A DNA stretch of 64,000 nucleotides, taken from IMG/VR virus record IMGVR_UViG_3300047319_000185, positions 1 through 64,000 of that record. One strand, given 5' to 3'. The position numbers were made by a program, and so were the translations under genes. The notes beneath the pieces were generated by a model, which made no database searches, was not told the DNA's origin, and saw only the letters and a program-made list of their open reading frames with translations. Positions 1 to 64,000 of the stretch are shown one piece after another (within the stretch, counting starts at the first letter, position 1; every line of letters starts with the position of its first letter). This DNA comes from a virus.

Positions 1-129
1 GTACATGGTCTGAATAGCTGCACCATGTGCGTAATGAAGATCATTTCCTTCGTCATCAGGAGAGATGGTTACCAGAGTTTCAGGAGAGAGCTTTGATAGG
101 ATTTCCATAAGTTCTGCAACAGTCATCAT
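1..129 (-). CDS. hypothetical protein, partial (runs off window start)
   Basis: ATG at 129 just after the stop of the 132..470 gene; reads MMTVAELMEILSKLSPETLVTISPDDEGND, a common small phage protein pattern; not in ORF track. Confidence 0.6.
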   Translation of the reverse strand, partial: MMTVAELMEILSKLSPETLVTISPDDEGNDLHYAHGAAIQTMY

Positions 130-131
130 TT

Positions 132-470
132 CTACCAATTCACCTCTACAAGGTACCTTCCAGCAGGAATCTTTCCTATATTGAACAGGTACTGCATTAT
201 TGATTCACAATTTGGCTCATTGAGATTCTGCATAAAAGGGTACTTCTCCAAGTCGTACAAATCCCCACCAGCAAGCCAGTTGTCAAAGTCTGCGTCAATA
301 TCATCGACAATCCACTCAGATTCGTCAATTTCAAACTTCACTGAGTAATCCTGAGCTGGAAAATCCTCACCCTTATGCAAGTCCCATTCCCTATTCAGGA
401 ATTGATTGGCAAATTCCTGAAGATCATGTGACCAGATAACTGCATATCCACAGCTCATCTTGAGTTCCAT
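132..470 (-). CDS. hypothetical protein
   Basis: 112-aa ORF, tightly packed in minus-strand operon. Confidence 0.75.
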   Translation of the reverse strand: MELKMSCGYAVIWSHDLQEFANQFLNREWDLHKGEDFPAQDYSVKFEIDESEWIVDDIDADFDNWLAGGDLYDLEKYPFMQNLNEPNCESIMQYLFNIGKIPAGRYLVEVNW

Positions 471-598
471 TAAATATCACGCCAGATGAAGGACTTCTTC
501 AGGTGAGGACCGGAAAGAAGCATAACGCGCTGACGAGTAGGCTTTGCCTTGACTGGTGCTGGCTGTCCAACTCGGCTACTACTGTTCGGCTTGCTCAT
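470..598 (-). CDS. small basic hypothetical protein (42 aa)
   Basis: MSKPNSSSRVGQPAPVKAKPTRQRVMLLSGPHLKKSFIWRDI; its TAA overlaps the next ATG; fills a gap; below ORF-track cutoff. Confidence 0.5.
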   Translation of the reverse strand: MSKPNSSSRVGQPAPVKAKPTRQRVMLLSGPHLKKSFIWRDI

Positions 599-815
599 TG
601 TCATTCTCCTCTGGGAAAGTGGTGTACAGGAGTTCTCCGGAAACTACGGCAATCTGGTCCGCACAGTCTGACCAACCCTCTTCGTAATATGATTGGGCAA
701 GAAGGTAGAGGTCTCTGCGAAATTCAGGTGTATCCACTGCTTCAAAAGTATTGGGAAGCTCTGTCTCATTAAATAGTTTAAGAGAAGGCATTCCTCTGAA
801 CGTATACTTACTCAC
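579..815 (-). CDS. hypothetical protein
   Basis: 78-aa ORF with GTGA overlap with thyX stop. Confidence 0.7.
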   Translation of the reverse strand: MSKYTFRGMPSLKLFNETELPNTFEAVDTPEFRRDLYLLAQSYYEEGWSDCADQIAVVSGELLYTTFPEENDNEQAEQ

Positions 816-1537
816 TGAAATGGCTCCTCAGGGAAGCCCTGGAAACTGCCAGGAGCAATCTCACTAAGCTGCTTGAGTAGCTCAGTAGCCAGTTCCCTGA
901 TCTCAGCATCGGCATGGACACTGTAACGCTTGTGCAGCATATCGCGCCAAGCACGCATGTTACCAGTTACAACAATCTTGGTCTCCATTCCCGAAGGCAG
1001 GTAGAACCTTGCTGCTTCCCTTGCCTGCTTCCTAGTCTTACCCTCAGCAAGCAGATTGTCAACTGCAATCTGGTACTCCCAGCCAGCGTTGGTCTCTGAA
1101 ATGGGACCAGCTTCAATATCATCCGCATGGTTCTCACGAATAGCAGGTGGAACAACAAAGTAAGCATCCTGCATGTCCACATACCGCTGAGACAACTCAC
1201 TGAAGCTCAGATGACGGTGCCTAATCAACTCATGTGTACAGTTTCGGCTGATACCTTGAATGTAGAAGGTAGCAGAAGCATGTTCCAGAACAGAGAAGTG
1301 TTCCTGGTTGATAATGTTGTTCAGATAACCATTGTCTGTCTTAGTCTCAGGATTAGGCATTTCCCAAGACTGGTAGCAAGCGCGACCAGCAAAATGGGCT
1401 AGGGTATCAGCATCGAAATTCCGGTCTTCCCAGTGATAGAACTGGTCACGATTATTGAACTGCTTGCCAAACTGGGTATCCAGCAGATCCCGAGGAATAT
1501 CGTGCATTTCCGTGCTTGCAATCAGCGTTACCTTCAC
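812..1537 (-). CDS. thyX: FAD-dependent thymidylate synthase ThyX
   Basis: HFSVLEH, RHRHLSFSELSQRY (RHR-X7-S), REAAR and GNMRAW motifs. Confidence 0.97.
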   Translation of the reverse strand: MKVTLIASTEMHDIPRDLLDTQFGKQFNNRDQFYHWEDRNFDADTLAHFAGRACYQSWEMPNPETKTDNGYLNNIINQEHFSVLEHASATFYIQGISRNCTHELIRHRHLSFSELSQRYVDMQDAYFVVPPAIRENHADDIEAGPISETNAGWEYQIAVDNLLAEGKTRKQAREAARFYLPSGMETKIVVTGNMRAWRDMLHKRYSVHADAEIRELATELLKQLSEIAPGSFQGFPEEPFQ

Positions 1538-1540
1538 TTG

Positions 1541-1705
1541 TTACTTCACCTTTTCGTAGTTGTCAAGGAAATCGGACTTCTTTACAGATACCAGTTCATT
1601 TCGTTCACCGCGAAGGTGGACAATGTTATTAACCCTGTCAACACTGTCCACCGTATACAGCTGCCTAATCATCTTGTGACGATAACGATCACCGCGAGTG
1701 ATCAC
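1541..1705 (-). CDS. small hypothetical protein (54 aa, DUF4222-like beta fold possible)
   Basis: AGGAG RBS then GTG; MITRGDRYRHKMIRQLYTVDSVDRVNNIVHLRGERNELVSVKKSDFLDNYEKVK; not in ORF track. Confidence 0.65.
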   Translation of the reverse strand: MITRGDRYRHKMIRQLYTVDSVDRVNNIVHLRGERNELVSVKKSDFLDNYEKVK

Positions 1706-1713
1706 AATAACTC

Positions 1714-2202
1714 CTAAGTGTTGTACTTGTCGTTCCGTCCCTCAAGACTACTACGGGAAGTTCTACGAGTCAACTCTCTGGATACTGCCTTACCACAGGA
1801 TTCTAAGTGGTTATATATAGCCTTAATCTGATCAGCAAAAGACTCAGAAACTATGAGAGCATAGTCCATCTCTTGAACTTCAGGTTCCAGGGCAACCAGA
1901 GCCTTCGTTTCAGAAACAGTCTTCGCTTTCTTTTGAACTGTGTACTTATCTGTAACAGCCTGTAGTTTACGGGTAGACATTCTAACATCAATAACAGCAA
2001 CTGCCACCTGATATCCGGCATACCCGGTCCAGCTAGTAAACTCACTGAGCAATTCCATCAATTCTCGGTCAGGAAGGTCTGCTAATCCTGCCGGAAGTTC
2101 TGGCTGGCCTTCCAATGGTCTCTGAGGTGCTCTCAGTCCCACTTGGTCTAACTTCTGCTGAGGTGTCCCCCAACCGCTCTGCACTGGACTTCTCTGCGCC
2201 AT
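1714..2202 (-). CDS. putative UvsY-like recombination mediator
   Basis: All-helical ~160-aa protein ending AVSRELTRR; sits downstream of RecA, resolvase and exonuclease; start set at ATG 2202. Confidence 0.5.
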   Translation of the reverse strand: MAQRSPVQSGWGTPQQKLDQVGLRAPQRPLEGQPELPAGLADLPDRELMELLSEFTSWTGYAGYQVAVAVIDVRMSTRKLQAVTDKYTVQKKAKTVSETKALVALEPEVQEMDYALIVSESFADQIKAIYNHLESCGKAVSRELTRRTSRSSLEGRNDKYNT

Positions 2203-3097
2203 AACTCTCACAATCTTTACAACTAGAACCAGTAGAACATTCTGGTGGAGACATAGTGTTGTCAAGCGCCCCAATAATGAAATAGGCTTGTGTAAACAAG
2301 CTATCGCAGAAATTAGGATCGAACTTGACTACGAATTCCTTGACTCCCTGGTTGAACTTTGCTTCATAAATGAAGATGATCTGAGTATAGGGAAGTCCCA
2401 TAAGATCACACAGTCGTAGATAAAGCTGTCCCTGACGAAGATGGGAAGGGAAAGGTTCCTTTATATCCTTCCAGAGACCCTGAAGGTCGATCTTCTGACC
2501 ATCTGTATTGGCCTTGTAGATATCAGGTGCCTCTATTCTAACCGTACCAGCACCCACGGACTTAATTTCGATAAGAGCGTCCAGATGTGGAACAGCACCA
2601 TCTGCATGACCTGCAATAAGATACTGTTCTGCCCGCAAAGGAACCTCGGCATATGTATAGCCTACACGGCTCTTGCATGAGGGACAGCGCTCATCATAAT
2701 AGAAATTGTTCTTGACTGTATAGTCGCATTCCATACAGTTCCAGTTACCCCAGAGAACTCCCATGGCTTCCAGTCGGGACTGCCACTTGGTGTGGATCAT
2801 GTGTCCCTCATCAAAGATGTTGAGGAGCTGGACACCTATATTCTCAGGTGCCTTCAGATAGGGGTTGTCTGCCTCTCTGCAAGCCTTGATGCGAAGGTAG
2901 GTACTTCTGGGACACCAGCCTGTCTTGGCCATCTCAGAAGGGTGTATGATGTCCTGTCGTCTATTAGAAGGACGAGAATGTGCCTTTATCATATGCTGCT
3001 GAATACTTCCAAGAAGAATAGTATCCTTTGCTGCATTTGCATAGTTGGCCATGCGTCCAGTTAGTTTCGGTCCCCAGCCACTGCTGATTGCTGCCAA
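2069..3097 (-). CDS. Cas4-like PD-(D/E)XK exonuclease
   Basis: HPSE..CPR, GHMIH, GHADG..IEIKS, QGQLY motifs, C-terminal C-x5-C-x2-C, inserted CxxC..CxxC ribbon; likely TTG start at 3097 after GAAAGGA. Confidence 0.85.
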   Translation of the reverse strand: MAAISSGWGPKLTGRMANYANAAKDTILLGSIQQHMIKAHSRPSNRRQDIIHPSEMAKTGWCPRSTYLRIKACREADNPYLKAPENIGVQLLNIFDEGHMIHTKWQSRLEAMGVLWGNWNCMECDYTVKNNFYYDERCPSCKSRVGYTYAEVPLRAEQYLIAGHADGAVPHLDALIEIKSVGAGTVRIEAPDIYKANTDGQKIDLQGLWKDIKEPFPSHLRQGQLYLRLCDLMGLPYTQIIFIYEAKFNQGVKEFVVKFDPNFCDSLFTQAYFIIGALDNTMSPPECSTGSSCKDCESYGAEKSSAERLGDTSAEVRPSGTESTSETIGRPARTSGRISRPS

Positions 3098-3399
3098 AGC
3101 TTTCGTTCCTTTCTCAGTTTCGCACGTTCTTCCGGACTCATTCCACCCCATACTCCATAGCGCTCATTGTTCGTCATTGCGAACTCCAAGCAGCTTTCCA
3201 GTAAAGGACAGGGCTTTCCGTCATACGTACCTAAGCAAATGTTCTTTGCATCTTCTGTCTCACTATAGTCAGGTTCATCCTCTGAATCCGAATCACTATA
3301 CCAAGGGTCGTTTCCTCTTGTTGCAGGAAAGGACACACACTTGGCCTGTCTATTAGGATCATCGCTGAACCATGCGGGTGCAACACTACGTAGTTTCAT
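3061..3399 (-). CDS. whiB: WhiB-family transcription factor
   Basis: Four Cys plus GVWGG motif (ERYGVWGGMSPEERAKL); start likely 3399. Confidence 0.93.
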   Translation of the reverse strand: MKLRSVAPAWFSDDPNRQAKCVSFPATRGNDPWYSDSDSEDEPDYSETEDAKNICLGTYDGKPCPLLESCLEFAMTNNERYGVWGGMSPEERAKLRKERKLWQQSAVAGDRN

Positions 3400-3718
3400 T
3401 ACCACTAAAGCCAACCTTTTCGCGTAGTTCAAGATAGTCATCCTTGGACATGATTACCCAAGAATTACCACTGGTCTTGAACTCTACCATAAAGATCGGA
3501 ATTCGTCCATCCATAAGCGCTTGGTTATAGTTCTTCTCTAGTTCCGCATCCTTTAGTGGGTACGATTTGGCCGAAGTTATCTTTAATTCGAATAGTTCGT
3601 CCTCTGTCCGTACATCACTCTTTCTAATCCATCCATTTCCTGAGCCAGAATTGACAGATCCGCCAAGCTCCTTAGCAAGGCGGATCTCCTGTCTCTGGCT
3701 GTCTTTGGTATCAGCCAT
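3386..3718 (-). CDS. Holliday junction resolvase (Hjc-like)
   Basis: E..LAK..GG, SGSG..KSDV, FELK motifs. Confidence 0.8.
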   Translation of the reverse strand: MADTKDSQRQEIRLAKELGGSVNSGSGNGWIRKSDVRTEDELFELKITSAKSYPLKDAELEKNYNQALMDGRIPIFMVEFKTSGNSWVIMSKDDYLELREKVGFSGNETT

Positions 3719-3725
3719 GTGTTCC

Positions 3726-3899
3726 TTAAGAAATAGTAATAAAGTCGTGGGTTTTTACATCCACATTAACAGCCTCATAGTCATACGTACCAGCAGTACA
3801 GTCACAACCACCGGCACCACAAAAACGCTCTAGCTGAATACGAACCTCCTTGTTCATGTCTTCCTTCTCCAGCAGAGCAATCAACTGATGTACCAGCAT
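3726..3899 (-). CDS. hypothetical protein
   Basis: MLVHQLIALLEK... after GAGGA RBS; CxxxxCxC motif. Confidence 0.6.
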   Translation of the reverse strand: MLVHQLIALLEKEDMNKEVRIQLERFCGAGGCDCTAGTYDYEAVNVDVKTHDFITIS

Positions 3900-3926
3900 T
3901 TCTTTTCCTCTCTGCGTGTCCAATAA

Positions 3927-3948
3927 GGCTCCGGATTCCTCCGGAACC
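3927..3948 (-). terminator. GNRA-capped hairpin (terminator or processing site)
   Basis: minus strand GGTTCCGGA-GGAA-TCCGGAGCC followed by TTATT. Confidence 0.5.
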
Positions 3949-3955
3949 ATACAAG

Positions 3956-4246
3956 CTACTCAGCCTCAGTAAACTCGTCCGCAACAACAGTCTTCTTACG
4001 GAAAACCAGTCGGAACGTGTCCTTGATAACACCCACACCAAATCGCAGACCACTCATGATAGGCCACAGCGAAATAGCCAGTGAACGGTACCAGATACAA
4101 AGCAGAAGTCCTAGGTCATTACCAAACTTCTCTCGGTAGTCATCCATACTCATACCACGCTCCATTACAAAGTCAGCAGTGTGAGCCATTCCAATAGCGT
4201 AGAAAATACATGCGATAACCACGCCAGCAATCTCCCAGCCGTTCAT
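3956..4246 (-). CDS. membrane protein
   Basis: Two hydrophobic segments; start MNGWEI after GAGGAGAAGG. Confidence 0.7.
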   Translation of the reverse strand: MNGWEIAGVVIACIFYAIGMAHTADFVMERGMSMDDYREKFGNDLGLLLCIWYRSLAISLWPIMSGLRFGVGVIKDTFRLVFRKKTVVADEFTEAE

Positions 4247-4264
4247 TTCCTTCTCCTCTTCTAA

Positions 4265-4336
4265 GTGACCAGCAAGACCAGGGGACTTTCCGATATGCCT
4301 AAACGCTACGGCAGTACCCCTGACCAAGCTAGTTAC
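4265..4336 (-). other. 72-nt structured intergenic RNA element
   Basis: Nested stems GTaACTAGC/GCTGGTcAC, GGTCAGGGG/CCCCTGGTC and TGCC/GGCA; the G-U pairs form only on the minus strand. Confidence 0.55.
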
Positions 4337-4615
4337 TCAGCTGTTGAACCACTTGTATGCAACTGTAATGATTGCGTCAGCATACTTTCGATCAAGTTCC
4401 TGAACCTCAGGGGAAAGATCACCAAAAGGAATCAGTGACTTGTGATCCGGACGAATCGGGTTCTTCCATACGGACCAGGCATCATGCACATCCCTCAGCG
4501 TGGTATTCACACCCTGAACCAGAACCAGCAGAGAATACAGATCAAGAAGATCCTCATCAATTCCTGGTAGTTCCTTCCGTAGCATATCCCGTACCTGGTT
4601 TACATAGTTAGTCAC
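4337..4615 (-). CDS. RyR-domain-like small protein
   Basis: HDAW....HKSLIPFGDLS.EVQELDR resembles the RyR repeat motif. Confidence 0.55.
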   Translation of the reverse strand: MTNYVNQVRDMLRKELPGIDEDLLDLYSLLVLVQGVNTTLRDVHDAWSVWKNPIRPDHKSLIPFGDLSPEVQELDRKYADAIITVAYKWFNS

Positions 4616-5223
4616 TTAACAGCCTCCCACTTGTGAATGGTGTCGCCCTCTAAAAGGACCTTGTAGCTTGCGTTCAGCTCCCGAAGGTACACTACCATGC
4701 CCTCTGCCTTCCAGCCAAGCATAGCCTTTGAGCCGTGCTTGGTCAAGTCATCCCGAAGTGCAGGTAGATCAAGATCATAGAATGATCCAGCAAACAGAGT
4801 AGGAACGATGTACAGATTGGGAACAGTAGAGAGTGCCTCAGTAGGATGAAGGATCTCGTTCCAACGAGGGGCATTGAAGAGACTGAATCGCTTCTCTTTC
4901 AGACCATACCCGCGCTGAATTCCAGAACCCCACCACTCACCGTAATGGTCACCAGGACCAAGGATGTCAATAAGTTCTGCCGCATTCTCGTCAACCCACT
5001 TAGCAAATCCGAAATTGTCACCTTGCTTGGTCGGCTGAAGGAAACGACTACGAGATTGCGCCCATACCACGTATCCATCTAGGATACCCAGACAATCAGT
5101 GCGGTCGATCTCATCATATGCTGGACGAATACGAATACAGGAATTGGAACCATCAATCTTCTCAGTGACAGTTGCACGCTCCTTGCTCATGCGTGGGATA
5201 CTGGGCCACTTCTGAAATTCCAT
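4612..5223 (-). CDS. RNA ligase (Rnl2-like nucleotidyltransferase domain)
   Basis: TEKIDGSN (KxDG motif I), SR, YGEW, F.LF, EGMVV motifs. Confidence 0.85.
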   Translation of the reverse strand: MEFQKWPSIPRMSKERATVTEKIDGSNSCIRIRPAYDEIDRTDCLGILDGYVVWAQSRSRFLQPTKQGDNFGFAKWVDENAAELIDILGPGDHYGEWWGSGIQRGYGLKEKRFSLFNAPRWNEILHPTEALSTVPNLYIVPTLFAGSFYDLDLPALRDDLTKHGSKAMLGWKAEGMVVYLRELNASYKVLLEGDTIHKWEAVK

Positions 5224-5242
5224 TGTGGTATATACCTCCGAT

Positions 5243-5419
5243 TTAGTAGCTGTTCAGTGCAGACAGTGCAATGGCTCCATCAATAGGATTCAGATGTCCT
5301 CTGCGAATACCCTGATGAATGGATACCCTCAGGCTGTCAATGTCCTCTTGACTAAGGTCAAGGTATAAAAGAATATCCAGAGCATTCTCAGCCTCTTGTA
5401 CTGCATACTCATAGTTCAT
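5243..5419 (-). CDS. small hypothetical protein (58 aa)
   Basis: GGAG RBS then MNYEYAVQEAENALDILL...; not in ORF track. Confidence 0.55.
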   Translation of the reverse strand: MNYEYAVQEAENALDILLYLDLSQEDIDSLRVSIHQGIRRGHLNPIDGAIALSALNSY

Positions 5420-5443
5420 TTAGTACTCCAGATTAGTAGTGTC

Positions 5444-5833
5444 TTACTGTGGTGTCAAGTATGGTGCCAGAATCACTGTAAGATCAGCAGTTGATCCCAG
5501 AGTGTGGGGAATCTGTACACCCTTTGTTGTTCTGGTCAGATTGGTGATGCGTTCTTCAACAATATAAGTGAAGCCTTGTGGAAACAGCTCAGTATTGTCT
5601 GTGCAAGGCAGAGTAATGCTGAATGTTCCTGGACCACTGCTGTTAGGAGATCCTCCCAGAGTTCCAGGAAGTACAGCTTCTATTGGAGGAACTGTCAGGA
5701 ATTGTGCGTCGACTCCATCTGACAGAACAGGGAGAGACGGAATGAATGTAACTGTACCCGTCTCTCCTGCTCCAGAGATAAAGTTTATGTACCGACCAGT
5801 AACCACAATAGTTCTTGCGCCTGTTATGCTCAT
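5444..5833 (-). CDS. hypothetical protein resembling the N-terminal domain of actinophage minor tail proteins
   Basis: GTVTF.P...GTFSITLP.TDN..L.PQGFTY.VEE pattern, beta-rich. Confidence 0.55.
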   Translation of the reverse strand: MSITGARTIVVTGRYINFISGAGETGTVTFIPSLPVLSDGVDAQFLTVPPIEAVLPGTLGGSPNSSGPGTFSITLPCTDNTELFPQGFTYIVEERITNLTRTTKGVQIPHTLGSTADLTVILAPYLTPQ

Positions 5834-6333
5834 GCTTTTCTCTTCTCTAAAAACTCTCCGAGCCAGCTCGTTACAGCATTTAACTCAGCGTATGAATATT
5901 TATCTTTAATAATATTAGCTCTTAAACTAATAACTGCAATGTTACCTGGAATATAGCCTAGCTCAGGTATTACCTTATCCAGGGATGGTGAACTGTCTCC
6001 CTGTTTGCCCTCGTTATGCCGCAGTTTTATGCCTAAAATAGGACATGTTTTTGGAACTATAATATCGGACACAGCTATAGTGAAAGGTGTACCTTCCCTT
6101 GTGGCTCTCTGCTTAGCAGATTTGTAAAGTCTAAGCTCTGAAGACATTTCCCTATGCCGCTTTACCGCTTCAGGGCGGGCGCAGTACTTACATCTACTGG
6201 CCCGCCCAAAAGGAGCACCAAGCCGCTTATGAAATTCTTCAAGAGATTTTATATCTTTACAGCCAGTACATTTTCTGTAACCATCTGGCCATGAATCAAA
6301 CTCTTCTTGAGAAAAGACAAAACGATTAGGCAT
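5830..6333 (-). CDS. HNH-type homing endonuclease
   Basis: CxxC..F..CxxC N-terminus, CPILG..SLDK..GYIPGNIAVIS..AN..K; AT-rich; directly after recA. Confidence 0.85.
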   Translation of the reverse strand: MPNRFVFSQEEFDSWPDGYRKCTGCKDIKSLEEFHKRLGAPFGRASRCKYCARPEAVKRHREMSSELRLYKSAKQRATREGTPFTIAVSDIIVPKTCPILGIKLRHNEGKQGDSSPSLDKVIPELGYIPGNIAVISLRANIIKDKYSYAELNAVTSWLGEFLEKRKA

Positions 6334-6336
6334 AGA

Positions 6337-7389
6337 CTAGTCCTTTGCGGTAGCTCTTTCAAGAGTCGCATCAGCGATCTCTTTCTGTAGCTCAATGTTA
6401 CCGCGAAGGTCTTCCACCATTGAATCTCTACCCTGCCACTTGAACTCTTCGTTGTCAAGTGAGGTGTAGTTGAACCATGCGCCTGCTCTCCTGATGACCT
6501 TGAATACAACAGCCATGGTGATAGTATCACGAAGCATGTCATAGTCACCAGGCTTGAATCCCTTGGCACTGTTCTCAAAGTACATGTCAGCAACAGCAGT
6601 CTTCTGTGGTGCCCCAGCCTTGTTCTTGGTGATCAAGTACTTGACTGTCTGTCCTACCTTGACCTTGCCCAGACCATCAACAGACTCTTCAATCCAGTCA
6701 TCTCTGCCGATCTTCACACGCTGGTAGAACTGATAGTTCTTTGCCTTTCCACCAGGCTCCGTAGTAGGGGTTCCGTAAGGGGAAAAGCCACCGATCTTAT
6801 CGCGGAACTGATTGATGAAGAATCCTACGTAAGGACGGTCATCACTATAGGTATCAGGAATCTTACGGAAGAACTGTCCTACTCGTCTTGCTCCGCCACC
6901 AACAGTAAATCCGTCCATTTCCTTATCCGATTCATCACTTGCAATCAGCGCAGGATATGAATCAAGAACAATGGCATCAAAGACATTCTCACGTCCTGCA
7001 TCAAGGATCTCCTGAAAACAGAGTTCCATATTGTTGTGCTCGAATACTTCTACTCTGTTGTTGTCAACACCATGAGCTTCTGCCCATTCAGGGTTGTAGG
7101 GTTCAGATGCTACCCAGAATGCAGAATAGTTCTTGTCCTTCGCCTGATTGACTGCAATAGTATGCAGAACAGTCGTAGTCTTGCTGGCACTGGATTCCCC
7201 GACTATCTCAATCCATCTGTTAGTAGGCCAACCTCCACCTAAAGCCACATCTAGAGACAGAATTCCAGAAGTCTGGCGTGGTGGAACATAGATTTCACTG
7301 GCACTGATAAGAGGCTTCAAGCCCTTCTTTACAAGAGCCTTGTTCTGCTTTTCCCTGAATAACTTTAACTTCTGTGCCTGGTCTTCCAT
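6337..7389 (-). CDS. recA: RecA/UvsX-like recombinase
   Basis: SGILSLDVALGGGWP, EIVGESSASKTT, IVLDS, FINQFRDKIG, EPGGKA. Confidence 0.95.
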   Translation of the reverse strand: MEDQAQKLKLFREKQNKALVKKGLKPLISASEIYVPPRQTSGILSLDVALGGGWPTNRWIEIVGESSASKTTTVLHTIAVNQAKDKNYSAFWVASEPYNPEWAEAHGVDNNRVEVFEHNNMELCFQEILDAGRENVFDAIVLDSYPALIASDESDKEMDGFTVGGGARRVGQFFRKIPDTYSDDRPYVGFFINQFRDKIGGFSPYGTPTTEPGGKAKNYQFYQRVKIGRDDWIEESVDGLGKVKVGQTVKYLITKNKAGAPQKTAVADMYFENSAKGFKPGDYDMLRDTITMAVVFKVIRRAGAWFNYTSLDNEEFKWQGRDSMVEDLRGNIELQKEIADATLERATAKD

Positions 7390-7407
7390 ACATCTCCCAT
7401 AAATAGA

Positions 7408-7446
7408 GGAAGGGACTGATAGATGTTGAGTCTATCAGTCCCTTCC
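7408..7446. terminator. perfect 16-bp hairpin upstream of recA
   Basis: GGAAGGGACTGATAGA-N7-TCTATCAGTCCCTTCC. Confidence 0.7.
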
Positions 7447-7454
7447 GACACTGT

Positions 7455-7691
7455 CTAGTCCTGCGAATCAAAGTACTCTTGTGCGTTCTTCTTGAAAATT
7501 GCTGTAGATTTTGCTTCCTTCCAGTACTCGACGTGAATCAACACAACAAGTACTACGGAAAGCACAGTAGCCACATAACTTGAGAGCGCATACAGTGAGG
7601 TATACGCACCAGTCTGCACAACCTGGTGATCCCAGTAGGCTGCCGCAGTGGGATAGACAATAGTACGGAACCAAAGCATGAACCTAGTCAT
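7455..7691 (-). CDS. membrane protein
   Basis: MTRFMLWFRTIV..., hydrophobic segments, overlaps the stop of the upstream gene. Confidence 0.55.
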   Translation of the reverse strand: MTRFMLWFRTIVYPTAAAYWDHQVVQTGAYTSLYALSSYVATVLSVVLVVLIHVEYWKEAKSTAIFKKNAQEYFDSQD

Positions 7692-7878
7692 TACTACCAC
7701 CCGTCTCAGCCCAGATACCTGACACAAGCGCCATGGCTACCAGAAAGCCCACTACACTCCAGGAGTATGTGCTCGAACCCTTACTAAGGCTCATTACGAT
7801 ACCGAATCCTGCCCCTGAAGCAGAGACGCGGGAGATAAAACGTAGTGTTGAAACCTTGATGCCCCTTGCTGCCTTCAT
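7684..7878 (-). CDS. small membrane protein
   Basis: MKAARG... TAATG-coupled to HNH stop; two hydrophobic helices. Confidence 0.55.
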   Translation of the reverse strand: MKAARGIKVSTLRFISRVSASGAGFGIVMSLSKGSSTYSWSVVGFLVAMALVSGIWAETGGSND

Positions 7879-8183
7879 TAGCGGCATACCACCTTGTCTC
7901 TGCGGTTACGGTCAATCTTCTTGAGTGTCTTACTACTGGGCTTTTCATACCAGTAGTTGTTGAACTCTACCCGACCAGTCGTATTCGACTTTACCGAGTT
8001 GCACCAGATGTGCGACAGCTGTAGATTTTCCATATCATCACTGCCTCCCCTGGAAACAGGCTTGATATGATCTACATTGCAGTCACGGATATCCGCAAAT
8101 CTGAAACAGATCTGACAGATACCTTCATCCCTCAGATACAGTTCATGCAGAACCCGCATTCCCATACCATGATGGCCGGTCAC
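7878..8183 (-). CDS. HNH endonuclease
   Basis: RDEGICQIC..VDHIKPVSRGGSDDMENLQLSHIWCNSVKS. Confidence 0.92.
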   Translation of the reverse strand: MTGHHGMGMRVLHELYLRDEGICQICFRFADIRDCNVDHIKPVSRGGSDDMENLQLSHIWCNSVKSNTTGRVEFNNYWYEKPSSKTLKKIDRNRRDKVVCR

Positions 8184-8192
8184 TTCTTCCTC

Positions 8193-10121
8193 CTACACTA
8201 GGTCTACTGTTTCACAACCTCCATCAGCAGAGCAAGCCAGTGTCTGTGACCCTACAGTCTGGTCGTACAGTTCATACCAACTCAGCTCTTCCCAAGGGAG
8301 ATCGTCTGGCATCTGCGATACTAGTTCCTCATACTGTGCCTTGTCAACACTCTCGTAAGGAGCCTGCTGATAGACATGATCGGAGTACGGAAGGAAGGCT
8401 ACACCAGACAGTTCATCAAAGTGTTCCCAGACCCATGCTGCTGTAGGCAGCCATTCGTTCTCCTGAACAGTTATCGTAACAGAGGGCTTGTGCTCTGTCC
8501 AGTGACGCTGATAGGTAAGCCAGAGATCCAAGTGATCTACTGCTCCCAGATCCTTGCGTGTCAGTGCGCCTTCTGGTGCCTTGACTGGGAAGGAGAATAC
8601 CATAGTCGCATCCGGATTGGTTACGTCATCCTCATGTGGGACTCCGAAGTCAACCATAAGACGAGTAAGAGGGTCCTTCTTATCAGCTCTGACTCTGCGA
8701 ATGTAGTAGTCATCATGCCAAGGATGCATTCCACTTGCCACATTTGCAAGCTGAGAAGTAGTTCCTTCAGGTTTTACACAGGTTACTGCCGCAGAAGGAT
8801 TGATACCCATCTGCTGAGACATACTTCTATTGGTAACGACTGCTTGTTCGCGCAGTTTGTCTAGCCATTCCTCCAATAGCTCCTGTCCTGCACTACCATT
8901 CAGTACAGGATGGCCCAGTTGTCCGGTCATGGATACACCTAGAAGTCTTTCTGCTTCCGTATTCTCCTTCCAGATAGGGCGGAGATAGCTGAAGTCAGTA
9001 AGAGTAGACTGCCAGGTTCCAAAGGCAGTTGCAGCAACTACTTTGTCCATCAAATCGCGGAGAGTATCTTCTGCCTGGACAATTACTGTGGAAAGGTTGC
9101 AGAACTGATAAGGTCTGAGAATAATTTCGGAGCAAGGATTTGTTCCATAATCGATATCGGAACTTCTACGTCCATACTTACTGGCCTGATTTCTTGAAGC
9201 CTCTCGGTTGAAGATACCTCTCTCACCAGACTTGGAATCATAGATATTTCTCCACTCCTCCATGAACTCAGACTGTGAGGGACGACTATTGTACACTGCG
9301 GAAATGTTACAGAGTGCTCTGTATCCATGGTCCTTCCACCATTCTCCTGACTTTGCATTTGCCAGCTCCTTGTCATCGAAATCAGTCAGCCCAATCAAAG
9401 CAGCACGTCTGACTCCGCCAACAACTACAACGCTGGCAATCTTGCATACGATGTCAAAGACCTCAAGAGATGTCAACTGACGTCCTTGTGCAGCATTGAA
9501 CTTGTCAGAGACGAAAACAAACAGATCTTCCAAGGGTTCCGGCCCGCTAGAACGTCCCCCAAACGTCTTTAAACGGCTGCCTGCGGGACGAACAGCGCTG
9601 GTATCCCACTCCGGGTAGAAACCCTTGTACAAGGACGTTACAAGCTCTCTCAGAGCCTTGGCCCAACCCTCTTTGGAATCCTCTACAGTAATAATTCCAT
9701 GGTCTCCGGAATACCATGTCTTTTCTACAATAGGTAGTTTCTCTACATACATATTCTCTACAGAGAAACCTACTCCTGTTCCATTCATAAGAATATAAAG
9801 TAATTCGTCAAATGCTTCTACGCTATCCATAGGAAGATAGCTGCAATTGTAACCAGCAATGTGGCTACGTTCCAGTGCTGGACCAGCAGTCATCAGAGCA
9901 CGCATGGAGCCAAGTGCCTCCAGGTTTACAAACTTCTCCCTTAGAAAAGGGAGAGCGCCCTTAGCGTCTACCTTGTAGTTGTCCTCAATATGCTGTGCCA
10001 TGTAATTCAGGTAACGATCTGTGCTCTCTTCCCAGGATTCTCTACGTTGCTTAGCATCATCCCAGCGGGCGTATCTACTAATTGCGATAAAGGATTGATA
10101 GGGGCTCATCTTTACTGTCAT
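8193..10121 (-). CDS. nrdJ: class II (AdoCbl-dependent) ribonucleotide reductase
   Basis: YNC, GTGVGF, GGVRRAA, TNPCSEI, FCNL, VKPEGT, C-terminal CSADGGC; no NrdB/F gene nearby. Confidence 0.93.
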   Translation of the reverse strand: MTVKMSPYQSFIAISRYARWDDAKQRRESWEESTDRYLNYMAQHIEDNYKVDAKGALPFLREKFVNLEALGSMRALMTAGPALERSHIAGYNCSYLPMDSVEAFDELLYILMNGTGVGFSVENMYVEKLPIVEKTWYSGDHGIITVEDSKEGWAKALRELVTSLYKGFYPEWDTSAVRPAGSRLKTFGGRSSGPEPLEDLFVFVSDKFNAAQGRQLTSLEVFDIVCKIASVVVVGGVRRAALIGLTDFDDKELANAKSGEWWKDHGYRALCNISAVYNSRPSQSEFMEEWRNIYDSKSGERGIFNREASRNQASKYGRRSSDIDYGTNPCSEIILRPYQFCNLSTVIVQAEDTLRDLMDKVVAATAFGTWQSTLTDFSYLRPIWKENTEAERLLGVSMTGQLGHPVLNGSAGQELLEEWLDKLREQAVVTNRSMSQQMGINPSAAVTCVKPEGTTSQLANVASGMHPWHDDYYIRRVRADKKDPLTRLMVDFGVPHEDDVTNPDATMVFSFPVKAPEGALTRKDLGAVDHLDLWLTYQRHWTEHKPSVTITVQENEWLPTAAWVWEHFDELSGVAFLPYSDHVYQQAPYESVDKAQYEELVSQMPDDLPWEELSWYELYDQTVGSQTLACSADGGCETVDLV

Positions 10122-10147
10122 AGAATAAAACTCCGCTGGGATAGTAA

Positions 10148-10561
10148 TTATAGATTCGTAATGTGCTGTCCGCCACCAGCATTCAACAATGCAATGGAGG
10201 CAGTAAGAGAAGAGGTTTCTCCGGTCTGTCTAGCAGGTGCCGCAGGAGTTCCATTGTCATCAGCAAGACTTGGAAGACCATAGGTTGACTGCTCAAATCT
10301 TGGATGGTATCCGCATTCACCACAAGCTACTGCAAAGTTTCCGTGCTGCATGTATCTGTCACTGTTGCAGCCTGGACATCTGCCACCCTGCTTCAGACGA
10401 ATATTGGAAGCTGGTTTATAGTCATCCTGTTGCGGGATATTTTGCTGCTGTGGTTGCGGAACAGGGGTACTGACTGGATTATATAACCCGTATAAGTCTC
10501 TGGAAGGTGGTGCCGTTTGCTGTGTAGGCTCCCCACTGATCTTATTCGCCCAAAATGACAT
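10148..10561 (-). CDS. zinc-ribbon protein
   Basis: CPGC..CGECGY in a disordered Q/P-rich context. Confidence 0.7.
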   Translation of the reverse strand: MSFWANKISGEPTQQTAPPSRDLYGLYNPVSTPVPQPQQQNIPQQDDYKPASNIRLKQGGRCPGCNSDRYMQHGNFAVACGECGYHPRFEQSTYGLPSLADDNGTPAAPARQTGETSSLTASIALLNAGGGQHITNL

Positions 10562-10979
10562 CTTGTTCTCCGTATTTTATTAGACCTTTTTGTAGCATAT
10601 GGGATACGACTGCTGCTGCCACTACATTTCCCATATTCACATTGTTTATTCTGAATTTCATCTGGTCTTCCTCATGCATCTCCGCAAAGGTAGGATCACC
10701 ACTGATAATGGCAGAGGAAGCTGTCTGTGCAGCTATATAGCACAGCAAAGGAAAGTCCCATCCGAATGGAACCAAGGCATGCTTGCGTTCCCACATCTCT
10801 TTGGCCTCTGCTTCCAGTACGTCTGTACTAGCAGGATTCTGGCCGAAGCGAATGGGTTCGTCACGCATCTTGTAGGGACCTATCATATCCCACATCATTG
10901 AGCGGGATAACTCTATGGTGAGCTGCTGTACCGGATCAATCTCTGGTACAGCAGACACCTCTTCAAATGGATCTATCAC
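10542..10979 (-). CDS. hypothetical protein
   Basis: 145-aa ORF coupled to neighbours. Confidence 0.75.
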   Translation of the reverse strand: MIDPFEEVSAVPEIDPVQQLTIELSRSMMWDMIGPYKMRDEPIRFGQNPASTDVLEAEAKEMWERKHALVPFGWDFPLLCYIAAQTASSAIISGDPTFAEMHEEDQMKFRINNVNMGNVVAAAVVSHMLQKGLIKYGEQDVILGE

Positions 10980-11125
10980 TTATGCTTACTTCTCTTTTCC
11001 CCACACACTGTACACTTCTTCTTTCCGTGCTCACCGGGATCAAATGTATGGCCATCTTCTGTACCATACATTTCCTTGTTGGCGTCTCGTCTTGCCTTTT
11101 CCAAATGGTCATCAATGTCAGACAT
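10976..11125 (-). CDS. small Zn-finger-like protein (49 aa)
   Basis: MSDIDDHL...HTF..CTVCG....H; AAGGA RBS; not in ORF track. Confidence 0.6.
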   Translation of the reverse strand: MSDIDDHLEKARRDANKEMYGTEDGHTFDPGEHGKKKCTVCGEKRSKHK

Positions 11126-11127
11126 AT

Positions 11128-13122
11128 CTATTCCTTAGCTTCCGACCAACGGTTTACAAGCATAGCCTCTGCTTCCAGAGGGACCTTCAAAAGCTTCTGC
11201 ATCTCTGGTCCTGCCATCGCGTCTTCCAAGTATAGCTTAGCTTCCTCGGCCCTGTAATTGGGTGCTTGAAGTACCAACTCATCATGCACAGAGAGTACAA
11301 GATGAATCCAATCCTTCTCCTCGTACCCCTTATTCGACTCCTTAATAGTGTTATACACACGTACCATAGCCATCTTGATTAGACCAGCCGCACTACCCTG
11401 GATAAGGCTGTTGAAGATCTGCCGTTCTCCACCACCACGAATACCCCAGCGCTGATCATTCAAGTCCCACACCCTACGAACGAACCCCGTTAGTGTAACA
11501 ATATGGGGAATGTCCCTACGTCTTGCAGTACTAACCACCTGACTCTTGAATTTGTTTACCTCTGGCTGAGTCTTGGCATACTCCTGGAAAAGATTCTGCA
11601 CATATTTAAGAGGCTTGCCCATAAGGGCAGCAGTACTCTCCTCACCTGCTCCGAATAGAATACCAAAACCAAGAGTCTTGGCTGCTGATCTCATTTCCTT
11701 CGTAACTTCTTCAATGGATACCTGGTAAAGAGCGGCAGCAGTTGCCTTATGAGCATCAATTCCATTGTGGAAACCATCAAATAGAACACCATGACCTATG
11801 AAATGCGCAAGGACACGGTACTCAATCTGCCCATAGTCAGCTACTACAAGACTATAGCCTTCAGGTGCACGAAACAGACCCCGTACCTTCTTTCCCAGAG
11901 GCTTGTCAGGACGTGGGACATTCTGAAGATTAGGTGCACGGCAAGAGAACCTAGAAGTAGCTGTTCCGTACTGACACAAGTCAGCATGAATCCTGTTATG
12001 GAAAATAATACTTGGCTTGTCCACCTCCGGGTTACCTAGGTACCCACGAACATATGTGCCCCTTAGCTTATCCATCTCGGAATACTCAAGCAGCAGCTTA
12101 ACCAACGGGTTGGATGGAAAGGCCTCCATAGCTTTCTTGTCCGTGGAATAGTCAAAGATAGTCAGGCTTTCCTCTGCCTTCTTTTTCTTCAGGCCACCAT
12201 CAGTCAGACGAGTAGCCTTCAACCCCTGGTTTCCCTCTTCCTTACTTCCATAAAGAATCTCACAGCGCTGCTTAGGAGAATTAAGATTAAAGAATCTTCC
12301 TGCCTCACGATAGATCTTAGTCTCCAGTGTTGTCATCAATTCAGTAAGCTCAACCTCAAGCTGCTGAAGGGCTGCAACGTCCATAGGAGCGCCTACAAGG
12401 TTCATTGAGAACAAAGCCTCAAACAGCTCCTCTTCAAGCGCTCTATGGTCCACCAGACCCTCTTCACGGCACCTTCTGTCAAGCTGTAGCCAGAGCAACC
12501 AAGTGTACCGAGCGTCCATGAGACCATAGTAGGCTACCTTTGAAAAAGGGTGAGCCTCAATGCACTTTCCGATACCTTCCTTGTCATAGTCAACACCATA
12601 GTACCAACGGGTGAGAATCTTAAGACCAAGACCCATTGGTCGCTTGGGTCCGCCCATTGGCTTTCCGATATTCTCATCAAGAGACCATTGAAGCACAATA
12701 GTATCTCCCCTTGGAGCACAGGGAAACTCTCCGTAGTATTTGTGGATAGATACGAAGTCAGTCGCAACGTTATGCGCGATCTTCTTAATGGTCGTACTGA
12801 AGAACAGTGGCTTTAGAATTCTGAATGCAACAGAAGGACGGAGCTGCACTGGAGGCGCATCAAATACCAATGGGTAAAATATCTTGTTCTTTGTATGTGC
12901 CTTCTGAAGAACCACATCTCCATTTGGATGACCCAAAGGAATAATAATTGTTCTTCCATAAGTGGCTAGAGAAATCCACACCACTCTGTTCTGCGAAGGA
13001 ATACCACGAGTACCTGGGAACTCTCCGTCCATAGACTCAATGTCGAATACAAAAGCATCCTGCTGCATGAAGTAGTCTACTTCTGCAATCAGTTGTTCCT
13101 CAGTAAGGATAAGTCCTTCCAT
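11128..13122 (-). CDS. polA: family A DNA polymerase with 3'-5' exonuclease
   Basis: ExoI FDIES, PNLQNVP, motif A DYGQIEYR, motif B KTLGFGILFG, motif C VHDEL; GGAGG RBS before ATG 13122. Confidence 0.97.
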   Translation of the reverse strand: MEGLILTEEQLIAEVDYFMQQDAFVFDIESMDGEFPGTRGIPSQNRVVWISLATYGRTIIIPLGHPNGDVVLQKAHTKNKIFYPLVFDAPPVQLRPSVAFRILKPLFFSTTIKKIAHNVATDFVSIHKYYGEFPCAPRGDTIVLQWSLDENIGKPMGGPKRPMGLGLKILTRWYYGVDYDKEGIGKCIEAHPFSKVAYYGLMDARYTWLLWLQLDRRCREEGLVDHRALEEELFEALFSMNLVGAPMDVAALQQLEVELTELMTTLETKIYREAGRFFNLNSPKQRCEILYGSKEEGNQGLKATRLTDGGLKKKKAEESLTIFDYSTDKKAMEAFPSNPLVKLLLEYSEMDKLRGTYVRGYLGNPEVDKPSIIFHNRIHADLCQYGTATSRFSCRAPNLQNVPRPDKPLGKKVRGLFRAPEGYSLVVADYGQIEYRVLAHFIGHGVLFDGFHNGIDAHKATAAALYQVSIEEVTKEMRSAAKTLGFGILFGAGEESTAALMGKPLKYVQNLFQEYAKTQPEVNKFKSQVVSTARRRDIPHIVTLTGFVRRVWDLNDQRWGIRGGGERQIFNSLIQGSAAGLIKMAMVRVYNTIKESNKGYEEKDWIHLVLSVHDELVLQAPNYRAEEAKLYLEDAMAGPEMQKLLKVPLEAEAMLVNRWSEAKE

Positions 13123-13199
13123 CTGTCCTCCTAGTATGCTCTGGACGTAAGCAGTTCCCACATTACTGTTAGTCTTTCACGAAACGTAAGCCACGCTAC

Positions 13200-13212
13200 T
13201 CTATTACATATA
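13200..13212 (-). promoter_or_regulatory. candidate phage promoter motif TATATGTAATAGA (copy upstream of polA)
   Basis: Exact 13-bp match to 60364..60376; both intergenic. Confidence 0.5.
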
Positions 13213-13243
13213 CTTCCTACTTCTTGTTGCCTGGTTAGTACCA

Positions 13244-13492
13244 TCAGAGTTCTACTCCCATTTCCATCTGCTCAAGGTAGTAATAGTCATAGGCGTACCG
13301 TCCTGGACCACGGTTCATCAGGAGCTTGTAGCCATCTTCACCTGTCTCCCAGATGTAGTACTCAAGGTCAGTCTCAGCACGCTTGAGAAGATACTCCATA
13401 GCCTTGAAGGAATCCGGGAAGGGAATGATATCGTCGTAGTCGTGAGTGTAGTCGCCGTCAAACATGTAGTGGCGAACCATATAGAATTCCAT
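13244..13492 (-). CDS. hypothetical protein
   Basis: 82 aa, Tyr/acid-rich. Confidence 0.7.
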   Translation of the reverse strand: MEFYMVRHYMFDGDYTHDYDDIIPFPDSFKAMEYLLKRAETDLEYYIWETGEDGYKLLMNRGPGRYAYDYYYLEQMEMGVEL

Positions 13493-13493
13493 T

Positions 13494-13757
13494 TTAATCC
13501 TCAGTCTCCTCAGTATCCAGAATCAATGTACTATCCGTAAATCCAGAAACATATTTACTATCGTAGTCTTCGTGCTTGTCCCAGCAGTCGGTATTACCAG
13601 GAACAGCATCATAATCAAAGAAGGATGTTTCCAGAAGTTCCGCTATAGCCTTACGAGCGTTGACTTCCTGAGTATAGTAGCCAAGAGTAGTGAGACTGTC
13701 CCAGTCCTCTCCCTGATGCTGACCACCCTGGTAGTGATGAATAATGTACAGCTTCAC
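13494..13757 (-). CDS. hypothetical protein
   Basis: GGAGG RBS plus GTG at 13757. Confidence 0.7.
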   Translation of the reverse strand: MKLYIIHHYQGGQHQGEDWDSLTTLGYYTQEVNARKAIAELLETSFFDYDAVPGNTDCWDKHEDYDSKYVSGFTDSTLILDTEETED

Positions 13758-13774
13758 TGTATCCTCCAATGTAA

Positions 13775-13823
13775 GAAGCCCCTCTGACCTGTCTTGTAGG
13801 AACAACAGTATCAGAGGGGCTTC
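13775..13823. terminator. 13-bp inverted repeat downstream of SSB gene
   Basis: GAAGCCCCTCTGA ... TCAGAGGGGCTTC. Confidence 0.6.
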
Positions 13824-13830
13824 GGTGTGT

Positions 13831-13860
13831 CTAGCTGCGCGATCTAGCTACGCGATCTAG
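13831..13860. repeat. 13-bp tandem repeat (2.3 copies)
   Basis: CTAGCTGCGCGAT CTAGCTACGCGAT CTAG overlapping the SSB stop. Confidence 0.7.
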
Positions 13861-14594
13861 TTGCTGGCACGCTTTGCTGGCTTGTCAGAATCCTGGAAGG
13901 GAACGTTGGCAAGGAACTGGATAGTAGGAATGAAGATGATCTCTTCACCATACACCTCAAGAGCACGCTCAGCAAGATCAGACTCAGTCAGAGGCTGGAT
14001 TCCATAGTCGTCTTCCAAGTCACGAGCCTTCAGAGGAAGGACACGAGTAGCAGGAGCATCACGGTTCGGAAGCTTCTCATGGTAGACGTGGAAGTAACGG
14101 TCATCAGAATTCAGAGCCCAGTAGTCGCCCTGAGGATTCTCAGTAAGGGACTGGAGAGCAGTGGACACCTCGTTGCCGAATACCCATGCTACAACCTTGT
14201 CAGGGTCCTCAATAAGGTCCACAACGTTCATGACATAGGACTGAGAGCGACGAAGACCCTCAGCACACAGTGGGCAGTCACCCTGAAAGAACTCATCATT
14301 CAGGCAGGTGTAGTACTTACCCTTGGGACCAGCGGACTTGATGTAGTGGCGACCATACTTCACAGCAGGAACCTCATCAAGGATCTTTACAATACGCTTA
14401 CCCTTACCGCCGAGAACAAGGGACTCAAACTTTGCAGTCTCACGTCGCTCAGGAACAGGCGCACCCCAACCAGCACTAACGGCTGTGACATTACGGGACA
14501 TCCTACGGGAAGGAACAGGGTCGACACTGTCAGCATCGTTGTAGTGATTGTCATCAGTAGTGTCAGAAACAGGGACACGGGAAATCTTTGCCAT
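13857..14594 (-). CDS. ssDNA-binding protein (T4 gp32-like)
   Basis: Disordered acidic N-terminus, VKIL..RHY..YTC..DCPLC zinc site, replication context. Confidence 0.7.
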   Translation of the reverse strand: MAKISRVPVSDTTDDNHYNDADSVDPVPSRRMSRNVTAVSAGWGAPVPERRETAKFESLVLGGKGKRIVKILDEVPAVKYGRHYIKSAGPKGKYYTCLNDEFFQGDCPLCAEGLRRSQSYVMNVVDLIEDPDKVVAWVFGNEVSTALQSLTENPQGDYWALNSDDRYFHVYHEKLPNRDAPATRVLPLKARDLEDDYGIQPLTESDLAERALEVYGEEIIFIPTIQFLANVPFQDSDKPAKRASN

Positions 14595-14631
14595 TTATAC
14601 TCCTAGTATGGACTAATTGGGGGAGTTGATA

Positions 14632-14982
14632 TTAGGGGAGTTCAATTTGATGCGCCAGTGTCTTGTCATTCTTGCGCGCATCTGCAATAGAACGATACCA
14701 CTTCAGGTCTGGAATCATGACAGCATCAATAGCATCGTTCAGTACATCCAGAACTTCGGCCATAGTAACACCAGGTGTGATGGATACCTTGGCGGAAGAA
14801 AAAGTGTCAAGGTGCTCATAGTTTCCTACGTTGACACGCATACCTCGGGAAGCGGTTACCTCAATCAGTGTAACACCTGAGGGTGACACTACCTTTTCTG
14901 CTGTGAACGTAGGCTCTGGAAGAGGCTGTGTGCTCTCTGTTGAAACTTCGTCTCGGATAGTCGGTTGCCTTTTTGCGGCCAC
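14632..14982 (-). CDS. hypothetical protein
   Basis: AAGGAG RBS plus GTG; VNVGNYEH motif common in phage proteins. Confidence 0.7.
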   Translation of the reverse strand: MAAKRQPTIRDEVSTESTQPLPEPTFTAEKVVSPSGVTLIEVTASRGMRVNVGNYEHLDTFSSAKVSITPGVTMAEVLDVLNDAIDAVMIPDLKWYRSIADARKNDKTLAHQIELP

Positions 14983-15329
14983 AATACTCCTTCGGTTTTT
15001 GCAATCTCGACAAGTCCCTCAACCATATCACGTGTGTACATGCGACGTCTACCATTCGGCGTGGATGAGGGTTTTACGTAAGGCGACTTGGGAAGGATAC
15101 CATCTGTCTCCCACTTGCGCAAGGTTATTGGACTACGATTTCCTAGTGCCTTGCCAAGGTGGCCGATGGAGAAGAACTCTTGTTCAACGCCACCGACCGT
15201 GAAGATAAAAGGCTTGGAGTCCCAATCGTCTATAACCTTTTCCTGGACCTTACGAATACTCTCGAATTCAAGTGGAGTAGTCGATCCAGGAAAGACTTTA
15301 CTCAATTGTTCTTGCCATGAAGTAGCCAT
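14889..15329 (-). CDS. MerR-like helix-turn-helix DNA-binding protein
   Basis: FSIGHLGKALGNRSPITLRKWETDGILP...RRMYT. Confidence 0.85.
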   Translation of the reverse strand: MATSWQEQLSKVFPGSTTPLEFESIRKVQEKVIDDWDSKPFIFTVGGVEQEFFSIGHLGKALGNRSPITLRKWETDGILPKSPYVKPSSTPNGRRRMYTRDMVEGLVEIAKTEGVLWPQKGNRLSETKFQQRAHSLFQSLRSQQKR

Positions 15330-15335
15330 ATATTC

Positions 15336-15842
15336 CTATTCGTGCTCGTGCTCGAATTGGACAACACGAGTAGGAGTAACAACTACCTGAGTATGGTCAC
15401 CGAAAGCGCTCATCATTGCAAGCTCATAAGCACCATCCTGAATACTCAGATCTGGCCAGTCCTTAATGGCAATACCATCAGGGTGAGGATAGTCAGTCTT
15501 ACTGTAAGAAGAGTACCAGGGCTTCTGGTAGTCGTAGAAACCACCCTCGCGACCCATTTCCTCATCATTAATATCCTCAGTGTCAGGGTAATCATCCTGC
15601 AACCAGGAAGCCGCTACTCGATCACTAGTGGTGACATAGTAGTCTCCCACACTGAACTCACAGACATCACCATCATTGAAGTACGGAGTGTACTGCTGCC
15701 ACGTAATAGCCTTTACACCAGAAGCGAATGCCTTCTGAAACTCCTCATGCAGATCCTGAATAGGACGCTGCGTTACATACTCACGGCGACGGTCATAGAA
15801 GTCTCCCTCAATAGGGATACCCATGAAACTACGGTCAGACAT
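15336..15842 (-). CDS. hypothetical protein
   Basis: Start MSDRSF coupled to upstream stop; WQQYTPYFNDGDVCEF motif. Confidence 0.75.
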   Translation of the reverse strand: MSDRSFMGIPIEGDFYDRRREYVTQRPIQDLHEEFQKAFASGVKAITWQQYTPYFNDGDVCEFSVGDYYVTTSDRVAASWLQDDYPDTEDINDEEMGREGGFYDYQKPWYSSYSKTDYPHPDGIAIKDWPDLSIQDGAYELAMMSAFGDHTQVVVTPTRVVQFEHEHE

Positions 15843-16212
15843 TCTTACTCCCGAATATAGAATCGAAACTTCCAACTTCCTTGCGTACTGCTCCTGACAT
15901 CCACTTCTCCAGAGGCATACCCTTGATGTAATCTGCTGGGCTTGGAAGCCATCCCAGATCCTCAATGATATGACGCTCTGCAATCTCCCTCACAGGAACC
16001 TGAATAGTCTTGTGAGACTTCTCAATGGTCAGTGTCTTGCCGAAGATTGTCTGGCAAAGAAATACACCAAGAGTGTGGTGGTAGACAGAACGATGACGTG
16101 AATCACCTATTACCTGCTTACTAGAATCTATGAACTCTTCTATTGGAAGGTAATCTTCTGGTGTGCCTCCGTACTTATGGGAGGCAGAGACAGCATGGTA
16201 CCAACTGTTCAC
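15835..16212 (-). CDS. His-rich conserved protein (DUF6915-like)
   Basis: YHA.S...YGG..EDY.PI..FIDSSK...D.RHR..YHH..G...AERHI.EDLG..P. Confidence 0.7.
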   Translation of the reverse strand: MNSWYHAVSASHKYGGTPEDYLPIEEFIDSSKQVIGDSRHRSVYHHTLGVFLCQTIFGKTLTIEKSHKTIQVPVREIAERHIIEDLGWLPSPADYIKGMPLEKWMSGAVRKEVGSFDSIFGSKNV

Positions 16213-16400
16213 AGAATCTCAGCCTTGTAAAACTTGTGCTCCTTCTTGAAGTACTTGTACAGAGCCTCACTGAACTCATAATCACCACGAGACTCGTCAA
16301 TATCCTGCACAAACTGTACAAGAGTCTCTTCATCAAGCTCCATAGCCAGAGCATCAGCCAGTACAGTAAGGTCAATCACAGAAGTAACCCGGAGATCCAT
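16209..16400 (-). CDS. hypothetical protein
   Basis: 63 aa, translationally coupled. Confidence 0.65.
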   Translation of the reverse strand: MDLRVTSVIDLTVLADALAMELDEETLVQFVQDIDESRGDYEFSEALYKYFKKEHKFYKAEIL

Positions 16401-16675
16401 TAAACGTCTACCTCAATCCAATCGTATCTAACAACAGGGAGTTTAACAACTTCAGTGGCTACAATAACATCATCATAGTTCCAGGGGTCCTCTTCCTGCA
16501 TCTCAGTAGCAGGTTCTGTAAATGACACCAGGTAGTTCTTCCCCTCAAACTCAAACACACCAGTCCGAATGCTGTACCAGCGTCTGTCTTCAATATGTTC
16601 GATATCAGTCAGCTCGTATGGATAGTCATTCTCTTCCATAAATTCTCTGGTGAATTCACGAGTTACCTTAGCCAT
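16400..16675 (-). CDS. hypothetical protein
   Basis: 91 aa; RW..I..VF..ATEMQE motif. Confidence 0.7.
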   Translation of the reverse strand: MAKVTREFTREFMEENDYPYELTDIEHIEDRRWYSIRTGVFEFEGKNYLVSFTEPATEMQEEDPWNYDDVIVATEVVKLPVVRYDWIEVDV

Positions 16676-16955
16676 CTACATCAACCCAATTCATTCGGCC
16701 AACGAATTCGTAACCCCACTCATCAGTACCCTCAATGTTAAAGGGCACACTGACAGAGTATGCGGTCAACTTCTGAACAGTGAAAGTCTTTGCCCTATCA
16801 CTACTCCACCAGCCGTCTCCAGTAAGACGAGTGCCCTGAGACTTAGCCTTTCCGTAAGTATCATAGGGACCAAGCTTCTCTACTACCTTGCGCTCAGAAT
16901 CGAAAGTAGTCACTCTGAAGAATTCATCGTCATCTTCTACAAAACATCTAGCCAT
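16668..16955 (-). CDS. hypothetical protein
   Basis: 95 aa; GPY motif; GAGGAG RBS. Confidence 0.7.
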   Translation of the reverse strand: MARCFVEDDDEFFRVTTFDSERKVVEKLGPYDTYGKAKSQGTRLTGDGWWSSDRAKTFTVQKLTAYSVSVPFNIEGTDEWGYEFVGRMNWVDVDG

Positions 16956-17014
16956 ATTGCTCCTCTAATAGACCATACCCGCAACCCTGTAAACAGGGGT
17001 ACGAGTAAAACTTA

Positions 17015-17359
17015 TTAGCGATGAGTCGTGGTAGTACGGGTGCGAGTAGTTGTGGTGTGTGTAGTACTCTTCGGAGTCTTGGTCAGAGAAGTACCACCAG
17101 TAGTCTTCTTAGTGGTAGTCGTGGTATGCGTAGTGGTCACAGTGTGGTGAGAAGGGTTGGCAAACATGCTGCTATGAGCATGGTAGTAGCTACTAGTGAC
17201 ATGAACCGTGCGAGGAGTCGGGTAGTAGATGAACACATGCTGAGGAGTGTAGTAACCATACTCTACCTCCGTCATATCTCCGCCACTTCCACAAGCAGCA
17301 ACACCAGTAAACATAGCGCCAGCAACGACAAGGCCAGCAAGCTTACGGTTGATCTTCAA
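17015..17359 (-). CDS. lipoprotein with Thr/His-rich tail
   Basis: Basic N-terminus, hydrophobic core, lipobox VAAC. Confidence 0.75.
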   Translation of the reverse strand: MKINRKLAGLVVAGAMFTGVAACGSGGDMTEVEYGYYTPQHVFIYYPTPRTVHVTSSYYHAHSSMFANPSHHTVTTTHTTTTTKKTTGGTSLTKTPKSTTHTTTTRTRTTTTHR

Positions 17360-17377
17360 AACTACTCCTTCAGAGTA

Positions 17378-17848
17378 TTAGACTTTGGTCGGGCTGAATG
17401 CCCAGGTTTCCGTTACATCGAACACACTATCGTACTCTTCATCACTCAGCAAGTCCTGAGCAAACAAGTCCCACAGAGCATCATGATCAATGTGTTCTAT
17501 CGTGATGACAGCTCTACGGTAAGGTGCATGGAAAACAGATATTCCAGCATCAGGCTGTGCACAAGACCACTCTACAGCCTTGTCATCAAGCAGTTCAAGT
17601 GCTCGTTCCTCATTGAGGAGCTTACTCTGCTTTCGGACCTTCTGCAACTCCTTGTACCGCACTCCGTGGATCTCAAGCGGTGTCTCGAACCCTATCACAT
17701 GAGAACCTCTGGCGTTAGTAGCAGCCTCTTGGAGGTACGGTTCCAGTTCATCCTTGACACGTTCCTGCATAGCCTTGAGATCAGCGATCTCCTTCTTTAA
17801 TAGAAGGTACTGGGAAACCTTGGCTCTTACTGATGCATTATCAGACAT
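17378..17848 (-). CDS. hypothetical protein (N-terminal coiled coil)
   Basis: GGGAGAG RBS before ATG 17848. Confidence 0.75.
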   Translation of the reverse strand: MSDNASVRAKVSQYLLLKKEIADLKAMQERVKDELEPYLQEAATNARGSHVIGFETPLEIHGVRYKELQKVRKQSKLLNEERALELLDDKAVEWSCAQPDAGISVFHAPYRRAVITIEHIDHDALWDLFAQDLLSDEEYDSVFDVTETWAFSPTKV

Positions 17849-18407
17849 ATCTCTCCCTGGTAATAGCGATGTTGGAGTCTGTTGTACGTGACTTGCTGTT
17901 GACATACGCCAGCATGGCTTCTACATCATCAAAGGTCATCTCTCCACAAGTCACACCAGAAGACAGACGTACCTTGAAGAAAGTATCAGGACGAAGACGG
18001 AACTTTACTGTACCTGCATGACCTGCATCAGAAAGGTAGACAACAGAGCGCCATTCGTTGTTGCCGATACGGAACTGTACATTATTTCCCTCAAGAAGCT
18101 TGCTGACAGAATTGGTGGAAACAATAGTACGGCTTATGTTTATTTCCTTCCCCTCATCAATAGCACCAGCAACGAAAGCCATTACCTTGTCCTTGTTTCC
18201 CTTAACAGTCTCATTGACTGGACTGTAGCCAGTTACTGTAGCGGAGTAGGAATAGACAGGACGTACTCTGAACTGTGTACCCTGTGCAAAGGTAACACTT
18301 GCAGGAGATTCAGGACACTCCTGCCATGGGCCATAAGGGTCCTGGTTCCAGGAAGGAACTACCTGCTTAAGATCCCTGTACTCGACACCCTTGAGAAAGT
18401 TATTCAT
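17841..18407 (-). CDS. hypothetical protein with internal duplication
   Basis: Two ~95-aa halves, each with FR(V/L)RP and similar helix. Confidence 0.75.
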   Translation of the reverse strand: MNNFLKGVEYRDLKQVVPSWNQDPYGPWQECPESPASVTFAQGTQFRVRPVYSYSATVTGYSPVNETVKGNKDKVMAFVAGAIDEGKEINISRTIVSTNSVSKLLEGNNVQFRIGNNEWRSVVYLSDAGHAGTVKFRLRPDTFFKVRLSSGVTCGEMTFDDVEAMLAYVNSKSRTTDSNIAITRERYV

Positions 18408-19975
18408 TTAGACTCCAAATAGTTTTTAAGGAACTTGGTCAGACTTGTTCCTTCATCAGTAACTCTACCATCTGCTTCTGACAATCCAGTCAGCACAGCA
18501 TTACTCACTCTAGACTTATAATTCAGCCTTGTCAACTGGTACTCTTCGACGGACCCAGCGACAATGAGATTATCGATGAAGACTTTCCGGAACGTAGACG
18601 AAGCTCGTACGTGTCGTCCGTTTCGCTGCTTGAGTGCTCCAGAAGAGTTTGGTAAGTCATAGTTAACAAGGTGGCTAGCGCTCCACAAATCCACTCCATA
18701 TCCTCCGGCGTCTGAGGAGATGAAAAGTCTAGTGTCAGGTTCGTTGTTAAACCGTTCAATGGCAATTCCTCGTTCACTACCATTTAATCCTCCATGAAAT
18801 TCTACGCTGTTGTATTTGGATAAGCCATTAACCAATAAAGGAATCATTCCCCTGAATCTGGCAAAGATAATTACTTTGTGTCGGGGATCTTCCTCAAGAT
18901 ACTGTTGAGCCAGATCCGTACAGGCTTCGTACTTGGCCCCGTAGAAGCCTTCAGGGAGGTCTCTGAGGCGCTCAATGAGGTCTGAGGCATAACTGCTGCC
19001 TCCGTCGATTCCTGGGTCGTTGTAGGCGTCTCCAGAGGCTCTGAGAAGGACGGGTGAATCCAGGAGTAGGCTTGCCGCAACAAGTCTTGCTCCGATTTGG
19101 CCGAGACCACTTCCACCATCACTGCGTTGTGTTCCAGCGTAATATCCAGAAAGCTCTTGAGCTGCTGCGGGTCCAGCTGTAATGAGAGCTCGAAAGAGGT
19201 CTCTGACAATTTCGTTATAGTAAACACGTGTCTCTTCATCCATTTCTATGTAGCAATTGAATTCTTCTACGGTTGGCATGAACTCTGCCACGTCCTTGTC
19301 AGTTCTTCTCTTGGATATACATGCTTCCATAAGTCTGGTATTCAATTCAGGCATATTCTTATAGCCTACTGTGAATCCTGCTGAACTCCTGATAATATAG
19401 TTGTCCTCAAATTCCTGCCAGTTACCCAGTACAGTAGGATCAATCCACTGCATGATAGAGAACAGTTCTTCTGCCTTGCCGTTCTCAATCGGCTCTGCGG
19501 TCAAGCCAATACGATAGGTTGACTTCATTTTCTTTACTGCTTTGGTCTGCTGTGTCCCGAAGTTCTTGATGCTGGTCACTTCGTCCACCAGAATCAGTTC
19601 CGGATTCAAGGAATTGATGAAACCTAAACTGCTCACTGCCTGACGGATACCTATAATCAAATACTCTGGCCGGGTTTCCATAGCGTCTTTTAATATACTG
19701 GAGCGCTTCTTCAATGGGATAGACCCATCCACTAGGGTCACTACTGCTGCTGTGGTGAACTGTTGGATTCGTTGTTCCCATTGCTTCGTCAGCGACGCGC
19801 TCATGATAAGGACAGCACATTTTACTTTCCCTTCGTCTCTAAGTTTCTCTATTGCATGAATGGATACGATTGTCTTTCCTGTACCCAGATCCAATGCCAA
19901 GAGAGCCCGCTTCCTCTCACAAATGAGATTCGACGCGCTCTCTTGGTATGGTCTCAGCTTTCCTGTGAACGTCAT
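18404..19975 (-). CDS. SNF2-family (SF2) DNA helicase
   Basis: LRPYQ, DLGTGKT, DEV, LTAEPIEN, GGYGVDL, QRNGRHVR. Confidence 0.92.
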   Translation of the reverse strand: MTFTGKLRPYQESASNLICERKRALLALDLGTGKTIVSIHAIEKLRDEGKVKCAVLIMSASLTKQWEQRIQQFTTAAVVTLVDGSIPLKKRSSILKDAMETRPEYLIIGIRQAVSSLGFINSLNPELILVDEVTSIKNFGTQQTKAVKKMKSTYRIGLTAEPIENGKAEELFSIMQWIDPTVLGNWQEFEDNYIIRSSAGFTVGYKNMPELNTRLMEACISKRRTDKDVAEFMPTVEEFNCYIEMDEETRVYYNEIVRDLFRALITAGPAAAQELSGYYAGTQRSDGGSGLGQIGARLVAASLLLDSPVLLRASGDAYNDPGIDGGSSYASDLIERLRDLPEGFYGAKYEACTDLAQQYLEEDPRHKVIIFARFRGMIPLLVNGLSKYNSVEFHGGLNGSERGIAIERFNNEPDTRLFISSDAGGYGVDLWSASHLVNYDLPNSSGALKQRNGRHVRASSTFRKVFIDNLIVAGSVEEYQLTRLNYKSRVSNAVLTGLSEADGRVTDEGTSLTKFLKNYLESK

Positions 19976-20958
19976 AACCGATATCTTACCATCGATTTCG
20001 CGTTTAGGACAGCCTTCTGTATATCGTTGTCAGTAACTCCTTCGGTACCCAGATCCTTTGCATGTGGAATATGAGAGTAGTCTACGAATTTGATTCTCTT
20101 TCCACTGGTCAAGTACCTGTTCCGAAGTTCCCACATTTTATTTCTGCCTGGTTCATCATTGTCCAGTGCGAGGATGACAACCTCAGCCCTGTCAAACAAG
20201 ATATCCAGTTGTCTGTTGGAGACCTGTACACCGAAGGAGGAAACTGCTCCGTCAAGTCCCGCAGTATAGAGCCGCAGACAGTCAAGCGGACTCTCAAGAA
20301 GAATAGCTGTTGTTCCGCGCATGCAGTCTATACCGAACAGCGTATCAGATTTGGGAACTCTGGCTGGCTTATTGGAAAACCAACCAGGTCCCTTCTCCTG
20401 ATATCCCCAGAAGGTTCCGGTATCAGGATCTCTGATAGGTAGAATCCAGTTTTCGTTATCCGAATCCCACAGGACTCCGTAATGGTTTACGGCTCCCGCA
20501 GAAACTCGTCGTCCGTCCAGTGCTGAGTACGGAGGAGACGAGAAGAACGCCAGTCTAGCTTCGTTCCATGGCTGTACCCACGATTCTGACGAGACACTGT
20601 CAGAGGCAGTCGCCAGACTTCGTCGCAGTCGAGAGATTCCACCACGACTACGGACCCATTGTTCTGCGTCATGTCGATCATATCCTTTGACCTCCTGAAC
20701 TAGGTAAACGAATGAACCACTGAAACCACAACTGAAACAGGAATGATCTCCCGTTTCTACATTTACAGACCATTTATTAGGCCTGTTGTTCTCCTTGTCA
20801 AGCCTGCTCAGATGACCTGGACAGATTGCCCATGCTTCTCCATGAGTCAATCGGGTAACCTGTATACCCAGTTCTTCCAAGCAAGCTATCACATCTCCGG
20901 GAACTGGAGTTGTCTTACTGGCTGCCCAACCCTTAGTAAGGGGTTTCGTAACCTTCAT
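19972..20958 (-). CDS. DNA primase (CHC2 zinc finger plus TOPRIM)
   Basis: CPGH..CFSC, LLESPLD, ALDNDEPG, AKD. Confidence 0.92.
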   Translation of the reverse strand: MKVTKPLTKGWAASKTTPVPGDVIACLEELGIQVTRLTHGEAWAICPGHLSRLDKENNRPNKWSVNVETGDHSCFSCGFSGSFVYLVQEVKGYDRHDAEQWVRSRGGISRLRRSLATASDSVSSESWVQPWNEARLAFFSSPPYSALDGRRVSAGAVNHYGVLWDSDNENWILPIRDPDTGTFWGYQEKGPGWFSNKPARVPKSDTLFGIDCMRGTTAILLESPLDCLRLYTAGLDGAVSSFGVQVSNRQLDILFDRAEVVILALDNDEPGRNKMWELRNRYLTSGKRIKFVDYSHIPHAKDLGTEGVTDNDIQKAVLNAKSMVRYRL

Positions 20959-22219
20959 CTGTCAGCTCCCGATCGTTGCTATCGGGATTGAAGTCCTCCA
21001 ACTCTTCAAACTTCCCTGTGTCGTAGTCAAATAGTAGCGTAACACAGACGTTGGCGCAACTGCGGGCCATAAGGATCTTCAGCTTACGAAGCTTCTGCTC
21101 CTCAAAGCTTCCCTCAACCTCTGGAAGTCGCTCCACTCCAATGACAGTGTTGCTGTACTCGGAAAACGCACGACTGCCCTTCATGGAGTCACCGTTCAAC
21201 ATCTCACCCTTGGTACGGGCAGCGGTTGACTGAGTGACTACGACGATGCTTATGCTGCGACGCATGGCAAGGAACTTAAATCCATTGACAATATTAGCAA
21301 GAGCAGCAGCAGTCTCCCGCTCCTGTCCTCTCTCGTCATCCATCATATAGACACCATCAACGATCACTACATCCGGCTTGAATGTATCGATCTTTGCACC
21401 GACAGCAGATACTGTCATACAGTCTTCCACAATCATCAGAGGTGCCAGGTTCTCAGTAAGATGGACTGATCGATTAAGCTTTATCCATTCATCCTCGGTA
21501 AGGTCGCCTGAATTGATCTTGTTCTCATTAAAACCGGCTCGATAAGCGTCAAGCCTGCGCTCCTGTTCCTCAACAGTCTGTTCGAATGTCAGATACAGTA
21601 CACGTTTGTTCTGTTCCTGCACATGCATAGCAATCAGCATAGCAATAGTGGACTTAGAAGACTTAGGAAGACCTGTAATGGTTGTTAGCTGACCCGGTTG
21701 AAGCCCCTGAGTGGCCCTGTCAATCGTTGGAAAACCTGTAGGTATCCCTACCAGGGTTCCAGGGTTGTTACGGCGTTCAAGGTACCTCTCAAGGCGCTCA
21801 GGACCGTTCTGTGTGACATCTACATCCCTACTGCTGACGACTGAGGTGTACACCTTGGTCAGTGTCATTCCCAGGAAGTTGATAGCCCCGTCGATGTCAC
21901 CTTCCAGGACAGCATTGTCCACTTCAGCAAGGTTCTCATTCAGAACACTGACAAGATACTGCTCCTGTACACGCTTTACCAGGCTTCCCCATGATTCATC
22001 CACCTCATGCAGAGTCAGCTTGGGATGGTCTGCCTTGAACTCTCTGACAGTAGGAACAATTCCGTGCTCAGTATACTGCTCCCTAATATCTTCAAAGGCT
22101 GCCCGAATATCGGGATCGCGAATAAAGAATGCCTGAATGTCTGCTGCTTCTTTTAGAGAACGTTCCTGGATAATCTTTGAAATCAGAAGCTTCTCAACAT
22201 TGAATGTCGTTGACAACAA
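20933..22219 (-). CDS. dnaB: DnaB-like replicative helicase
   Basis: GIPTGFPTID..GLQPGQL, GLPKSSKST, FEQ, IVDGVY. Confidence 0.93.
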   Translation of the reverse strand: MLSTTFNVEKLLISKIIQERSLKEAADIQAFFIRDPDIRAAFEDIREQYTEHGIVPTVREFKADHPKLTLHEVDESWGSLVKRVQEQYLVSVLNENLAEVDNAVLEGDIDGAINFLGMTLTKVYTSVVSSRDVDVTQNGPERLERYLERRNNPGTLVGIPTGFPTIDRATQGLQPGQLTTITGLPKSSKSTIAMLIAMHVQEQNKRVLYLTFEQTVEEQERRLDAYRAGFNENKINSGDLTEDEWIKLNRSVHLTENLAPLMIVEDCMTVSAVGAKIDTFKPDVVIVDGVYMMDDERGQERETAAALANIVNGFKFLAMRRSISIVVVTQSTAARTKGEMLNGDSMKGSRAFSEYSNTVIGVERLPEVEGSFEEQKLRKLKILMARSCANVCVTLLFDYDTGKFEELEDFNPDSNDRELTDEGYETPY

Positions 22220-22225
22220 TACCTC

Positions 22226-22672
22226 CTAAAGAATGTTGTACAGGTTAAGGTCACTACTCGTAACTGTGCGACCCTTGCTACCCCAAGTCAAGACGTGCTT
22301 AGGATCAGGATCGAATACCCTGAGAATAGAAGGATCATATGTCAGGTCATCTAGGAGAGACTCCACAGTGAAGTAGTGGATACCTCCGAAGAACATATTC
22401 CTGCTGTCCAGTTTATTTCTAATCGGGTCCACGAATTCGGGATCTACAAAGGTGATGACATCAATTCTGAAGTCTCTCCTGTGCAGATCCCGAATGCCTT
22501 GCGTAGTCTTGGTGCTCAAATCATAGTAGTCTACTGCCTGCTGCCACTTCTTTCTCTTTCGAGCCAGTGCTTCAAGGGCACGAGTCTTGGCGTCAGGCAA
22601 TGTACCAATCAGATTCTCGAAAACCACGTATACGCGAGGAAGGACGCTATTCGACAGCTCGCCCTTTCTCAA
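22226..22672 (-). CDS. hypothetical protein, degenerate HAD-like fold possible
   Basis: VYVVFENLIG in the position of DxDG; conserved-looking upstream neighbour of dnaB. Confidence 0.65.
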   Translation of the reverse strand: MRKGELSNSVLPRVYVVFENLIGTLPDAKTRALEALARKRKKWQQAVDYYDLSTKTTQGIRDLHRRDFRIDVITFVDPEFVDPIRNKLDSRNMFFGGIHYFTVESLLDDLTYDPSILRVFDPDPKHVLTWGSKGRTVTSSDLNLYNIL

Positions 22673-22808
22673 GTTCCCTCTCCATCTGTGCGTTGAAACG
22701 ATCTACGTAGAACTGTGTCCAACGATCGTCCAGTGTTGCTACGTCCAGAGGATCGTGTTCGTACCCGTCTTCCGGATACCAGTCCTCTGCTTCAGATGCT
22801 ACTCCCAT
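22647..22808 (-). CDS. small acidic hypothetical protein
   Basis: MGVASEAEDW...; fills gap; start uncertain. Confidence 0.5.
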   Translation of the reverse strand: MGVASEAEDWYPEDGYEHDPLDVATLDDRWTQFYVDRFNAQMERELEKGRAVE

Positions 22809-23145
22809 TTCCCAGCCTCTCATAAAGTCCTTCTGTACAGTGGCCACAGCAGCCATGTACACCTGTTCCATAGTAGCCAATGCTGTCGTAGAACGCAACT
22901 GAGTCAGGATCAGAATGTCCGATACCACATGTACAGAACCTTTCGGCAAAACCATTTGGCTTAGAACTGAAAGGGCTACCCATTCTCAGACCTATAGGAG
23001 CATTCTTCAGCGGGTGATCGGAAGGATTATGTATAGCACATCGACCACCTTTACATACGCTCGCTTTATGAACATTCCACTTAACTTCAGCATCGTCCGT
23101 GAAGATATCATGCTTCCATCTCTTATTCTTCTGTAGTTTAGCCAT
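22792..23145 (-). CDS. Cys/His-rich metal-binding protein
   Basis: H..C..C.IH.PSDH..ER.C.CG.GH.DPD..HGCCGHC. Confidence 0.75.
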   Translation of the reverse strand: MAKLQKNKRWKHDIFTDDAEVKWNVHKASVCKGGRCAIHNPSDHPLKNAPIGLRMGSPFSSKPNGFAERFCTCGIGHSDPDSVAFYDSIGYYGTGVHGCCGHCTEGLYERLGNGSSI

Positions 23146-23393
23146 CAAGTAAAGTCCAATCCACAACCGGGGCACACGAGATTCTGACCGAAATTAATCC
23201 ATACTCCGATAATCTCATCTGCTCGAACGCATGTGTCAGGAGTGTACAGGCCAATACCAGGATGACATTCACGTTCCTTGGAATCGTAGGTACTGTGGCC
23301 GTAGCCCAGCATGTTCCTGGTGAACCTGTCAGGAACATCTCGGATCATCATACGGTGTCCACTGATCTCTACAATTTCATCGGGATTCATCAT
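23145..23393 (-). CDS. small Zn-binding hypothetical protein
   Basis: Ends in CPGCGLD; TGATG-coupled. Confidence 0.65.
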   Translation of the reverse strand: MMNPDEIVEISGHRMMIRDVPDRFTRNMLGYGHSTYDSKERECHPGIGLYTPDTCVRADEIIGVWINFGQNLVCPGCGLDFT

Positions 23394-23610
23394 TAGCTCT
23401 CTCCAGATCCTTTCGTATGACCTCTTCACACTCTGGACTATTACAGTAGTGGCCTTGATAGTCCACGTCAAGCCTCTTGGTAGGAACCTTGCAGATAAAA
23501 CAAGGCTCTGCTGTATCTACAAGCCATGCTGAATGATCCATCCATACAAAACCATACTCGTCCTTGTAAGGAAAGACCATATCAGGGGAGTACCAGGTCT
23601 CCTTATCCAT
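23377..23610 (-). CDS. small Zn-finger protein
   Basis: CFIC...YCNSPEC. Confidence 0.65.
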   Translation of the reverse strand: MDKETWYSPDMVFPYKDEYGFVWMDHSAWLVDTAEPCFICKVPTKRLDVDYQGHYCNSPECEEVIRKDLERANDESR

Positions 23611-24516
23611 CTAGAAGTCTCCGTCTGCAACTTGCAGTACACGAATTCGCAGCTTACGAAGACGACGTACAACACGGTCCCTGTCATCGAACCAGGCCAG
23701 GATATTGTACTTACCACGAATGTACTTGTCCACCATGTACTGCTTCACATCAGCATCGTTCCAGTCCTTCTGGTCGATACCGTCACGCATGTAGAATTCC
23801 TGGAACCGGATGTGATGAATAGCATTCCATTCCTCAGTATCCGCGCGGCAAGTATCAGGGCGACCAGACATTCCAAAATGGGGAGCCCGTGGCAGACCGT
23901 CCTCAATAATATCCTTAAGACGAACGATATCTGCATGAGGTGCGTCAGTCAGGACACGACTGTAGTCATAGGGAGACCGAGCAACATGCTTGGCAGTGGT
24001 TCCATCAGTGTCCCAGACAACACAGAACGGAAGATCAGGATCAAACTCAAGAGGAGCTGACAGGACAACATCGTTCATCCACTCAGGAGTCAGCTTCCAC
24101 TTACCAATCCGCGTAGCCATCTTACGGATAACTGCCTCACCAACAGAACGCTCTCCATCAATTGCACGCCTCCAGTCATTGGTGATGCAGTCCTCAGTAG
24201 TAACATGGCTGAAATCCTGGACCTTGAACAGTACATCACCATCAAAGAGACGCTTGATACGCTTAGGCATGTTCTTCTCAATGTGAGTGTTGTCCACGAT
24301 CACATCCTTGCCCGCCTTTACAGCAGCAAGAATAGCCTTGTCCTGGATATCAAGAGCAATAGCCTCAGCATCCTTACTGAATGGAAGCCCAACCATTGCA
24401 CGGATGTCATCCATATTCACACGCACAATCTGACCATCGGAATCAGCTACCTGCTGCTTGGCCCAGGTACTCTTGCCACTAGCGGGCAATCCGCGACAAA
24501 GTGTAATCGTAGTCAC
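23611..24516 (-). CDS. pseT: polynucleotide 5'-kinase/3'-phosphatase (T4 PseT-like)
   Basis: GLPASGKST P-loop, D.IR, HAD DTDGT, SGR, DDR. Confidence 0.93.
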   Translation of the reverse strand: MTTITLCRGLPASGKSTWAKQQVADSDGQIVRVNMDDIRAMVGLPFSKDAEAIALDIQDKAILAAVKAGKDVIVDNTHIEKNMPKRIKRLFDGDVLFKVQDFSHVTTEDCITNDWRRAIDGERSVGEAVIRKMATRIGKWKLTPEWMNDVVLSAPLEFDPDLPFCVVWDTDGTTAKHVARSPYDYSRVLTDAPHADIVRLKDIIEDGLPRAPHFGMSGRPDTCRADTEEWNAIHHIRFQEFYMRDGIDQKDWNDADVKQYMVDKYIRGKYNILAWFDDRDRVVRRLRKLRIRVLQVADGDF

Positions 24517-24729
24517 TTACTTCTCCTTCCACTTGTAGTAGCCTAGTACGTTTACGCCAACGAAAAACGCACAGATAACAATGAACGGCCACTGGTGCGT
24601 AAATATGGCGTATATAATCCATAAGACATTGTAGATAATACCTACTGTCAAACCTTGCCTACTCTTCCTGACAGCTAGCATATAGTATCCAATGATACCT
24701 ATAGCTGAAAGGATGGAACTGAATATCAC
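24517..24729 (-). CDS. short PnuC-like membrane protein
   Basis: Three TM helices, W..YA....W.F....GYYKW ending. Confidence 0.6.
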   Translation of the reverse strand: MIFSSILSAIGIIGYYMLAVRKSRQGLTVGIIYNVLWIIYAIFTHQWPFIVICAFFVGVNVLGYYKWKEK

Positions 24730-25025
24730 TTATCCACCTTAACCCATCGGTACTCAGTACGATCATACACACCACGTGCATAATTAGCATCAAACTCTCG
24801 CATCGCAGATGAAGACACCGACTTGTCGTGCCTAATCCATCCGCTTTCCTTGCTAAAGAACTCCCTGTAATACCTAGCAGAGTCACAAATCTTACTGTGA
24901 TCCATTGCCCACTGAAGCATGTCAGCAAGAGTTCCCGCTTCAGTTTCAGTGCCACAATCTCCACACTCAAGCATGTTGGGATACCATTCCTCAGCATTGG
25001 TCGTGAAGAACTTACTGGCGTCCAT
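24726..25025 (-). CDS. hypothetical protein
   Basis: CGDC..H...C; AGGAGG RBS. Confidence 0.7.
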   Translation of the reverse strand: MDASKFFTTNAEEWYPNMLECGDCGTETEAGTLADMLQWAMDHSKICDSARYYREFFSKESGWIRHDKSVSSSAMREFDANYARGVYDRTEYRWVKVDK

Positions 25026-25101
25026 AACTTCCTCCTAAGATGAGATCAAGAAGGCAGAGAGTTTAGTTTCTCTCCGCCCTGTTGAACCAACCTTACACCT
25101 G

Positions 25102-25359
25102 CTAGTACAGGCTGTCCAGCGCTTCCATCATCTTCTCTCGCGCAGCATCGTAACCGGAATCATAGCCTTCCTCGCGACCATCCTCTAGGCCGATACTGTA
25201 GGAATCATCGCTCATACTAGAGGCAAAGTCATCCATAACCTCAGTAAGCTCCTCAATCATAGCCTTCAGGTCATACGGAAGGAAGACATCCCTGTCGAAC
25301 ATGGAACGATCCTCCAGAACCCGCAGAACCTTGAGGGCAGTAGAGAGACTGTCAGTCAT
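25102..25359 (-). CDS. acidic helical protein
   Basis: GxxxGxxxG repeat tail. Confidence 0.7.
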   Translation of the reverse strand: MTDSLSTALKVLRVLEDRSMFDRDVFLPYDLKAMIEELTEVMDDFASSMSDDSYSIGLEDGREEGYDSGYDAAREKMMEALDSLY

Positions 25360-25601
25360 TAAAACTCCTTAGTATTACTGTAGTGGATCTCAGCATTGGA
25401 CAATTCATCCTGGACGTCGTCCATAAGTTCTAGCAACTCAAAGAAGGCGTCATCCATCTCTTCCCACTTCTCCTTGAGAGAATCGGGTACGTCATAATCA
25501 TCAATCGCATGAAGGCCGTAAACCAGCACCTCATAGAGCCCACCTTCCCACTCGATCTTGCCAAGCAGGTCATAAATGTTATGTGATTCGTCCATAATCA
25601 T
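25359..25601 (-). CDS. acidic hypothetical protein
   Basis: 80 aa, coupled. Confidence 0.7.
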   Translation of the reverse strand: MIMDESHNIYDLLGKIEWEGGLYEVLVYGLHAIDDYDVPDSLKEKWEEMDDAFFELLELMDDVQDELSNAEIHYSNTKEF

Positions 25602-25603
25602 CC

Positions 25604-26266
25604 CTAAAGTCGTGTGTCCTTACCCAGAAGAGGATAGGAATCAAAGGCATCATGCTGGAAACTCTCGAAAGAGTCTCCGTAGACCCCTCGCATTGACTCA
25701 GGGTCGATATTGGTAGTGATGATAGTAGGCAGAGCACTGTCGTACCTTACACGGATAAGCTCATGGAAGAAACTCTCGGTGAAACCTGACTGTGTACGGT
25801 ATTCCTGACCTATATCATCGATAACCACAAGTGATCGTGTATTGACAGCTTCAAGAATCTTCTTGGCCTTGATCTTACGCTCTGTAGCTTCACTGTCAAA
25901 GGTATTGGTCATAGCCGACTTGAGGTCAGAGAACCTGATGTAATATATCGTTAGAGTATGGTGAAGGTACTGAGTCTCCATGAGAGTAATGACTGCAAGA
26001 GTAGTCTTACGGGTACCATTGCGCCCGAAGAACAACAGACCCTTACCGATATTCTCCCGGTTGGCTGGATAGTTACCTGCTGCTGCTCGTTCTGTGGACA
26101 CATAGTGCTCAGCAAAATGCTCAGTAAAATCCTTGGCTGCTGCCAGAGCTACATGCCCAGTTCCGTGAGGATGCTGATAGTCTGCGAACCTCATACCTCT
26201 TAGTTTCACAGGAATATTAGCCTCATGCCAACGGCCCGTATAGAATTCAGCCGGAAGTACTGCCAT
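25604..26266 (-). CDS. DnaC-like helicase loader AAA+ ATPase
   Basis: GLLFFGRNGTRKTT, VIDDIGQE, RY....PTIITTN; GGAGGAG RBS at 26266. Confidence 0.88.
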   Translation of the reverse strand: MAVLPAEFYTGRWHEANIPVKLRGMRFADYQHPHGTGHVALAAAKDFTEHFAEHYVSTERAAAGNYPANRENIGKGLLFFGRNGTRKTTLAVITLMETQYLHHTLTIYYIRFSDLKSAMTNTFDSEATERKIKAKKILEAVNTRSLVVIDDIGQEYRTQSGFTESFFHELIRVRYDSALPTIITTNIDPESMRGVYGDSFESFQHDAFDSYPLLGKDTRL

Positions 26267-26633
26267 TTGTCTCCTCCCATTCGCGCTCATACTTGGCCCA
26301 CTTGTCTTCAACCTGAACAGGCGCAAGCTTAGCACTGATCTGTTCTGCCCGATAGAGGAAGTCCTGCCAACCTGGATTCTTTCCTCTTAATGATGCATCC
26401 TGCAAGTACAGGTCCATCATCGACATCATGGTAGCAGAGTCTGTCTTGTCTTTCCAGTTGGTAAGAGACCCTGCCATAGCACGGCTATTGACTACGCCGA
26501 ATCCTGACCATGCTGCTGCCTGGAATCTCTTACGGAAGTACTCTGCCAACTTCATTGAATTGAAAGATGACTGAGGGACGATCTCTTCTTTATCTGAGTC
26601 GTCCCACAAATCACCCCAAGCTCCTGGGGACAC
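26247..26633 (-). CDS. hypothetical protein, possible replication initiator or loader partner
   Basis: Helical; immediately upstream of and overlapping the DnaC-like gene. Confidence 0.6.
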   Translation of the reverse strand: MSPGAWGDLWDDSDKEEIVPQSSFNSMKLAEYFRKRFQAAAWSGFGVVNSRAMAGSLTNWKDKTDSATMMSMMDLYLQDASLRGKNPGWQDFLYRAEQISAKLAPVQVEDKWAKYEREWEETNGSTSG

Positions 26634-26636
26634 TAT

Positions 26637-26888
26637 TCAGTTCCCCTTGTCGTGTGCTCTGCGGATCTTCAACAGGACACCACTGGGTTCAGTATCTATG
26701 TACATATGGTAGAGACCTCGGGTAACAAGCTGCCATGTCAGTGACTTCTCTACCGCAGATAGAATTGTCTCCTTGTAATCCGATTCCGCACACCATTTGG
26801 CATACTCAAGGTCATAGTACAGTTGTCCACCGAACCAGTCAGGAAAGTCATCAAGGAGAGCCTCCCAAACCCACTTAGGCTTAGACAT
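26637..26888 (-). CDS. hypothetical protein
   Basis: 83-aa ORF. Confidence 0.65.
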   Translation of the reverse strand: MSKPKWVWEALLDDFPDWFGGQLYYDLEYAKWCAESDYKETILSAVEKSLTWQLVTRGLYHMYIDTEPSGVLLKIRRAHDKGN

Positions 26889-27276
26889 TAGACTCCCTGT
26901 TGATCAGATACTCAATGTACCAAATGGCCTTCTTCAGATCCTCTACACCATTCTTGTCCCTGTAATGAAGGAGATACTTAAGAGCAGACCCCTCAAAGAA
27001 GTCCAGACCATTGGCTGTAATAACATCAATGGGAGAGATACCCATCTTCTCATAGTGGTTTCCACCAACCTGCTTAAGCGTATCCTTTGGTGCCAGTTCC
27101 AGAATCCACCAAGCATCCTGATAGTTGGACATACGCAAGCCATCCTGCCTCTGAGGATTGTTCTTCTGATGAATACGCATTCCATCTTCATCACAGGAAT
27201 CAACTACCCAAGGACTGGTCTCACCATAAAACTTGCTGGTAATAATATCTCCTGCAATAGGAATAGCCTTAGACAT
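26881..27276 (-). CDS. DUF3310 (SaV-like) domain protein
   Basis: QVGGNHY..PID...FFEG.ALKY..YRDKNGVEDLKKAIWY. Confidence 0.88.
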   Translation of the reverse strand: MSKAIPIAGDIITSKFYGETSPWVVDSCDEDGMRIHQKNNPQRQDGLRMSNYQDAWWILELAPKDTLKQVGGNHYEKMGISPIDVITANGLDFFEGSALKYLLHYRDKNGVEDLKKAIWYIEYLINRESNV

Positions 27277-28225
27277 TTCGCTCCTTGATAAGTTCTGTCA
27301 TAGTCCGGATAGTACGAGAGAATGCTTCTCCCATTTGTGCAATGTTCTCGCCGAGTTCCACAAGCAGGACATCCGTCTTGGAACTGTCCCAAGGAGATAC
27401 ATTCTTGGCAACATCATCCCAGATTTCCTGAGTAGTCACAGGAACAAGATCAGCCTTCTTTGCTGCTTGTTCCTCTACCTTCTTGGCCACGAATGCATCA
27501 ATACCTGAAACGCTCTGTACGGCTGTCTGAGGCTCTGAAACAGGCTCAGTGGGCTTGGGTGCCACTGCCTTCTTCGCAACCCTCTTACGGGCCACTGGAG
27601 CCTTCTTAGGAGCTACTCCAGACTCTACTGCCAGAGCTTCCTGTTCGGCCTTGAACTCTTCCTGCTTGCGCTCACGATCAGCCTTGTCCTCAGCAGACTC
27701 GTATCCTTCAAAGACATCCACCATACCGTTGAGGTTCAGCGTCAGGATTTCAGGATGAGACTTGGCCTCATACAGGATCTCCAGATCGGACAGAGACGAC
27801 TCACCCTGAGTATAGGTACTCTCAGCATCAAAGAACATCAGGAAGACAGTCTCATCTCCTTCTGCCGCACGATCCTTGAGGAGCTTGAAACCAGTACTGA
27901 GTGCAAGATGCTCATCCTCAACCTTGATGATATCGGGAAGGGCAGCAAGATCCCTGTTCATGGGAGCATCCTTGACCTGGATGACCTGAACGTCTGCATC
28001 GGTGTTAATGGCATACTTGGTCATAAGATTCAGAGCAGGACCAGATCGGCCAAGGATAGGAAAGATAACCTTCACCTCTCGGATGCCAACAGCGTCAGGA
28101 TCACCCTTCTTTCCGAAAACCCAGTCATCAAGGTTCTCCTTGAGATTGGCCGCAGAAGTCTTACCAGTACCAGCAACCATGATCGTCAGGTCACGAGTGA
28201 AGTCACGCAAAATTTCCTCCTTCAA
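27269..28225 (-). CDS. hypothetical protein (alpha/beta N-domain, histone-like K/A linker, C-terminal helix)
   Basis: 318 aa; KKAPVARKRVAKKAVAPK segment. Confidence 0.75.
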   Translation of the reverse strand: MKEEILRDFTRDLTIMVAGTGKTSAANLKENLDDWVFGKKGDPDAVGIREVKVIFPILGRSGPALNLMTKYAINTDADVQVIQVKDAPMNRDLAALPDIIKVEDEHLALSTGFKLLKDRAAEGDETVFLMFFDAESTYTQGESSLSDLEILYEAKSHPEILTLNLNGMVDVFEGYESAEDKADRERKQEEFKAEQEALAVESGVAPKKAPVARKRVAKKAVAPKPTEPVSEPQTAVQSVSGIDAFVAKKVEEQAAKKADLVPVTTQEIWDDVAKNVSPWDSSKTDVLLVELGENIAQMGEAFSRTIRTMTELIKERNV

Positions 28226-28229
28226 TAGG

Positions 28230-28273
28230 AAAGCTCCTGTGAGCTTGGATTAACCATAGTTCACAGGAGCTTT
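28230..28273. terminator. 13-bp inverted repeat
   Basis: AAAGCTCCTGTGA ... TCACAGGAGCTTT. Confidence 0.6.
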
Positions 28274-28277
28274 AGAG

Positions 28278-28538
28278 TCAAGGAAGAGGCGGGATGTTAG
28301 ACTGTCGTCTCACTCGCTTCTCCGCAGCTCTAGGCACTGCCTTGTGTACTGTGGTGTCGATGAGAAGGACTATTCCACAGACAGCAGATACTGTCAAGTA
28401 CTGATGAGGAACGAAAGTGAGGCCGTAGGCTAAGCCAGGTAGTAGGATAAAGTGAATCAACCAGTCGGGGAGGTTGATGTGTGTCTTCAGGTATGCCCAG
28501 AGATAGACTAGGCTCAGTGCCATTAGTAGTAGGTTCAT
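28278..28538 (-). CDS. small three-TM membrane protein (holin candidate), probably leaderless
   Basis: Three hydrophobic helices, basic C-tail; TAGGCT 6 nt upstream of ATG, no SD. Confidence 0.6.
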   Translation of the reverse strand: MNLLLMALSLVYLWAYLKTHINLPDWLIHFILLPGLAYGLTFVPHQYLTVSAVCGIVLLIDTTVHKAVPRAAEKRVRRQSNIPPLP

Positions 28539-28566
28539 GTCAGTAGCCTACCAGAGGTTGCTGTAC

Positions 28567-28596
28567 TTGACACTGACAAGAAAAGTTTGGTAGTCT
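28567..28596 (+). promoter_or_regulatory. sigma70/HrdB-type promoter, plus strand
   Basis: TTGACA-N18-TAGTCT. Confidence 0.6.
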
Positions 28597-28637
28597 CTGG
28601 TATGTCGAAGCACTACCCCATAAAAGCATATAAAGAT

Positions 28638-28681
28638 AAAAGAGTTATAATCCTTATCTATTAAAGGACTATAACTCTTTT
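28638..28681 (-). terminator. terminator ending the virion-structure operon
   Basis: 18-bp stem AAAAGAGTTATAGTCCTT/AAGGATTATAACTCTTTT (one G-U on minus strand), T-rich flanks. Confidence 0.75.
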
Positions 28682-28697
28682 TCTATTAGACAATAAC

Positions 28698-31130
28698 TTA
28701 ACTAACTGGTTGAGCAAACTTAAGAGTATAAGTTTCTCCAACAGGAAGAACAGAAGGTAAAGCTACATTCAATCTGTTAAGTTTATTAGTGTAGTTACTG
28801 TAATAGTAAGATCTACTGTTGTTAACTACTCCACCAGATTCCCACTGGTAATCAGAAGTAGAGAATCCACCATCAAAGAATGAATTTACATTCTGACTTT
28901 CTTCTACAAGAAGTGAATCAACCCAGAAAGTAAAGACAGGTTGAAGAACATAGTTTCTGTACATTACATAGAAGTAGAAACTGTAGTCCTGTACTCCACC
29001 TGGTGGAACAGTATAGGTGGTTGAAATTCTGGTCCAACCATTGACTGTGTTGGTAGCTTTAACAGCATTGGTACTCAGTGCATTTACACCAGTGAAATTA
29101 GAGTCGTAGAAGTTCATCATTACATCTGGACAACCAAGACTCTGCTTTACATAGGCAGAGATAGTATATGTATGTCCTATCTTCAATCCTTGTACTACTG
29201 GGACACTTGCTCCACCAGTAAAGCTTCCGGGAGTAGAAGTTCCTAATTGTCCTGTGGTGGTATTACCTGAGAATGAACCTGAAGGAGCTACAAAGTTTAC
29301 CTTCATGGAACCCAGAGAATTAAATCCTGTGGTTCCATCCCATGACATCGTCACTGGGTTAGGAGTACCAGAAGTATTTACATTTGTTTGAAACCAACCA
29401 GTTGTGTTGGTATTGAATCCCGCATTTGCTACATAGTTTACCCTGTCAGCCTTTACTACAATATCTGCATTACGGGGACTTGCATAATTAGGTGTAACCT
29501 GTCCGGCTATAAAGGTATTGGTGCCTACAATATAGTGATTGTCCATGTGGACAGTTTCAATAAGGCTACCTGAGTTTATAACTACAGGAACTACAGACAT
29601 CCATACGGAATTAGTAGGCGCTGGAACACCAGCGGTATTGATAATACCTGTCTGCCAAGTACCACCACCGGGATGCACATTCATATTTGAGATAGTCGCA
29701 CTGGCAATAGTGTTGCTGGCTCCTGTTGTAAGGATATTGAAGTTGGCATCATAGTAGAGAATTGTTGCGAACCAGTTGGTGTTGGCTCTCAGGACATACA
29801 AGGATACAGAAGCATACAGACTTTCATATGTAGCGTTCTCCAGAAGAACTGGTGTCATCCCTGCCTTTTGTGGCAGGGGATAGTATGCCAGTTGTCCAGT
29901 TCCTATCGTTGTAGGAGAAGACGTACTGATAACCTTTCCCGAATAGGCCCCTGTCAGCGTCACATCCGAACTTCTGAAAGCCGTTAGAACTCCTGGTCCG
30001 GCACCATAACAGCACTGAGTTATGTAAAGAGAAGCATCTAGGGACAGACGATTACTTATTCCTACCAATGAATTGGGAGAAAGCTGCACACTGCTCAGGA
30101 AATTTGTACCTGTCTGCGGAATTGCATGGCTGTTGGCATCAATAGAAGCGTACTCAGCAGGCTGCCAGTAAGAACCATCACGGTACTGTGTAGGAGCACT
30201 GAGGGTTGCCAGTGAACGAACCCACTTGTTCTGCGTGAAGGTCGCTCCATTGCTGCTTGTAGCAGAATTGAATATAGGGGCGAAGTAACCGTTGAATCGT
30301 GCGGAGTCCAGGTTACCTGCCCCAGTGGTGCTTCCCTGGCTGAAGGCAAAGTCTGTTACTCCGCCCTCAGGTAGTCCCAGAGATACCTTGAAGCTTGCGT
30401 GAAGCCCTGAGATGCCGTTTACAGAGGCTTTCAGCGCGTTGGGGGAAGATAGTACTGCCAGACCGTGTGCGGCTGCTGAAGCCCCTGTTGTGGCCGATAG
30501 AGCCAGTGTTGTGCCCGGCAGGTTGATGTGGGAAACCAGTGCTAGGTTTCCTGGACTCTCAATACCTGTGAATCCGGCAAAGATAGAGACAACCACAGAG
30601 GATGTATCCCATAGATAGGAGACACTTCCTAGCTCTGTCCAAGTGCTTCCGTCAGGAGAGACATCGAAATGAAACAGGACAGAGTCATTGCGAATTCTCC
30701 AGTAGGCATGGGCAGTAGGATTATAGGCAGGCATATTGGAAGAAATATTTACTACAGAGCTATCGTTTACACCATAAGCACTGAAGTTACCTTGTGGACC
30801 CACGGACATGGTTACATAGTTATTGTTGTTGTCCTTGACAATAAGAGCTGTCTGGGTCCCGCCGTTTCCAGAAGGAGCTGGAACTATCTTGGCGAAGAAG
30901 GAGTCATTGGTTATGTCGTAAAGGGCAGCACCAAGGTAACTGGGAGTAGACGTAGCCTCAATGTACGGAAGGTTAGTAAGTACATCTATCCCAAAATTTC
31001 CACTAGTGGTATTCCACTGGGGATTAAGTAGCTCAGTACCACCACCATAGCTGCCACTTCCATATCCGAAAGCTCCGTAGCCATCGGGTAGAAAGAAGTC
31101 AATGAGAGTACTGGTTTTTGGGTTTGCCAT
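28698..31130 (-). CDS. tail fibre / receptor-binding protein with carbohydrate-binding-like domains
   Basis: 810 aa, beta-rich; NYVANAGF..TGW..YTISAYVK..WTRIS (CBM4/9-like); last gene of tail module. Confidence 0.75.
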   Translation of the reverse strand: MANPKTSTLIDFFLPDGYGAFGYGSGSYGGGTELLNPQWNTTSGNFGIDVLTNLPYIEATSTPSYLGAALYDITNDSFFAKIVPAPSGNGGTQTALIVKDNNNNYVTMSVGPQGNFSAYGVNDSSVVNISSNMPAYNPTAHAYWRIRNDSVLFHFDVSPDGSTWTELGSVSYLWDTSSVVVSIFAGFTGIESPGNLALVSHINLPGTTLALSATTGASAAAHGLAVLSSPNALKASVNGISGLHASFKVSLGLPEGGVTDFAFSQGSTTGAGNLDSARFNGYFAPIFNSATSSNGATFTQNKWVRSLATLSAPTQYRDGSYWQPAEYASIDANSHAIPQTGTNFLSSVQLSPNSLVGISNRLSLDASLYITQCCYGAGPGVLTAFRSSDVTLTGAYSGKVISTSSPTTIGTGQLAYYPLPQKAGMTPVLLENATYESLYASVSLYVLRANTNWFATILYYDANFNILTTGASNTIASATISNMNVHPGGGTWQTGIINTAGVPAPTNSVWMSVVPVVINSGSLIETVHMDNHYIVGTNTFIAGQVTPNYASPRNADIVVKADRVNYVANAGFNTNTTGWFQTNVNTSGTPNPVTMSWDGTTGFNSLGSMKVNFVAPSGSFSGNTTTGQLGTSTPGSFTGGASVPVVQGLKIGHTYTISAYVKQSLGCPDVMMNFYDSNFTGVNALSTNAVKATNTVNGWTRISTTYTVPPGGVQDYSFYFYVMYRNYVLQPVFTFWVDSLLVEESQNVNSFFDGGFSTSDYQWESGGVVNNSRSYYYSNYTNKLNRLNVALPSVLPVGETYTLKFAQPVS

Positions 31131-33467
31131 TTACACTGCTCCAGACGCTGAGTACTTGTGAATAATTCCGAATTGCGGAGTACCACTCAAAGGATTGCTT
31201 ATATCTACCAGTTGTACCAGGGTTCCCTTACTGTCCCGTGCATACTTGGATACGATTATATCCGTAGTTGTAATATCTACGACTATGCGATCTCCATCAA
31301 CGAGTCTGGTCCAGTTGGTCACAAGACTTTCCACACCAGCAGCTACCTGGTAAAGACTCTTTCTCGTTACGTAGAAGAAATTGCTGGCATTTACATATCC
31401 GAAGATAATACCGTGAGCCTTGTGAGTAGTGTCGTTGTAATCCGTAGCAAAGGTAAGAGCTAGTCTTGCTTGTGCCAGACCAGTAGGCTGAAGGATATAT
31501 TCATACGTAGTGGTACCTGCGATAGTAGGATCTACGAATGCCATTCCATGATTTGACTTCCACAATCCTGCTGTTGAAGGTGTAGCTGTCCAAGCTGATG
31601 ATGGAAGCGTTATGTCAGTGGTTCCATTCAGATCCGTATAGTCAGTAATAAATCTGGCCAGACTACCTGTGTACACAGTAGTTGTCGGATATTGAATAGC
31701 TATATTTGTCAGATTGGTTCCATCACTGGCGTAGAAGTTTGCGTTTACCGCATACTGTAGGGCACCTGTTCCTGTTGCAATACTACCGAAGTATGCGCTG
31801 GCAGTATAAACAAACTCAGAAGGCTGTACATACACCCAGTTGAGATTGGAGTAGTAGTTACCCGTTGGCTGGTAGTTAGTATTCGGATTAGTAGCAAGGT
31901 AGATAATTCCGAAGAACTGAACCTTGTCTCCTACTGCATACTGAGTGACTTTGTCCCAAGGCTGTACCTGAGGAATAGGCACACCGTCCTTTACAGTATT
32001 AGGACGATCAGTAGTAACGAAATAGAAAGCCTTCCACACCTGGTTGTTAGTCCCTGGTGTCACTACTGTAGTAGAAGGACCATTAGGAGCAAGTGCTACG
32101 TAGTAATATCCGTCTGCTCCAAGTACATAATTATTTATTACATAGTTAGCGGCATTGGAATAATTAGGTGTATTGATAGGAGAAATACTATAGATATCCA
32201 CAAATCCAGCATTGAGATTAGTGGTCTGATTAAATGCTAACGCATTCCAGTTGTGGATAGTAGTATCCGTAGGGTGTGGTAAACCTGCTACTACACCAGT
32301 AAGGGTAGCTGCGGCTCCGTTAGGAACAGCCTGCCATGTGGAGTAGAAAGAAGTCTCAGGATTTAGCAGGGTAGTTGTGTCAAGAACCTGTAGCTGAACC
32401 TGCCACCATGTATTGCTTGTTCCCAGTCCTGTAGGAGCCTGAGCAGTACCTACAGATTGTACAAGGTTCTTGTAGTTGTATCCGCTGTACTGGATAAGCT
32501 GGTTAGGGAAGTAAGTAGTATTCGCACTCCAGGTATCGTAATTTGGATGGACGAATGCGGACTGGTCCCCAGTATTCAGCAGATTTGTATTATAGGTAGA
32601 CGTAGAATCCCAACCGGCTAGGTCGGCAATAAGATTGTGCAGGCTCTGAGCCTCACCCTTAAGCTGGTAGTTCACAGTAGCATTCTTGATACGTTGTCTG
32701 CGCTGCTGAGGTGTGGACATGTAATCAGTATTGATACCTAGTTGCTGGCCCAGAATATCCAAGGATGTAGCAGAAACCCTGTCCGCATTATTAGAGTTCA
32801 GATAAAGGTCATAACTGTTCTTTAGTGTACTGAGTCCGAATCCGAATACATTCAGATAGTTCTGTAGAGAAGGATTATCTACAGTAGTGTTTCCGAAAGT
32901 GTCAGAGGAAGTAATCTTGTACGGCTGAGGAGTTCTGTTGTACAGCAGGGAACCGTATCCAGAATTCCCAAGAGAAAGAGTCGCTGCGTATCCTGCTGGA
33001 TACCATGTTGGTATGTATGTTGAAGGACTCCAGAAGGAACTACCAGCAGCAGGAGTATTACCAGTATTGACAGTTGTAAGGCTGCTCCAGTACAAACCGT
33101 TGTACAGTACCTGCTGATTGGTTACATAACCTGTACCCACATTCCAGGTAGGTGCCTCAATAGTAATGAACATGGCGTAGTAATAGATGGTACCCGTAGT
33201 AAGACCTGTATCATCATAGGATCTCACCATAGTCCCAGGAACAATTTCCTGTAGTAGCACACCATCATTTGCAGTAGAGGGATATCCATAAGTACTACGA
33301 ACTAGGTGAAGAAACTTCCAGGTGGTTGTATTAGGAGACTGCCACTGCAACTTGATCTCGTTGTAGTTGGACTGAGAAGCTGTAAAAGGAGTTACACTGT
33401 AATCCGCAGGCTGTGAATATCCGTAGAAGTCCTGCCCATAGATATCGACTCCATAGCCTTTGCTCAT
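31131..33467 (-). CDS. baseplate wedge / tail protein (P2 gpI-like) with CBM5/12-like repeats
   Basis: LDILGQQLG..RQRIKNA..YQLKG domain; four W....Y..(G/N)..V.Y.G..Y modules. Confidence 0.75.
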   Translation of the reverse strand: MSKGYGVDIYGQDFYGYSQPADYSVTPFTASQSNYNEIKLQWQSPNTTTWKFLHLVRSTYGYPSTANDGVLLQEIVPGTMVRSYDDTGLTTGTIYYYAMFITIEAPTWNVGTGYVTNQQVLYNGLYWSSLTTVNTGNTPAAGSSFWSPSTYIPTWYPAGYAATLSLGNSGYGSLLYNRTPQPYKITSSDTFGNTTVDNPSLQNYLNVFGFGLSTLKNSYDLYLNSNNADRVSATSLDILGQQLGINTDYMSTPQQRRQRIKNATVNYQLKGEAQSLHNLIADLAGWDSTSTYNTNLLNTGDQSAFVHPNYDTWSANTTYFPNQLIQYSGYNYKNLVQSVGTAQAPTGLGTSNTWWQVQLQVLDTTTLLNPETSFYSTWQAVPNGAAATLTGVVAGLPHPTDTTIHNWNALAFNQTTNLNAGFVDIYSISPINTPNYSNAANYVINNYVLGADGYYYVALAPNGPSTTVVTPGTNNQVWKAFYFVTTDRPNTVKDGVPIPQVQPWDKVTQYAVGDKVQFFGIIYLATNPNTNYQPTGNYYSNLNWVYVQPSEFVYTASAYFGSIATGTGALQYAVNANFYASDGTNLTNIAIQYPTTTVYTGSLARFITDYTDLNGTTDITLPSSAWTATPSTAGLWKSNHGMAFVDPTIAGTTTYEYILQPTGLAQARLALTFATDYNDTTHKAHGIIFGYVNASNFFYVTRKSLYQVAAGVESLVTNWTRLVDGDRIVVDITTTDIIVSKYARDSKGTLVQLVDISNPLSGTPQFGIIHKYSASGAV

Positions 33468-33476
33468 GTGTGCTCC

Positions 33477-34181
33477 TTATATATTGTTCAGTGGAGATGT
33501 ACCAGCGTGGAAAGCTGTAGTAGGTGGATCTCTGTGGTAGGTAACAGCCATCATAGCTGTGGCAGTAATACCTGTTGTTAGTACATTCTGTACAGCTATC
33601 ATTTCAATAGTAGTACCTTGAGTCCAAGGCAGTGTAATAGAAGCTGACTGGTGATTAGATCTCTGCCATCCCTGAGGGAAGTATCTAAGATCGTCTACGT
33701 ATTCATATGTTCCACCAGCGGGTAGCGCTCTTATACCTAACCCACCTGCTCTGTTAAACGGTGTCTGCTGACTGTCGGCTGGTTGATTGTCTGCGTGCCA
33801 TCTTATGTAGATATCAAAAGTATATACACCTGATCGTGTACAGGTAAGAGTTGGTCCTCCACCCCACATATTATGGGTGTCCCAAGTCTTACTGGTCCAT
33901 TGGATAGGGACAGAGGTATTGTATCCCACGACGATATTATTGGCCCAGACATTGGCGTAAGGCTTTGACTTCCCTTGTCTTACAGACGTTATTCTTGAAG
34001 ATACAGTAGGCCAGGAAGCAAGCTGCCCATCGATAGTGTCCGTATTAGGAAGAACACCTAGTATATTCTGAGTAGCTGATATCTCATCATACGCCACATT
34101 TACGTCAGCAGCTTCTACTAGTTCTGTATAGTCCACACGGTTAGAGAACTTCTTTACTGCGTTAGGATAGATTGCTACCAT
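33477..34181 (-). CDS. minor tail protein (C1q-like C-domain possible)
   Basis: A.YP...F..RVD..V.A.DVN..YDEI.A.Q..LG N-terminus; position. Confidence 0.65.
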   Translation of the reverse strand: MVAIYPNAVKKFSNRVDYTELVEAADVNVAYDEISATQNILGVLPNTDTIDGQLASWPTVSSRITSVRQGKSKPYANVWANNIVVGYNTSVPIQWTSKTWDTHNMWGGGPTLTCTRSGVYTFDIYIRWHADNQPADSQQTPFNRAGGLGIRALPAGGTYEYVDDLRYFPQGWQRSNHQSASITLPWTQGTTIEMIAVQNVLTTGITATAMMAVTYHRDPPTTAFHAGTSPLNNI

Positions 34182-34190
34182 GGTTACTCC

Positions 34191-35717
34191 TTATGGTGTA
34201 GCAGTTACGGATACAACAATATTACCAACAGTTGGTAGCTCGAAACTTCTCATAAGGATATCCGCAGCACCTGACTGAACAGCATCTGATCGTACAAAGA
34301 GAGGAATATTTACGTACTGTACACCTGGAATATTGTACAGTGCTGAATAAGCAGAGCTAAGGGAGACTCTCCCTCCAAGAACTACATTACTAGGTGCGAA
34401 TAGATTCTGTATAGCCTGAGTAGCTGCTATCTGAATAGACGCAGGATTATATCTAGAACTACATCCTATCGTTATTGGAGTGCTGTTGGCTCCCACATTA
34501 ATAGGTACGAGAGTAGCGGAGTTTACAGTAACAGTAGTACCAGCAAGTGCATTGGCCTGTAGGAATGTTGTTGTCTGGTTTATAACAGACTGCGTGGGTA
34601 GCACGTTACCGACACCAGTTATATATACCGTGATATTAGTATAAGTATTAGCTACCGCATTAGCCTGAGAAACAGTCGCAAGACTCATAGCAAGATTGCC
34701 GTAGTCCGCAAGGGTTACGGCTCTTTGCTGTGTAGTGAAAGACTTAGGAGCATTGACTCTGATCTGGTCTATGCTCTCTGCGGCTGTTCCACCTGTTGTA
34801 CTTGTGGAGCTTATGATATTGACGCCAAGAATAGGAGAAGCAATATCAATAATGGAATTAGAAGTAAGATTGCCTATAGTTCCACCACCTACACGATAGT
34901 TTGCATATACCTGTAGACCTGCGGCAGGAATAGAACCATTGATATTATCGCCGAAGTTGACTGTAACAATTCCCTTGGCATCTACTGTCTCTGCCCATGC
35001 CAGATCATTGGACTTGGAGGACTGTAGTGAATTGACCTGGTTCCAGGCAAGAATAGGATCTACGTTGGTTACTCCAGGAAAGTTAGGATTCTGAATGTAT
35101 ACAGTTACCGATCCGCTGACTACAGGATTATTTGCCAGAGCAAAAGTCTGCAACTGGGAGCCATCAGAGGTTCCAAGTAGTTCTGTAGTGATAGCGAAAG
35201 GAGAAGCAGTACTATTTCCTATGGTGAATACAGCTTTTCCCTGTGTTACTCCCTGCACAACTGGAACAGCCACAGTTCCACCATTTGCAGGAACCGTAGC
35301 TGCTTGAGTAGTCTCAAAAACGATAGGACCATTGAGACTGCTGATGTAGTCGGTTGTTACCTGAGTAGCCAGTGGAATGGGAACTGCTGCTGAAGTAGTA
35401 GCAGTCTGAAAGGTAACTGTTCCTGTAGCTGCTTGTGGTTGGCCTGGTGTATATCCGAGAAGCTGTGCCAGTAGAAGAACAGAGGACAACTGAGTGGCTG
35501 TGCCTATATATGCTTCCCCTAGAATACGGTCACCATAGTAGGACAGTACGTCTAGTTCTCTGGACAGGGATTCCAGGAGCATGACTTCTAGACTTCCCGG
35601 ATTCTGGTTGGTCCATTCCGGAAAAGCTGTTGTAGCGAATGTCAGCATGGACTGTAGGAAACCTGTGTAGTCCTTACTGGTGTAGTCGATAGCGGGAACA
35701 CCATTAACCGTTGCCAT
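34191..35717 (-). CDS. baseplate J-like wedge protein
   Basis: IDYTSKDY, PEWT, FGD..G.IP, RAVT..DY, IPGV. Confidence 0.92.
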   Translation of the reverse strand: MATVNGVPAIDYTSKDYTGFLQSMLTFATTAFPEWTNQNPGSLEVMLLESLSRELDVLSYYGDRILGEAYIGTATQLSSVLLLAQLLGYTPGQPQAATGTVTFQTATTSAAVPIPLATQVTTDYISSLNGPIVFETTQAATVPANGGTVAVPVVQGVTQGKAVFTIGNSTASPFAITTELLGTSDGSQLQTFALANNPVVSGSVTVYIQNPNFPGVTNVDPILAWNQVNSLQSSKSNDLAWAETVDAKGIVTVNFGDNINGSIPAAGLQVYANYRVGGGTIGNLTSNSIIDIASPILGVNIISSTSTTGGTAAESIDQIRVNAPKSFTTQQRAVTLADYGNLAMSLATVSQANAVANTYTNITVYITGVGNVLPTQSVINQTTTFLQANALAGTTVTVNSATLVPINVGANSTPITIGCSSRYNPASIQIAATQAIQNLFAPSNVVLGGRVSLSSAYSALYNIPGVQYVNIPLFVRSDAVQSGAADILMRSFELPTVGNIVVSVTATP

Positions 35718-35732
35718 TAATATCTCTTCTCC

Positions 35733-36152
35733 TTAACCGTTACCTGCTAGAGTAACGTCCTTGACGGTTCCACCAACTTCAACAGTAACCATGTTGGCAG
35801 CCGTAGAAGCTGCTGAACCCTGAAGCAATGGAGAATAGTTTACATTGACTGCTGCCACACCATCATTCGCATTACCTGTAACAGGCTGAACAGACAGAAC
35901 CTTTAGACCAGGTTCATACAGGTTCAACTGCTGCGTTACAAGAGCGGATAGTTCTGTGGCAATAAAAGCATTATTGGGATCGAATAGAAGCTTTGACAAA
36001 GGCAATCCCATTTGGGCACGCATAGCTCGCTGGCCAACTTCAGTAGAAATAATAGCATCTACTCTCTGCTGAACTTGTGCACTGTTATCAGTCTGTATAG
36101 ACACGGCACCATTCTGAAGAACAGTGAACGGAATTGAAATTTGTGAACCCAT
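35733..36152 (-). CDS. gp25/W-like baseplate wedge (sheath initiator)
   Basis: I.TE.GQR.MR..G..L..LLF, YEP. Confidence 0.88.
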   Translation of the reverse strand: MGSQISIPFTVLQNGAVSIQTDNSAQVQQRVDAIISTEVGQRAMRAQMGLPLSKLLFDPNNAFIATELSALVTQQLNLYEPGLKVLSVQPVTGNANDGVAAVNVNYSPLLQGSAASTAANMVTVEVGGTVKDVTLAGNG

Positions 36153-36166
36153 ATTATTATCCCATA

Positions 36167-36820
36167 CTAAGAAAGGTTACCCAAAGGAACTATGCACTCG
36201 TCTACCCAGTACTCATTATTTATAGCTATGCCGCCACCCATCAGCGTAGTGACACTAACGACACCAGCAGAAGTTATCTGTAGACCGAAGGACGTTACTG
36301 TGGCAGCATTATTTCTCTTGGTGTCGGCCCAATAAGTAGCTGAAGGACGGTATCCAACAGGTAGTGTGAATACAGCAGCAGAAGGTAATGTTCCTCCGGC
36401 CATAAAGCATCCACCAATTACCAGGTTGTCTTCAATATCTAATCTGAATCTCAAGCTCTGATTACCAGTGGTTGTATTGAAGGTAGTAGAAGTCAGCCAG
36501 TTTGGATTGTAGGAAGGAGTCTGCCAAGAAGCGTTGGCTTTTATGAGAGGACTGTTTACCTGTAGAACTCCAGTAGCTCCTAAGTACACATAGGAAGAAT
36601 TGGTTACATAGAAAGGCTTGGTAACATCTCCTCCGTTGAAGCCAATCCATACTACTGTATTAACATTAGGTACAGGCATCCGTGGGTTTATAGGTTCCGC
36701 TGATCTGATCTCCGCTGAACCCGCGACCTGAGGACACTGGACACGTATCTTGCCTGTATTCGTGCTGTCTGTATTGGAAGTAACGACAGCTCTGTACAGC
36801 GCATCTAGACTAGGTTGCAT
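36167..36820 (-). CDS. baseplate spike (gpV-like OB fold) fused to fibre domain
   Basis: YRAVV..N.D..GKIRV.CP..VP.V..VVW.F.GGD..P; C-terminal FTLPVGYRP. Confidence 0.85.
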   Translation of the reverse strand: MQPSLDALYRAVVTSNTDSTNTGKIRVQCPQVAGSAEIRSAEPINPRMPVPNVNTVVWIGFNGGDVTKPFYVTNSSYVYLGATGVLQVNSPLIKANASWQTPSYNPNWLTSTTFNTTTGNQSLRFRLDIEDNLVIGGCFMAGGTLPSAAVFTLPVGYRPSATYWADTKRNNAATVTSFGLQITSAGVVSVTTLMGGGIAINNEYWVDECIVPLGNLS

Positions 36821-38039
36821 AGATAGACGCTCCTAAGTTAGATGACTTCCAAGTTCCGCCTACCAAGACTGATGGGACAGACTGTGATGTTGCAGCCGTC
36901 TGCGCAATGTTGGTAGTCACTGCTGTGTGTATCTGGTCTCTCTCTAATTGTGTACTCATCATATATGTAGAAGTGACATGACTTCCATTAGGAGAAGGTA
37001 GTTCCAGTGTATGCGTAACACCATGTACCAACCATAGACCCTCTTCATCACTTGGAAGAGAATTACCTATAAGATTTACCAGAGTATTCGGCTTGACATG
37101 AGAGTCTCCCCACAGATCACTGTCCGCAGTATTCCAGTAAAGATTGTTATTGGCATCTGCTGCTGCCTTCTGTGCAGCCTCATAGTAGGACTCAGCAGGA
37201 GCTGTGGTGTAGTACTTAGTTATTGTAGGTACGTTCAGAACGCCACCAGAAGCATTAGTAACGTTGGCTGTAGAAGTAGCCTGTACCAGATTTGCGGTAT
37301 TAGGATTAAGTCCTATAACATTTCTATTGGCTACGATACCTCCATCAGGAGTTATAGTTCCTACAATAGGTTCGAAGGATCTAATAGTATCCCAGATTCC
37401 TGGTGTATTGTATGACCAGAATTGTGGAATGTTTCTTATATTACTTCTATCCAATATCAATTGAGGATTAACAAAGTACAGATCAGTATTGTCTATATAG
37501 AATCTATAACCTATCTCGTCTGCCAACTGGCTTAGGAACTTGAAGTCACTAGTATTCTGTAGACGGTACTGAATAGCTGATGGATAGCTGTGGACAACAG
37601 AGCGGAAACCATTCTGTGTGGCTATAGTTGCTGCGATTGTAGAAGGACTAGTATGCTTCCACGCCACATTCTTGGTAGTCTGCATGACCTGAGAGGTACC
37701 TGTAATGGTGTACTGTACTGTTGTAGTTGTAAGACCATTGTAACCAGGATCGGCACCAGAACGTAGAAGCTTATACGATGCCACATATCCTAGGAATGGA
37801 TATACGAAGTAAGGCTTCATTCCATAGTTGATAGTTACAGGTGTCTGCTCAGGTATATACTGCCAGCTATTTTTCTTATTCTGCGCGACATTCTTTCCTA
37901 CATAAACAACATTGAGTAAAGCAATAGTGTGTGAATTAGTATTCTGAAGGATCTGTACACAAGGAGTGTACTGAGGAACTCTCTGGTTCCCGTTGATAAG
38001 AACTTCAAAGTATGGAACTGATGGAGAAGGATTAAGCAT
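36810..38039 (-). CDS. baseplate hub protein (gp27/gpD-like)
   Basis: Q.TSDFKFL.QLADEIGY.FYI, G.WLV.GVTH. Confidence 0.85.
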   Translation of the reverse strand: MLNPSPSVPYFEVLINGNQRVPQYTPCVQILQNTNSHTIALLNVVYVGKNVAQNKKNSWQYIPEQTPVTINYGMKPYFVYPFLGYVASYKLLRSGADPGYNGLTTTTVQYTITGTSQVMQTTKNVAWKHTSPSTIAATIATQNGFRSVVHSYPSAIQYRLQNTSDFKFLSQLADEIGYRFYIDNTDLYFVNPQLILDRSNIRNIPQFWSYNTPGIWDTIRSFEPIVGTITPDGGIVANRNVIGLNPNTANLVQATSTANVTNASGGVLNVPTITKYYTTAPAESYYEAAQKAAADANNNLYWNTADSDLWGDSHVKPNTLVNLIGNSLPSDEEGLWLVHGVTHTLELPSPNGSHVTSTYMMSTQLERDQIHTAVTTNIAQTAATSQSVPSVLVGGTWKSSNLGASIYAT

Positions 38040-38313
38040 TAGGCACTCTGATCTGTGTACCAGCAGGCACACTGTCCCAGAACAGGATCTCAGGATTCAC
38101 GTTAGCTATTCTCCACCACTGGGTCTCATCACCATATGCAGAGAAAGAAAGGTAGTCTATCTGGTCACCATCACTCCACACATGCACTGCGATGTTGTAT
38201 GTCAGTGGCTGCGTGGGAGGAGTAATAATTATAGTAGGTCTGGAAACATTATTCCTATCAGCAATAGGAATAACAGTATTGTCTGCGTAACGACTGAAGA
38301 CACTGATTGTCAT
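38032..38313 (-). CDS. LysM-like tail X / gp53-like protein
   Basis: GDQID.LS..AYGD.TQWWRIA.VNP..G..IRVP. Confidence 0.88.
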   Translation of the reverse strand: MTISVFSRYADNTVIPIADRNNVSRPTIIITPPTQPLTYNIAVHVWSDGDQIDYLSFSAYGDETQWWRIANVNPEILFWDSVPAGTQIRVPNA

Positions 38314-38321
38314 AGTTACTC

Positions 38322-39104
38322 CTATCCCGCGATGTTGTAGTTATTGGATGATGTAGGCAGAACTGTAAAGGTTACATCCACTTCAGCTCTTACAGGAACC
38401 ATGGCAGCACTGAAATGGCTCCATGTGATATCCATACCGGATATAAATCCGTAGAAGGATAGAGCGCCTGGACTATTAGCCCCGAAGTAAAGGTTACAAG
38501 GAGATACGATCATTGGTCCTTGAATGGTTACGTTGGTTTTCTGGGTACCATTGCTACCCTGCTGAGGATTTACTACACTCTGTGTAGCTGCCACAGAGGT
38601 ATTAATACCTACCAGATTGTACAGAGATTCTATATCTGCTCTTGCTCCATAAGTACCCGCAATAGTTCCTGTATAACTACTATCCCACAACTCAAAGGTT
38701 CTATCAAAGAGTAGGGCAAAAGAAATAGTAGTAGAAAGACCAGTAGCATACTGACCTGTGTCACTCTGATTTCTAGCACTGGCCGGAAGAATACCAGAGT
38801 TCATATCAATAGCTCTGGACTCATAGATAGTAGCAGGATTATAAAGGAAGTTCACTATATAACTTACGTTAGTAGGAACTCCATAATAGGCTCCTGCTCC
38901 ACCTACAAGCTTTCCTCTTTGCAGATTTCCACCAGAGTTATATCCGAAACCATTGTTCAGTCTTGGATTGGTGGCAGAATTTCCACCACCCACATTAAGA
39001 ATGCTGGGATGGAAGGGTGGATTGGAAACCACATTGGAACCTGGCTTACCACTTAGTGTCGGATACAGATTACCGGAGATCGGCTCATCAACTGTGCTTG
39101 GCAT
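38322..39104 (-). CDS. tail tube initiator protein
   Basis: FLYNP, F.LLFDR, F...MVP.RA motifs; position after tape measure. Confidence 0.75.
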   Translation of the reverse strand: MPSTVDEPISGNLYPTLSGKPGSNVVSNPPFHPSILNVGGGNSATNPRLNNGFGYNSGGNLQRGKLVGGAGAYYGVPTNVSYIVNFLYNPATIYESRAIDMNSGILPASARNQSDTGQYATGLSTTISFALLFDRTFELWDSSYTGTIAGTYGARADIESLYNLVGINTSVAATQSVVNPQQGSNGTQKTNVTIQGPMIVSPCNLYFGANSPGALSFYGFISGMDITWSHFSAAMVPVRAEVDVTFTVLPTSSNNYNIAG

Positions 39105-42067
39105 TACTGTCCAATCTGTAGGGTAGAGATACGAAGCTGCTCAGCAACAGCCTTGGTAACAGCCTTGCCGATATCCTGGGCGTCCTGGTAGGAACCAGTG
39201 AATGTACTTGGTAGGTTAACAGTAACACCACCAAGATGTATGGTTGCTCCTGAACCTGCCGCATTCTTCTTTACATTAGGATTGTTGGTGCTGTTTATAA
39301 GAGTTTGACGAATGGTCTCAGCCTGCTGTGCAGGAATAATCATCTCGCCCTTGTGAACAGTTGCTCCCTGATCCTTGTCAATATTCCACGCACCAGCCGC
39401 ATACCAGTTGTTCTTCTGGTGGAATGCCCATGCTGAATCAGGAGAACCGTAACGTCCCTTGATATAGTCCATCATCCAAGAGAGCTGAGTATCTCCGTTG
39501 GTCTTCCAGTCTGATCCTGCACTAGCCATCTTGGATGCTGGTAGAGACTGCGGAAGACCATAAGCACCTGATGAAGGATTGGTTGCGTGTATGTCCCAAC
39601 CTGCTTCAGACATTTCAAGAGCATTGAATGATCCCCACTGACCTCCCCAACCATACTTGGCAAGCAGAGCCTTGGCATAGGACTGTAGCGCGGACTTGCT
39701 GTTGTTCCCATTAGCCACTGGAGTAGAGCCTGTAGGAGATCCGGCAGAGCTGACACCTGATGCTGTAGTAGAAGATGCTTGAGAAGTTACTGGTGATCCG
39801 CCAATTCCAGACAAGGCTGCTGCAACAATATCTGCTTCACTGGTTCCGCCAATTCCCAGGTCTCCACCGCTTCTACTCTGTGAAGTGCTCAGCGTACTGG
39901 AACTAGCAGAGGTACCTGTAGTAGATCCACTGTTGCCTACAGATCCTACAATTCTTCCCGCATTATCGAATTCACCAGGATTAAGGGAACGAATACGAAC
40001 CTTGGCACCAGGATGAGGAGCTTCAATGATCTGTCCGCCACCAATGGACATAACAACATGGTGAGCTGGGTTACCGACGAATAGAAGGTCACCAGCTTGA
40101 GTCTTGTTCTTGTCCACTGCCTTTGCAGACTTCTGCTGATCAGCAGCAACACGTGGAATCTTTACACCAGCTTGTGAGTATGCCCACTGAGTTAGACCAG
40201 AACAGTCCATGGCCTTTCCTGGTGTTTCTCCTCCCCAGACATACGGAACACCTAACTGAGTCTCGGCGGCTCGGATAACAGATGAAGCATTGGCTCCAGA
40301 ACCTGAGGAAGAACCATTACCTACAGAAGTTCCACTAAGAGTATTACTAGACGCCTGACCATATCCACCAGGAGCAGTTGGAGGTGTATATCCTCCACCC
40401 AGCATTTGAAGATACTTGGGATCAACATTTGCACCAGGATGCGCAGCAAACCATTCCTTGGCCTTCGCAGCTCTCACGCTCTGGCTCTTGCCCATGTAAT
40501 TGAACATGGCACTTTCAAAAGATGAAGTGTCTGCACCACCCCTATTGGTTCTACTGTTTATAGTATTCTGCGTAGTCTGTCCCGCAAGAGCAGCAGCACC
40601 TAGGGCACCTGCACCAGGAAGCATTCTTGCTAGCAGTCCTGTACTTGCTGCACCACCTGCGACAGTAGTTACGTTGTAAACGCCATTGGCACCCATAGCC
40701 CCTAAACCACTTGTTGCGCCTCTACCAAACAAACTCCCTAGGAGCCCGCCTGAGCCTCCCAAAAGTCTAGAGACACCTAATAGACCTGCGCCTGCTCCAA
40801 AGGCCCCAGAGAAGCCTCCTAGGGCGTTAGAGACAGGACTGGCAGCTCCCGCTCCGATACCTAGAAGCTTGTCCATCCCAGTTGCCTTAATCATGGCTGT
40901 CATAGCCTGACTGAACTGGTTGATTACATTAGTAGTCTTGGTGAAAGCAGATGCCATTGTCTCGTTGACATCTTCCTGACGAGTCATCTGTGTTGAGCTG
41001 AGATTACGCTGTGCCTCAAATGCTGAGGTTCCGATACCTACACTCTTCAGTCTGGAGATAGCATTCTTATTTCCACCAGCGGCCTGCTGTGTAAGAGTGG
41101 AGTATTGGGCAGAAGAGATTCCCTTGTTCTGTGCTGTTACCTGTCCCTGTAGATAGTTCTGGTATTCCTGAATAGTATTCTGGTTCCAGCCCATCTGAGC
41201 ACCCCAGGACTGCATGTTCACATTAAGTGATCCACCCTGTTGGATAGCAGCATTGAACTGTGCAGCAGTAAGCTTCTGATTACCGAAGGTTCTCTGCATC
41301 ATTCCCTGTGCAATAGAACTCATGGAAGCATTGCGTCCTAGACTTCCCAGTCCGTAAGCCTGTCCCATGATTCTGGAACGAGCTGAGAATGTTTGCTGAG
41401 CTGCTGTAGCAGAAGTTGCGGCACCCATAGTAGGACTCAGGTATCCGAAAGCATTAGCCTGTCGGCTACCGTTTACAAAGGCAGGATTAGACTGACCATT
41501 AAATACAGCATTACCGAAGGTGTACTGATTTATGTATGCAGCCTGAGCAGCATCAGTAGTATTAAGAGCGGCATAGTTATTAGCGAATGCACTACGCATG
41601 GCCACGTTGTTGCCTGTAGTTCCGCCACCAGCAAGAGCAGACTGTGAACCATAGAAGTTCATCTGCATCATGTTGGACATGTTCTTGTTGCCGTACTGGG
41701 TCAAGGCAGAAGCCACACCCATTGCAGCACCGACACCAGCAGACAGACGAGACCCAGCACCTAGTGCGCCAAATCCTCCGCCACCTCCATTGGATCTAGT
41801 TCCACCCTGGCGACCGGCACCACCAAAGGAGCCACCACCTCCATTAGAGCTGTAGCGATTACTATTGGAACCTGCATTCCACCCTGATGCGGATGAGGAA
41901 GTGCCTGTAGAGCGCTTGGTAGAACCAGTCAACCCATCAATACTGCTGACTAGCTTCCCTACATCCGCGCTCATTTTATTAACTTGTGTCGTTAACGAAT
42001 CAACCGCCTGCTGAAGACCATTGGTCCCCAACAAGCGGCTGGCTCCGATATTGTTTTCCTCAGCCAC
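39104..42067 (-). CDS. tape measure protein with NlpC/P60 and lytic transglycosylase domains
   Basis: A/G/Q-rich body; PYVWGG..DCSGL..H; EAGW..A.NPSSGAYGLPQ..YIKGRYGSP..WY. Confidence 0.92.
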   Translation of the reverse strand: MAEENNIGASRLLGTNGLQQAVDSLTTQVNKMSADVGKLVSSIDGLTGSTKRSTGTSSSASGWNAGSNSNRYSSNGGGGSFGGAGRQGGTRSNGGGGGFGALGAGSRLSAGVGAAMGVASALTQYGNKNMSNMMQMNFYGSQSALAGGGTTGNNVAMRSAFANNYAALNTTDAAQAAYINQYTFGNAVFNGQSNPAFVNGSRQANAFGYLSPTMGAATSATAAQQTFSARSRIMGQAYGLGSLGRNASMSSIAQGMMQRTFGNQKLTAAQFNAAIQQGGSLNVNMQSWGAQMGWNQNTIQEYQNYLQGQVTAQNKGISSAQYSTLTQQAAGGNKNAISRLKSVGIGTSAFEAQRNLSSTQMTRQEDVNETMASAFTKTTNVINQFSQAMTAMIKATGMDKLLGIGAGAASPVSNALGGFSGAFGAGAGLLGVSRLLGGSGGLLGSLFGRGATSGLGAMGANGVYNVTTVAGGAASTGLLARMLPGAGALGAAALAGQTTQNTINSRTNRGGADTSSFESAMFNYMGKSQSVRAAKAKEWFAAHPGANVDPKYLQMLGGGYTPPTAPGGYGQASSNTLSGTSVGNGSSSGSGANASSVIRAAETQLGVPYVWGGETPGKAMDCSGLTQWAYSQAGVKIPRVAADQQKSAKAVDKNKTQAGDLLFVGNPAHHVVMSIGGGQIIEAPHPGAKVRIRSLNPGEFDNAGRIVGSVGNSGSTTGTSASSSTLSTSQSRSGGDLGIGGTSEADIVAAALSGIGGSPVTSQASSTTASGVSSAGSPTGSTPVANGNNSKSALQSYAKALLAKYGWGGQWGSFNALEMSEAGWDIHATNPSSGAYGLPQSLPASKMASAGSDWKTNGDTQLSWMMDYIKGRYGSPDSAWAFHQKNNWYAAGAWNIDKDQGATVHKGEMIIPAQQAETIRQTLINSTNNPNVKKNAAGSGATIHLGGVTVNLPSTFTGSYQDAQDIGKAVTKAVAEQLRISTLQIGQ

Positions 42068-42101
42068 TTAGGTCTCCTAGGGTAAGTCGTTACTCTCAAT
42101 T

Positions 42102-42339
42102 TTACCTCATGGGTACTCCACCGAAAGTAGCCCCAGCTCCTACAGGTCTAGTAATGACTTGAGTAGAGTTATTAGCTTGATGCATCTGTTCGTACTGCTG
42201 CTCTAGCTTGTAAAGGTAGCGCTTTACCCAGTGCTTGCGTTCCCTGTATGTTAGCTTGCGTGAATCGAAAATAGACCAGTTGAATCCCTCTTGGAGTTGT
42301 TCGTATTCCTTGTAGAGGGATTCGTAATTAGAGTTCCCG
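42102..42339 (-). CDS. tail assembly chaperone C-terminal extension (gp51/GT-like), probably reached by +1 frameshift
   Basis: LY.E...L...F.WS......L..RER..W motif; +1 frame of upstream gene; no independent RBS/start. Confidence 0.65.
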
Positions 42340-43191
42340 AAACAGAATACCCACATTGAGTGGGACAGGAACCTCTCCTTCGCACGCATGGCACTTTGCA
42401 AATACCTTGTCGTAGCGTGGTCCAGGCTGGTTGTTGTATATGTACTCTTGCAGAGTATTTCTGTCAGCGATACTCATTCTCTTTACATCTGCCAGACCGT
42501 TGCTCATCTTCTCGGAGCCATCAGCTTCAGTGAAAGAGATAACACAGTTGGCAAGGGTTATGCTGTTCATTTCAGGAAGGGTCAGTACGTTCTTGAATAT
42601 TTCATTCTGTACAGCACCAGTAGGGAAATTGATCTTTGCCTTACGTCCCTTACGAAGTTCTACAAGGAACTCTCGTTCCTCAGGATCATCAAGCTTGCCA
42701 ACAGGGATGTCCTTGAGATCCATGGAAAGGTCATTGCTCTCGTCACAATGAGGACAAGTAACATTGAATACCTCAAACTCGTCACCGAAAGTCGCACGAC
42801 GAATACCCAGCATCAGCATGTCCAGGTCTCCCTGCATCATGGAATCAAGAAGATCCTGCGTAGCCTTCTTGTCTCCTACAGATACCGTTCCACACAGTAG
42901 GAGAGTATTGATGTACTTGGCGGGGTTGGTAGCAGATCTAGCCTTTGCTATCTTTTCCTCATGCTCACCATTGAGTTCCTGTACCTCTGCATCCTGACGA
43001 ATCTTTCCATCAATCTCGATACCCGCAGGAAGTTTTACATAGGTATCGGGCAGTTCCTCAATGGAAGGGGCAGGCTGTAGGGAATGAAGAACTCTCTTTG
43101 TAAGCTCATGAAGTTCTTGATCTGTACCCTTACCTACCTGCCCCTTGTCATCATCAAAGGACATTGAGTATTCTGGCTTTTGGTATTCCAT
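42328..43191 (-). CDS. tail assembly chaperone / T4 gp26-like hub assembly protein
   Basis: LP.G..ELNG.HEE, D..L..IR..TFG, CPHC, C-terminal CHAC..LFREL. Confidence 0.8.
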   Translation of the reverse strand: MEYQKPEYSMSFDDDKGQVGKGTDQELHELTKRVLHSLQPAPSIEELPDTYVKLPAGIEIDGKIRQDAEVQELNGEHEEKIAKARSATNPAKYINTLLLCGTVSVGDKKATQDLLDSMMQGDLDMLMLGIRRATFGDEFEVFNVTCPHCDESNDLSMDLKDIPVGKLDDPEEREFLVELRKGRKAKINFPTGAVQNEIFKNVLTLPEMNSITLANCVISFTEADGSEKMSNGLADVKRMSIADRNTLQEYIYNNQPGPRYDKVFAKCHACEGEVPVPLNVGILFREL

Positions 43192-43235
43192 TAATTCTCC
43201 AAATATTGTCACGAAAGGTTATACATCAGTCTAGC

Positions 43236-43811
43236 TTAAAAGTTAACTCCGCTCAAGCCAATCTGTGAAGCCAGCTTATAATCGAATCCTTCGTGAGCCA
43301 ATGAGATCTGCTGCATAAGAACAGCGTTGGCTCCAGCATCTAGATCAGAGAATGCCATGGAAGTAATCCATGCATTGTAGATTCTATAGATAGCCTTGAC
43401 AGGAACAGTTGGTGTGGTTACTGGGTGGTCCAGAACCATGACATCAACTGTTGCGCGGAAATCCTGACCTGGAGAACCTGTTCCTGTTCCCTGCATTACT
43501 GTGAATAGTTCGCGCATCCACTGCCACATAGGTCCAGAACCAACTGCTACACCTTGGGATAAAGTAATTGGTGCGAAGTCACTCTGCCCGGGCATTTTCT
43601 GTGTTGTCGTGTTCATTCCACCTTCACGATATGGAATAACTTCAGTGGTTACATTCAAACCACTTACAGTCATGAATCCCATAGTAGTGAAACCAGAAAT
43701 ATGTGGGTGCATGATATTTACATTGAACTTGAAATTTCTTAGTGGATCTGTGGCCAAGTGAGCAATAGACGGAGTTGCCTTAGCTGTAGGCGCGGTTACA
43801 GTAGTAGCCAT
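43236..43811 (-). CDS. tail tube protein (T4 gp19-like)
   Basis: DPLRNFKF, SGL..EVI.YREGG..KMPG..ITL.QG, NAW..SDLDA..HEG. Confidence 0.95.
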   Translation of the reverse strand: MATTVTAPTAKATPSIAHLATDPLRNFKFNVNIMHPHISGFTTMGFMTVSGLNVTTEVIPYREGGMNTTTQKMPGQSDFAPITLSQGVAVGSGPMWQWMRELFTVMQGTGTGSPGQDFRATVDVMVLDHPVTTPTVPVKAIYRIYNAWITSMAFSDLDAGANAVLMQQISLAHEGFDYKLASQIGLSGVNF

Positions 43812-43823
43812 TTAACTATCCCC

Positions 43824-45722
43824 TTATCCGGTAGTTGTTGTAGAAGCGGCCATCTGGTTAATGTCGATCACAACGAACTCAGCAGGACTGTTAAGAGCCA
43901 AACCAACTTGTACGTGGACTTCGCCAGCAGCGATGGTTGTTGGAGTATTGTTTCCAGAGTCGCACTCTACAAAGAATGCCTGACTTGCTGTGTCTCCGTT
44001 AAGAACACCCTGCTGCCAAATTCCCTGTAGATATTGACTTACTACAGCAGAAAGTCTTGCCCATAGGTTTGCATTGTTGTTCTCGAAGATTGCAAACTGA
44101 GTAGCCTGTGTCAGCGTGTACTGGATATTCATAAGAGTACGCTCAATGGATACATAGCGACTAGGTAGTGTAGGTAGAAGAGTTCTTGCACCCATAACAC
44201 AGAATCCATAAGATGAAATATTACGGATGATGTTAATACCATTGGAGTTCAGGGTATCCAGGTTGGTATTCTGGAATGCCAGTTCAACTCCTGCAACTCT
44301 CTGAAGAGGAATGGTTACACCAGCAGGAGACTTCTGTACACCAACCTGAGCATCTGTCTGAGAGTACAGACCTAGAACAGCCCCACCAGGTGGAAGAGTT
44401 CTTGTAGCACCAGGTGTAGAAGAAACAGGATCTGGAACCTGTACCCATGGAGCGTAGATAGAAGCGGCAGATGTAGGAGTGATCTGACTATTTCCCACAA
44501 CCATATTCAGGTAGCTGTTCACAGTAGCGGACTCATTAGGCGTAAATCCGTCAGTTCCGATTGTTGCAGGTGGCGCATCAATTACTGTGAAGATATTAGG
44601 AACAGACTCTGTCCAAGCAAGAATAGGATTCAGAGTAGTTGTGGATGTAACACCAGGAAGATTCAGATCAAGATTGCCCTGAATAGTATTCAGAGTCTGT
44701 GTGGCAGTCAGAAGACTTGGAGTAGCTGACCCGTCAGCACCAGATGCAAGAGCTATAGGAGACTGGTCTTGTGGGGTGATGGCAGTAGTCCAGGTTGTAT
44801 ACGCGCCTAGGTCAACAGCATGAATGTACTTGGACCCTAGCAACGTAGAGTTAATCATGGATACTGCATAGCGCTGATCAGTTCTGTTCATTGTCACATC
44901 AATGAAACGCTCAACGATCATTGCGTCAGCGGTTCCACCATAGCGTACAGTCAGATTAAATCTTCCTACACCATTGACAGAGTCAGTGATATCGATGAAG
45001 ATCTGATTCCCCCAAGCTCCCACAGAGATACAGGAAAGCTTCAGAATTGGTACGGCAGTTCCAGTTGTATTGTAAAGAGGAATAGCTGTTGTAGGTGTGA
45101 AGCTACCATCATCAGTGAATGTAACTGTTGGGGAGGTAACAGAGCTTAGTAGTAGTGGAGTAGATAGTGGTCCACCAAGTGTAAGGTTACGACGGTAAAT
45201 CTTGTAACTGGTTGCTGTAGCTACAGCGGTCCAGGTAAGTACAACATTATTAGTCACAGTAAGAGTCTGGTTGGCGATAGCCTGTACAGGTACAGAACCA
45301 TTGGTTTCACCAGGAGACTTCACAGCAGTAACAGTGTACTCGTATGTGTAAGAAGGTGTAGTAGTTCCACCTGGTGTTGCACCAAGACCTGTTGGAGGAA
45401 GGATTGCTCCTACTCCTGCTTCACGGTCATTAAGAGTCTCGTTAGCTGCTACAGCATCAGAAGCTGCTGCGCGAACTACATAGCACTGATTTCCATTATT
45501 GGCGAAGTACTGCCATACGGCAAAGGGAAGATAGTTAGTGCCATTTCCGAATCCGCCGAACTGATCCACGAACTGGTTCCAACTATTTACAAGGGTTGGC
45601 TGAGTTGGTCCCTGAGTGTGAACACCCACGAACGCAGCCGTAGCTGCACCAGGACTATTGGTCCCAATGGTCAGCGGAGTCAATGATGTATTAACATATA
45701 CACCAGGACGCTGATATGTCAT
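43824..45722 (-). CDS. tail sheath protein
   Basis: YQRPGVYV, YF.NGG, PP.GAV.G, KSPAG, GART, FE.N, PAEFV. Confidence 0.97.
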   Translation of the reverse strand: MTYQRPGVYVNTSLTPLTIGTNSPGAATAAFVGVHTQGPTQPTLVNSWNQFVDQFGGFGNGTNYLPFAVWQYFANNGNQCYVVRAAASDAVAANETLNDREAGVGAILPPTGLGATPGGTTTPSYTYEYTVTAVKSPGETNGSVPVQAIANQTLTVTNNVVLTWTAVATATSYKIYRRNLTLGGPLSTPLLLSSVTSPTVTFTDDGSFTPTTAIPLYNTTGTAVPILKLSCISVGAWGNQIFIDITDSVNGVGRFNLTVRYGGTADAMIVERFIDVTMNRTDQRYAVSMINSTLLGSKYIHAVDLGAYTTWTTAITPQDQSPIALASGADGSATPSLLTATQTLNTIQGNLDLNLPGVTSTTTLNPILAWTESVPNIFTVIDAPPATIGTDGFTPNESATVNSYLNMVVGNSQITPTSAASIYAPWVQVPDPVSSTPGATRTLPPGGAVLGLYSQTDAQVGVQKSPAGVTIPLQRVAGVELAFQNTNLDTLNSNGINIIRNISSYGFCVMGARTLLPTLPSRYVSIERTLMNIQYTLTQATQFAIFENNNANLWARLSAVVSQYLQGIWQQGVLNGDTASQAFFVECDSGNNTPTTIAAGEVHVQVGLALNSPAEFVVIDINQMAASTTTTG

Positions 45723-45755
45723 TAATATCTCCTAGCTAGGTAATTAATTGGTGGC

Positions 45756-47669
45756 TTACGTGTGATCAACGATCAGCCACGCAACGGTTGATGTATCCGC
45801 CGCATTACTGGAGTGGATAACGAAAGATGTACCTGCTGTAATAGTACCAATATTTAGGAATCCGGCGGTTCCACCGGTTATTTGTGGTGTCAGATAGATA
45901 CGACTATTAGCAGTTACAGCAGTAGTAGCTACAGTAACAGTTCCTGCAACAAGAACAGAAGTTCCCATCTTGGCATTCGTACCTTCTGCAATCTTTACAC
46001 CGCGACCAGCAGTAACAATAGCTAGGTCAGTTGTTGTTAGACCAAGTTGATTAGCCGCAGTTCTTCCAACAGTTACATCTCTAGCGGCAGCACCAGAGCC
46101 TACCGTGAATGAGCCATCTCCAAGTAAGCGAAATCTATCAAAAGCATCTGCACTATTTACATTGGAGGACAAGATAGTATTACCACTTGCGGAAGGCTGT
46201 GCAGCAATATTTCCCTTAGCAGAAGCTGCTGTACCTGTATTACCCAAAGTTACACTGGTAACAAAGTTGAAATTACCAGCACTAGTTTCCAATACAGCAG
46301 AAGGTGTTGCAGTAAACCAGTTAGCAGATGTTGATCCGGTACCTTGGAAAGAGGCATTGATAAAACGAACAGCTTGTGCAGCAGATATATTTACAGTCTG
46401 CTGCACTCCAGGAGTACCTATGGTAACTATTGGGGAGGCGAATCTGCAATCATCAACGTAGCCTGTTGAGGTTCCTGACCAGTTAATATCATAATTACTG
46501 CCAGTGGCTCCTTGACCACTAGTAGAAAAGAACAAGTCATTAAGATGAACAGGTGCCCCAGTACCCTCAACGGAAATACCATGAGTCTGATTATTAATGA
46601 AGCGTAGAGTACTAAGATGAATATTTACCGCAGCACCCGTAATACGCACACCTATAAGACCTTGCTGAATAACTCCACCGTCTATCTGAACATTCTGTGG
46701 AGACCCATTAGCGCTGTCTTCAATAAGAACATTATTACCTGTGTTTGGGCCTAGTGCATCCAAATTCTTTATAAAGGATGCTGCACAGTTCCCCTTTATA
46801 TGAAGACCCACACCTGTACCCAGAGATGTCCATAGGAATAGATTAGTAGCAAGAATATCCCAAGCATCTTCAATTCTAAGACCATCTAGATTAGCTGAGG
46901 CTCCTGTGGTAACTCCTCCGGAGATGTACTGAATATTGGATACGAAGGAATTTACAGCAAAACCAGAAGCAGTGTTTCCTAGGAATCTGATGCCACCAGC
47001 AGAAGATCGGATAATAACATCCGTTATCATAGTCGCATCAGGATTATTACTTGAACTACCTCCGGCTGTTACTTCAATCGCCCATCCGTTGATGAACCAG
47101 AATACGCAACGAGTAATTTTGGAACGACGTACAGCCGTTACTTCTACAGCATTAGCAATAGGATTACTAGTAGTAGTTGCATTATTTCCCTGAATAGTCA
47201 GGTCCACAACTTCACAAGTACTAGCAGTTATCTGAATAGCATAAGCTCCAGTAAAGCTGGAACCAATAGTAAGCTTAGCATTCTCTGCCCCAGAACCTCT
47301 AAGAACTGTTCCCACATTTGGGACAGTTAACTGAGAACTGTTAAGTAGGTAATTACCTGGTGGAAAGAATACTGTTCCACCATTAACAGCAGCGTTTATT
47401 GCTGCCTGAATAGCGGCAGTATCATCAACTACGCCGTTTCCTACTGCGAGATAATCCTTAACATTATATTGGTTTACTCCTGCTGCCGCCCCAGCACTTA
47501 TACCTAAATGGGATACCGCTAAAGGAACATTGGTTAGGTCACTTAAGTTATTCGCGCGCTGTAGCGCCCCAGCTATTGTGGAAGTATTGTTATTATCCAA
47601 CTGAGTTAACGCAGCATTGAGAGAGATATCCCAATTCAAAGAACCCTTAACGGGTAGTACTACTGCCAT
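45756..47669 (-). CDS. pectate-lyase-3-like beta-helix appendage / depolymerase
   Basis: NVKDY.A.GNG..DDT.AIQAAI..VFFP.G.Y followed by beta-helix repeats. Confidence 0.85.
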   Translation of the reverse strand: MAVVLPVKGSLNWDISLNAALTQLDNNNTSTIAGALQRANNLSDLTNVPLAVSHLGISAGAAAGVNQYNVKDYLAVGNGVVDDTAAIQAAINAAVNGGTVFFPPGNYLLNSSQLTVPNVGTVLRGSGAENAKLTIGSSFTGAYAIQITASTCEVVDLTIQGNNATTTSNPIANAVEVTAVRRSKITRCVFWFINGWAIEVTAGGSSSNNPDATMITDVIIRSSAGGIRFLGNTASGFAVNSFVSNIQYISGGVTTGASANLDGLRIEDAWDILATNLFLWTSLGTGVGLHIKGNCAASFIKNLDALGPNTGNNVLIEDSANGSPQNVQIDGGVIQQGLIGVRITGAAVNIHLSTLRFINNQTHGISVEGTGAPVHLNDLFFSTSGQGATGSNYDINWSGTSTGYVDDCRFASPIVTIGTPGVQQTVNISAAQAVRFINASFQGTGSTSANWFTATPSAVLETSAGNFNFVTSVTLGNTGTAASAKGNIAAQPSASGNTILSSNVNSADAFDRFRLLGDGSFTVGSGAAARDVTVGRTAANQLGLTTTDLAIVTAGRGVKIAEGTNAKMGTSVLVAGTVTVATTAVTANSRIYLTPQITGGTAGFLNIGTITAGTSFVIHSSNAADTSTVAWLIVDHT

Positions 47670-47680
47670 GGAAACTCCTA

Positions 47681-48301
47681 CTACTCGACTGGGGGAAGAA
47701 CTGAAATAGTATTTATAACGGTGTGTACCTGTAGATACTTATTTACCTCTATAGGTAGTAGCTCTGTGGAAACTCTAACAGAATAGATGGAGTGGAATAC
47801 TCTCTTATCATCAGTATCATGAGTGCTCTGTCTCTCTGGGCCGGACATAAGATCCATTCGGCGTACTGTGCCATCCTCAGGTATTGCTAGATAGCCATGT
47901 CTTACGCTAAGGAAATCAGGTCCAGATAGTACAGCAGAAAGAAAAGTAGAGTGCTTGTTAGTTCTGGAAAGTACTTCTATTTGGTAATCAATATTATACG
48001 GTATAGGAGTAAAAGCCCAGTATGGACTATTAGTGACGTCTAGGTTAGAGTCATTTATCCACTGCTCAAAACCTTCTGGAGTGTACGGCAACTGTGACCA
48101 ACCAGAGGAAGCACGCTCTGCATCATATGACAAGCCAACATTGCAGATGATGATAGAAGGGTAGGTAAGGTCTACTAGTTCCGTATCATTGTCCAGCCAG
48201 GTAACCTGTACTGGTCTTCCTGTATCAGGAGCATTGACGTCCTGTACAACCATTCCGGAGAATTTTTCCATCATGGCTCTATCTTCATTGAAGATAAACA
48301 T
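47681..48301 (-). CDS. tail terminator / completion protein
   Basis: YPSI.I, P.PYNIDYQI motifs; position. Confidence 0.65.
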   Translation of the reverse strand: MFIFNEDRAMMEKFSGMVVQDVNAPDTGRPVQVTWLDNDTELVDLTYPSIIICNVGLSYDAERASSGWSQLPYTPEGFEQWINDSNLDVTNSPYWAFTPIPYNIDYQIEVLSRTNKHSTFLSAVLSGPDFLSVRHGYLAIPEDGTVRRMDLMSGPERQSTHDTDDKRVFHSIYSVRVSTELLPIEVNKYLQVHTVINTISVLPPVE

Positions 48302-48313
48302 ATAACTCCTTAC

Positions 48314-49021
48314 TTACTGGTTGGCTGGATTAGGATTTAATGATGGAATAATCTGTCTTAGCTGCTTGCTCATTCCATTTGACGGCTCAGGAACCTTGTA
48401 GTTAAGTGGATAAGCACTACCATGACCACTGTTGTATGGATCATAGGAAGCATTGTTTAGATTCCACTGCTGTTCAAACGCTGCACCAGATCTGACATCT
48501 GTTGGAACAGCATACTGTGCGAACTGTATATCATTTACTAGCTCATCCGGCTTAACCTGTGTGGCATCAATAGCCACGATAATGTCTCGCTGTTGAATCT
48601 GGCCGAGAACCTGCACAGTGGTTACACGGAATACCTTTGTGTCATAGACGAATCTGTCCTTAAGGTAGTTAGCAGTATTGATATCCATCTTATTCAGACC
48701 CAGCTTCTTCAACTGGTCAAAGGATAATGTGACATGCGCTCTGTCGTTGTAGTAGAAACCGTCTTCAGAATTATCGTTGTCTCCCTCAATATGGATAACA
48801 TGGAGAGCTGGAACATTCATAGGACCAAAATAGATTCTACCCAAAGGAGAATCTGCTTCACCATAGACAGGATCAACACTGGACTGGTCGTAAGCAAATC
48901 TGAAATAGGCTACAGTATCTCCTGTCCATCTCTGCCAATCACGAAGACCTCCATAGATAGAGGCAGTTTCAAAGTCGACAGAAAAGCGGCCACCCTTCCA
49001 GCCTGCTCGGTCAATCGCCAT
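48314..49021 (-). CDS. head closure (stopper) protein
   Basis: DPVYGE, D.F.YD.KVF.V; position. Confidence 0.6.
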   Translation of the reverse strand: MAIDRAGWKGGRFSVDFETASIYGGLRDWQRWTGDTVAYFRFAYDQSSVDPVYGEADSPLGRIYFGPMNVPALHVIHIEGDNDNSEDGFYYNDRAHVTLSFDQLKKLGLNKMDINTANYLKDRFVYDTKVFRVTTVQVLGQIQQRDIIVAIDATQVKPDELVNDIQFAQYAVPTDVRSGAAFEQQWNLNNASYDPYNSGHGSAYPLNYKVPEPSNGMSKQLRQIIPSLNPNPANQ

Positions 49022-49054
49022 ACTAGCTCTCTTTCCATGGAGGTCTTCATTGGA

Positions 49055-49879
49055 CTACAATCCCCATAGGCCACCGAAGATAGGTGAACTTAGGTTGCTC
49101 TCGTCTTCTTCTCTTGCATCGATAGGAGGCAACTGACGACGTGGCAATTCGTAATCGTCGTACTCTCTGTCCTCAAAGATAGGTACCAAACGATTGGTAG
49201 TTCTGGAAACTCTACGAATCTTGGACATCTCTATTGCGTTTAGTCCTACGTTAAGCATAGCGCAAAGCTGGTTGTACCTTGCAGTCATACCATCGATCTG
49301 TTCACGGATCTGCTGGTATCTCTGACTACGCGGAACAGTAGTTCCATCAGCGGAAGAGATATCGATATCGGTAGAAGCATCAGTAGCAAGTGCCCAAAGA
49401 GCATCAATGGATGCGCGGATAGCTACTAGAGTTCCTTCAATCTCTGGGAGATTGGATAGATCCATTGGTACTCTGACGTACTTAAGGAATCCATTTGAAT
49501 CCTTGTAGCGTGTCTTGGTTGTTCTACCATTGACGTGCTGAAGAGTCGCATCATTTATAAAATCTGTAAGCTCAGTATCGGAAAACATTCCACCAGCAAA
49601 TCCTGATACTACAAGAGTATCTCCTTGAGGAAGTGGTGCTGAAGCTCCCTGTAGGAAGATGCGGCCTTCCTGACTATTGAAACTGTAGTCAGTATTGGCT
49701 ACTAGAAGGATAGGTGCTTGATTATGAATCCATGTTACTGTCACGTTCCATACATTGAAATCTGTAAGATCATAGGTGGACACCATTCCCGTACCTAAGA
49801 AGGTATCTGAGAATGGTGCCCCTGTGTCCCCCAGCTCAGTGCGGACTCTACTGATAATGTCCTGAGTAGTGAAGCCCAT
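49055..49879 (-). CDS. head-to-tail adaptor
   Basis: VR.ELGD..FSD.EL..F adaptor signature. Confidence 0.7.
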   Translation of the reverse strand: MGFTTQDIISRVRTELGDTGAPFSDTFLGTGMVSTYDLTDFNVWNVTVTWIHNQAPILLVANTDYSFNSQEGRIFLQGASAPLPQGDTLVVSGFAGGMFSDTELTDFINDATLQHVNGRTTKTRYKDSNGFLKYVRVPMDLSNLPEIEGTLVAIRASIDALWALATDASTDIDISSADGTTVPRSQRYQQIREQIDGMTARYNQLCAMLNVGLNAIEMSKIRRVSRTTNRLVPIFEDREYDDYELPRRQLPPIDAREEDESNLSSPIFGGLWGL

Positions 49880-49892
49880 AGCTGGAACCTAC

Positions 49893-50345
49893 TTACTGTT
49901 GTGTGAGTGTGATATTAGCTATTGGAATAGTAATAGATTGATTCTGTGGAGCCAGCACTGGTATATCCCACTGCCAAGTAGCAATAACTTCCCCAGAAGT
50001 TCCGGATACAACATTGACCAGTGCCCCAAATGTTGTAGTAGTTCCAGAGCCAGCAGCTCCTGTAAAGGGTCCGAATGTCAGAAGATTAGAATTCTGAATC
50101 TGACTGGTTCCATTATTAGGTGTAGATGCTGCTGTAAATGTAGCGACCTGTCGTGCATAACCTGTAGCCGCAAGTTCAGTAAGTTCTGATAGCTGCGGAT
50201 TAGTTGGAACTGCTGAAGTAGTCGTAGGATCTGCGGTCAGTAGCATAACGTATGCAGTTGTCGGAGGAGTCCAACCACCTAGTGAAGTACCTGTAATCCA
50301 GTCCAGCATGGCACGGTCTGTTGTGTCGGTGAAATTACCTGACAT
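49893..50345 (-). CDS. minor virion protein
   Basis: Y..L.TADP..E...GYARQ..F..N..TF pattern. Confidence 0.65.
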   Translation of the reverse strand: MSGNFTDTTDRAMLDWITGTSLGGWTPPTTAYVMLLTADPTTTSAVPTNPQLSELTELAATGYARQVATFTAASTPNNGTSQIQNSNLLTFGPFTGAAGSGTTTTFGALVNVVSGTSGEVIATWQWDIPVLAPQNQSITIPIANITLTQQ

Positions 50346-50380
50346 ATTGACTTCCTATTTTGTCGAGACAAAAGCTTGTC

Positions 50381-50761
50381 TTAGCGGTAGCCACCGGTCC
50401 ATAGGAGGCCCTTACTGTCTAGGTGTCTCGCCAAATCCAGCGGCACCGTATACTTGCGGCCCTCTTCAAAGTTATAGTGCTGTCCGGCACCAAAGGTTAC
50501 AGACTCAAGAGTAGTATTCGGGATGATCGTACGAGTCGGGGTTTCCAGCTCAATCTCTTCATCTCTTTGGTAAAGCTCATCCTCTACTACACGGGTAAGG
50601 GGACCATCTGAATAATCAATAGGAACTGCGTTCTCCTCGGCTTCAACCTCAGCCATCATAGAAATTTCCTGTGATCTCTTCTTGAGTTCAGCCTGGTTTT
50701 CCTTCTGAAGACGCTCAGTCTCAATACCTGTCAAGTCTCCTGCACGCTTACGTGGTGGCAT
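50381..50761 (-). CDS. hypothetical head-associated protein
   Basis: GGAG RBS then MPPRKRAG; F..G.KY.VP..LA.HL..KG. Confidence 0.7.
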   Translation of the reverse strand: MPPRKRAGDLTGIETERLQKENQAELKKRSQEISMMAEVEAEENAVPIDYSDGPLTRVVEDELYQRDEEIELETPTRTIIPNTTLESVTFGAGQHYNFEEGRKYTVPLDLARHLDSKGLLWTGGYR

Positions 50762-50815
50762 TCTATTCTCCAATTTAGTTTCTCAGTTAGTAGGATCTCT
50801 GATCCGTTATCTATA

Positions 50816-50895
50816 TTGTAACGCTTTTGATATGGGGTTTAGGGTTGGTACAGCTTTTGAGGACACTAGACACACTATGGGGACTGTGCTATGAT
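50816..50895 (+). promoter_or_regulatory. two candidate plus-strand promoters for the EndoVII cassette
   Basis: TTGTAA-N18-TAGGGT (50816-50845) and TAGACA-N17-TATGAT (50867-50895). Confidence 0.45.
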
Positions 50896-50929
50896 GATCT
50901 TATCATCCACTTCAACGAAAGGCTTTACT

Positions 50930-51229
50930 GTGAAGAACATTCTGCACTTCGACCTTAACGAGACTAAGTCTGCCAAGATTCTAGCAAACCAGGAAAACAT
51001 CTGCCTAGTCTGCCAGCTACCTTTTGGCAAGGAGCACCCTAAGTATGACGTGTTTGCTCCTGCTGATGAGAACCACGGTTTTGAACCCTGCATGACTCAG
51101 GTCACTCTAAACTCTCCCTTGGGTATGCACTTTATCCATATAGATTGTGATCTGGGAATGTACCTATTCGACTATAGTGCTGAGCTTATGCAGAGGGCCT
51201 ATGCTTATGTCACTAAGGAGAATAATTAG
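50930..51229 (+). CDS. degenerate Endonuclease VII-like protein (catalytic residues absent)
   Basis: FDLN....KIL.NQ.NICLVC...FIHIDCDLGM.LF..S.ELM.RA..YV aligns by eye with EndoVII but lacks DH and Asn; GAAAGG RBS plus GTG. Confidence 0.6.
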   Translation: MKNILHFDLNETKSAKILANQENICLVCQLPFGKEHPKYDVFAPADENHGFEPCMTQVTLNSPLGMHFIHIDCDLGMYLFDYSAELMQRAYAYVTKENN

Positions 51230-51233
51230 GCTA

Positions 51234-52007
51234 ATGGCTACCATTGAATGTTCAGTCGATGAGTGTATGACTAAGGTGCACTCAAAGGGTCTGTGTCAGA
51301 AGCACTATCGCAGGTTTAACCGGAATGGTAATACTGATCTCCAGGGTACTCCTGAGATTAGCTGGGAGCTGATTCGTGCTAAGAGTGTTCAGTATAACGA
51401 TTGTATTATCTGGCAGGGTTCTACTGATAAGGACGGATATCCTCGGGCTTACTCCCCTGCCCTTTATAAGGCAGGAAGCACCAATCCACTAATATATATT
51501 CGACGCTGGATTATGGAACAGCTAGGGGAGGATATAAAGTCTAATATTATAGAGAGTTCCTGCGGAGATAAGCTCTGTCTATCAAAGAAGCACCTTCAGA
51601 AGTCTACAGTTTCTGAAGGTCTATGGACTGCCGCAGGAATAAACTCTCGTAAAGAGTTCTGTCCTAGCGGCCACCCTATAGATTCAGAAACTAAGGACGG
51701 TAAGCGATACTGCCGAATTTGCACTAAGGGATATCAGCTTAAGTATCTTTACGGAATTAATCTTGATGAGTATAACCAAATGCTTGTTGATCAGGATAAT
51801 AAGTGTGTTGGTTGCGAGAAAACCTTTGGTCGTATTCCTGGGCCCTGGGGAGATCGTACAGAAGCATTTGTGGACCATTGTCATTACTCAGGGCTAGTTA
51901 GAGCGCTTCTCTGTATGAAGTGTAATAGTATCCTAGGATTCGCTAAGGATAGTATAGCTACCCTTAAAAATCTTATTAAGCTATTAGAAGCTAATACTGT
52001 AGATTAA
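51234..52007 (+). CDS. Endonuclease VII-family homing endonuclease with degenerate HNH and zinc fingers
   Basis: CSVDEC..GLCQKHY; CIIWQG..GY; CPSGH..RYCRIC; YGI..EY..Q.NKCVGC..VDHCH..VRALLCMKCN. Confidence 0.88.
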   Translation: MATIECSVDECMTKVHSKGLCQKHYRRFNRNGNTDLQGTPEISWELIRAKSVQYNDCIIWQGSTDKDGYPRAYSPALYKAGSTNPLIYIRRWIMEQLGEDIKSNIIESSCGDKLCLSKKHLQKSTVSEGLWTAAGINSRKEFCPSGHPIDSETKDGKRYCRICTKGYQLKYLYGINLDEYNQMLVDQDNKCVGCEKTFGRIPGPWGDRTEAFVDHCHYSGLVRALLCMKCNSILGFAKDSIATLKNLIKLLEANTVD

Positions 52008-52009
52008 AT

Positions 52010-52050
52010 AATACCCTTCCTTTCTATAAACTCTAGAAAGGAAGGGTATT
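52010..52050. terminator. bidirectional terminator between major capsid gene and EndoVII gene
   Basis: Perfect 17-bp stem AATACCCTTCCTTTCTA/TAGAAAGGAAGGGTATT. Confidence 0.85.
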
Positions 52051-52071
52051 TCTTTATGCTAAACTATGGTA

Positions 52072-53103
52072 TTAGTTAGTTGATGCAATTACTACGGAAA
52101 TGTCTGTGATTAATCCCAATCCCCATATAGCATACCAAGCAAGTGCGTGCTCTCTTCCAAAATCTAGGATACCGCCATCGCGCAATTCAACAGGTAGAGA
52201 AATAGCGTGTCCGAATGCATTGTCTCCAATGAAGATGGAATCATAACGGTTAGTTGCACCATTACCAGTTGTTACACCATTAGTTGTGGTATCAGTTGTC
52301 CAACCTGCTCCAGCTCCACCTACAACATTACGAACCTGAGTAGTCTCGATAAACACTACGTCGTTGAGTCTACCTATCTCACCTAACATGAAATTACCTG
52401 GGGCAGCATACTTAGTCATTTCAATAAACTGTGGGTCATTTCTTAGCCAACGTGACTGGTGTGGGTGTACGAAACATACATATGTCTCACCAAGTCTTGG
52501 AACATTCTTTGTAGCCAAAGTTTCTACAGCGTCGAATACAACCTGGGAAGTAAGGTTGAAGTCACCAGTCATAGATACATTGGATGTTCCAGGAGTTCCT
52601 ACATTGTAGAATACCTGGTTGTTGATTGCGCCAGAATCCTTCTGGTATCCGAATAGCTGAGAGGATGCCTGTAGAAGAGTGTTTCTTGCGGAGATGTCTA
52701 GGTAGGTAGCCATGTTACGACCTAGTAGACGAGAAGCAGAAGCCATAACATCATCGAAGGATGCGTTAAGTAGAAGCTCGGAAACAGCAACAGCGAATCC
52801 CTGTTCTGCAACAGTAATAGAGAACTGAGAAGCTGTTAGTGGAGCAGTCTGCATACGAATACCTTCAACAAGCTGGGAAGCCTGTCCAAGGTTGTTGTAT
52901 CTCATGAAATTAATTGTAAGACCAGGTGTAACACCTAGCTCTGTCTTCTTTACTGCGAATTGCTCGAAACGCAGAATAGGCATTGCCTGGAATAGAATTT
53001 CTTTTGACCAGATGGTCTGAATTGCTGGGGAAAGAGCAGAGCTACTTCCATAGGAGGTTGGGGCTCCGGAAATATTCGGTGTGCCCGTAATTGCTGAGGC
53101 CAT
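52072..53103 (-). CDS. major capsid protein (N4 gp56-like family)
   Basis: G.TI.F.RY..L.EG, FVHP.Q..LR.D, GEIG..DV.FIET, DFGR..AW; follows scaffold. Confidence 0.93.
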   Translation of the reverse strand: MASAITGTPNISGAPTSYGSSSALSPAIQTIWSKEILFQAMPILRFEQFAVKKTELGVTPGLTINFMRYNNLGQASQLVEGIRMQTAPLTASQFSITVAEQGFAVAVSELLLNASFDDVMASASRLLGRNMATYLDISARNTLLQASSQLFGYQKDSGAINNQVFYNVGTPGTSNVSMTGDFNLTSQVVFDAVETLATKNVPRLGETYVCFVHPHQSRWLRNDPQFIEMTKYAAPGNFMLGEIGRLNDVVFIETTQVRNVVGGAGAGWTTDTTTNGVTTGNGATNRYDSIFIGDNAFGHAISLPVELRDGGILDFGREHALAWYAIWGLGLITDISVVIASTN

Positions 53104-53160
53104 ATTTAGTCCTTATCGATTATATGGGTTCGGGCACTAGCCGTACCCAGTGTATTTAAC

Positions 53161-53973
53161 TTATCCAAAGAGGCCACGGTTAAGAGATGCATCCTTACCG
53201 GCCAGTCCAGATTCTTGACGGAACTTTGCATACTCAGCCATAGACATGTTGTTTATATCCTGTGGTGTGTACGTCTTTGATCCCATAGATCCTTCAATTG
53301 GACCTAGTGGAGGATAACCTGTAGTAGATACACCTCTTGGTTGTGCTACCTGCTGTTGTCTTGCCGCAGCCACTTCATCAACAATGGACTGAGTAGCAGC
53401 CTTTGCTTGTGCTATAGCGTTGTCAATCTGTTCCTTAGTCTCACCGGTAATGAAGTTATGGAACTGCGGAGCAATGTCTTCAGCATTTGCAGTAATAGCA
53501 GATGTTCTATAGTCTACAAGTTCATTATATGCTCTTTCCTTGGCAAGAAGTGCACGCTCATTGTCACGCTCTTGTTGGAGTGTGCTAAAGCGATTCTCCC
53601 AAGTATCATTAGTCTCCTTCAGCTTGGCTTCAAGAAGCTGCTTTGCAGACATCTCTTCTTCCTTCTTAGCCTGAAGTGCTGAGTCCTTTTCCTGCTGCTT
53701 ACGCGCGACTTCTGCAAGTTCCTGCGCTCTCTGCTCCTCAATGGTCTTAAGGGACTTCTGAGCTTCTGCCCACTGGTCCTTCAAAGACTTGATATCAGAG
53801 TAGAGCTTGTCCTTCTCTTCCTGTCTTACTCTTGCTAGGTCTGCTTCAGTGAATGTACGTTCACCTGTAGCTCCGTGTGCAAAAGAAGATGGGGAAGGGT
53901 TTGGACTCTGCGCACCATTATCGCTTGGAGACTCAATTGTTGCCGCCAAACCTGGCTGTACTGGAACTGTCAT
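53161..53973 (-). CDS. capsid scaffolding protein
   Basis: TFTE.DL..R..EK, long coiled coil, MS..EY.K.R tail. Confidence 0.85.
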   Translation of the reverse strand: MTVPVQPGLAATIESPSDNGAQSPNPSPSSFAHGATGERTFTEADLARVRQEEKDKLYSDIKSLKDQWAEAQKSLKTIEEQRAQELAEVARKQQEKDSALQAKKEEEMSAKQLLEAKLKETNDTWENRFSTLQQERDNERALLAKERAYNELVDYRTSAITANAEDIAPQFHNFITGETKEQIDNAIAQAKAATQSIVDEVAAARQQQVAQPRGVSTTGYPPLGPIEGSMGSKTYTPQDINNMSMAEYAKFRQESGLAGKDASLNRGLFG

Positions 53974-54042
53974 TTTTCTATCTCCTGAGTTTTAACTAGC
54001 CGTTTTCCGAATATGTCCCGAATTAATGTACTTAACGTTATT

Positions 54043-55761
54043 CTAATTGTCGTCTGTAGGTAGCTGGCGTGAACCTAGCTTAGTACCGTATGCGTTGTTA
54101 ACCATCTCTCTTAGAGCATTCATGGAACCTGCTCCATCCAAAGCCTGTAGATTAGGAGTCTGATCAATCTTATCCGGACCATTATCTGTTGGCTTAGGGT
54201 TTCCTTCTGCATCTGTAGCAGGAACTGCATTAGGATCTGCAACAGACCCGTCTTCAGTTGGTAGAAGACCAGTAGACCCGAGAGCGATAGCATCTATCTG
54301 TGTTCTCAGCATACGTAGTGCACCATCACGAATTGCATCTTCATGTAGCTCATCATAGATTTCCTGAAGCTTGTCATCTGGGAACTGTTCTCCCAATTCC
54401 TTCAGTGCTCCTCTACGACTTTCAAGATCCATGTTCATCATGGCTGCGATCTCATTCAGCTTTACAAGCTTGTCGATTGGAAGTGGTGAAGGCCAATCGA
54501 TATCACTGAAGTAGACCAGTGGATCATTAGGATCAATCATCAATGGCTGACCCTCTTGTATAATCCCCTCTGTATCAGGATTATAAAGTAATGCTTCAGG
54601 CTCAAAAATGAATAGAGTTCTAAGAGCTAACTCATTTATCTTTTGTAGTCCCTTACCATATTGTATCTTCTTTAGGTCAAACTTTTGCATTAGTGGCAAA
54701 AACTGCATTGCAAGAGCTACACCAGAAGTATTTGAAATAGCCTGTGACTGTCCAAGAGCAGACTCTGGAACACCTGTCATCTCATGCATACCAATCTTGA
54801 GGGTATGCAAAACTTCAAGTGGCCACTGTAGATCCACACCATTTTCAAGGTTATGGATATCTACGTCCTTGCTACCAATAGACCAAACACGGTTGGTACC
54901 CTTCTCAAGTTGACTTGGCTTTGCGCCAATAACAACTGTGATAGGAGCTGCATGATAGTTTACGATATCAGCAATGTCAGTAGCAGTTTCATTGTACTGA
55001 CGGTTGAGAGTAATAATGTCCTGTACATCGCTCATTCCCCAAGGGGAACCTGATGCAGGATGATTGGCGATATGCACGATAGGAATAACACCTAGTGCAT
55101 TTGGACGCTCATCAATAAGCTCATCATTTACATACTCACGAATGACATCAGAACGAATCAATTCAGTATAAGTATATACGCTTCTTGTACCTTCTGTGTT
55201 TGTTCCCCAGAAACGGTACTTAAGTTTGAACTCCAGAAGTCTGTCACGGTCGTGTGGATGCCAGGTTGGAAAGCAGTAGGCAGAGTTAAGGGGAAGGATA
55301 CGGACTCTTCCAGGATGGAAGTTACCAGCATCATCAGTCCACTCTGATTCGTAGGCTACCTTCAAAAAACAGTCTCCAGAGACACCGCCCTGTTGACCCA
55401 TCTCCCAGGTAACGGCCTTCATATTATTATCCTGCTGCCAAATTCTCTTCAGCAGAGCGGGAATAATGTGGTCATATTCCTTGATGGTATCAAAGGCGAT
55501 GCCTCTGGAGAAACAGAAGTTATTTATATAGTCAGCGAATGACTTGATGTAATTGAAAGTAAGTTGAGGATCACCGAATTCACGTCTGGTTCCCCAGTGG
55601 TGTCCTAGATACCAAGCCCAGTACTCTGCATATCTATTGAGTCTTGGCCCATGCATTTCAAATTCTTCATCGGAAAGCTCTACTAAACCTAGTGGTGATA
55701 TTGCTATCGCTAGGTCTGATGCTGCTGCTCTCATTGACGGAGAAGCGAAACTCATTGACAT
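54043..55761 (-). CDS. portal protein (SPP1 gp6-like)
   Basis: N.LG.IPIVH..N..G.SD, SG.AL..P; position. Confidence 0.92.
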   Translation of the reverse strand: MSMSFASPSMRAAASDLAIAISPLGLVELSDEEFEMHGPRLNRYAEYWAWYLGHHWGTRREFGDPQLTFNYIKSFADYINNFCFSRGIAFDTIKEYDHIIPALLKRIWQQDNNMKAVTWEMGQQGGVSGDCFLKVAYESEWTDDAGNFHPGRVRILPLNSAYCFPTWHPHDRDRLLEFKLKYRFWGTNTEGTRSVYTYTELIRSDVIREYVNDELIDERPNALGVIPIVHIANHPASGSPWGMSDVQDIITLNRQYNETATDIADIVNYHAAPITVVIGAKPSQLEKGTNRVWSIGSKDVDIHNLENGVDLQWPLEVLHTLKIGMHEMTGVPESALGQSQAISNTSGVALAMQFLPLMQKFDLKKIQYGKGLQKINELALRTLFIFEPEALLYNPDTEGIIQEGQPLMIDPNDPLVYFSDIDWPSPLPIDKLVKLNEIAAMMNMDLESRRGALKELGEQFPDDKLQEIYDELHEDAIRDGALRMLRTQIDAIALGSTGLLPTEDGSVADPNAVPATDAEGNPKPTDNGPDKIDQTPNLQALDGAGSMNALREMVNNAYGTKLGSRQLPTDDN

Positions 55762-55827
55762 GGGCTATTCTCAATTCTTCGAATTAGTATCTCTTGATCT
55801 ACAGATTACCACATATTACTTAAGAGA

Positions 55828-58068
55828 TTATGCGGTATCAAATCTACCTGCTATTAAAATTGCTCCTTGTGAAGTGTTATTTAGAGAAGTAGCTGCCTTA
55901 GTAGCAGCAATATATCCAAGAAGACAAGCCTGACTTCCAATTAGATCCGGATTGGGTGTAAAAATTTCCTGACCAAATGCAGCAGTAGCCAGCGCTAGGG
56001 AACCGTAATCCACCTGCCCGTACTGAATAACAATCTGAGACCCTGAGACTCCTGTAGGAACTTGCCATATTCTATGTATAGCAGCATGACCATTAGCGCT
56101 TAGTGCAGTAATAGTTCCGGCATTATCATAGTTAGCAACATCAATAGTTGTTCTAGTTGCTGATTGAGATGAAGAGTTCTGAGTCACGTATCTAAAAGTG
56201 GCTACAGTTTCAGCAGGATTGGTTACTAGATTGGGAACAACGGTTCCACCTGTAGCAAAGTTTCGTCCTACAGCTACCTGAGTACCGGCTGCCTTATTAA
56301 TATTTAGGTTAGCCCCATTGAAAGTAATCTGATTACCAGATACTGAGAAAGATCCTAAGTTAATAAATAAGCCAAATAGAGTGTCAGTAGAGTAGTCCAG
56401 AACTATTGGTGCACACATAATATTGTATAAGTTTCCAGTACCTGTAGCAGACCAAGTCACTCCTAGTTGCACATTAGATCTACGCTGGGAACCACTCAAA
56501 GCTGTAGTCTGAGAATGTATAACGCCACTGCTATCTGCATACCAATAGTTAACAACTTGTGGAGTCTGCAAACCACTAAGTGTAATGGTCTGAGCACTTA
56601 TATTAACAAGTGTCACAGCTGGATTAGCCGGATCTGTTGTGTAGTCAGCGATATAACCAACGGCGGCAGTAATATCAAACGCATTAAGAATACCGCCATT
56701 CTGCGTCATTACTCCACCACTTATAGTTCCACTACTAACAGTGACTGGGCGAATACCCCATGCCGCTGCTGATCCGGAAGAGGCTACTATACTCTTGCCA
56801 AAATTAGCTGTGCTAGAAACTGCTACACCAGTTATCTTGGATACGGTTGGATTAGGATATGTACCTGTTAAATCTCCCCCAGCACTTCCTGTTGGAGGAA
56901 GAACAGTAGGCAACTGACCAAATGCCATAGCGTCTGTAGCTAGTGTTGCATTAGCCAGAGATGTAATCTTATGGCTGTTCATAGATACGTTTGCTGCTGG
57001 TGCACTTACCAGATCAAGAGTAGGCATAGCATGGACGTGACCAGCATCAGCTACTTGTCCAACTGCTCCTGCTGCTTGGGTTCCTAAAGGCGCTATATTG
57101 CCCGCTGTGACGTTTACATTGTCTTGGGCAGCAGAACCTAGCCCTAGGGCTGTACGGGCCGCAGATGACGTTGTAGAGGCTGTTCCACCCTGGTTAAGAG
57201 GAAGGGGTGAAGCAAGGTGAGTGCCTACTACAGTAGGAAGCACATTAGTACCTGCTAAGTCTCCAGCAAGTTCAATAGTTCCTGTAGTAGAAGTAGTAGC
57301 CCCAGGAAGATTACTTGGATCAACAGGTATTTCCAAACTTATAGTATTACCTACTTGGCGTAGGCCTAGACCTATATTTACCAGACCAGGAGAAGAAAAC
57401 TGAGTCCAGCTAATAGCAGTGGTTCCTACTGTATACGGTGGAGTTCCTACTACTACCCAGCCTGATCCTTTATTAGCTGTTCCATTGTTGATAAACGCTG
57501 CTGCTGCATTAACTTCAGCAGACTGATCCATATCAGTTGCACGAGTAAGAATATAAGGAATACCAACGGTTCCCAAAGTTGTCAGGGTGTAGATACCATT
57601 ATTGGCTGAGGCCACTTCATTCTTTACCATAACTCGATCGTTAAGAAGAACGGTATAGCCATCAATAACAAGAACGCCAACAGCAGTAGCTGTAAGAGTA
57701 GCTCCTACACCTAGTGTTCCGTTGACATACACATTAGTAGGCAGAGCTGAAAGCGTGCCTACTGCCACAGAATTCTTTACGGAGATACCTGCGGAGATAC
57801 CATCAGCATATCCCTTGGAGGCAGCATCTACTCCACTGATAGGAGAAGGTACGATGATTCGATCAGTAAAAGTCTTGGCTCCCGCAATATTCTGGTTAGT
57901 AGTAAGGTCCACATAGTTCTGGGTAATACTTCCAGTGCCTCCCTGGACAACAGGAAGAGGTGCACTTAGACTTGTGCTTTGTACTAATGGGTTGGGATAA
58001 GCTCCCATAAGGTCCCCACTGGCAGAGCCTGTAGGAGCACCTCCCCCGAAGCTTCCTCTAGATGCCAT
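55828..58068 (-). CDS. long fibre protein (head or collar fibre candidate)
   Basis: Repeated GDL.GTYPNP.V and LP..QGGT motifs; DRV.VKN..NGIY..RA.D domain. Confidence 0.75.
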   Translation of the reverse strand: MASRGSFGGGAPTGSASGDLMGAYPNPLVQSTSLSAPLPVVQGGTGSITQNYVDLTTNQNIAGAKTFTDRIIVPSPISGVDAASKGYADGISAGISVKNSVAVGTLSALPTNVYVNGTLGVGATLTATAVGVLVIDGYTVLLNDRVMVKNEVASANNGIYTLTTLGTVGIPYILTRATDMDQSAEVNAAAAFINNGTANKGSGWVVVGTPPYTVGTTAISWTQFSSPGLVNIGLGLRQVGNTISLEIPVDPSNLPGATTSTTGTIELAGDLAGTNVLPTVVGTHLASPLPLNQGGTASTTSSAARTALGLGSAAQDNVNVTAGNIAPLGTQAAGAVGQVADAGHVHAMPTLDLVSAPAANVSMNSHKITSLANATLATDAMAFGQLPTVLPPTGSAGGDLTGTYPNPTVSKITGVAVSSTANFGKSIVASSGSAAAWGIRPVTVSSGTISGGVMTQNGGILNAFDITAAVGYIADYTTDPANPAVTLVNISAQTITLSGLQTPQVVNYWYADSSGVIHSQTTALSGSQRRSNVQLGVTWSATGTGNLYNIMCAPIVLDYSTDTLFGLFINLGSFSVSGNQITFNGANLNINKAAGTQVAVGRNFATGGTVVPNLVTNPAETVATFRYVTQNSSSQSATRTTIDVANYDNAGTITALSANGHAAIHRIWQVPTGVSGSQIVIQYGQVDYGSLALATAAFGQEIFTPNPDLIGSQACLLGYIAATKAATSLNNTSQGAILIAGRFDTA

Positions 58069-58367
58069 TAGACACCAGCTTGTACAGTGAACGCAGCATT
58101 TGCAGCAGTAATGATCTTTACTACTGTATTGGATGTTGTAGCTATTGCTGGCTCTGGTGGAAGCTTAGGATTTACAGCATCAAGAAAACTCTGTGTAGGT
58201 ACGAAGAAACATTCGTCTCCAGCAATAGTAGGGTCTACTCCGTCAAAACGGACCCACATATCTCCAGAACTTCTGTTAATAACTTCTATGTTGTGATACC
58301 AGTTGGCAAATGTAACTGTTGTTACTGCTGCACCTACTGTAGTACCGCTTGTAATATGAATAGCCAT
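58068..58367 (-). CDS. small beta-sandwich virion protein (paralog 1)
   Basis: IEVINR...WVRFDG.DP. Confidence 0.65.
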   Translation of the reverse strand: MAIHITSGTTVGAAVTTVTFANWYHNIEVINRSSGDMWVRFDGVDPTIAGDECFFVPTQSFLDAVNPKLPPEPAIATTSNTVVKIITAANAAFTVQAGV

Positions 58368-58433
58368 TTGGCTCTCCCAGTATTTGAGGGATGGGTGAGG
58401 AGAGTCCGGGTAGTAGTATGGAGATATTACTTA

Positions 58434-58757
58434 TTATGATGCGTATACAGTGAAAGGAATCGCTGTATCTGAGATTAGAAGAACGGATGTTCCGTTGACA
58501 CTTCTGGTAATAGGTTCCTGGGACAGTATTCCATTAGGGAAGGTAACAGCCTGCCCAGGAAGAACAGGATAGTTGTCGTCAGAGTTACTTGGTGTCAGTG
58601 AAGCAAAGACAACTGGAGCTATACCGTCAGTTCTCAACCAGATAGTTCCAGTAGTTCCTCTGTGAATAACAGTGATATTGGCAAAGTACTGAGGAAAATT
58701 GACAGGATAAACCGTGTTAATTGTCAGAGTATCTGAATGTGCTCTACTTGCAGCCAT
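58434..58757 (-). CDS. small beta-sandwich virion protein (paralog 2)
   Basis: ITVIHR...WLRTDG.AP. Confidence 0.65.
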   Translation of the reverse strand: MAASRAHSDTLTINTVYPVNFPQYFANITVIHRGTTGTIWLRTDGIAPVVFASLTPSNSDDNYPVLPGQAVTFPNGILSQEPITRSVNGTSVLLISDTAIPFTVYAS

Positions 58758-58764
58758 TGGTTTC

Positions 58765-58989
58765 CTATCTCATATTTACCACAGAAGTGGTTTGGTCTAC
58801 TGGATACTTTACTTGCACATCACTTCTAGAAGGTAACTCTCCTCCGCTGTACCCAAGTCTGTTTAGTAACTGGTTCCGCTCTTGAATATCGGCAGAGTTC
58901 TGACCGGGAATAGGAGTGAGCATATAGTCACCACGATTCCCGGTCAGTTCTGAGTAAGCGTCGGTACGTCTGTCACGAAATACCGTCAT
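58765..58989 (-). CDS. hypothetical protein
   Basis: 74 aa; AAGGA RBS. Confidence 0.65.
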   Translation of the reverse strand: MTVFRDRRTDAYSELTGNRGDYMLTPIPGQNSADIQERNQLLNRLGYSGGELPSRSDVQVKYPVDQTTSVVNMR

Positions 58990-58997
58990 GTTAATCC

Positions 58998-59366
58998 TTA
59001 ACCTAGAACTGGGGAAGTTCCAGCACTTAGCGCTAGAGTAAGAACAACATTTGCAGTTGAAGAAGTAGCAATGACACTGATAGGTGTGCTGGCGGCGCTG
59101 AACACTGGAACAGCAGACGGATCAGTAGCAAGAGGAGTTGTAGTTGTCAACTCCGGACGGGCAACACGGTTACGGATGTATGTTGTTGCGCCGATTGGGC
59201 AGGATACAGAATCAACACCTGTGGTTACAGCAGTTCCAGATGTTGATACGAATACAGGCACAGTAGCTGCTGCTGGAACAGTTACAGCAATAAAGGGTGC
59301 CCAGGAAGTAAGCGTTGTAGTAGCTGCGGAAGTTCCAGCAGTTACAATTGTTGAGTAAACAGCCAT
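58998..59366 (-). CDS. small Thr/Ala-rich beta protein (paralog 3 candidate)
   Basis: IAVTV...VFVSTSG pattern parallels paralogs 1 and 2. Confidence 0.6.
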   Translation of the reverse strand: MAVYSTIVTAGTSAATTTLTSWAPFIAVTVPAAATVPVFVSTSGTAVTTGVDSVSCPIGATTYIRNRVARPELTTTTPLATDPSAVPVFSAASTPISVIATSSTANVVLTLALSAGTSPVLG

Positions 59367-59385
59367 TAGTTAATCCAATCGATAA

Positions 59386-59661
59386 TTACTTGGTGGCTGT
59401 CTTGTCCACTGCATCAGCAGCAGCATTAACAACCTTGTCAGCTACGTTCACGTCAGAACGTAGAGTGTCAGCAACTGCCTCTACCTTTACAGCAGCGGCA
59501 TGAATATCAGAAGCAACAGCAGTCTTTACAATCTCCTCAACAGGAGCCTGATGAACATGCTCAAGGACAGACTGTAGATGAGTAAGAAGAACGTGTAGAT
59601 CACCCTCCACCTTATTCTTCACATCGACTAGCTTTGCCTCTACGTCAGTAAATACACTCAT
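59386..59661 (-). CDS. amphipathic helical hypothetical protein
   Basis: MSVFTDVEAKL...; AAGGA RBS. Confidence 0.7.
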   Translation of the reverse strand: MSVFTDVEAKLVDVKNKVEGDLHVLLTHLQSVLEHVHQAPVEEIVKTAVASDIHAAAVKVEAVADTLRSDVNVADKVVNAAADAVDKTATK

Positions 59662-59672
59662 TTTATTTTCCT

Positions 59673-59879
59673 TTAGTTTCTTGCTACTGCCGCATTTGCG
59701 GAGTAGACAGCGCTTTCTAGGTGTGTGATGGCAAGAGACTTGTCTCTGCCTTCTGGTAACACGCTGTTCAACCATAGTGCATACTCTCTGGCCTTACCAC
59801 GAATCTCTTCGTACAAGGCAGCAGTCTCAGGTGTGGAAGCGTGAAAAGTGAATCGGTTAGTTAGATCGTTGATATCCAT
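59673..59879 (-). CDS. Acb2/Tad1-like helical-hairpin protein
   Basis: NRFTFH...Y..IR...P.GRDKSLAITHLESAV..ANAAVAR. Confidence 0.7.
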   Translation of the reverse strand: MDINDLTNRFTFHASTPETAALYEEIRGKAREYALWLNSVLPEGRDKSLAITHLESAVYSANAAVARN

Positions 59880-59901
59880 ATAGTATTCCTTATAAAGTTT
59901 C

Positions 59902-60339
59902 TTAATTTGAGACGATTGCTGAGTGCAATCTTTCGTATCTTCCGCCAGAACGGGTAACCTCTTCAAAGCGGCGAGTAGCATTGGTGTCAACGTTTACTCC
60001 ATGCATGAACTCTCCGGTCATACCAACAGAGTCAATCCAAGCAGCAGAACCTACGTGAGCACGTGCGCGCATTGTCTCAGCGGCAGGCTTCTCGAATACA
60101 TTCATATTGTGGTTAGGGCGACCAGGAGCGGTACGGTAACCCTGCATAGCACCTAGCTGGAAATCACTAGGAACATCGGTATCAGTAGCAATACCTTCCT
60201 CAAAACGCAGCGGTCCACGACGCTCAGGATTAGAAGCACCCTTTGCCTCATAGTTGACTGCCCCACGGTCTCTTTCTGGGAATCTAGGAGCAGGGGCTAG
60301 CTGAACAGCACGTCCTGCTTCCTGGTACATTTCTGCCAT
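59902..60339 (-). CDS. hypothetical protein (probable late/virion protein)
   Basis: RRGPLRFEEG.ATDTDVP; own upstream motif and RBS. Confidence 0.75.
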   Translation of the reverse strand: MAEMYQEAGRAVQLAPAPRFPERDRGAVNYEAKGASNPERRGPLRFEEGIATDTDVPSDFQLGAMQGYRTAPGRPNHNMNVFEKPAAETMRARAHVGSAAWIDSVGMTGEFMHGVNVDTNATRRFEEVTRSGGRYERLHSAIVSN

Positions 60340-60363
60340 ATTATTTCCTTAAGTTTATAGACG

Positions 60364-60376
60364 TCTATTACATATA
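60364..60376 (-). promoter_or_regulatory. candidate phage promoter motif TATATGTAATAGA
   Basis: Identical to 13200..13212. Confidence 0.5.
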
Positions 60377-60391
60377 ATACCCTATAATCGG

Positions 60392-61966
60392 CTAACTACG
60401 TCTTCTATCATAGAATACATTGTTGCTGATCTCTATCTCCTCAGAAACAGACTCTGGAATAACGCTCAGGGCAATAGCCAAAGAGTCACAGTAATCATCA
60501 TGAGCGTTGGCTTCCTTAGGTGCTTCAGCCAGCATATAGGGTCCTTCAAACTTCACCTGAAGGTCAGACATCTGCTGAACAAAGTTTCTATATGTACGAA
60601 GACTTCTGGTCTTAGCATGGGCTGGCCAACCGATCTTTCCACGATCTATCATCTCTCGCAGATACTTCCAGCGATCTGACTGTGCAGGACGCATAGAGGA
60701 TACATCGATAATATCTATATGAGGCAATAATACTCTTAATCTGGAAATGAATAGATCACCCATACCACCAGAGTCCACACCGATAGCCCACACATTGTAT
60801 TTGGATACGAATTCCACAATACGATGATACTGTGCTTCCCAGTCCTGTCCCTGTAAGTCAAGCCAGTTCAGTACTCTTGCATTGAAGTATCCGAATTCAT
60901 CACGTCTTTCCCAGTCCACGAAGACAGCAGTAACAATAGTGCTGTCAATCTTTCGTGCAGGATCAATTCCAATAATGACTGGAGTAGTGTAATAAGCCTT
61001 AACAGTCTCCATAGACTTGTCCCCCAGTTCCTCCAATCTCTCGGAGGTGGTGAACATTCCCTGGGAAAGAAGCCACATGAGACGATAGGACAACTTGAAC
61101 TCGTCTGAGTCGTAACCCATACGAAGCATGTCACCGGCTACGTGCTTCTCATACTTACTGTTCCACTTTCCTACTTCTCTGAAGTCTGCTTCAAAATGAT
61201 TCATTCTGGCAGCACGCTTCACACCGTTGCGCTTGTTCATAGAGATTTCTCTATAGAAGACACCCTTCTCATAAGTAGGTGTGCCTGTCATAACAAAGGT
61301 TCCACGAGTAGACGCCAGCATAGGACGAATAGACTTGTCCACAACCTTCTGATCAGCTACCTGCGCCTCATCAAGCAGAGCAATGTGATAAGTCTTTCCT
61401 TCAATAGAAGCTCTTGGGTGAGCAGTCTGGCGACGTACAAGAGAGCCGCACTTCTCTAACTTAATCTCAGCACCACGACCCTTTATCTGTTCTCCCAGAT
61501 CATTGAGAATACCTTGTGCTCTTTCAGAGGTAAGCATGGAGACTATTCGAGAGAACAAGGTCTTGGCCATGTCATCAACTGGTGCGAATGCTCCTACCCA
61601 GACTCCTTCCTTGAAGGAATCCAGCAGGGTGTTGAAAGGGTCTACCTTGGCCAGTCTGGGAAGCATGATCATAAGAGTAGCAATTGTTGCTGATACTGTT
61701 TCCGTCTTACCGCTCTGTCTACTGAATAGAGCAGTGATAGTAGCTCCATCATTGATAATTACTGATTCCATGAGGCGCGCAGCAAAAGGTCTTTGATAGC
61801 CATATAGCGGGTGCCCGGATAGTTGATCAGCAAACACCATAAGACGTTCTACTACTGCATCCACAAATGCTTGGGATTGAGGGTCCAGCTCTATCTTGGT
61901 AGCTTCTAGCGCTTCTCGTTCTTCTTTACTCAGTTCATCCAAGTACTCTTCTTGCAGAATAGTCAT
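60392..61966 (-). CDS. terminase large subunit
   Basis: YQ, SRQSGKT, LDEAQ, TGTP, GIDPAR, GVDSGG.G, HDDYCDSLA. Confidence 0.96.
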   Translation of the reverse strand: MTILQEEYLDELSKEEREALEATKIELDPQSQAFVDAVVERLMVFADQLSGHPLYGYQRPFAARLMESVIINDGATITALFSRQSGKTETVSATIATLMIMLPRLAKVDPFNTLLDSFKEGVWVGAFAPVDDMAKTLFSRIVSMLTSERAQGILNDLGEQIKGRGAEIKLEKCGSLVRRQTAHPRASIEGKTYHIALLDEAQVADQKVVDKSIRPMLASTRGTFVMTGTPTYEKGVFYREISMNKRNGVKRAARMNHFEADFREVGKWNSKYEKHVAGDMLRMGYDSDEFKLSYRLMWLLSQGMFTTSERLEELGDKSMETVKAYYTTPVIIGIDPARKIDSTIVTAVFVDWERRDEFGYFNARVLNWLDLQGQDWEAQYHRIVEFVSKYNVWAIGVDSGGMGDLFISRLRVLLPHIDIIDVSSMRPAQSDRWKYLREMIDRGKIGWPAHAKTRSLRTYRNFVQQMSDLQVKFEGPYMLAEAPKEANAHDDYCDSLAIALSVIPESVSEEIEISNNVFYDRRRS

Positions 61967-62009
61967 ATAGTTCTCCTGATTAGTTTCTCGTAATTACATT
62001 TTACCTGAG

Positions 62010-62039
62010 TTGACAAACCAAGAGGTACGGATGTAGAGT
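62010..62039 (+). promoter_or_regulatory. sigma70/HrdB-type promoter, plus strand
   Basis: TTGACA-N18-TAGAGT upstream of the 62070 gene. Confidence 0.7.
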
Positions 62040-62069
62040 TTGAGTACCACACCAACTAAGGAGATACTG

Positions 62070-62327
62070 ATGGAAGATCCGAACGTGTTTGACCAGATGA
62101 GTCATCACGGAAGCCACTTTGAAGAGTTTGTCCGTCCAGCCGTCGCGGCAGGTGTAGGATACTGGATTGGACACAAGCTCTCTCAGACACGTCTTGGCCA
62201 GAGGTTTGAGAACAGTACCTTTGTAGGATATGTTCTTTCTCTGGCACTGATCGGAATCGGTGGATATGTTCTGTACTGTGCTGGTGTGTTTGTATGGATG
62301 CTTCTTAAGATTCTTGTTGCGGGTTAA
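62070..62327 (+). CDS. membrane protein on opposite strand
   Basis: AAGGAG RBS, own promoter, hydrophobic segments. Confidence 0.7.
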   Translation: MEDPNVFDQMSHHGSHFEEFVRPAVAAGVGYWIGHKLSQTRLGQRFENSTFVGYVLSLALIGIGGYVLYCAGVFVWMLLKILVAG

Positions 62328-62580
62328 TTCTCTCTTCCAGTGCTTGCATAGCAGCAAGAAGAGATACTGCTCCAAGACGGATATCTTCAATGTAGATATG
62401 AGCCTGATCCTTGCTTGTTGAGGACAGGCTCTTTCTCATTTCCGAAACATCCCTGCCAATACCTGTATGGATATTGTCTATCCAGCGAATGAGTTCCTGG
62501 TCTCCAGTATTTCTCAGCCTGTTGAGTACTCTCCCACGTACCTTTGGGTCAGGCTGCTTTACCCTTCTGAATAATGTCAT
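62305..62580 (-). CDS. hypothetical helical protein
   Basis: 91 aa, ATGA-coupled. Confidence 0.7.
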   Translation of the reverse strand: MTLFRRVKQPDPKVRGRVLNRLRNTGDQELIRWIDNIHTGIGRDVSEMRKSLSSTSKDQAHIYIEDIRLGAVSLLAAMQALEERINPQQES

Positions 62581-62930
62581 AGGTCCAATACTTCCACGAG
62601 TAGTTGTTGTTGCTCTGCCGAGAACTGCTTCTTTATAAGGTTCCTGCGAATGTGTGTCTTCTCCGCCTCAGAGAACTCTTCATGGTCCATCTTACGGCCC
62701 TCCATGGCATCTATAAGAGCCTGTTCCTCTGTGCGCCCAGTATTCCTCCACCAGCCTACTGTAAGGCCCTTAGAAGACCCCGGGAGCCGAAGGATGACAG
62801 AGTTGGACCATCTGTAGGGTTCGTCTACTTCATGCGTCGGATATCTGTGTATCAGCGAAGACTTCTTCTTCAAAGAAATGCTATGAAAGAACAGTCTCCA
62901 TATTTCGTGTGTTTCTACATTAATTGACAC
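62577..62930 (-). CDS. hypothetical protein
   Basis: 117 aa; E.DEPYR motif. Confidence 0.7.
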   Translation of the reverse strand: MSINVETHEIWRLFFHSISLKKKSSLIHRYPTHEVDEPYRWSNSVILRLPGSSKGLTVGWWRNTGRTEEQALIDAMEGRKMDHEEFSEAEKTHIRRNLIKKQFSAEQQQLLVEVLDL

Positions 62931-62932
62931 TT

Positions 62933-63415
62933 CTACGTAATACCTCTTGAGTAGGGGAATGAGTTAAGTCTTGAGTTTATAAATCTACCAGGTGACTGGG
63001 CACGCTGGAACTGCCACCATACAGAAGGTGGAACATTGTAATAAGTGTAGTATTCTCCATTACGGAATTTGATACGCAGAGCCTGACTTCTCTCATCATA
63101 TCCAGCAGCCAGAGTTCTTGGTCTACCCGGATCAATAGTAGGCGTAGGCTGATACGGCAGCAGAGCTTCATCGTCACCATTGATAGCCATGATAATCTCA
63201 CTGGCTAATGTCTGGTCCACCAGTTTACCTGCTTGTGAGCGAACCTGGTTTATATCCAGAACAGAGCGCGGAGAATTAACTCCTGGTACAGGGCCGATAC
63301 TACCACGTGGATTATATCTGTTCTGTCCCAGGAACTCTTCATCCCATGCGTTTCTACGGGTACTGGTTGTTCTTATTATTGGCTGTATTCTAGCAGCCGC
63401 TTTACGTCTCACCAT
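62933..63415 (-). CDS. KTSC-domain protein
   Basis: AGYD.....L.IKF.NG..Y.Y.NVP..VW..F..A.SPGRFIN. Confidence 0.88.
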   Translation of the reverse strand: MVRRKAAARIQPIIRTTSTRRNAWDEEFLGQNRYNPRGSIGPVPGVNSPRSVLDINQVRSQAGKLVDQTLASEIIMAINGDDEALLPYQPTPTIDPGRPRTLAAGYDERSQALRIKFRNGEYYTYYNVPPSVWWQFQRAQSPGRFINSRLNSFPYSRGIT

Positions 63416-63433
63416 TATTTCTCCTAAACACAG

Positions 63434-63471
63434 AAAGACCCTTCAAGTATAAGGATACCTGAAGGGTCTTT
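63434..63471. terminator. hairpin terminator
   Basis: AAAGACCCTTCA ... TGAAGGGTCTTT. Confidence 0.7.
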
Positions 63472-63480
63472 ATTATGGAA

Positions 63481-63777
63481 TTATTCGCTATCCGGATCCG
63501 CATAGTAACTACGGAATGACTCATGTGTCATATTGGAAGCAAGTACCTGTGCAGGAGTAAGACCTGATCTGGTGCCTCTGAACTGTGGAGGTTCATTATC
63601 GGATTCCTCTACCCACAGACCGTGCTGACTACGATACTGCTCAGGATCAATTCCAGCAAGACGCTGGATATTGGGATCAGGAAGCTGGTCCTCAGTAAAG
63701 GTATTACCTGGAACACCTTCTGATTCAGTCCATCCGTGCTGTGACTGTGCTGTCCAGCCATGGTTATGATCTGTCAT
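63481..63777 (-). CDS. hypothetical protein
   Basis: 98 aa; GAGGA RBS; N-terminal HGWT twice. Confidence 0.7.
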   Translation of the reverse strand: MTDHNHGWTAQSQHGWTESEGVPGNTFTEDQLPDPNIQRLAGIDPEQYRSQHGLWVEESDNEPPQFRGTRSGLTPAQVLASNMTHESFRSYYADPDSE

Positions 63778-63779
63778 TG

Positions 63780-63998
63780 TTATCCTCTTTGTTGAACTGT
63801 CCAGCCAGGATCGAAATCCTCTGGTCGGTCATGGGGACAGTCAGGACCCGCATAGACATGCTTCCCATCGACATAGACACAACGGTCTACCTCCATAGGA
63901 AGATGCCAGGGAGCAGTCTGTCCTCCGTGGGCTGTCCAGCTTTCTTCCTGCCAGACCGCACCTTCATCATACACTGGGTGATTAAACTCTATGCTCAT
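63780..63998 (-). CDS. hypothetical protein
   Basis: 72-aa ORF at window edge. Confidence 0.6.
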   Translation of the reverse strand: MSIEFNHPVYDEGAVWQEESWTAHGGQTAPWHLPMEVDRCVYVDGKHVYAGPDCPHDRPEDFDPGWTVQQRG

Positions 63999-64000
63999 GG

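Follow-up and report, generated by a model that had tools for sequence, protein, structure and literature searches.

Docking of unrelated DNA enzymes through one short motif is known from the RPA-binding motifs (UNG2, XPA, and RAD52 on RPA32C) and from PIP boxes, and in T7 the polymerase has sites used in common by the acidic tails of gp2.5 and gp4. Trp motifs that insert into pockets usually consist of a tryptophan flanked by glycine or serine; in the GW/WG "Ago-hook" motifs of GW182 and viral suppressors, such a tryptophan lies in disordered sequence and inserts into an Argonaute pocket. To our knowledge, no partner protein of T4 copies the N-terminal peptide of gp32. T4 gp32 self-associates via its extreme N-terminal LAST motif (Lys-Arg-Lys-Ser-Thr), and its acidic C-terminal domain is where partners bind (PMC12893549). 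SSBs are the usual hub for ssDNA-acting enzymes (PMC9917605). In the deaminase SsdA (BaDTF2), a Ser-Gly-Trp motif can bind the ssDNA backbone directly: Ser300 touches phosphates, Gly301 adopts a backbone conformation available only to glycine, and Trp302 packs on deoxyriboses (PMC12494967).

In the window (the whole stretch of viral DNA analyzed here, 64,000 nucleotides), direct translation reveals a Gly-Trp peptide in the N-terminal regions of four proteins, namely an SSB, a primase, a Cas4-like exonuclease, and a UvsY-like protein. Family alignments give its common core as hydrophobic-[S/Q]-[S/K/N]-G-W with a few basic or Ser/Thr residues ahead, in place of the "GWG" proposed in the sequence-only reading. 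The carriers occur in this large phage of Streptomyces type and in related phages. Like the RPA motifs and PIP boxes, whose target is an ssDNA-binding protein or clamp, one motif is found on unrelated DNA enzymes; unlike the phage motif, those motifs are eukaryotic, helical, and of other sequences, and the hub itself lacks them. The Ago-hook likewise has a Trp with Gly/Ser flanks in disordered regions, but it is eukaryotic, repeated, and Argonaute-binding, whereas the phage proteins have one copy each and no Argonaute is involved. With the T7 tails and the C-terminal tip of bacterial SSB (DDDIPF), the locus has in common a short terminal peptide that is carried by both an SSB and replication enzymes, or serves as a hub, and that would organize the replisome (PMC9917605). 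However, those tails are C-terminal and acidic and have an aromatic end (Phe), a description that the phage motif does not fit, being N-terminal and Trp-based with neutral or basic flanks. Furthermore, bacterial SSB carries the peptide and its partners the pockets, whereas here the partners carry the peptide too. A literature search found no description of this shared Gly-Trp motif.

The SSB gene (13857..14594, minus strand) encodes a 245-aa zinc protein of the gp32 fold with a disordered N-terminal region, as indicated by Foldseek, hhalign, and AlphaFold2. Foldseek aligns an OB-fold core of gp32 architecture with the T4 and RB69 gp32 cores (1gpc and 2a1k) and with 8gme (E=2e-5, probability 1.0, TM 0.45–0.55), and hhalign gives 81.7% against T4 gp32; the Pfam gp32 match is weak (18.4 bits, under the cut-off). 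The one-His/three-Cys zinc site is invariant (H83, C97, C107, and C110), with a spacing near that of T4 H64, C77, C87, and C90, which we take to be the zinc ligands of gp32. An SsdA-type deaminase fold, with a zinc triad surrounding the SGW loop, was rejected for this protein, given its gp32-fold core and an alignment that spans just 60 residues and is at chance level (E=0.22). The Gly42-Trp43-Gly44 peptide (context VSAGWGAP; 14463..14471, minus strand) lies at the end of residues 1–44, all with AlphaFold2 pLDDT <50, and is invariant among 33 homologs with identity down to 26%. The SSB family comprises 764 clusters, of which GW is a hallmark: among 142 representatives of this diverse gp32-fold family, Trp is present in 134 and the preceding Gly in 136. 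This Trp lies 41±2 residues upstream of the zinc-ligand His of the core and anywhere from 9 to 187 residues from the N-terminus.

The extreme N-terminus of the SSB (MAKISRVPV; 14568..14594, minus strand) is basic and rich in Ser/Thr, and comparison with the T4 KRKST motif (PMC12893549) suggests a possible LAST-like function. M1, R6, and V9 are conserved, and across the family Arg makes up 28% and Ser/Thr 17% of the first ten residues, with basic forms such as MAKISRTRV and, in relatives, MPRTLTRRR. A linker of highly variable length, which holds the acidic stretch of the protein, connects this N-terminus to GW. The SSB has a short, basic C-end (…DKPAKRASN, with DLPQKR as the family consensus), and an acidic C-terminal partner-binding (A) domain was not found in it. 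The phage SSB and T4 gp32 share the gp32 fold and a short N-terminal peptide beside the core that may touch the neighboring SSB on ssDNA (PMC12893549). They differ in that the T4 peptide is basic and lacks Gly-Trp, whereas the phage SSB has its LAST-like stretch and GW arm separately, and in that T4 has an acidic C-terminal partner-binding domain where the phage SSB has a short basic end. Because the SSB has its own LAST-like basic N-terminus, separated by a variable linker from a GW held at a fixed distance from the core His, the suggestion that GW is the self-association peptide is not supported. The T4 precedent invoked for it holds for N-terminal self-association but not for partner binding, for which T4 partners use the acidic C-terminal domain (PMC12893549).

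The Cas4-like PD-(D/E)xK exonuclease (342 aa; 2069..3097, minus strand) has its true start at a TTG codon (3095–3097), as judged by comparison of starts, which places Ser-Gly-Trp-Gly (ISSGWGPK; 3071..3082, minus strand) at residues 6–9. In 12 of 13 genomes, GW is preceded, at a distance of a few codons, by a conserved TTG or ATG start that has a Shine-Dalgarno sequence, and G-W/F occurs in 79 of the 80 homologous gene calls with an upstream start, most of which begin MAxIxxGWGPKL. The Trp is 44±0.9 residues upstream of the HPSE motif, and the first ten residues are predicted as coil (mean pLDDT 55). Matches to phrog_2506 (1.6e-44) and, at Foldseek probability 1.0, to 4ic1 (Cas4 SSO0001), 3slp, and 3syy, with lambda exonuclease among them, identify a Cas4/lambda-Exo nuclease fold, which is accompanied by a Cys cluster with one N-terminal and three C-terminal members (C62 and C293 invariant, C287 and C296 nearly so).

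The UvsY-like recombination helper is assigned its long form (162 aa, start MAQRSP; 1714..2202, minus strand) from start conservation: 13 genomes preserve both the start residue (M; V in one) and the pattern M-A-x-R..Q-x-G-W. Its Ser-Gly-Trp-Gly (VQSGWGTP; 2167..2178, minus strand) occupies residues 9–12; G-W and the TGG codon are invariant, whereas each of the four nucleotides occurs at the third position of the Gly codon. The protein has no Pfam or PHROG match, PF11056 included, and no PDB sequence match. The nearest cluster in a protein atlas (0.95) bears the name UvsY on 12% of its members, and the UvsY identity is a lead only.

The primase (328 aa; 19972..20958, minus strand) is of the DnaG type, with a Toprim domain and a CHC2 zinc ribbon. 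Pfam Toprim_2 matches at 1.6e-10 (41.6 bits; cut-off 22.1) and phrog_47 at 8e-26, while Zn_ribbon_DnaG scores 17.8 bits, under its cut-off of 24.9, with the C/H pattern nonetheless conserved. Its peptide (Gly10-Trp11-Ala12 in LTKGWAAS) was correctly recognized beforehand but placed one base off, at 20924–20932; translation puts it at 20923..20931 on the minus strand. G-W is kept in 12 relatives and five sister-clade genomes, with R-W in two isolates; the residue after Trp is free to vary, and the Trp precedes by 5–8 residues a P-x-P-G-D/N-V segment leading into the zinc ribbon. A fifth, weaker match (SPGAWGD) had been suggested in the protein upstream of a DnaC-like loader (26247..26633, minus strand). 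This candidate was rejected as a motif carrier, as its relatives conserve an acidic W-x-D-L-W-G/D element ([IFL]W-D-D-L-W-G-S-P-E-E) and not AWG.

The Gly-Trp peptide is a real short linear motif under selection. About 20 related genomes retain it in all four families, and within each family, represented by 13 to about 25 genomes, G-W is invariant or nearly so; the motif's position ahead of the folded domains, low predicted order, and translated status are established here. Across 106 gene families there are 17 conserved GW sites. The four motif sites, all in ssDNA enzymes, have the least conserved flanks among them (identity 0.35–0.44, compared with 0.53–0.94 at the others). Gly codons differ among copies (GGT/GGC, and GGT/GGA/GGG), and because the third base varies freely, the constraint acts on the protein. 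Start codons upstream of the motif are conserved in all four genes. Most observations of the sequence-only reading were borne out, namely the peptides in the SSB, UvsY-like protein, and exonuclease, the unequal Gly codons, and the protein-level conservation on four unrelated ssDNA-handling folds. Its interpretation is partly supported: structural proteins lack the motif, and the true starts lie upstream of it. The bare GWG tripeptide shows no enrichment across the genome (5 observed vs. 3.1 expected). Six-frame scans of seven genomes with the extended pattern [VILFM][STQ][STKNQRA]GW recovered, in each genome, three or all four of the motif families; the only other hits were a few ORFs that are short or lie on the opposite strand, with no further plausible gene among them. 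This result is not an independent test because the pattern was built post hoc from the four copies. The RecA-like protein, helicases, and polymerase of the phage lack the motif despite binding ssDNA.

In a high-GC sister clade, GW is retained at 30–45% identity on the SSB, primase, and UvsY-like protein, and the nuclease lacks it. The two clades differ at position −2, which is Ser here and Lys/Arg there, and this holds for the SSB as well as for most of the copies on its partners. After the Trp, the sister-clade SSB reads GWGSY, whereas the partners read GW[DE]AV, the acidic GWDAV and GWEAV being common to the primase and UvsY-like protein.

For the role of the motif, we lean tentatively, at less than even confidence, toward docking of the GW peptides on SSB. 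We infer one ligand common to the four copies, the SSB core. The GW of the SSB forms a fixed arm just before its core, and those of the primase, exonuclease, and UvsY-like protein lie within 5–12 residues of the N-terminus. The Trp, with small residues on either side, would enter a single site, the same for all copies, on ssDNA filaments coated with SSB; this site may be the place where a neighboring SSB core docks the SSB's own arm. The three enzymes could thereby stand in for such an arm, either for their recruitment to SSB-covered ssDNA or for a hand-over from it. Consistent with such docking, four unrelated folds share the motif in N-terminal tails across clades, as conserved islands in variable and predicted disordered flanks with synonymous codon variation; among plausible genes, only these four families, all acting on ssDNA, carry it; position −2 shifts jointly between clades; and the partner tails seem to resemble a compressed SSB N-terminal region (basic Ser/Thr, then GW). 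Because the SSB GW is a hallmark of 764 clusters, an ever-present receptor, either ssDNA or the SSB core, is a more parsimonious choice than some third protein. The T4 gp32 cooperativity peptide likewise adjoins the core (PMC12893549). However, the AlphaFold2 model leaves the GW arm of the SSB undocked from its core (pLDDT <50), the LAST-like N-terminus could be the real cooperativity element, and the residues after Trp are unlike between SSB and partners in the sister clade. In three carriers, the short fixed distance between motif and DNA-binding domain (41±2 to the SSB His, 44±0.9 to the exonuclease HPSE, and 5–8 to the primase pre-zinc-ribbon segment) suits a cis-acting DNA arm equally.

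Such an arm, in which [S/K]-G-W and nearby basic residues, beside each protein's own DNA-binding domain, bind ssDNA directly through its sugar-phosphate backbone or bases, with no sequence preference and no protein receptor, is an alternative that fits the data equally and is only slightly less probable than docking on SSB. Lys-Trp-Lys peptides favored ssDNA in classical peptide work. Position −2 is mostly S/K/R/N/T, all capable of binding phosphate, next to an invariant G and W, and every carrier acts on ssDNA. The crystal structure of SsdA with ssDNA offers a precedent, an identical Ser-Gly-Trp with invariant Gly and Trp that clamps ssDNA in an ssDNA-specific protein, and it counts against SSB docking (PMC12494967). 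The SSB profile stretch sGWGakkee aligns to this motif, but at chance level (E=0.22), and the SsdA motif lies in a loop of the folded deaminase domain rather than a disordered terminal tail, which makes it an analogy only. Direct binding also fits poorly with the acidic GWDAV/GWEAV, which resemble a protein-pocket motif, with the placement of the UvsY-like copy in a 45-residue multi-motif tail distant from the helical domain, and with the motif-free RecA-like protein, helicases, and polymerase. That the SSB and the three enzymes plug GW into one replisome or host protein, such as a PolA-type polymerase or DnaB-like helicase, is improbable. T7 provides a precedent in tails common to SSB and primase-helicase, and the GW[DE]AV shared by the sister-clade primase and UvsY-like protein, from which the SSB differs, would fit. 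The 328-aa primase, judging from its size and Pfam matches, seems to lack a DnaG-type C-terminal helicase-binding domain and would thus need another tether. Nevertheless, a third partner would have to be as universal as the SSB copy kept across 764 diverse clusters, an exonuclease and a recombination mediator are unexpected clients of a helicase or polymerase, and a candidate receptor was not identified. Coincidence of unrelated local roles (helix capping or own-domain packing), or a nucleotide- or translation-level signal near starts, is very improbable. The unenriched GWG, the after-the-fact extended pattern, and the free residue after the primase Trp agree with it, but the rank of the four flanks among 17 sites, the shared hydrophobic-S-S-G-W flank, the free Gly third base, the retention in the sister clade, and the motif's absence from other plausible genes all speak against it.

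Extending the docking on SSB, a large and mostly uncultured phage group with gp32-type SSBs may possess an inverted SSB hub, which we consider rather unlikely. The core pocket would hold the neighbor's Gly-Trp arm, and the primase, mediator, and nuclease would copy that arm, displace or cap an SSB within the filament, and take over the ssDNA. If true, this would be a competitive hand-off code of five residues and a reversal of the tail-to-partner-pocket arrangement.

A 134-nt overlap (2069..2202, minus strand) encodes, in different frames, the N-terminal tail of the UvsY-like protein and the disordered tail at the 3' end of the exonuclease gene; both frames are open in all genomes compared. 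Exonuclease residues 302–341 have AlphaFold2 pLDDT <50. In the second conserved island of the overlap, 524 substitutions are synonymous only in the UvsY-like frame, vs. 254 only in that of the exonuclease.

Four proteins encoded on the minus strand of the window carry a short Gly-Trp (GW) peptide in their N-terminal tails. [quoted passage not shown] All four peptides listed by an earlier sequence-only reading are present by translation, although its primase position was off by one base. That reading was also right in regarding the carriers as unrelated. The SSB has a gp32 fold with zinc (Foldseek probability 1.0 to 1gpc and 2a1k; hhalign to T4 gp32, 81.7%), the exonuclease is a Cas4/lambda-Exo nuclease, the primase combines Toprim with a zinc ribbon, and the UvsY-like protein is small and helical, with a weak protein-atlas link to UvsY as its sole functional lead.

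The window covers the first 64 kb (~46% G+C) of a 112,630-bp phage genome, and its replication genes are on the minus strand. The closest cultured relatives are the Streptomyces phages BRock, GiJojo, Alone3, LuckySocke, and pSt2308, which have 30-60% protein identity and an identical gene order; a tblastn search against cultured phages found no relatives beyond this BRock group. The uncultured relatives compared comprise ~20 from IMG/VR, six of which were read as complete genomes (101-113 kb).

As a plain tripeptide, GWG is not enriched (5 seen versus 3.1 expected), and genome-wide enrichment was dropped as a test. The signal is the conservation and position of GW rather than the count of GWG. 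Stop-to-stop ORFs aligned across 13 to ~25 genomes show that the motif is kept in orthologues, and G-W is invariant or almost invariant in each of the four families. The Gly-Trp proposed as common to the four proteins holds, but GWG is too short a description; the shared core is hydrophobic-[S/Q/T]-[S/K/N]-G-W, which appears as VSSGW in the SSB, ISSGW in the exonuclease, V/IQSGW in the UvsY-like protein, and VSS/NGW in the primase. Directly after the Trp, the SSB and exonuclease have Gly and the UvsY-like protein has Gly or Leu; in the primase, this position varies freely. All four third bases occur in the Gly codons of the motif, and this free variation places the constraint at the protein level and rules out a nucleotide-level signal. 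The 106 gene families of these genomes contain 17 conserved GW sites, and flank conservation is lowest at the four motif sites (identity of 0.35-0.44, versus 0.53-0.94 at the other sites). A regular expression for the extended motif, made post hoc, was applied to every six-frame ORF in seven genomes; it picks out three or four of these families in each genome, plus a few short or opposite-strand ORFs. Other N-terminal GW sites, found in the Holliday-junction resolvase (3386-3718), the RecA-like protein (6337-7389), and the genes at 48314-49021, 49893-50345, and 63481-63777, sit in well-conserved folded sequence and are therefore not the motif. The GVWGG of WhiB is an ordinary WhiB turn. No description of such a motif came up in literature searches.

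The conserved translation starts lie upstream of the motif in all four genes. In the SSB and primase genes, both the annotated start and the conserved one precede GW. In most genomes, a stop codon upstream limits the exonuclease reading frame, so that the nearest start is a conserved TTG, replaced by ATG in some isolates; it lies a few codons ahead of GW and follows an AAGGA/GGAGG sequence. In one genome (G009), the sole start is an ATG 16 codons upstream. Of 80 database homologues of the exonuclease whose called start precedes the first helix, 79 have G-W or G-F (G-F in three), and the Trp is residue 5-11 in most. Given these conserved start sites and the homologues with the motif near the N-terminus, the true exonuclease start in the window is the TTG at 3095-3097, with its Shine-Dalgarno sequence. 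The ATG at 3151, which gives the longest ORF, and the 306-residue annotation in BRock (BRock 6064-7143) are both probably wrong starts. A WhiB-like gene (3061-3441) overlaps the exonuclease start.

The UvsY-like protein has a conserved start, MAQRSP, at 2202, and its first ~45 codons lie over the exonuclease 3' tail in another frame (2069-2202, minus strand) in 13/13 genomes. Its Gly(-1) codon occurs with every base in the third position, while the TGG is fixed. In a second conserved island of the overlap, changes that are synonymous only in the UvsY-like frame number 524, compared with 254 for the converse, and the exonuclease tail residues within the overlap (302-341) are predicted to be disordered. 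The GenBank relatives (GiJojo gp151, BRock gp66, and Alone3 gp162) are annotated with only a 114/115-residue short form without the conserved tail, as are most metagenome gene calls. Gene starts thus need correction, with the UvsY-like long form and the exonuclease TTG missed in several GenBank records and most metagenome calls. The disordered UvsY-like tail also has two further conserved islands at residues 20-50, G-L-[RK]-A-P-x-[RQ]-P and L-P-x-G-L-S-D-L-P-D-x-x-L-M. These may act as additional docking motifs, with the adjacent exonuclease and the RecA-like protein as possible partners.

In AlphaFold2 models based on family alignments, SSB residues 1-44 have pLDDT <50, and exonuclease residues 1-10 (mean pLDDT of 55) form a coil ahead of the helix at 14-22. 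These low values suggest that the peptides precede the folded domains, as had been proposed from the sequence.

A profile search assigned 764 clusters (at 50% identity) to the SSB family. Of the 142 representatives with 200 residues or more, 134 retain the Trp (3 have Phe instead) and 136 retain Gly(-1); S, R, K, or G occupies position -2, and V, I, or L occupies position -4. Judged by its sequences, GW is a hallmark of this family, which has at least 764 clusters, is almost unstudied, and is represented in culture only by the BRock group. The first ten residues are 28% Arg and Ser/Thr-rich (MAKISRTRV, MPRTLTRRR), and this basic tip is reminiscent of KRKST, the LAST motif responsible for cooperativity in T4 gp32 (PMC12893549). 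With one exception, the sequences place the Trp 38-46 residues before the zinc-ligand His (median 41, SD 1.9), while its distance from the N-terminus varies from 9 to 187 residues (SD 33). With the Trp fixed relative to the His, a variable N-terminal distance, and a basic tip, the SSB layout is therefore a LAST-like tip, a variable charged linker (very short to ~180 residues), a fixed GW arm, the gp32 core, and a short basic C-end. The family has no acidic C-terminal domain, with a charged low-complexity region in the N-terminal linker instead, and SSBs of the window clade end in D-L-P-Q-K-R. Within residues 21-31, T4 gp32 has K-G-F where the B domain meets the core and, two residues ahead of the first core strand, G-E-W. 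As a lead, either K-G-F (Gly22-Phe23) or G-E-W (Trp31) might correspond to the GW arm in degenerate form; the hhalign alignment starts at T4 Leu33 and so falls short of these residues.

A sister clade of high-GC phages (~100-110 kb), reached via distant exonuclease homologues, carries GW in the SSB (GGRGWGSYEK), the UvsY-like protein (MTRAVARKGWEAVQ), and the primase (MVRAKAKGWDAVG), and its exonuclease is without GW. Position -2 is Lys/Arg in most of these copies, compared with Ser in close relatives of the window. GW[D/E]A[V/I] is common to the primase and UvsY-like protein of this clade, and its SSB has GWGSY. Two sister-clade records (G013 and G014) are classed as proviruses in IMG/VR, yet are ~100-105 kb with the same replication module.

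A putative common ligand for the four peptides is supported. The sequence-only reading proposed a docking code for the SSB, and a modified form of this idea is a tentative choice, to which we give less than an even chance. The SSB would be a natural hub, on which the primase, exonuclease, and UvsY-like protein would dock their GW peptides, and as a receptor it would never be absent. The partner tails look like a compressed SSB N-terminal region. The cooperativity peptide of T4 gp32 also abuts the core (PMC12893549). A complex prediction for the SSB core (46-245) and the UvsY-like tail (1-50), run without controls, scored 0.03 against a mark of 0.32, a score that counts neither for nor against docking. 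Alternatively, the GW arm may bind single-stranded DNA (ssDNA) itself, in cis, a reading that we rate only slightly below docking. A precedent by analogy is the conserved 'SGW motif' in the SsdA-ssDNA crystal structure, where Ser binds phosphate, Gly adopts a Gly-only conformation, and Trp packs on deoxyriboses (PMC12494967). The SSB profile aligns to this SsdA stretch at chance level only (E=0.22). In the SSB, exonuclease, and primase, GW lies at a short, fixed distance from the DNA-binding domain, as would suit an arm that acts in cis.

The peptides may also plug into a third protein, but this is improbable, being less parsimonious because the SSB copy is conserved so widely. That the four copies arose by coincidence and have no common function is likewise improbable. 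Shared terminal peptides wire small replisomes in several systems, including the T7 gp2.5 and gp4 tails, the bacterial SSB tip, RPA-binding motifs, and PIP boxes. The GW peptide would follow the same principle but, unlike these, lies at the N-terminus, is built around a Trp, is not acidic, and occurs on the SSB as well as on its clients. It would thus be a new replisome-wiring peptide, and it would bear on how the primase, nuclease, and mediator reach SSB-coated DNA in these phages.

A fifth carrier had been suggested from a weaker match, SPGAWGD, in the protein at 26247-26633 (minus strand), just upstream of the DnaC-like loader. This assignment was rejected, as the conserved element there is a different, acidic-aromatic motif at the N-terminus, [I/F/L]-W-D-D-L-W-G-S-P-E-E. 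Its version in the window, GAWGDLWDD, is distinct from the Gly-Trp motif.
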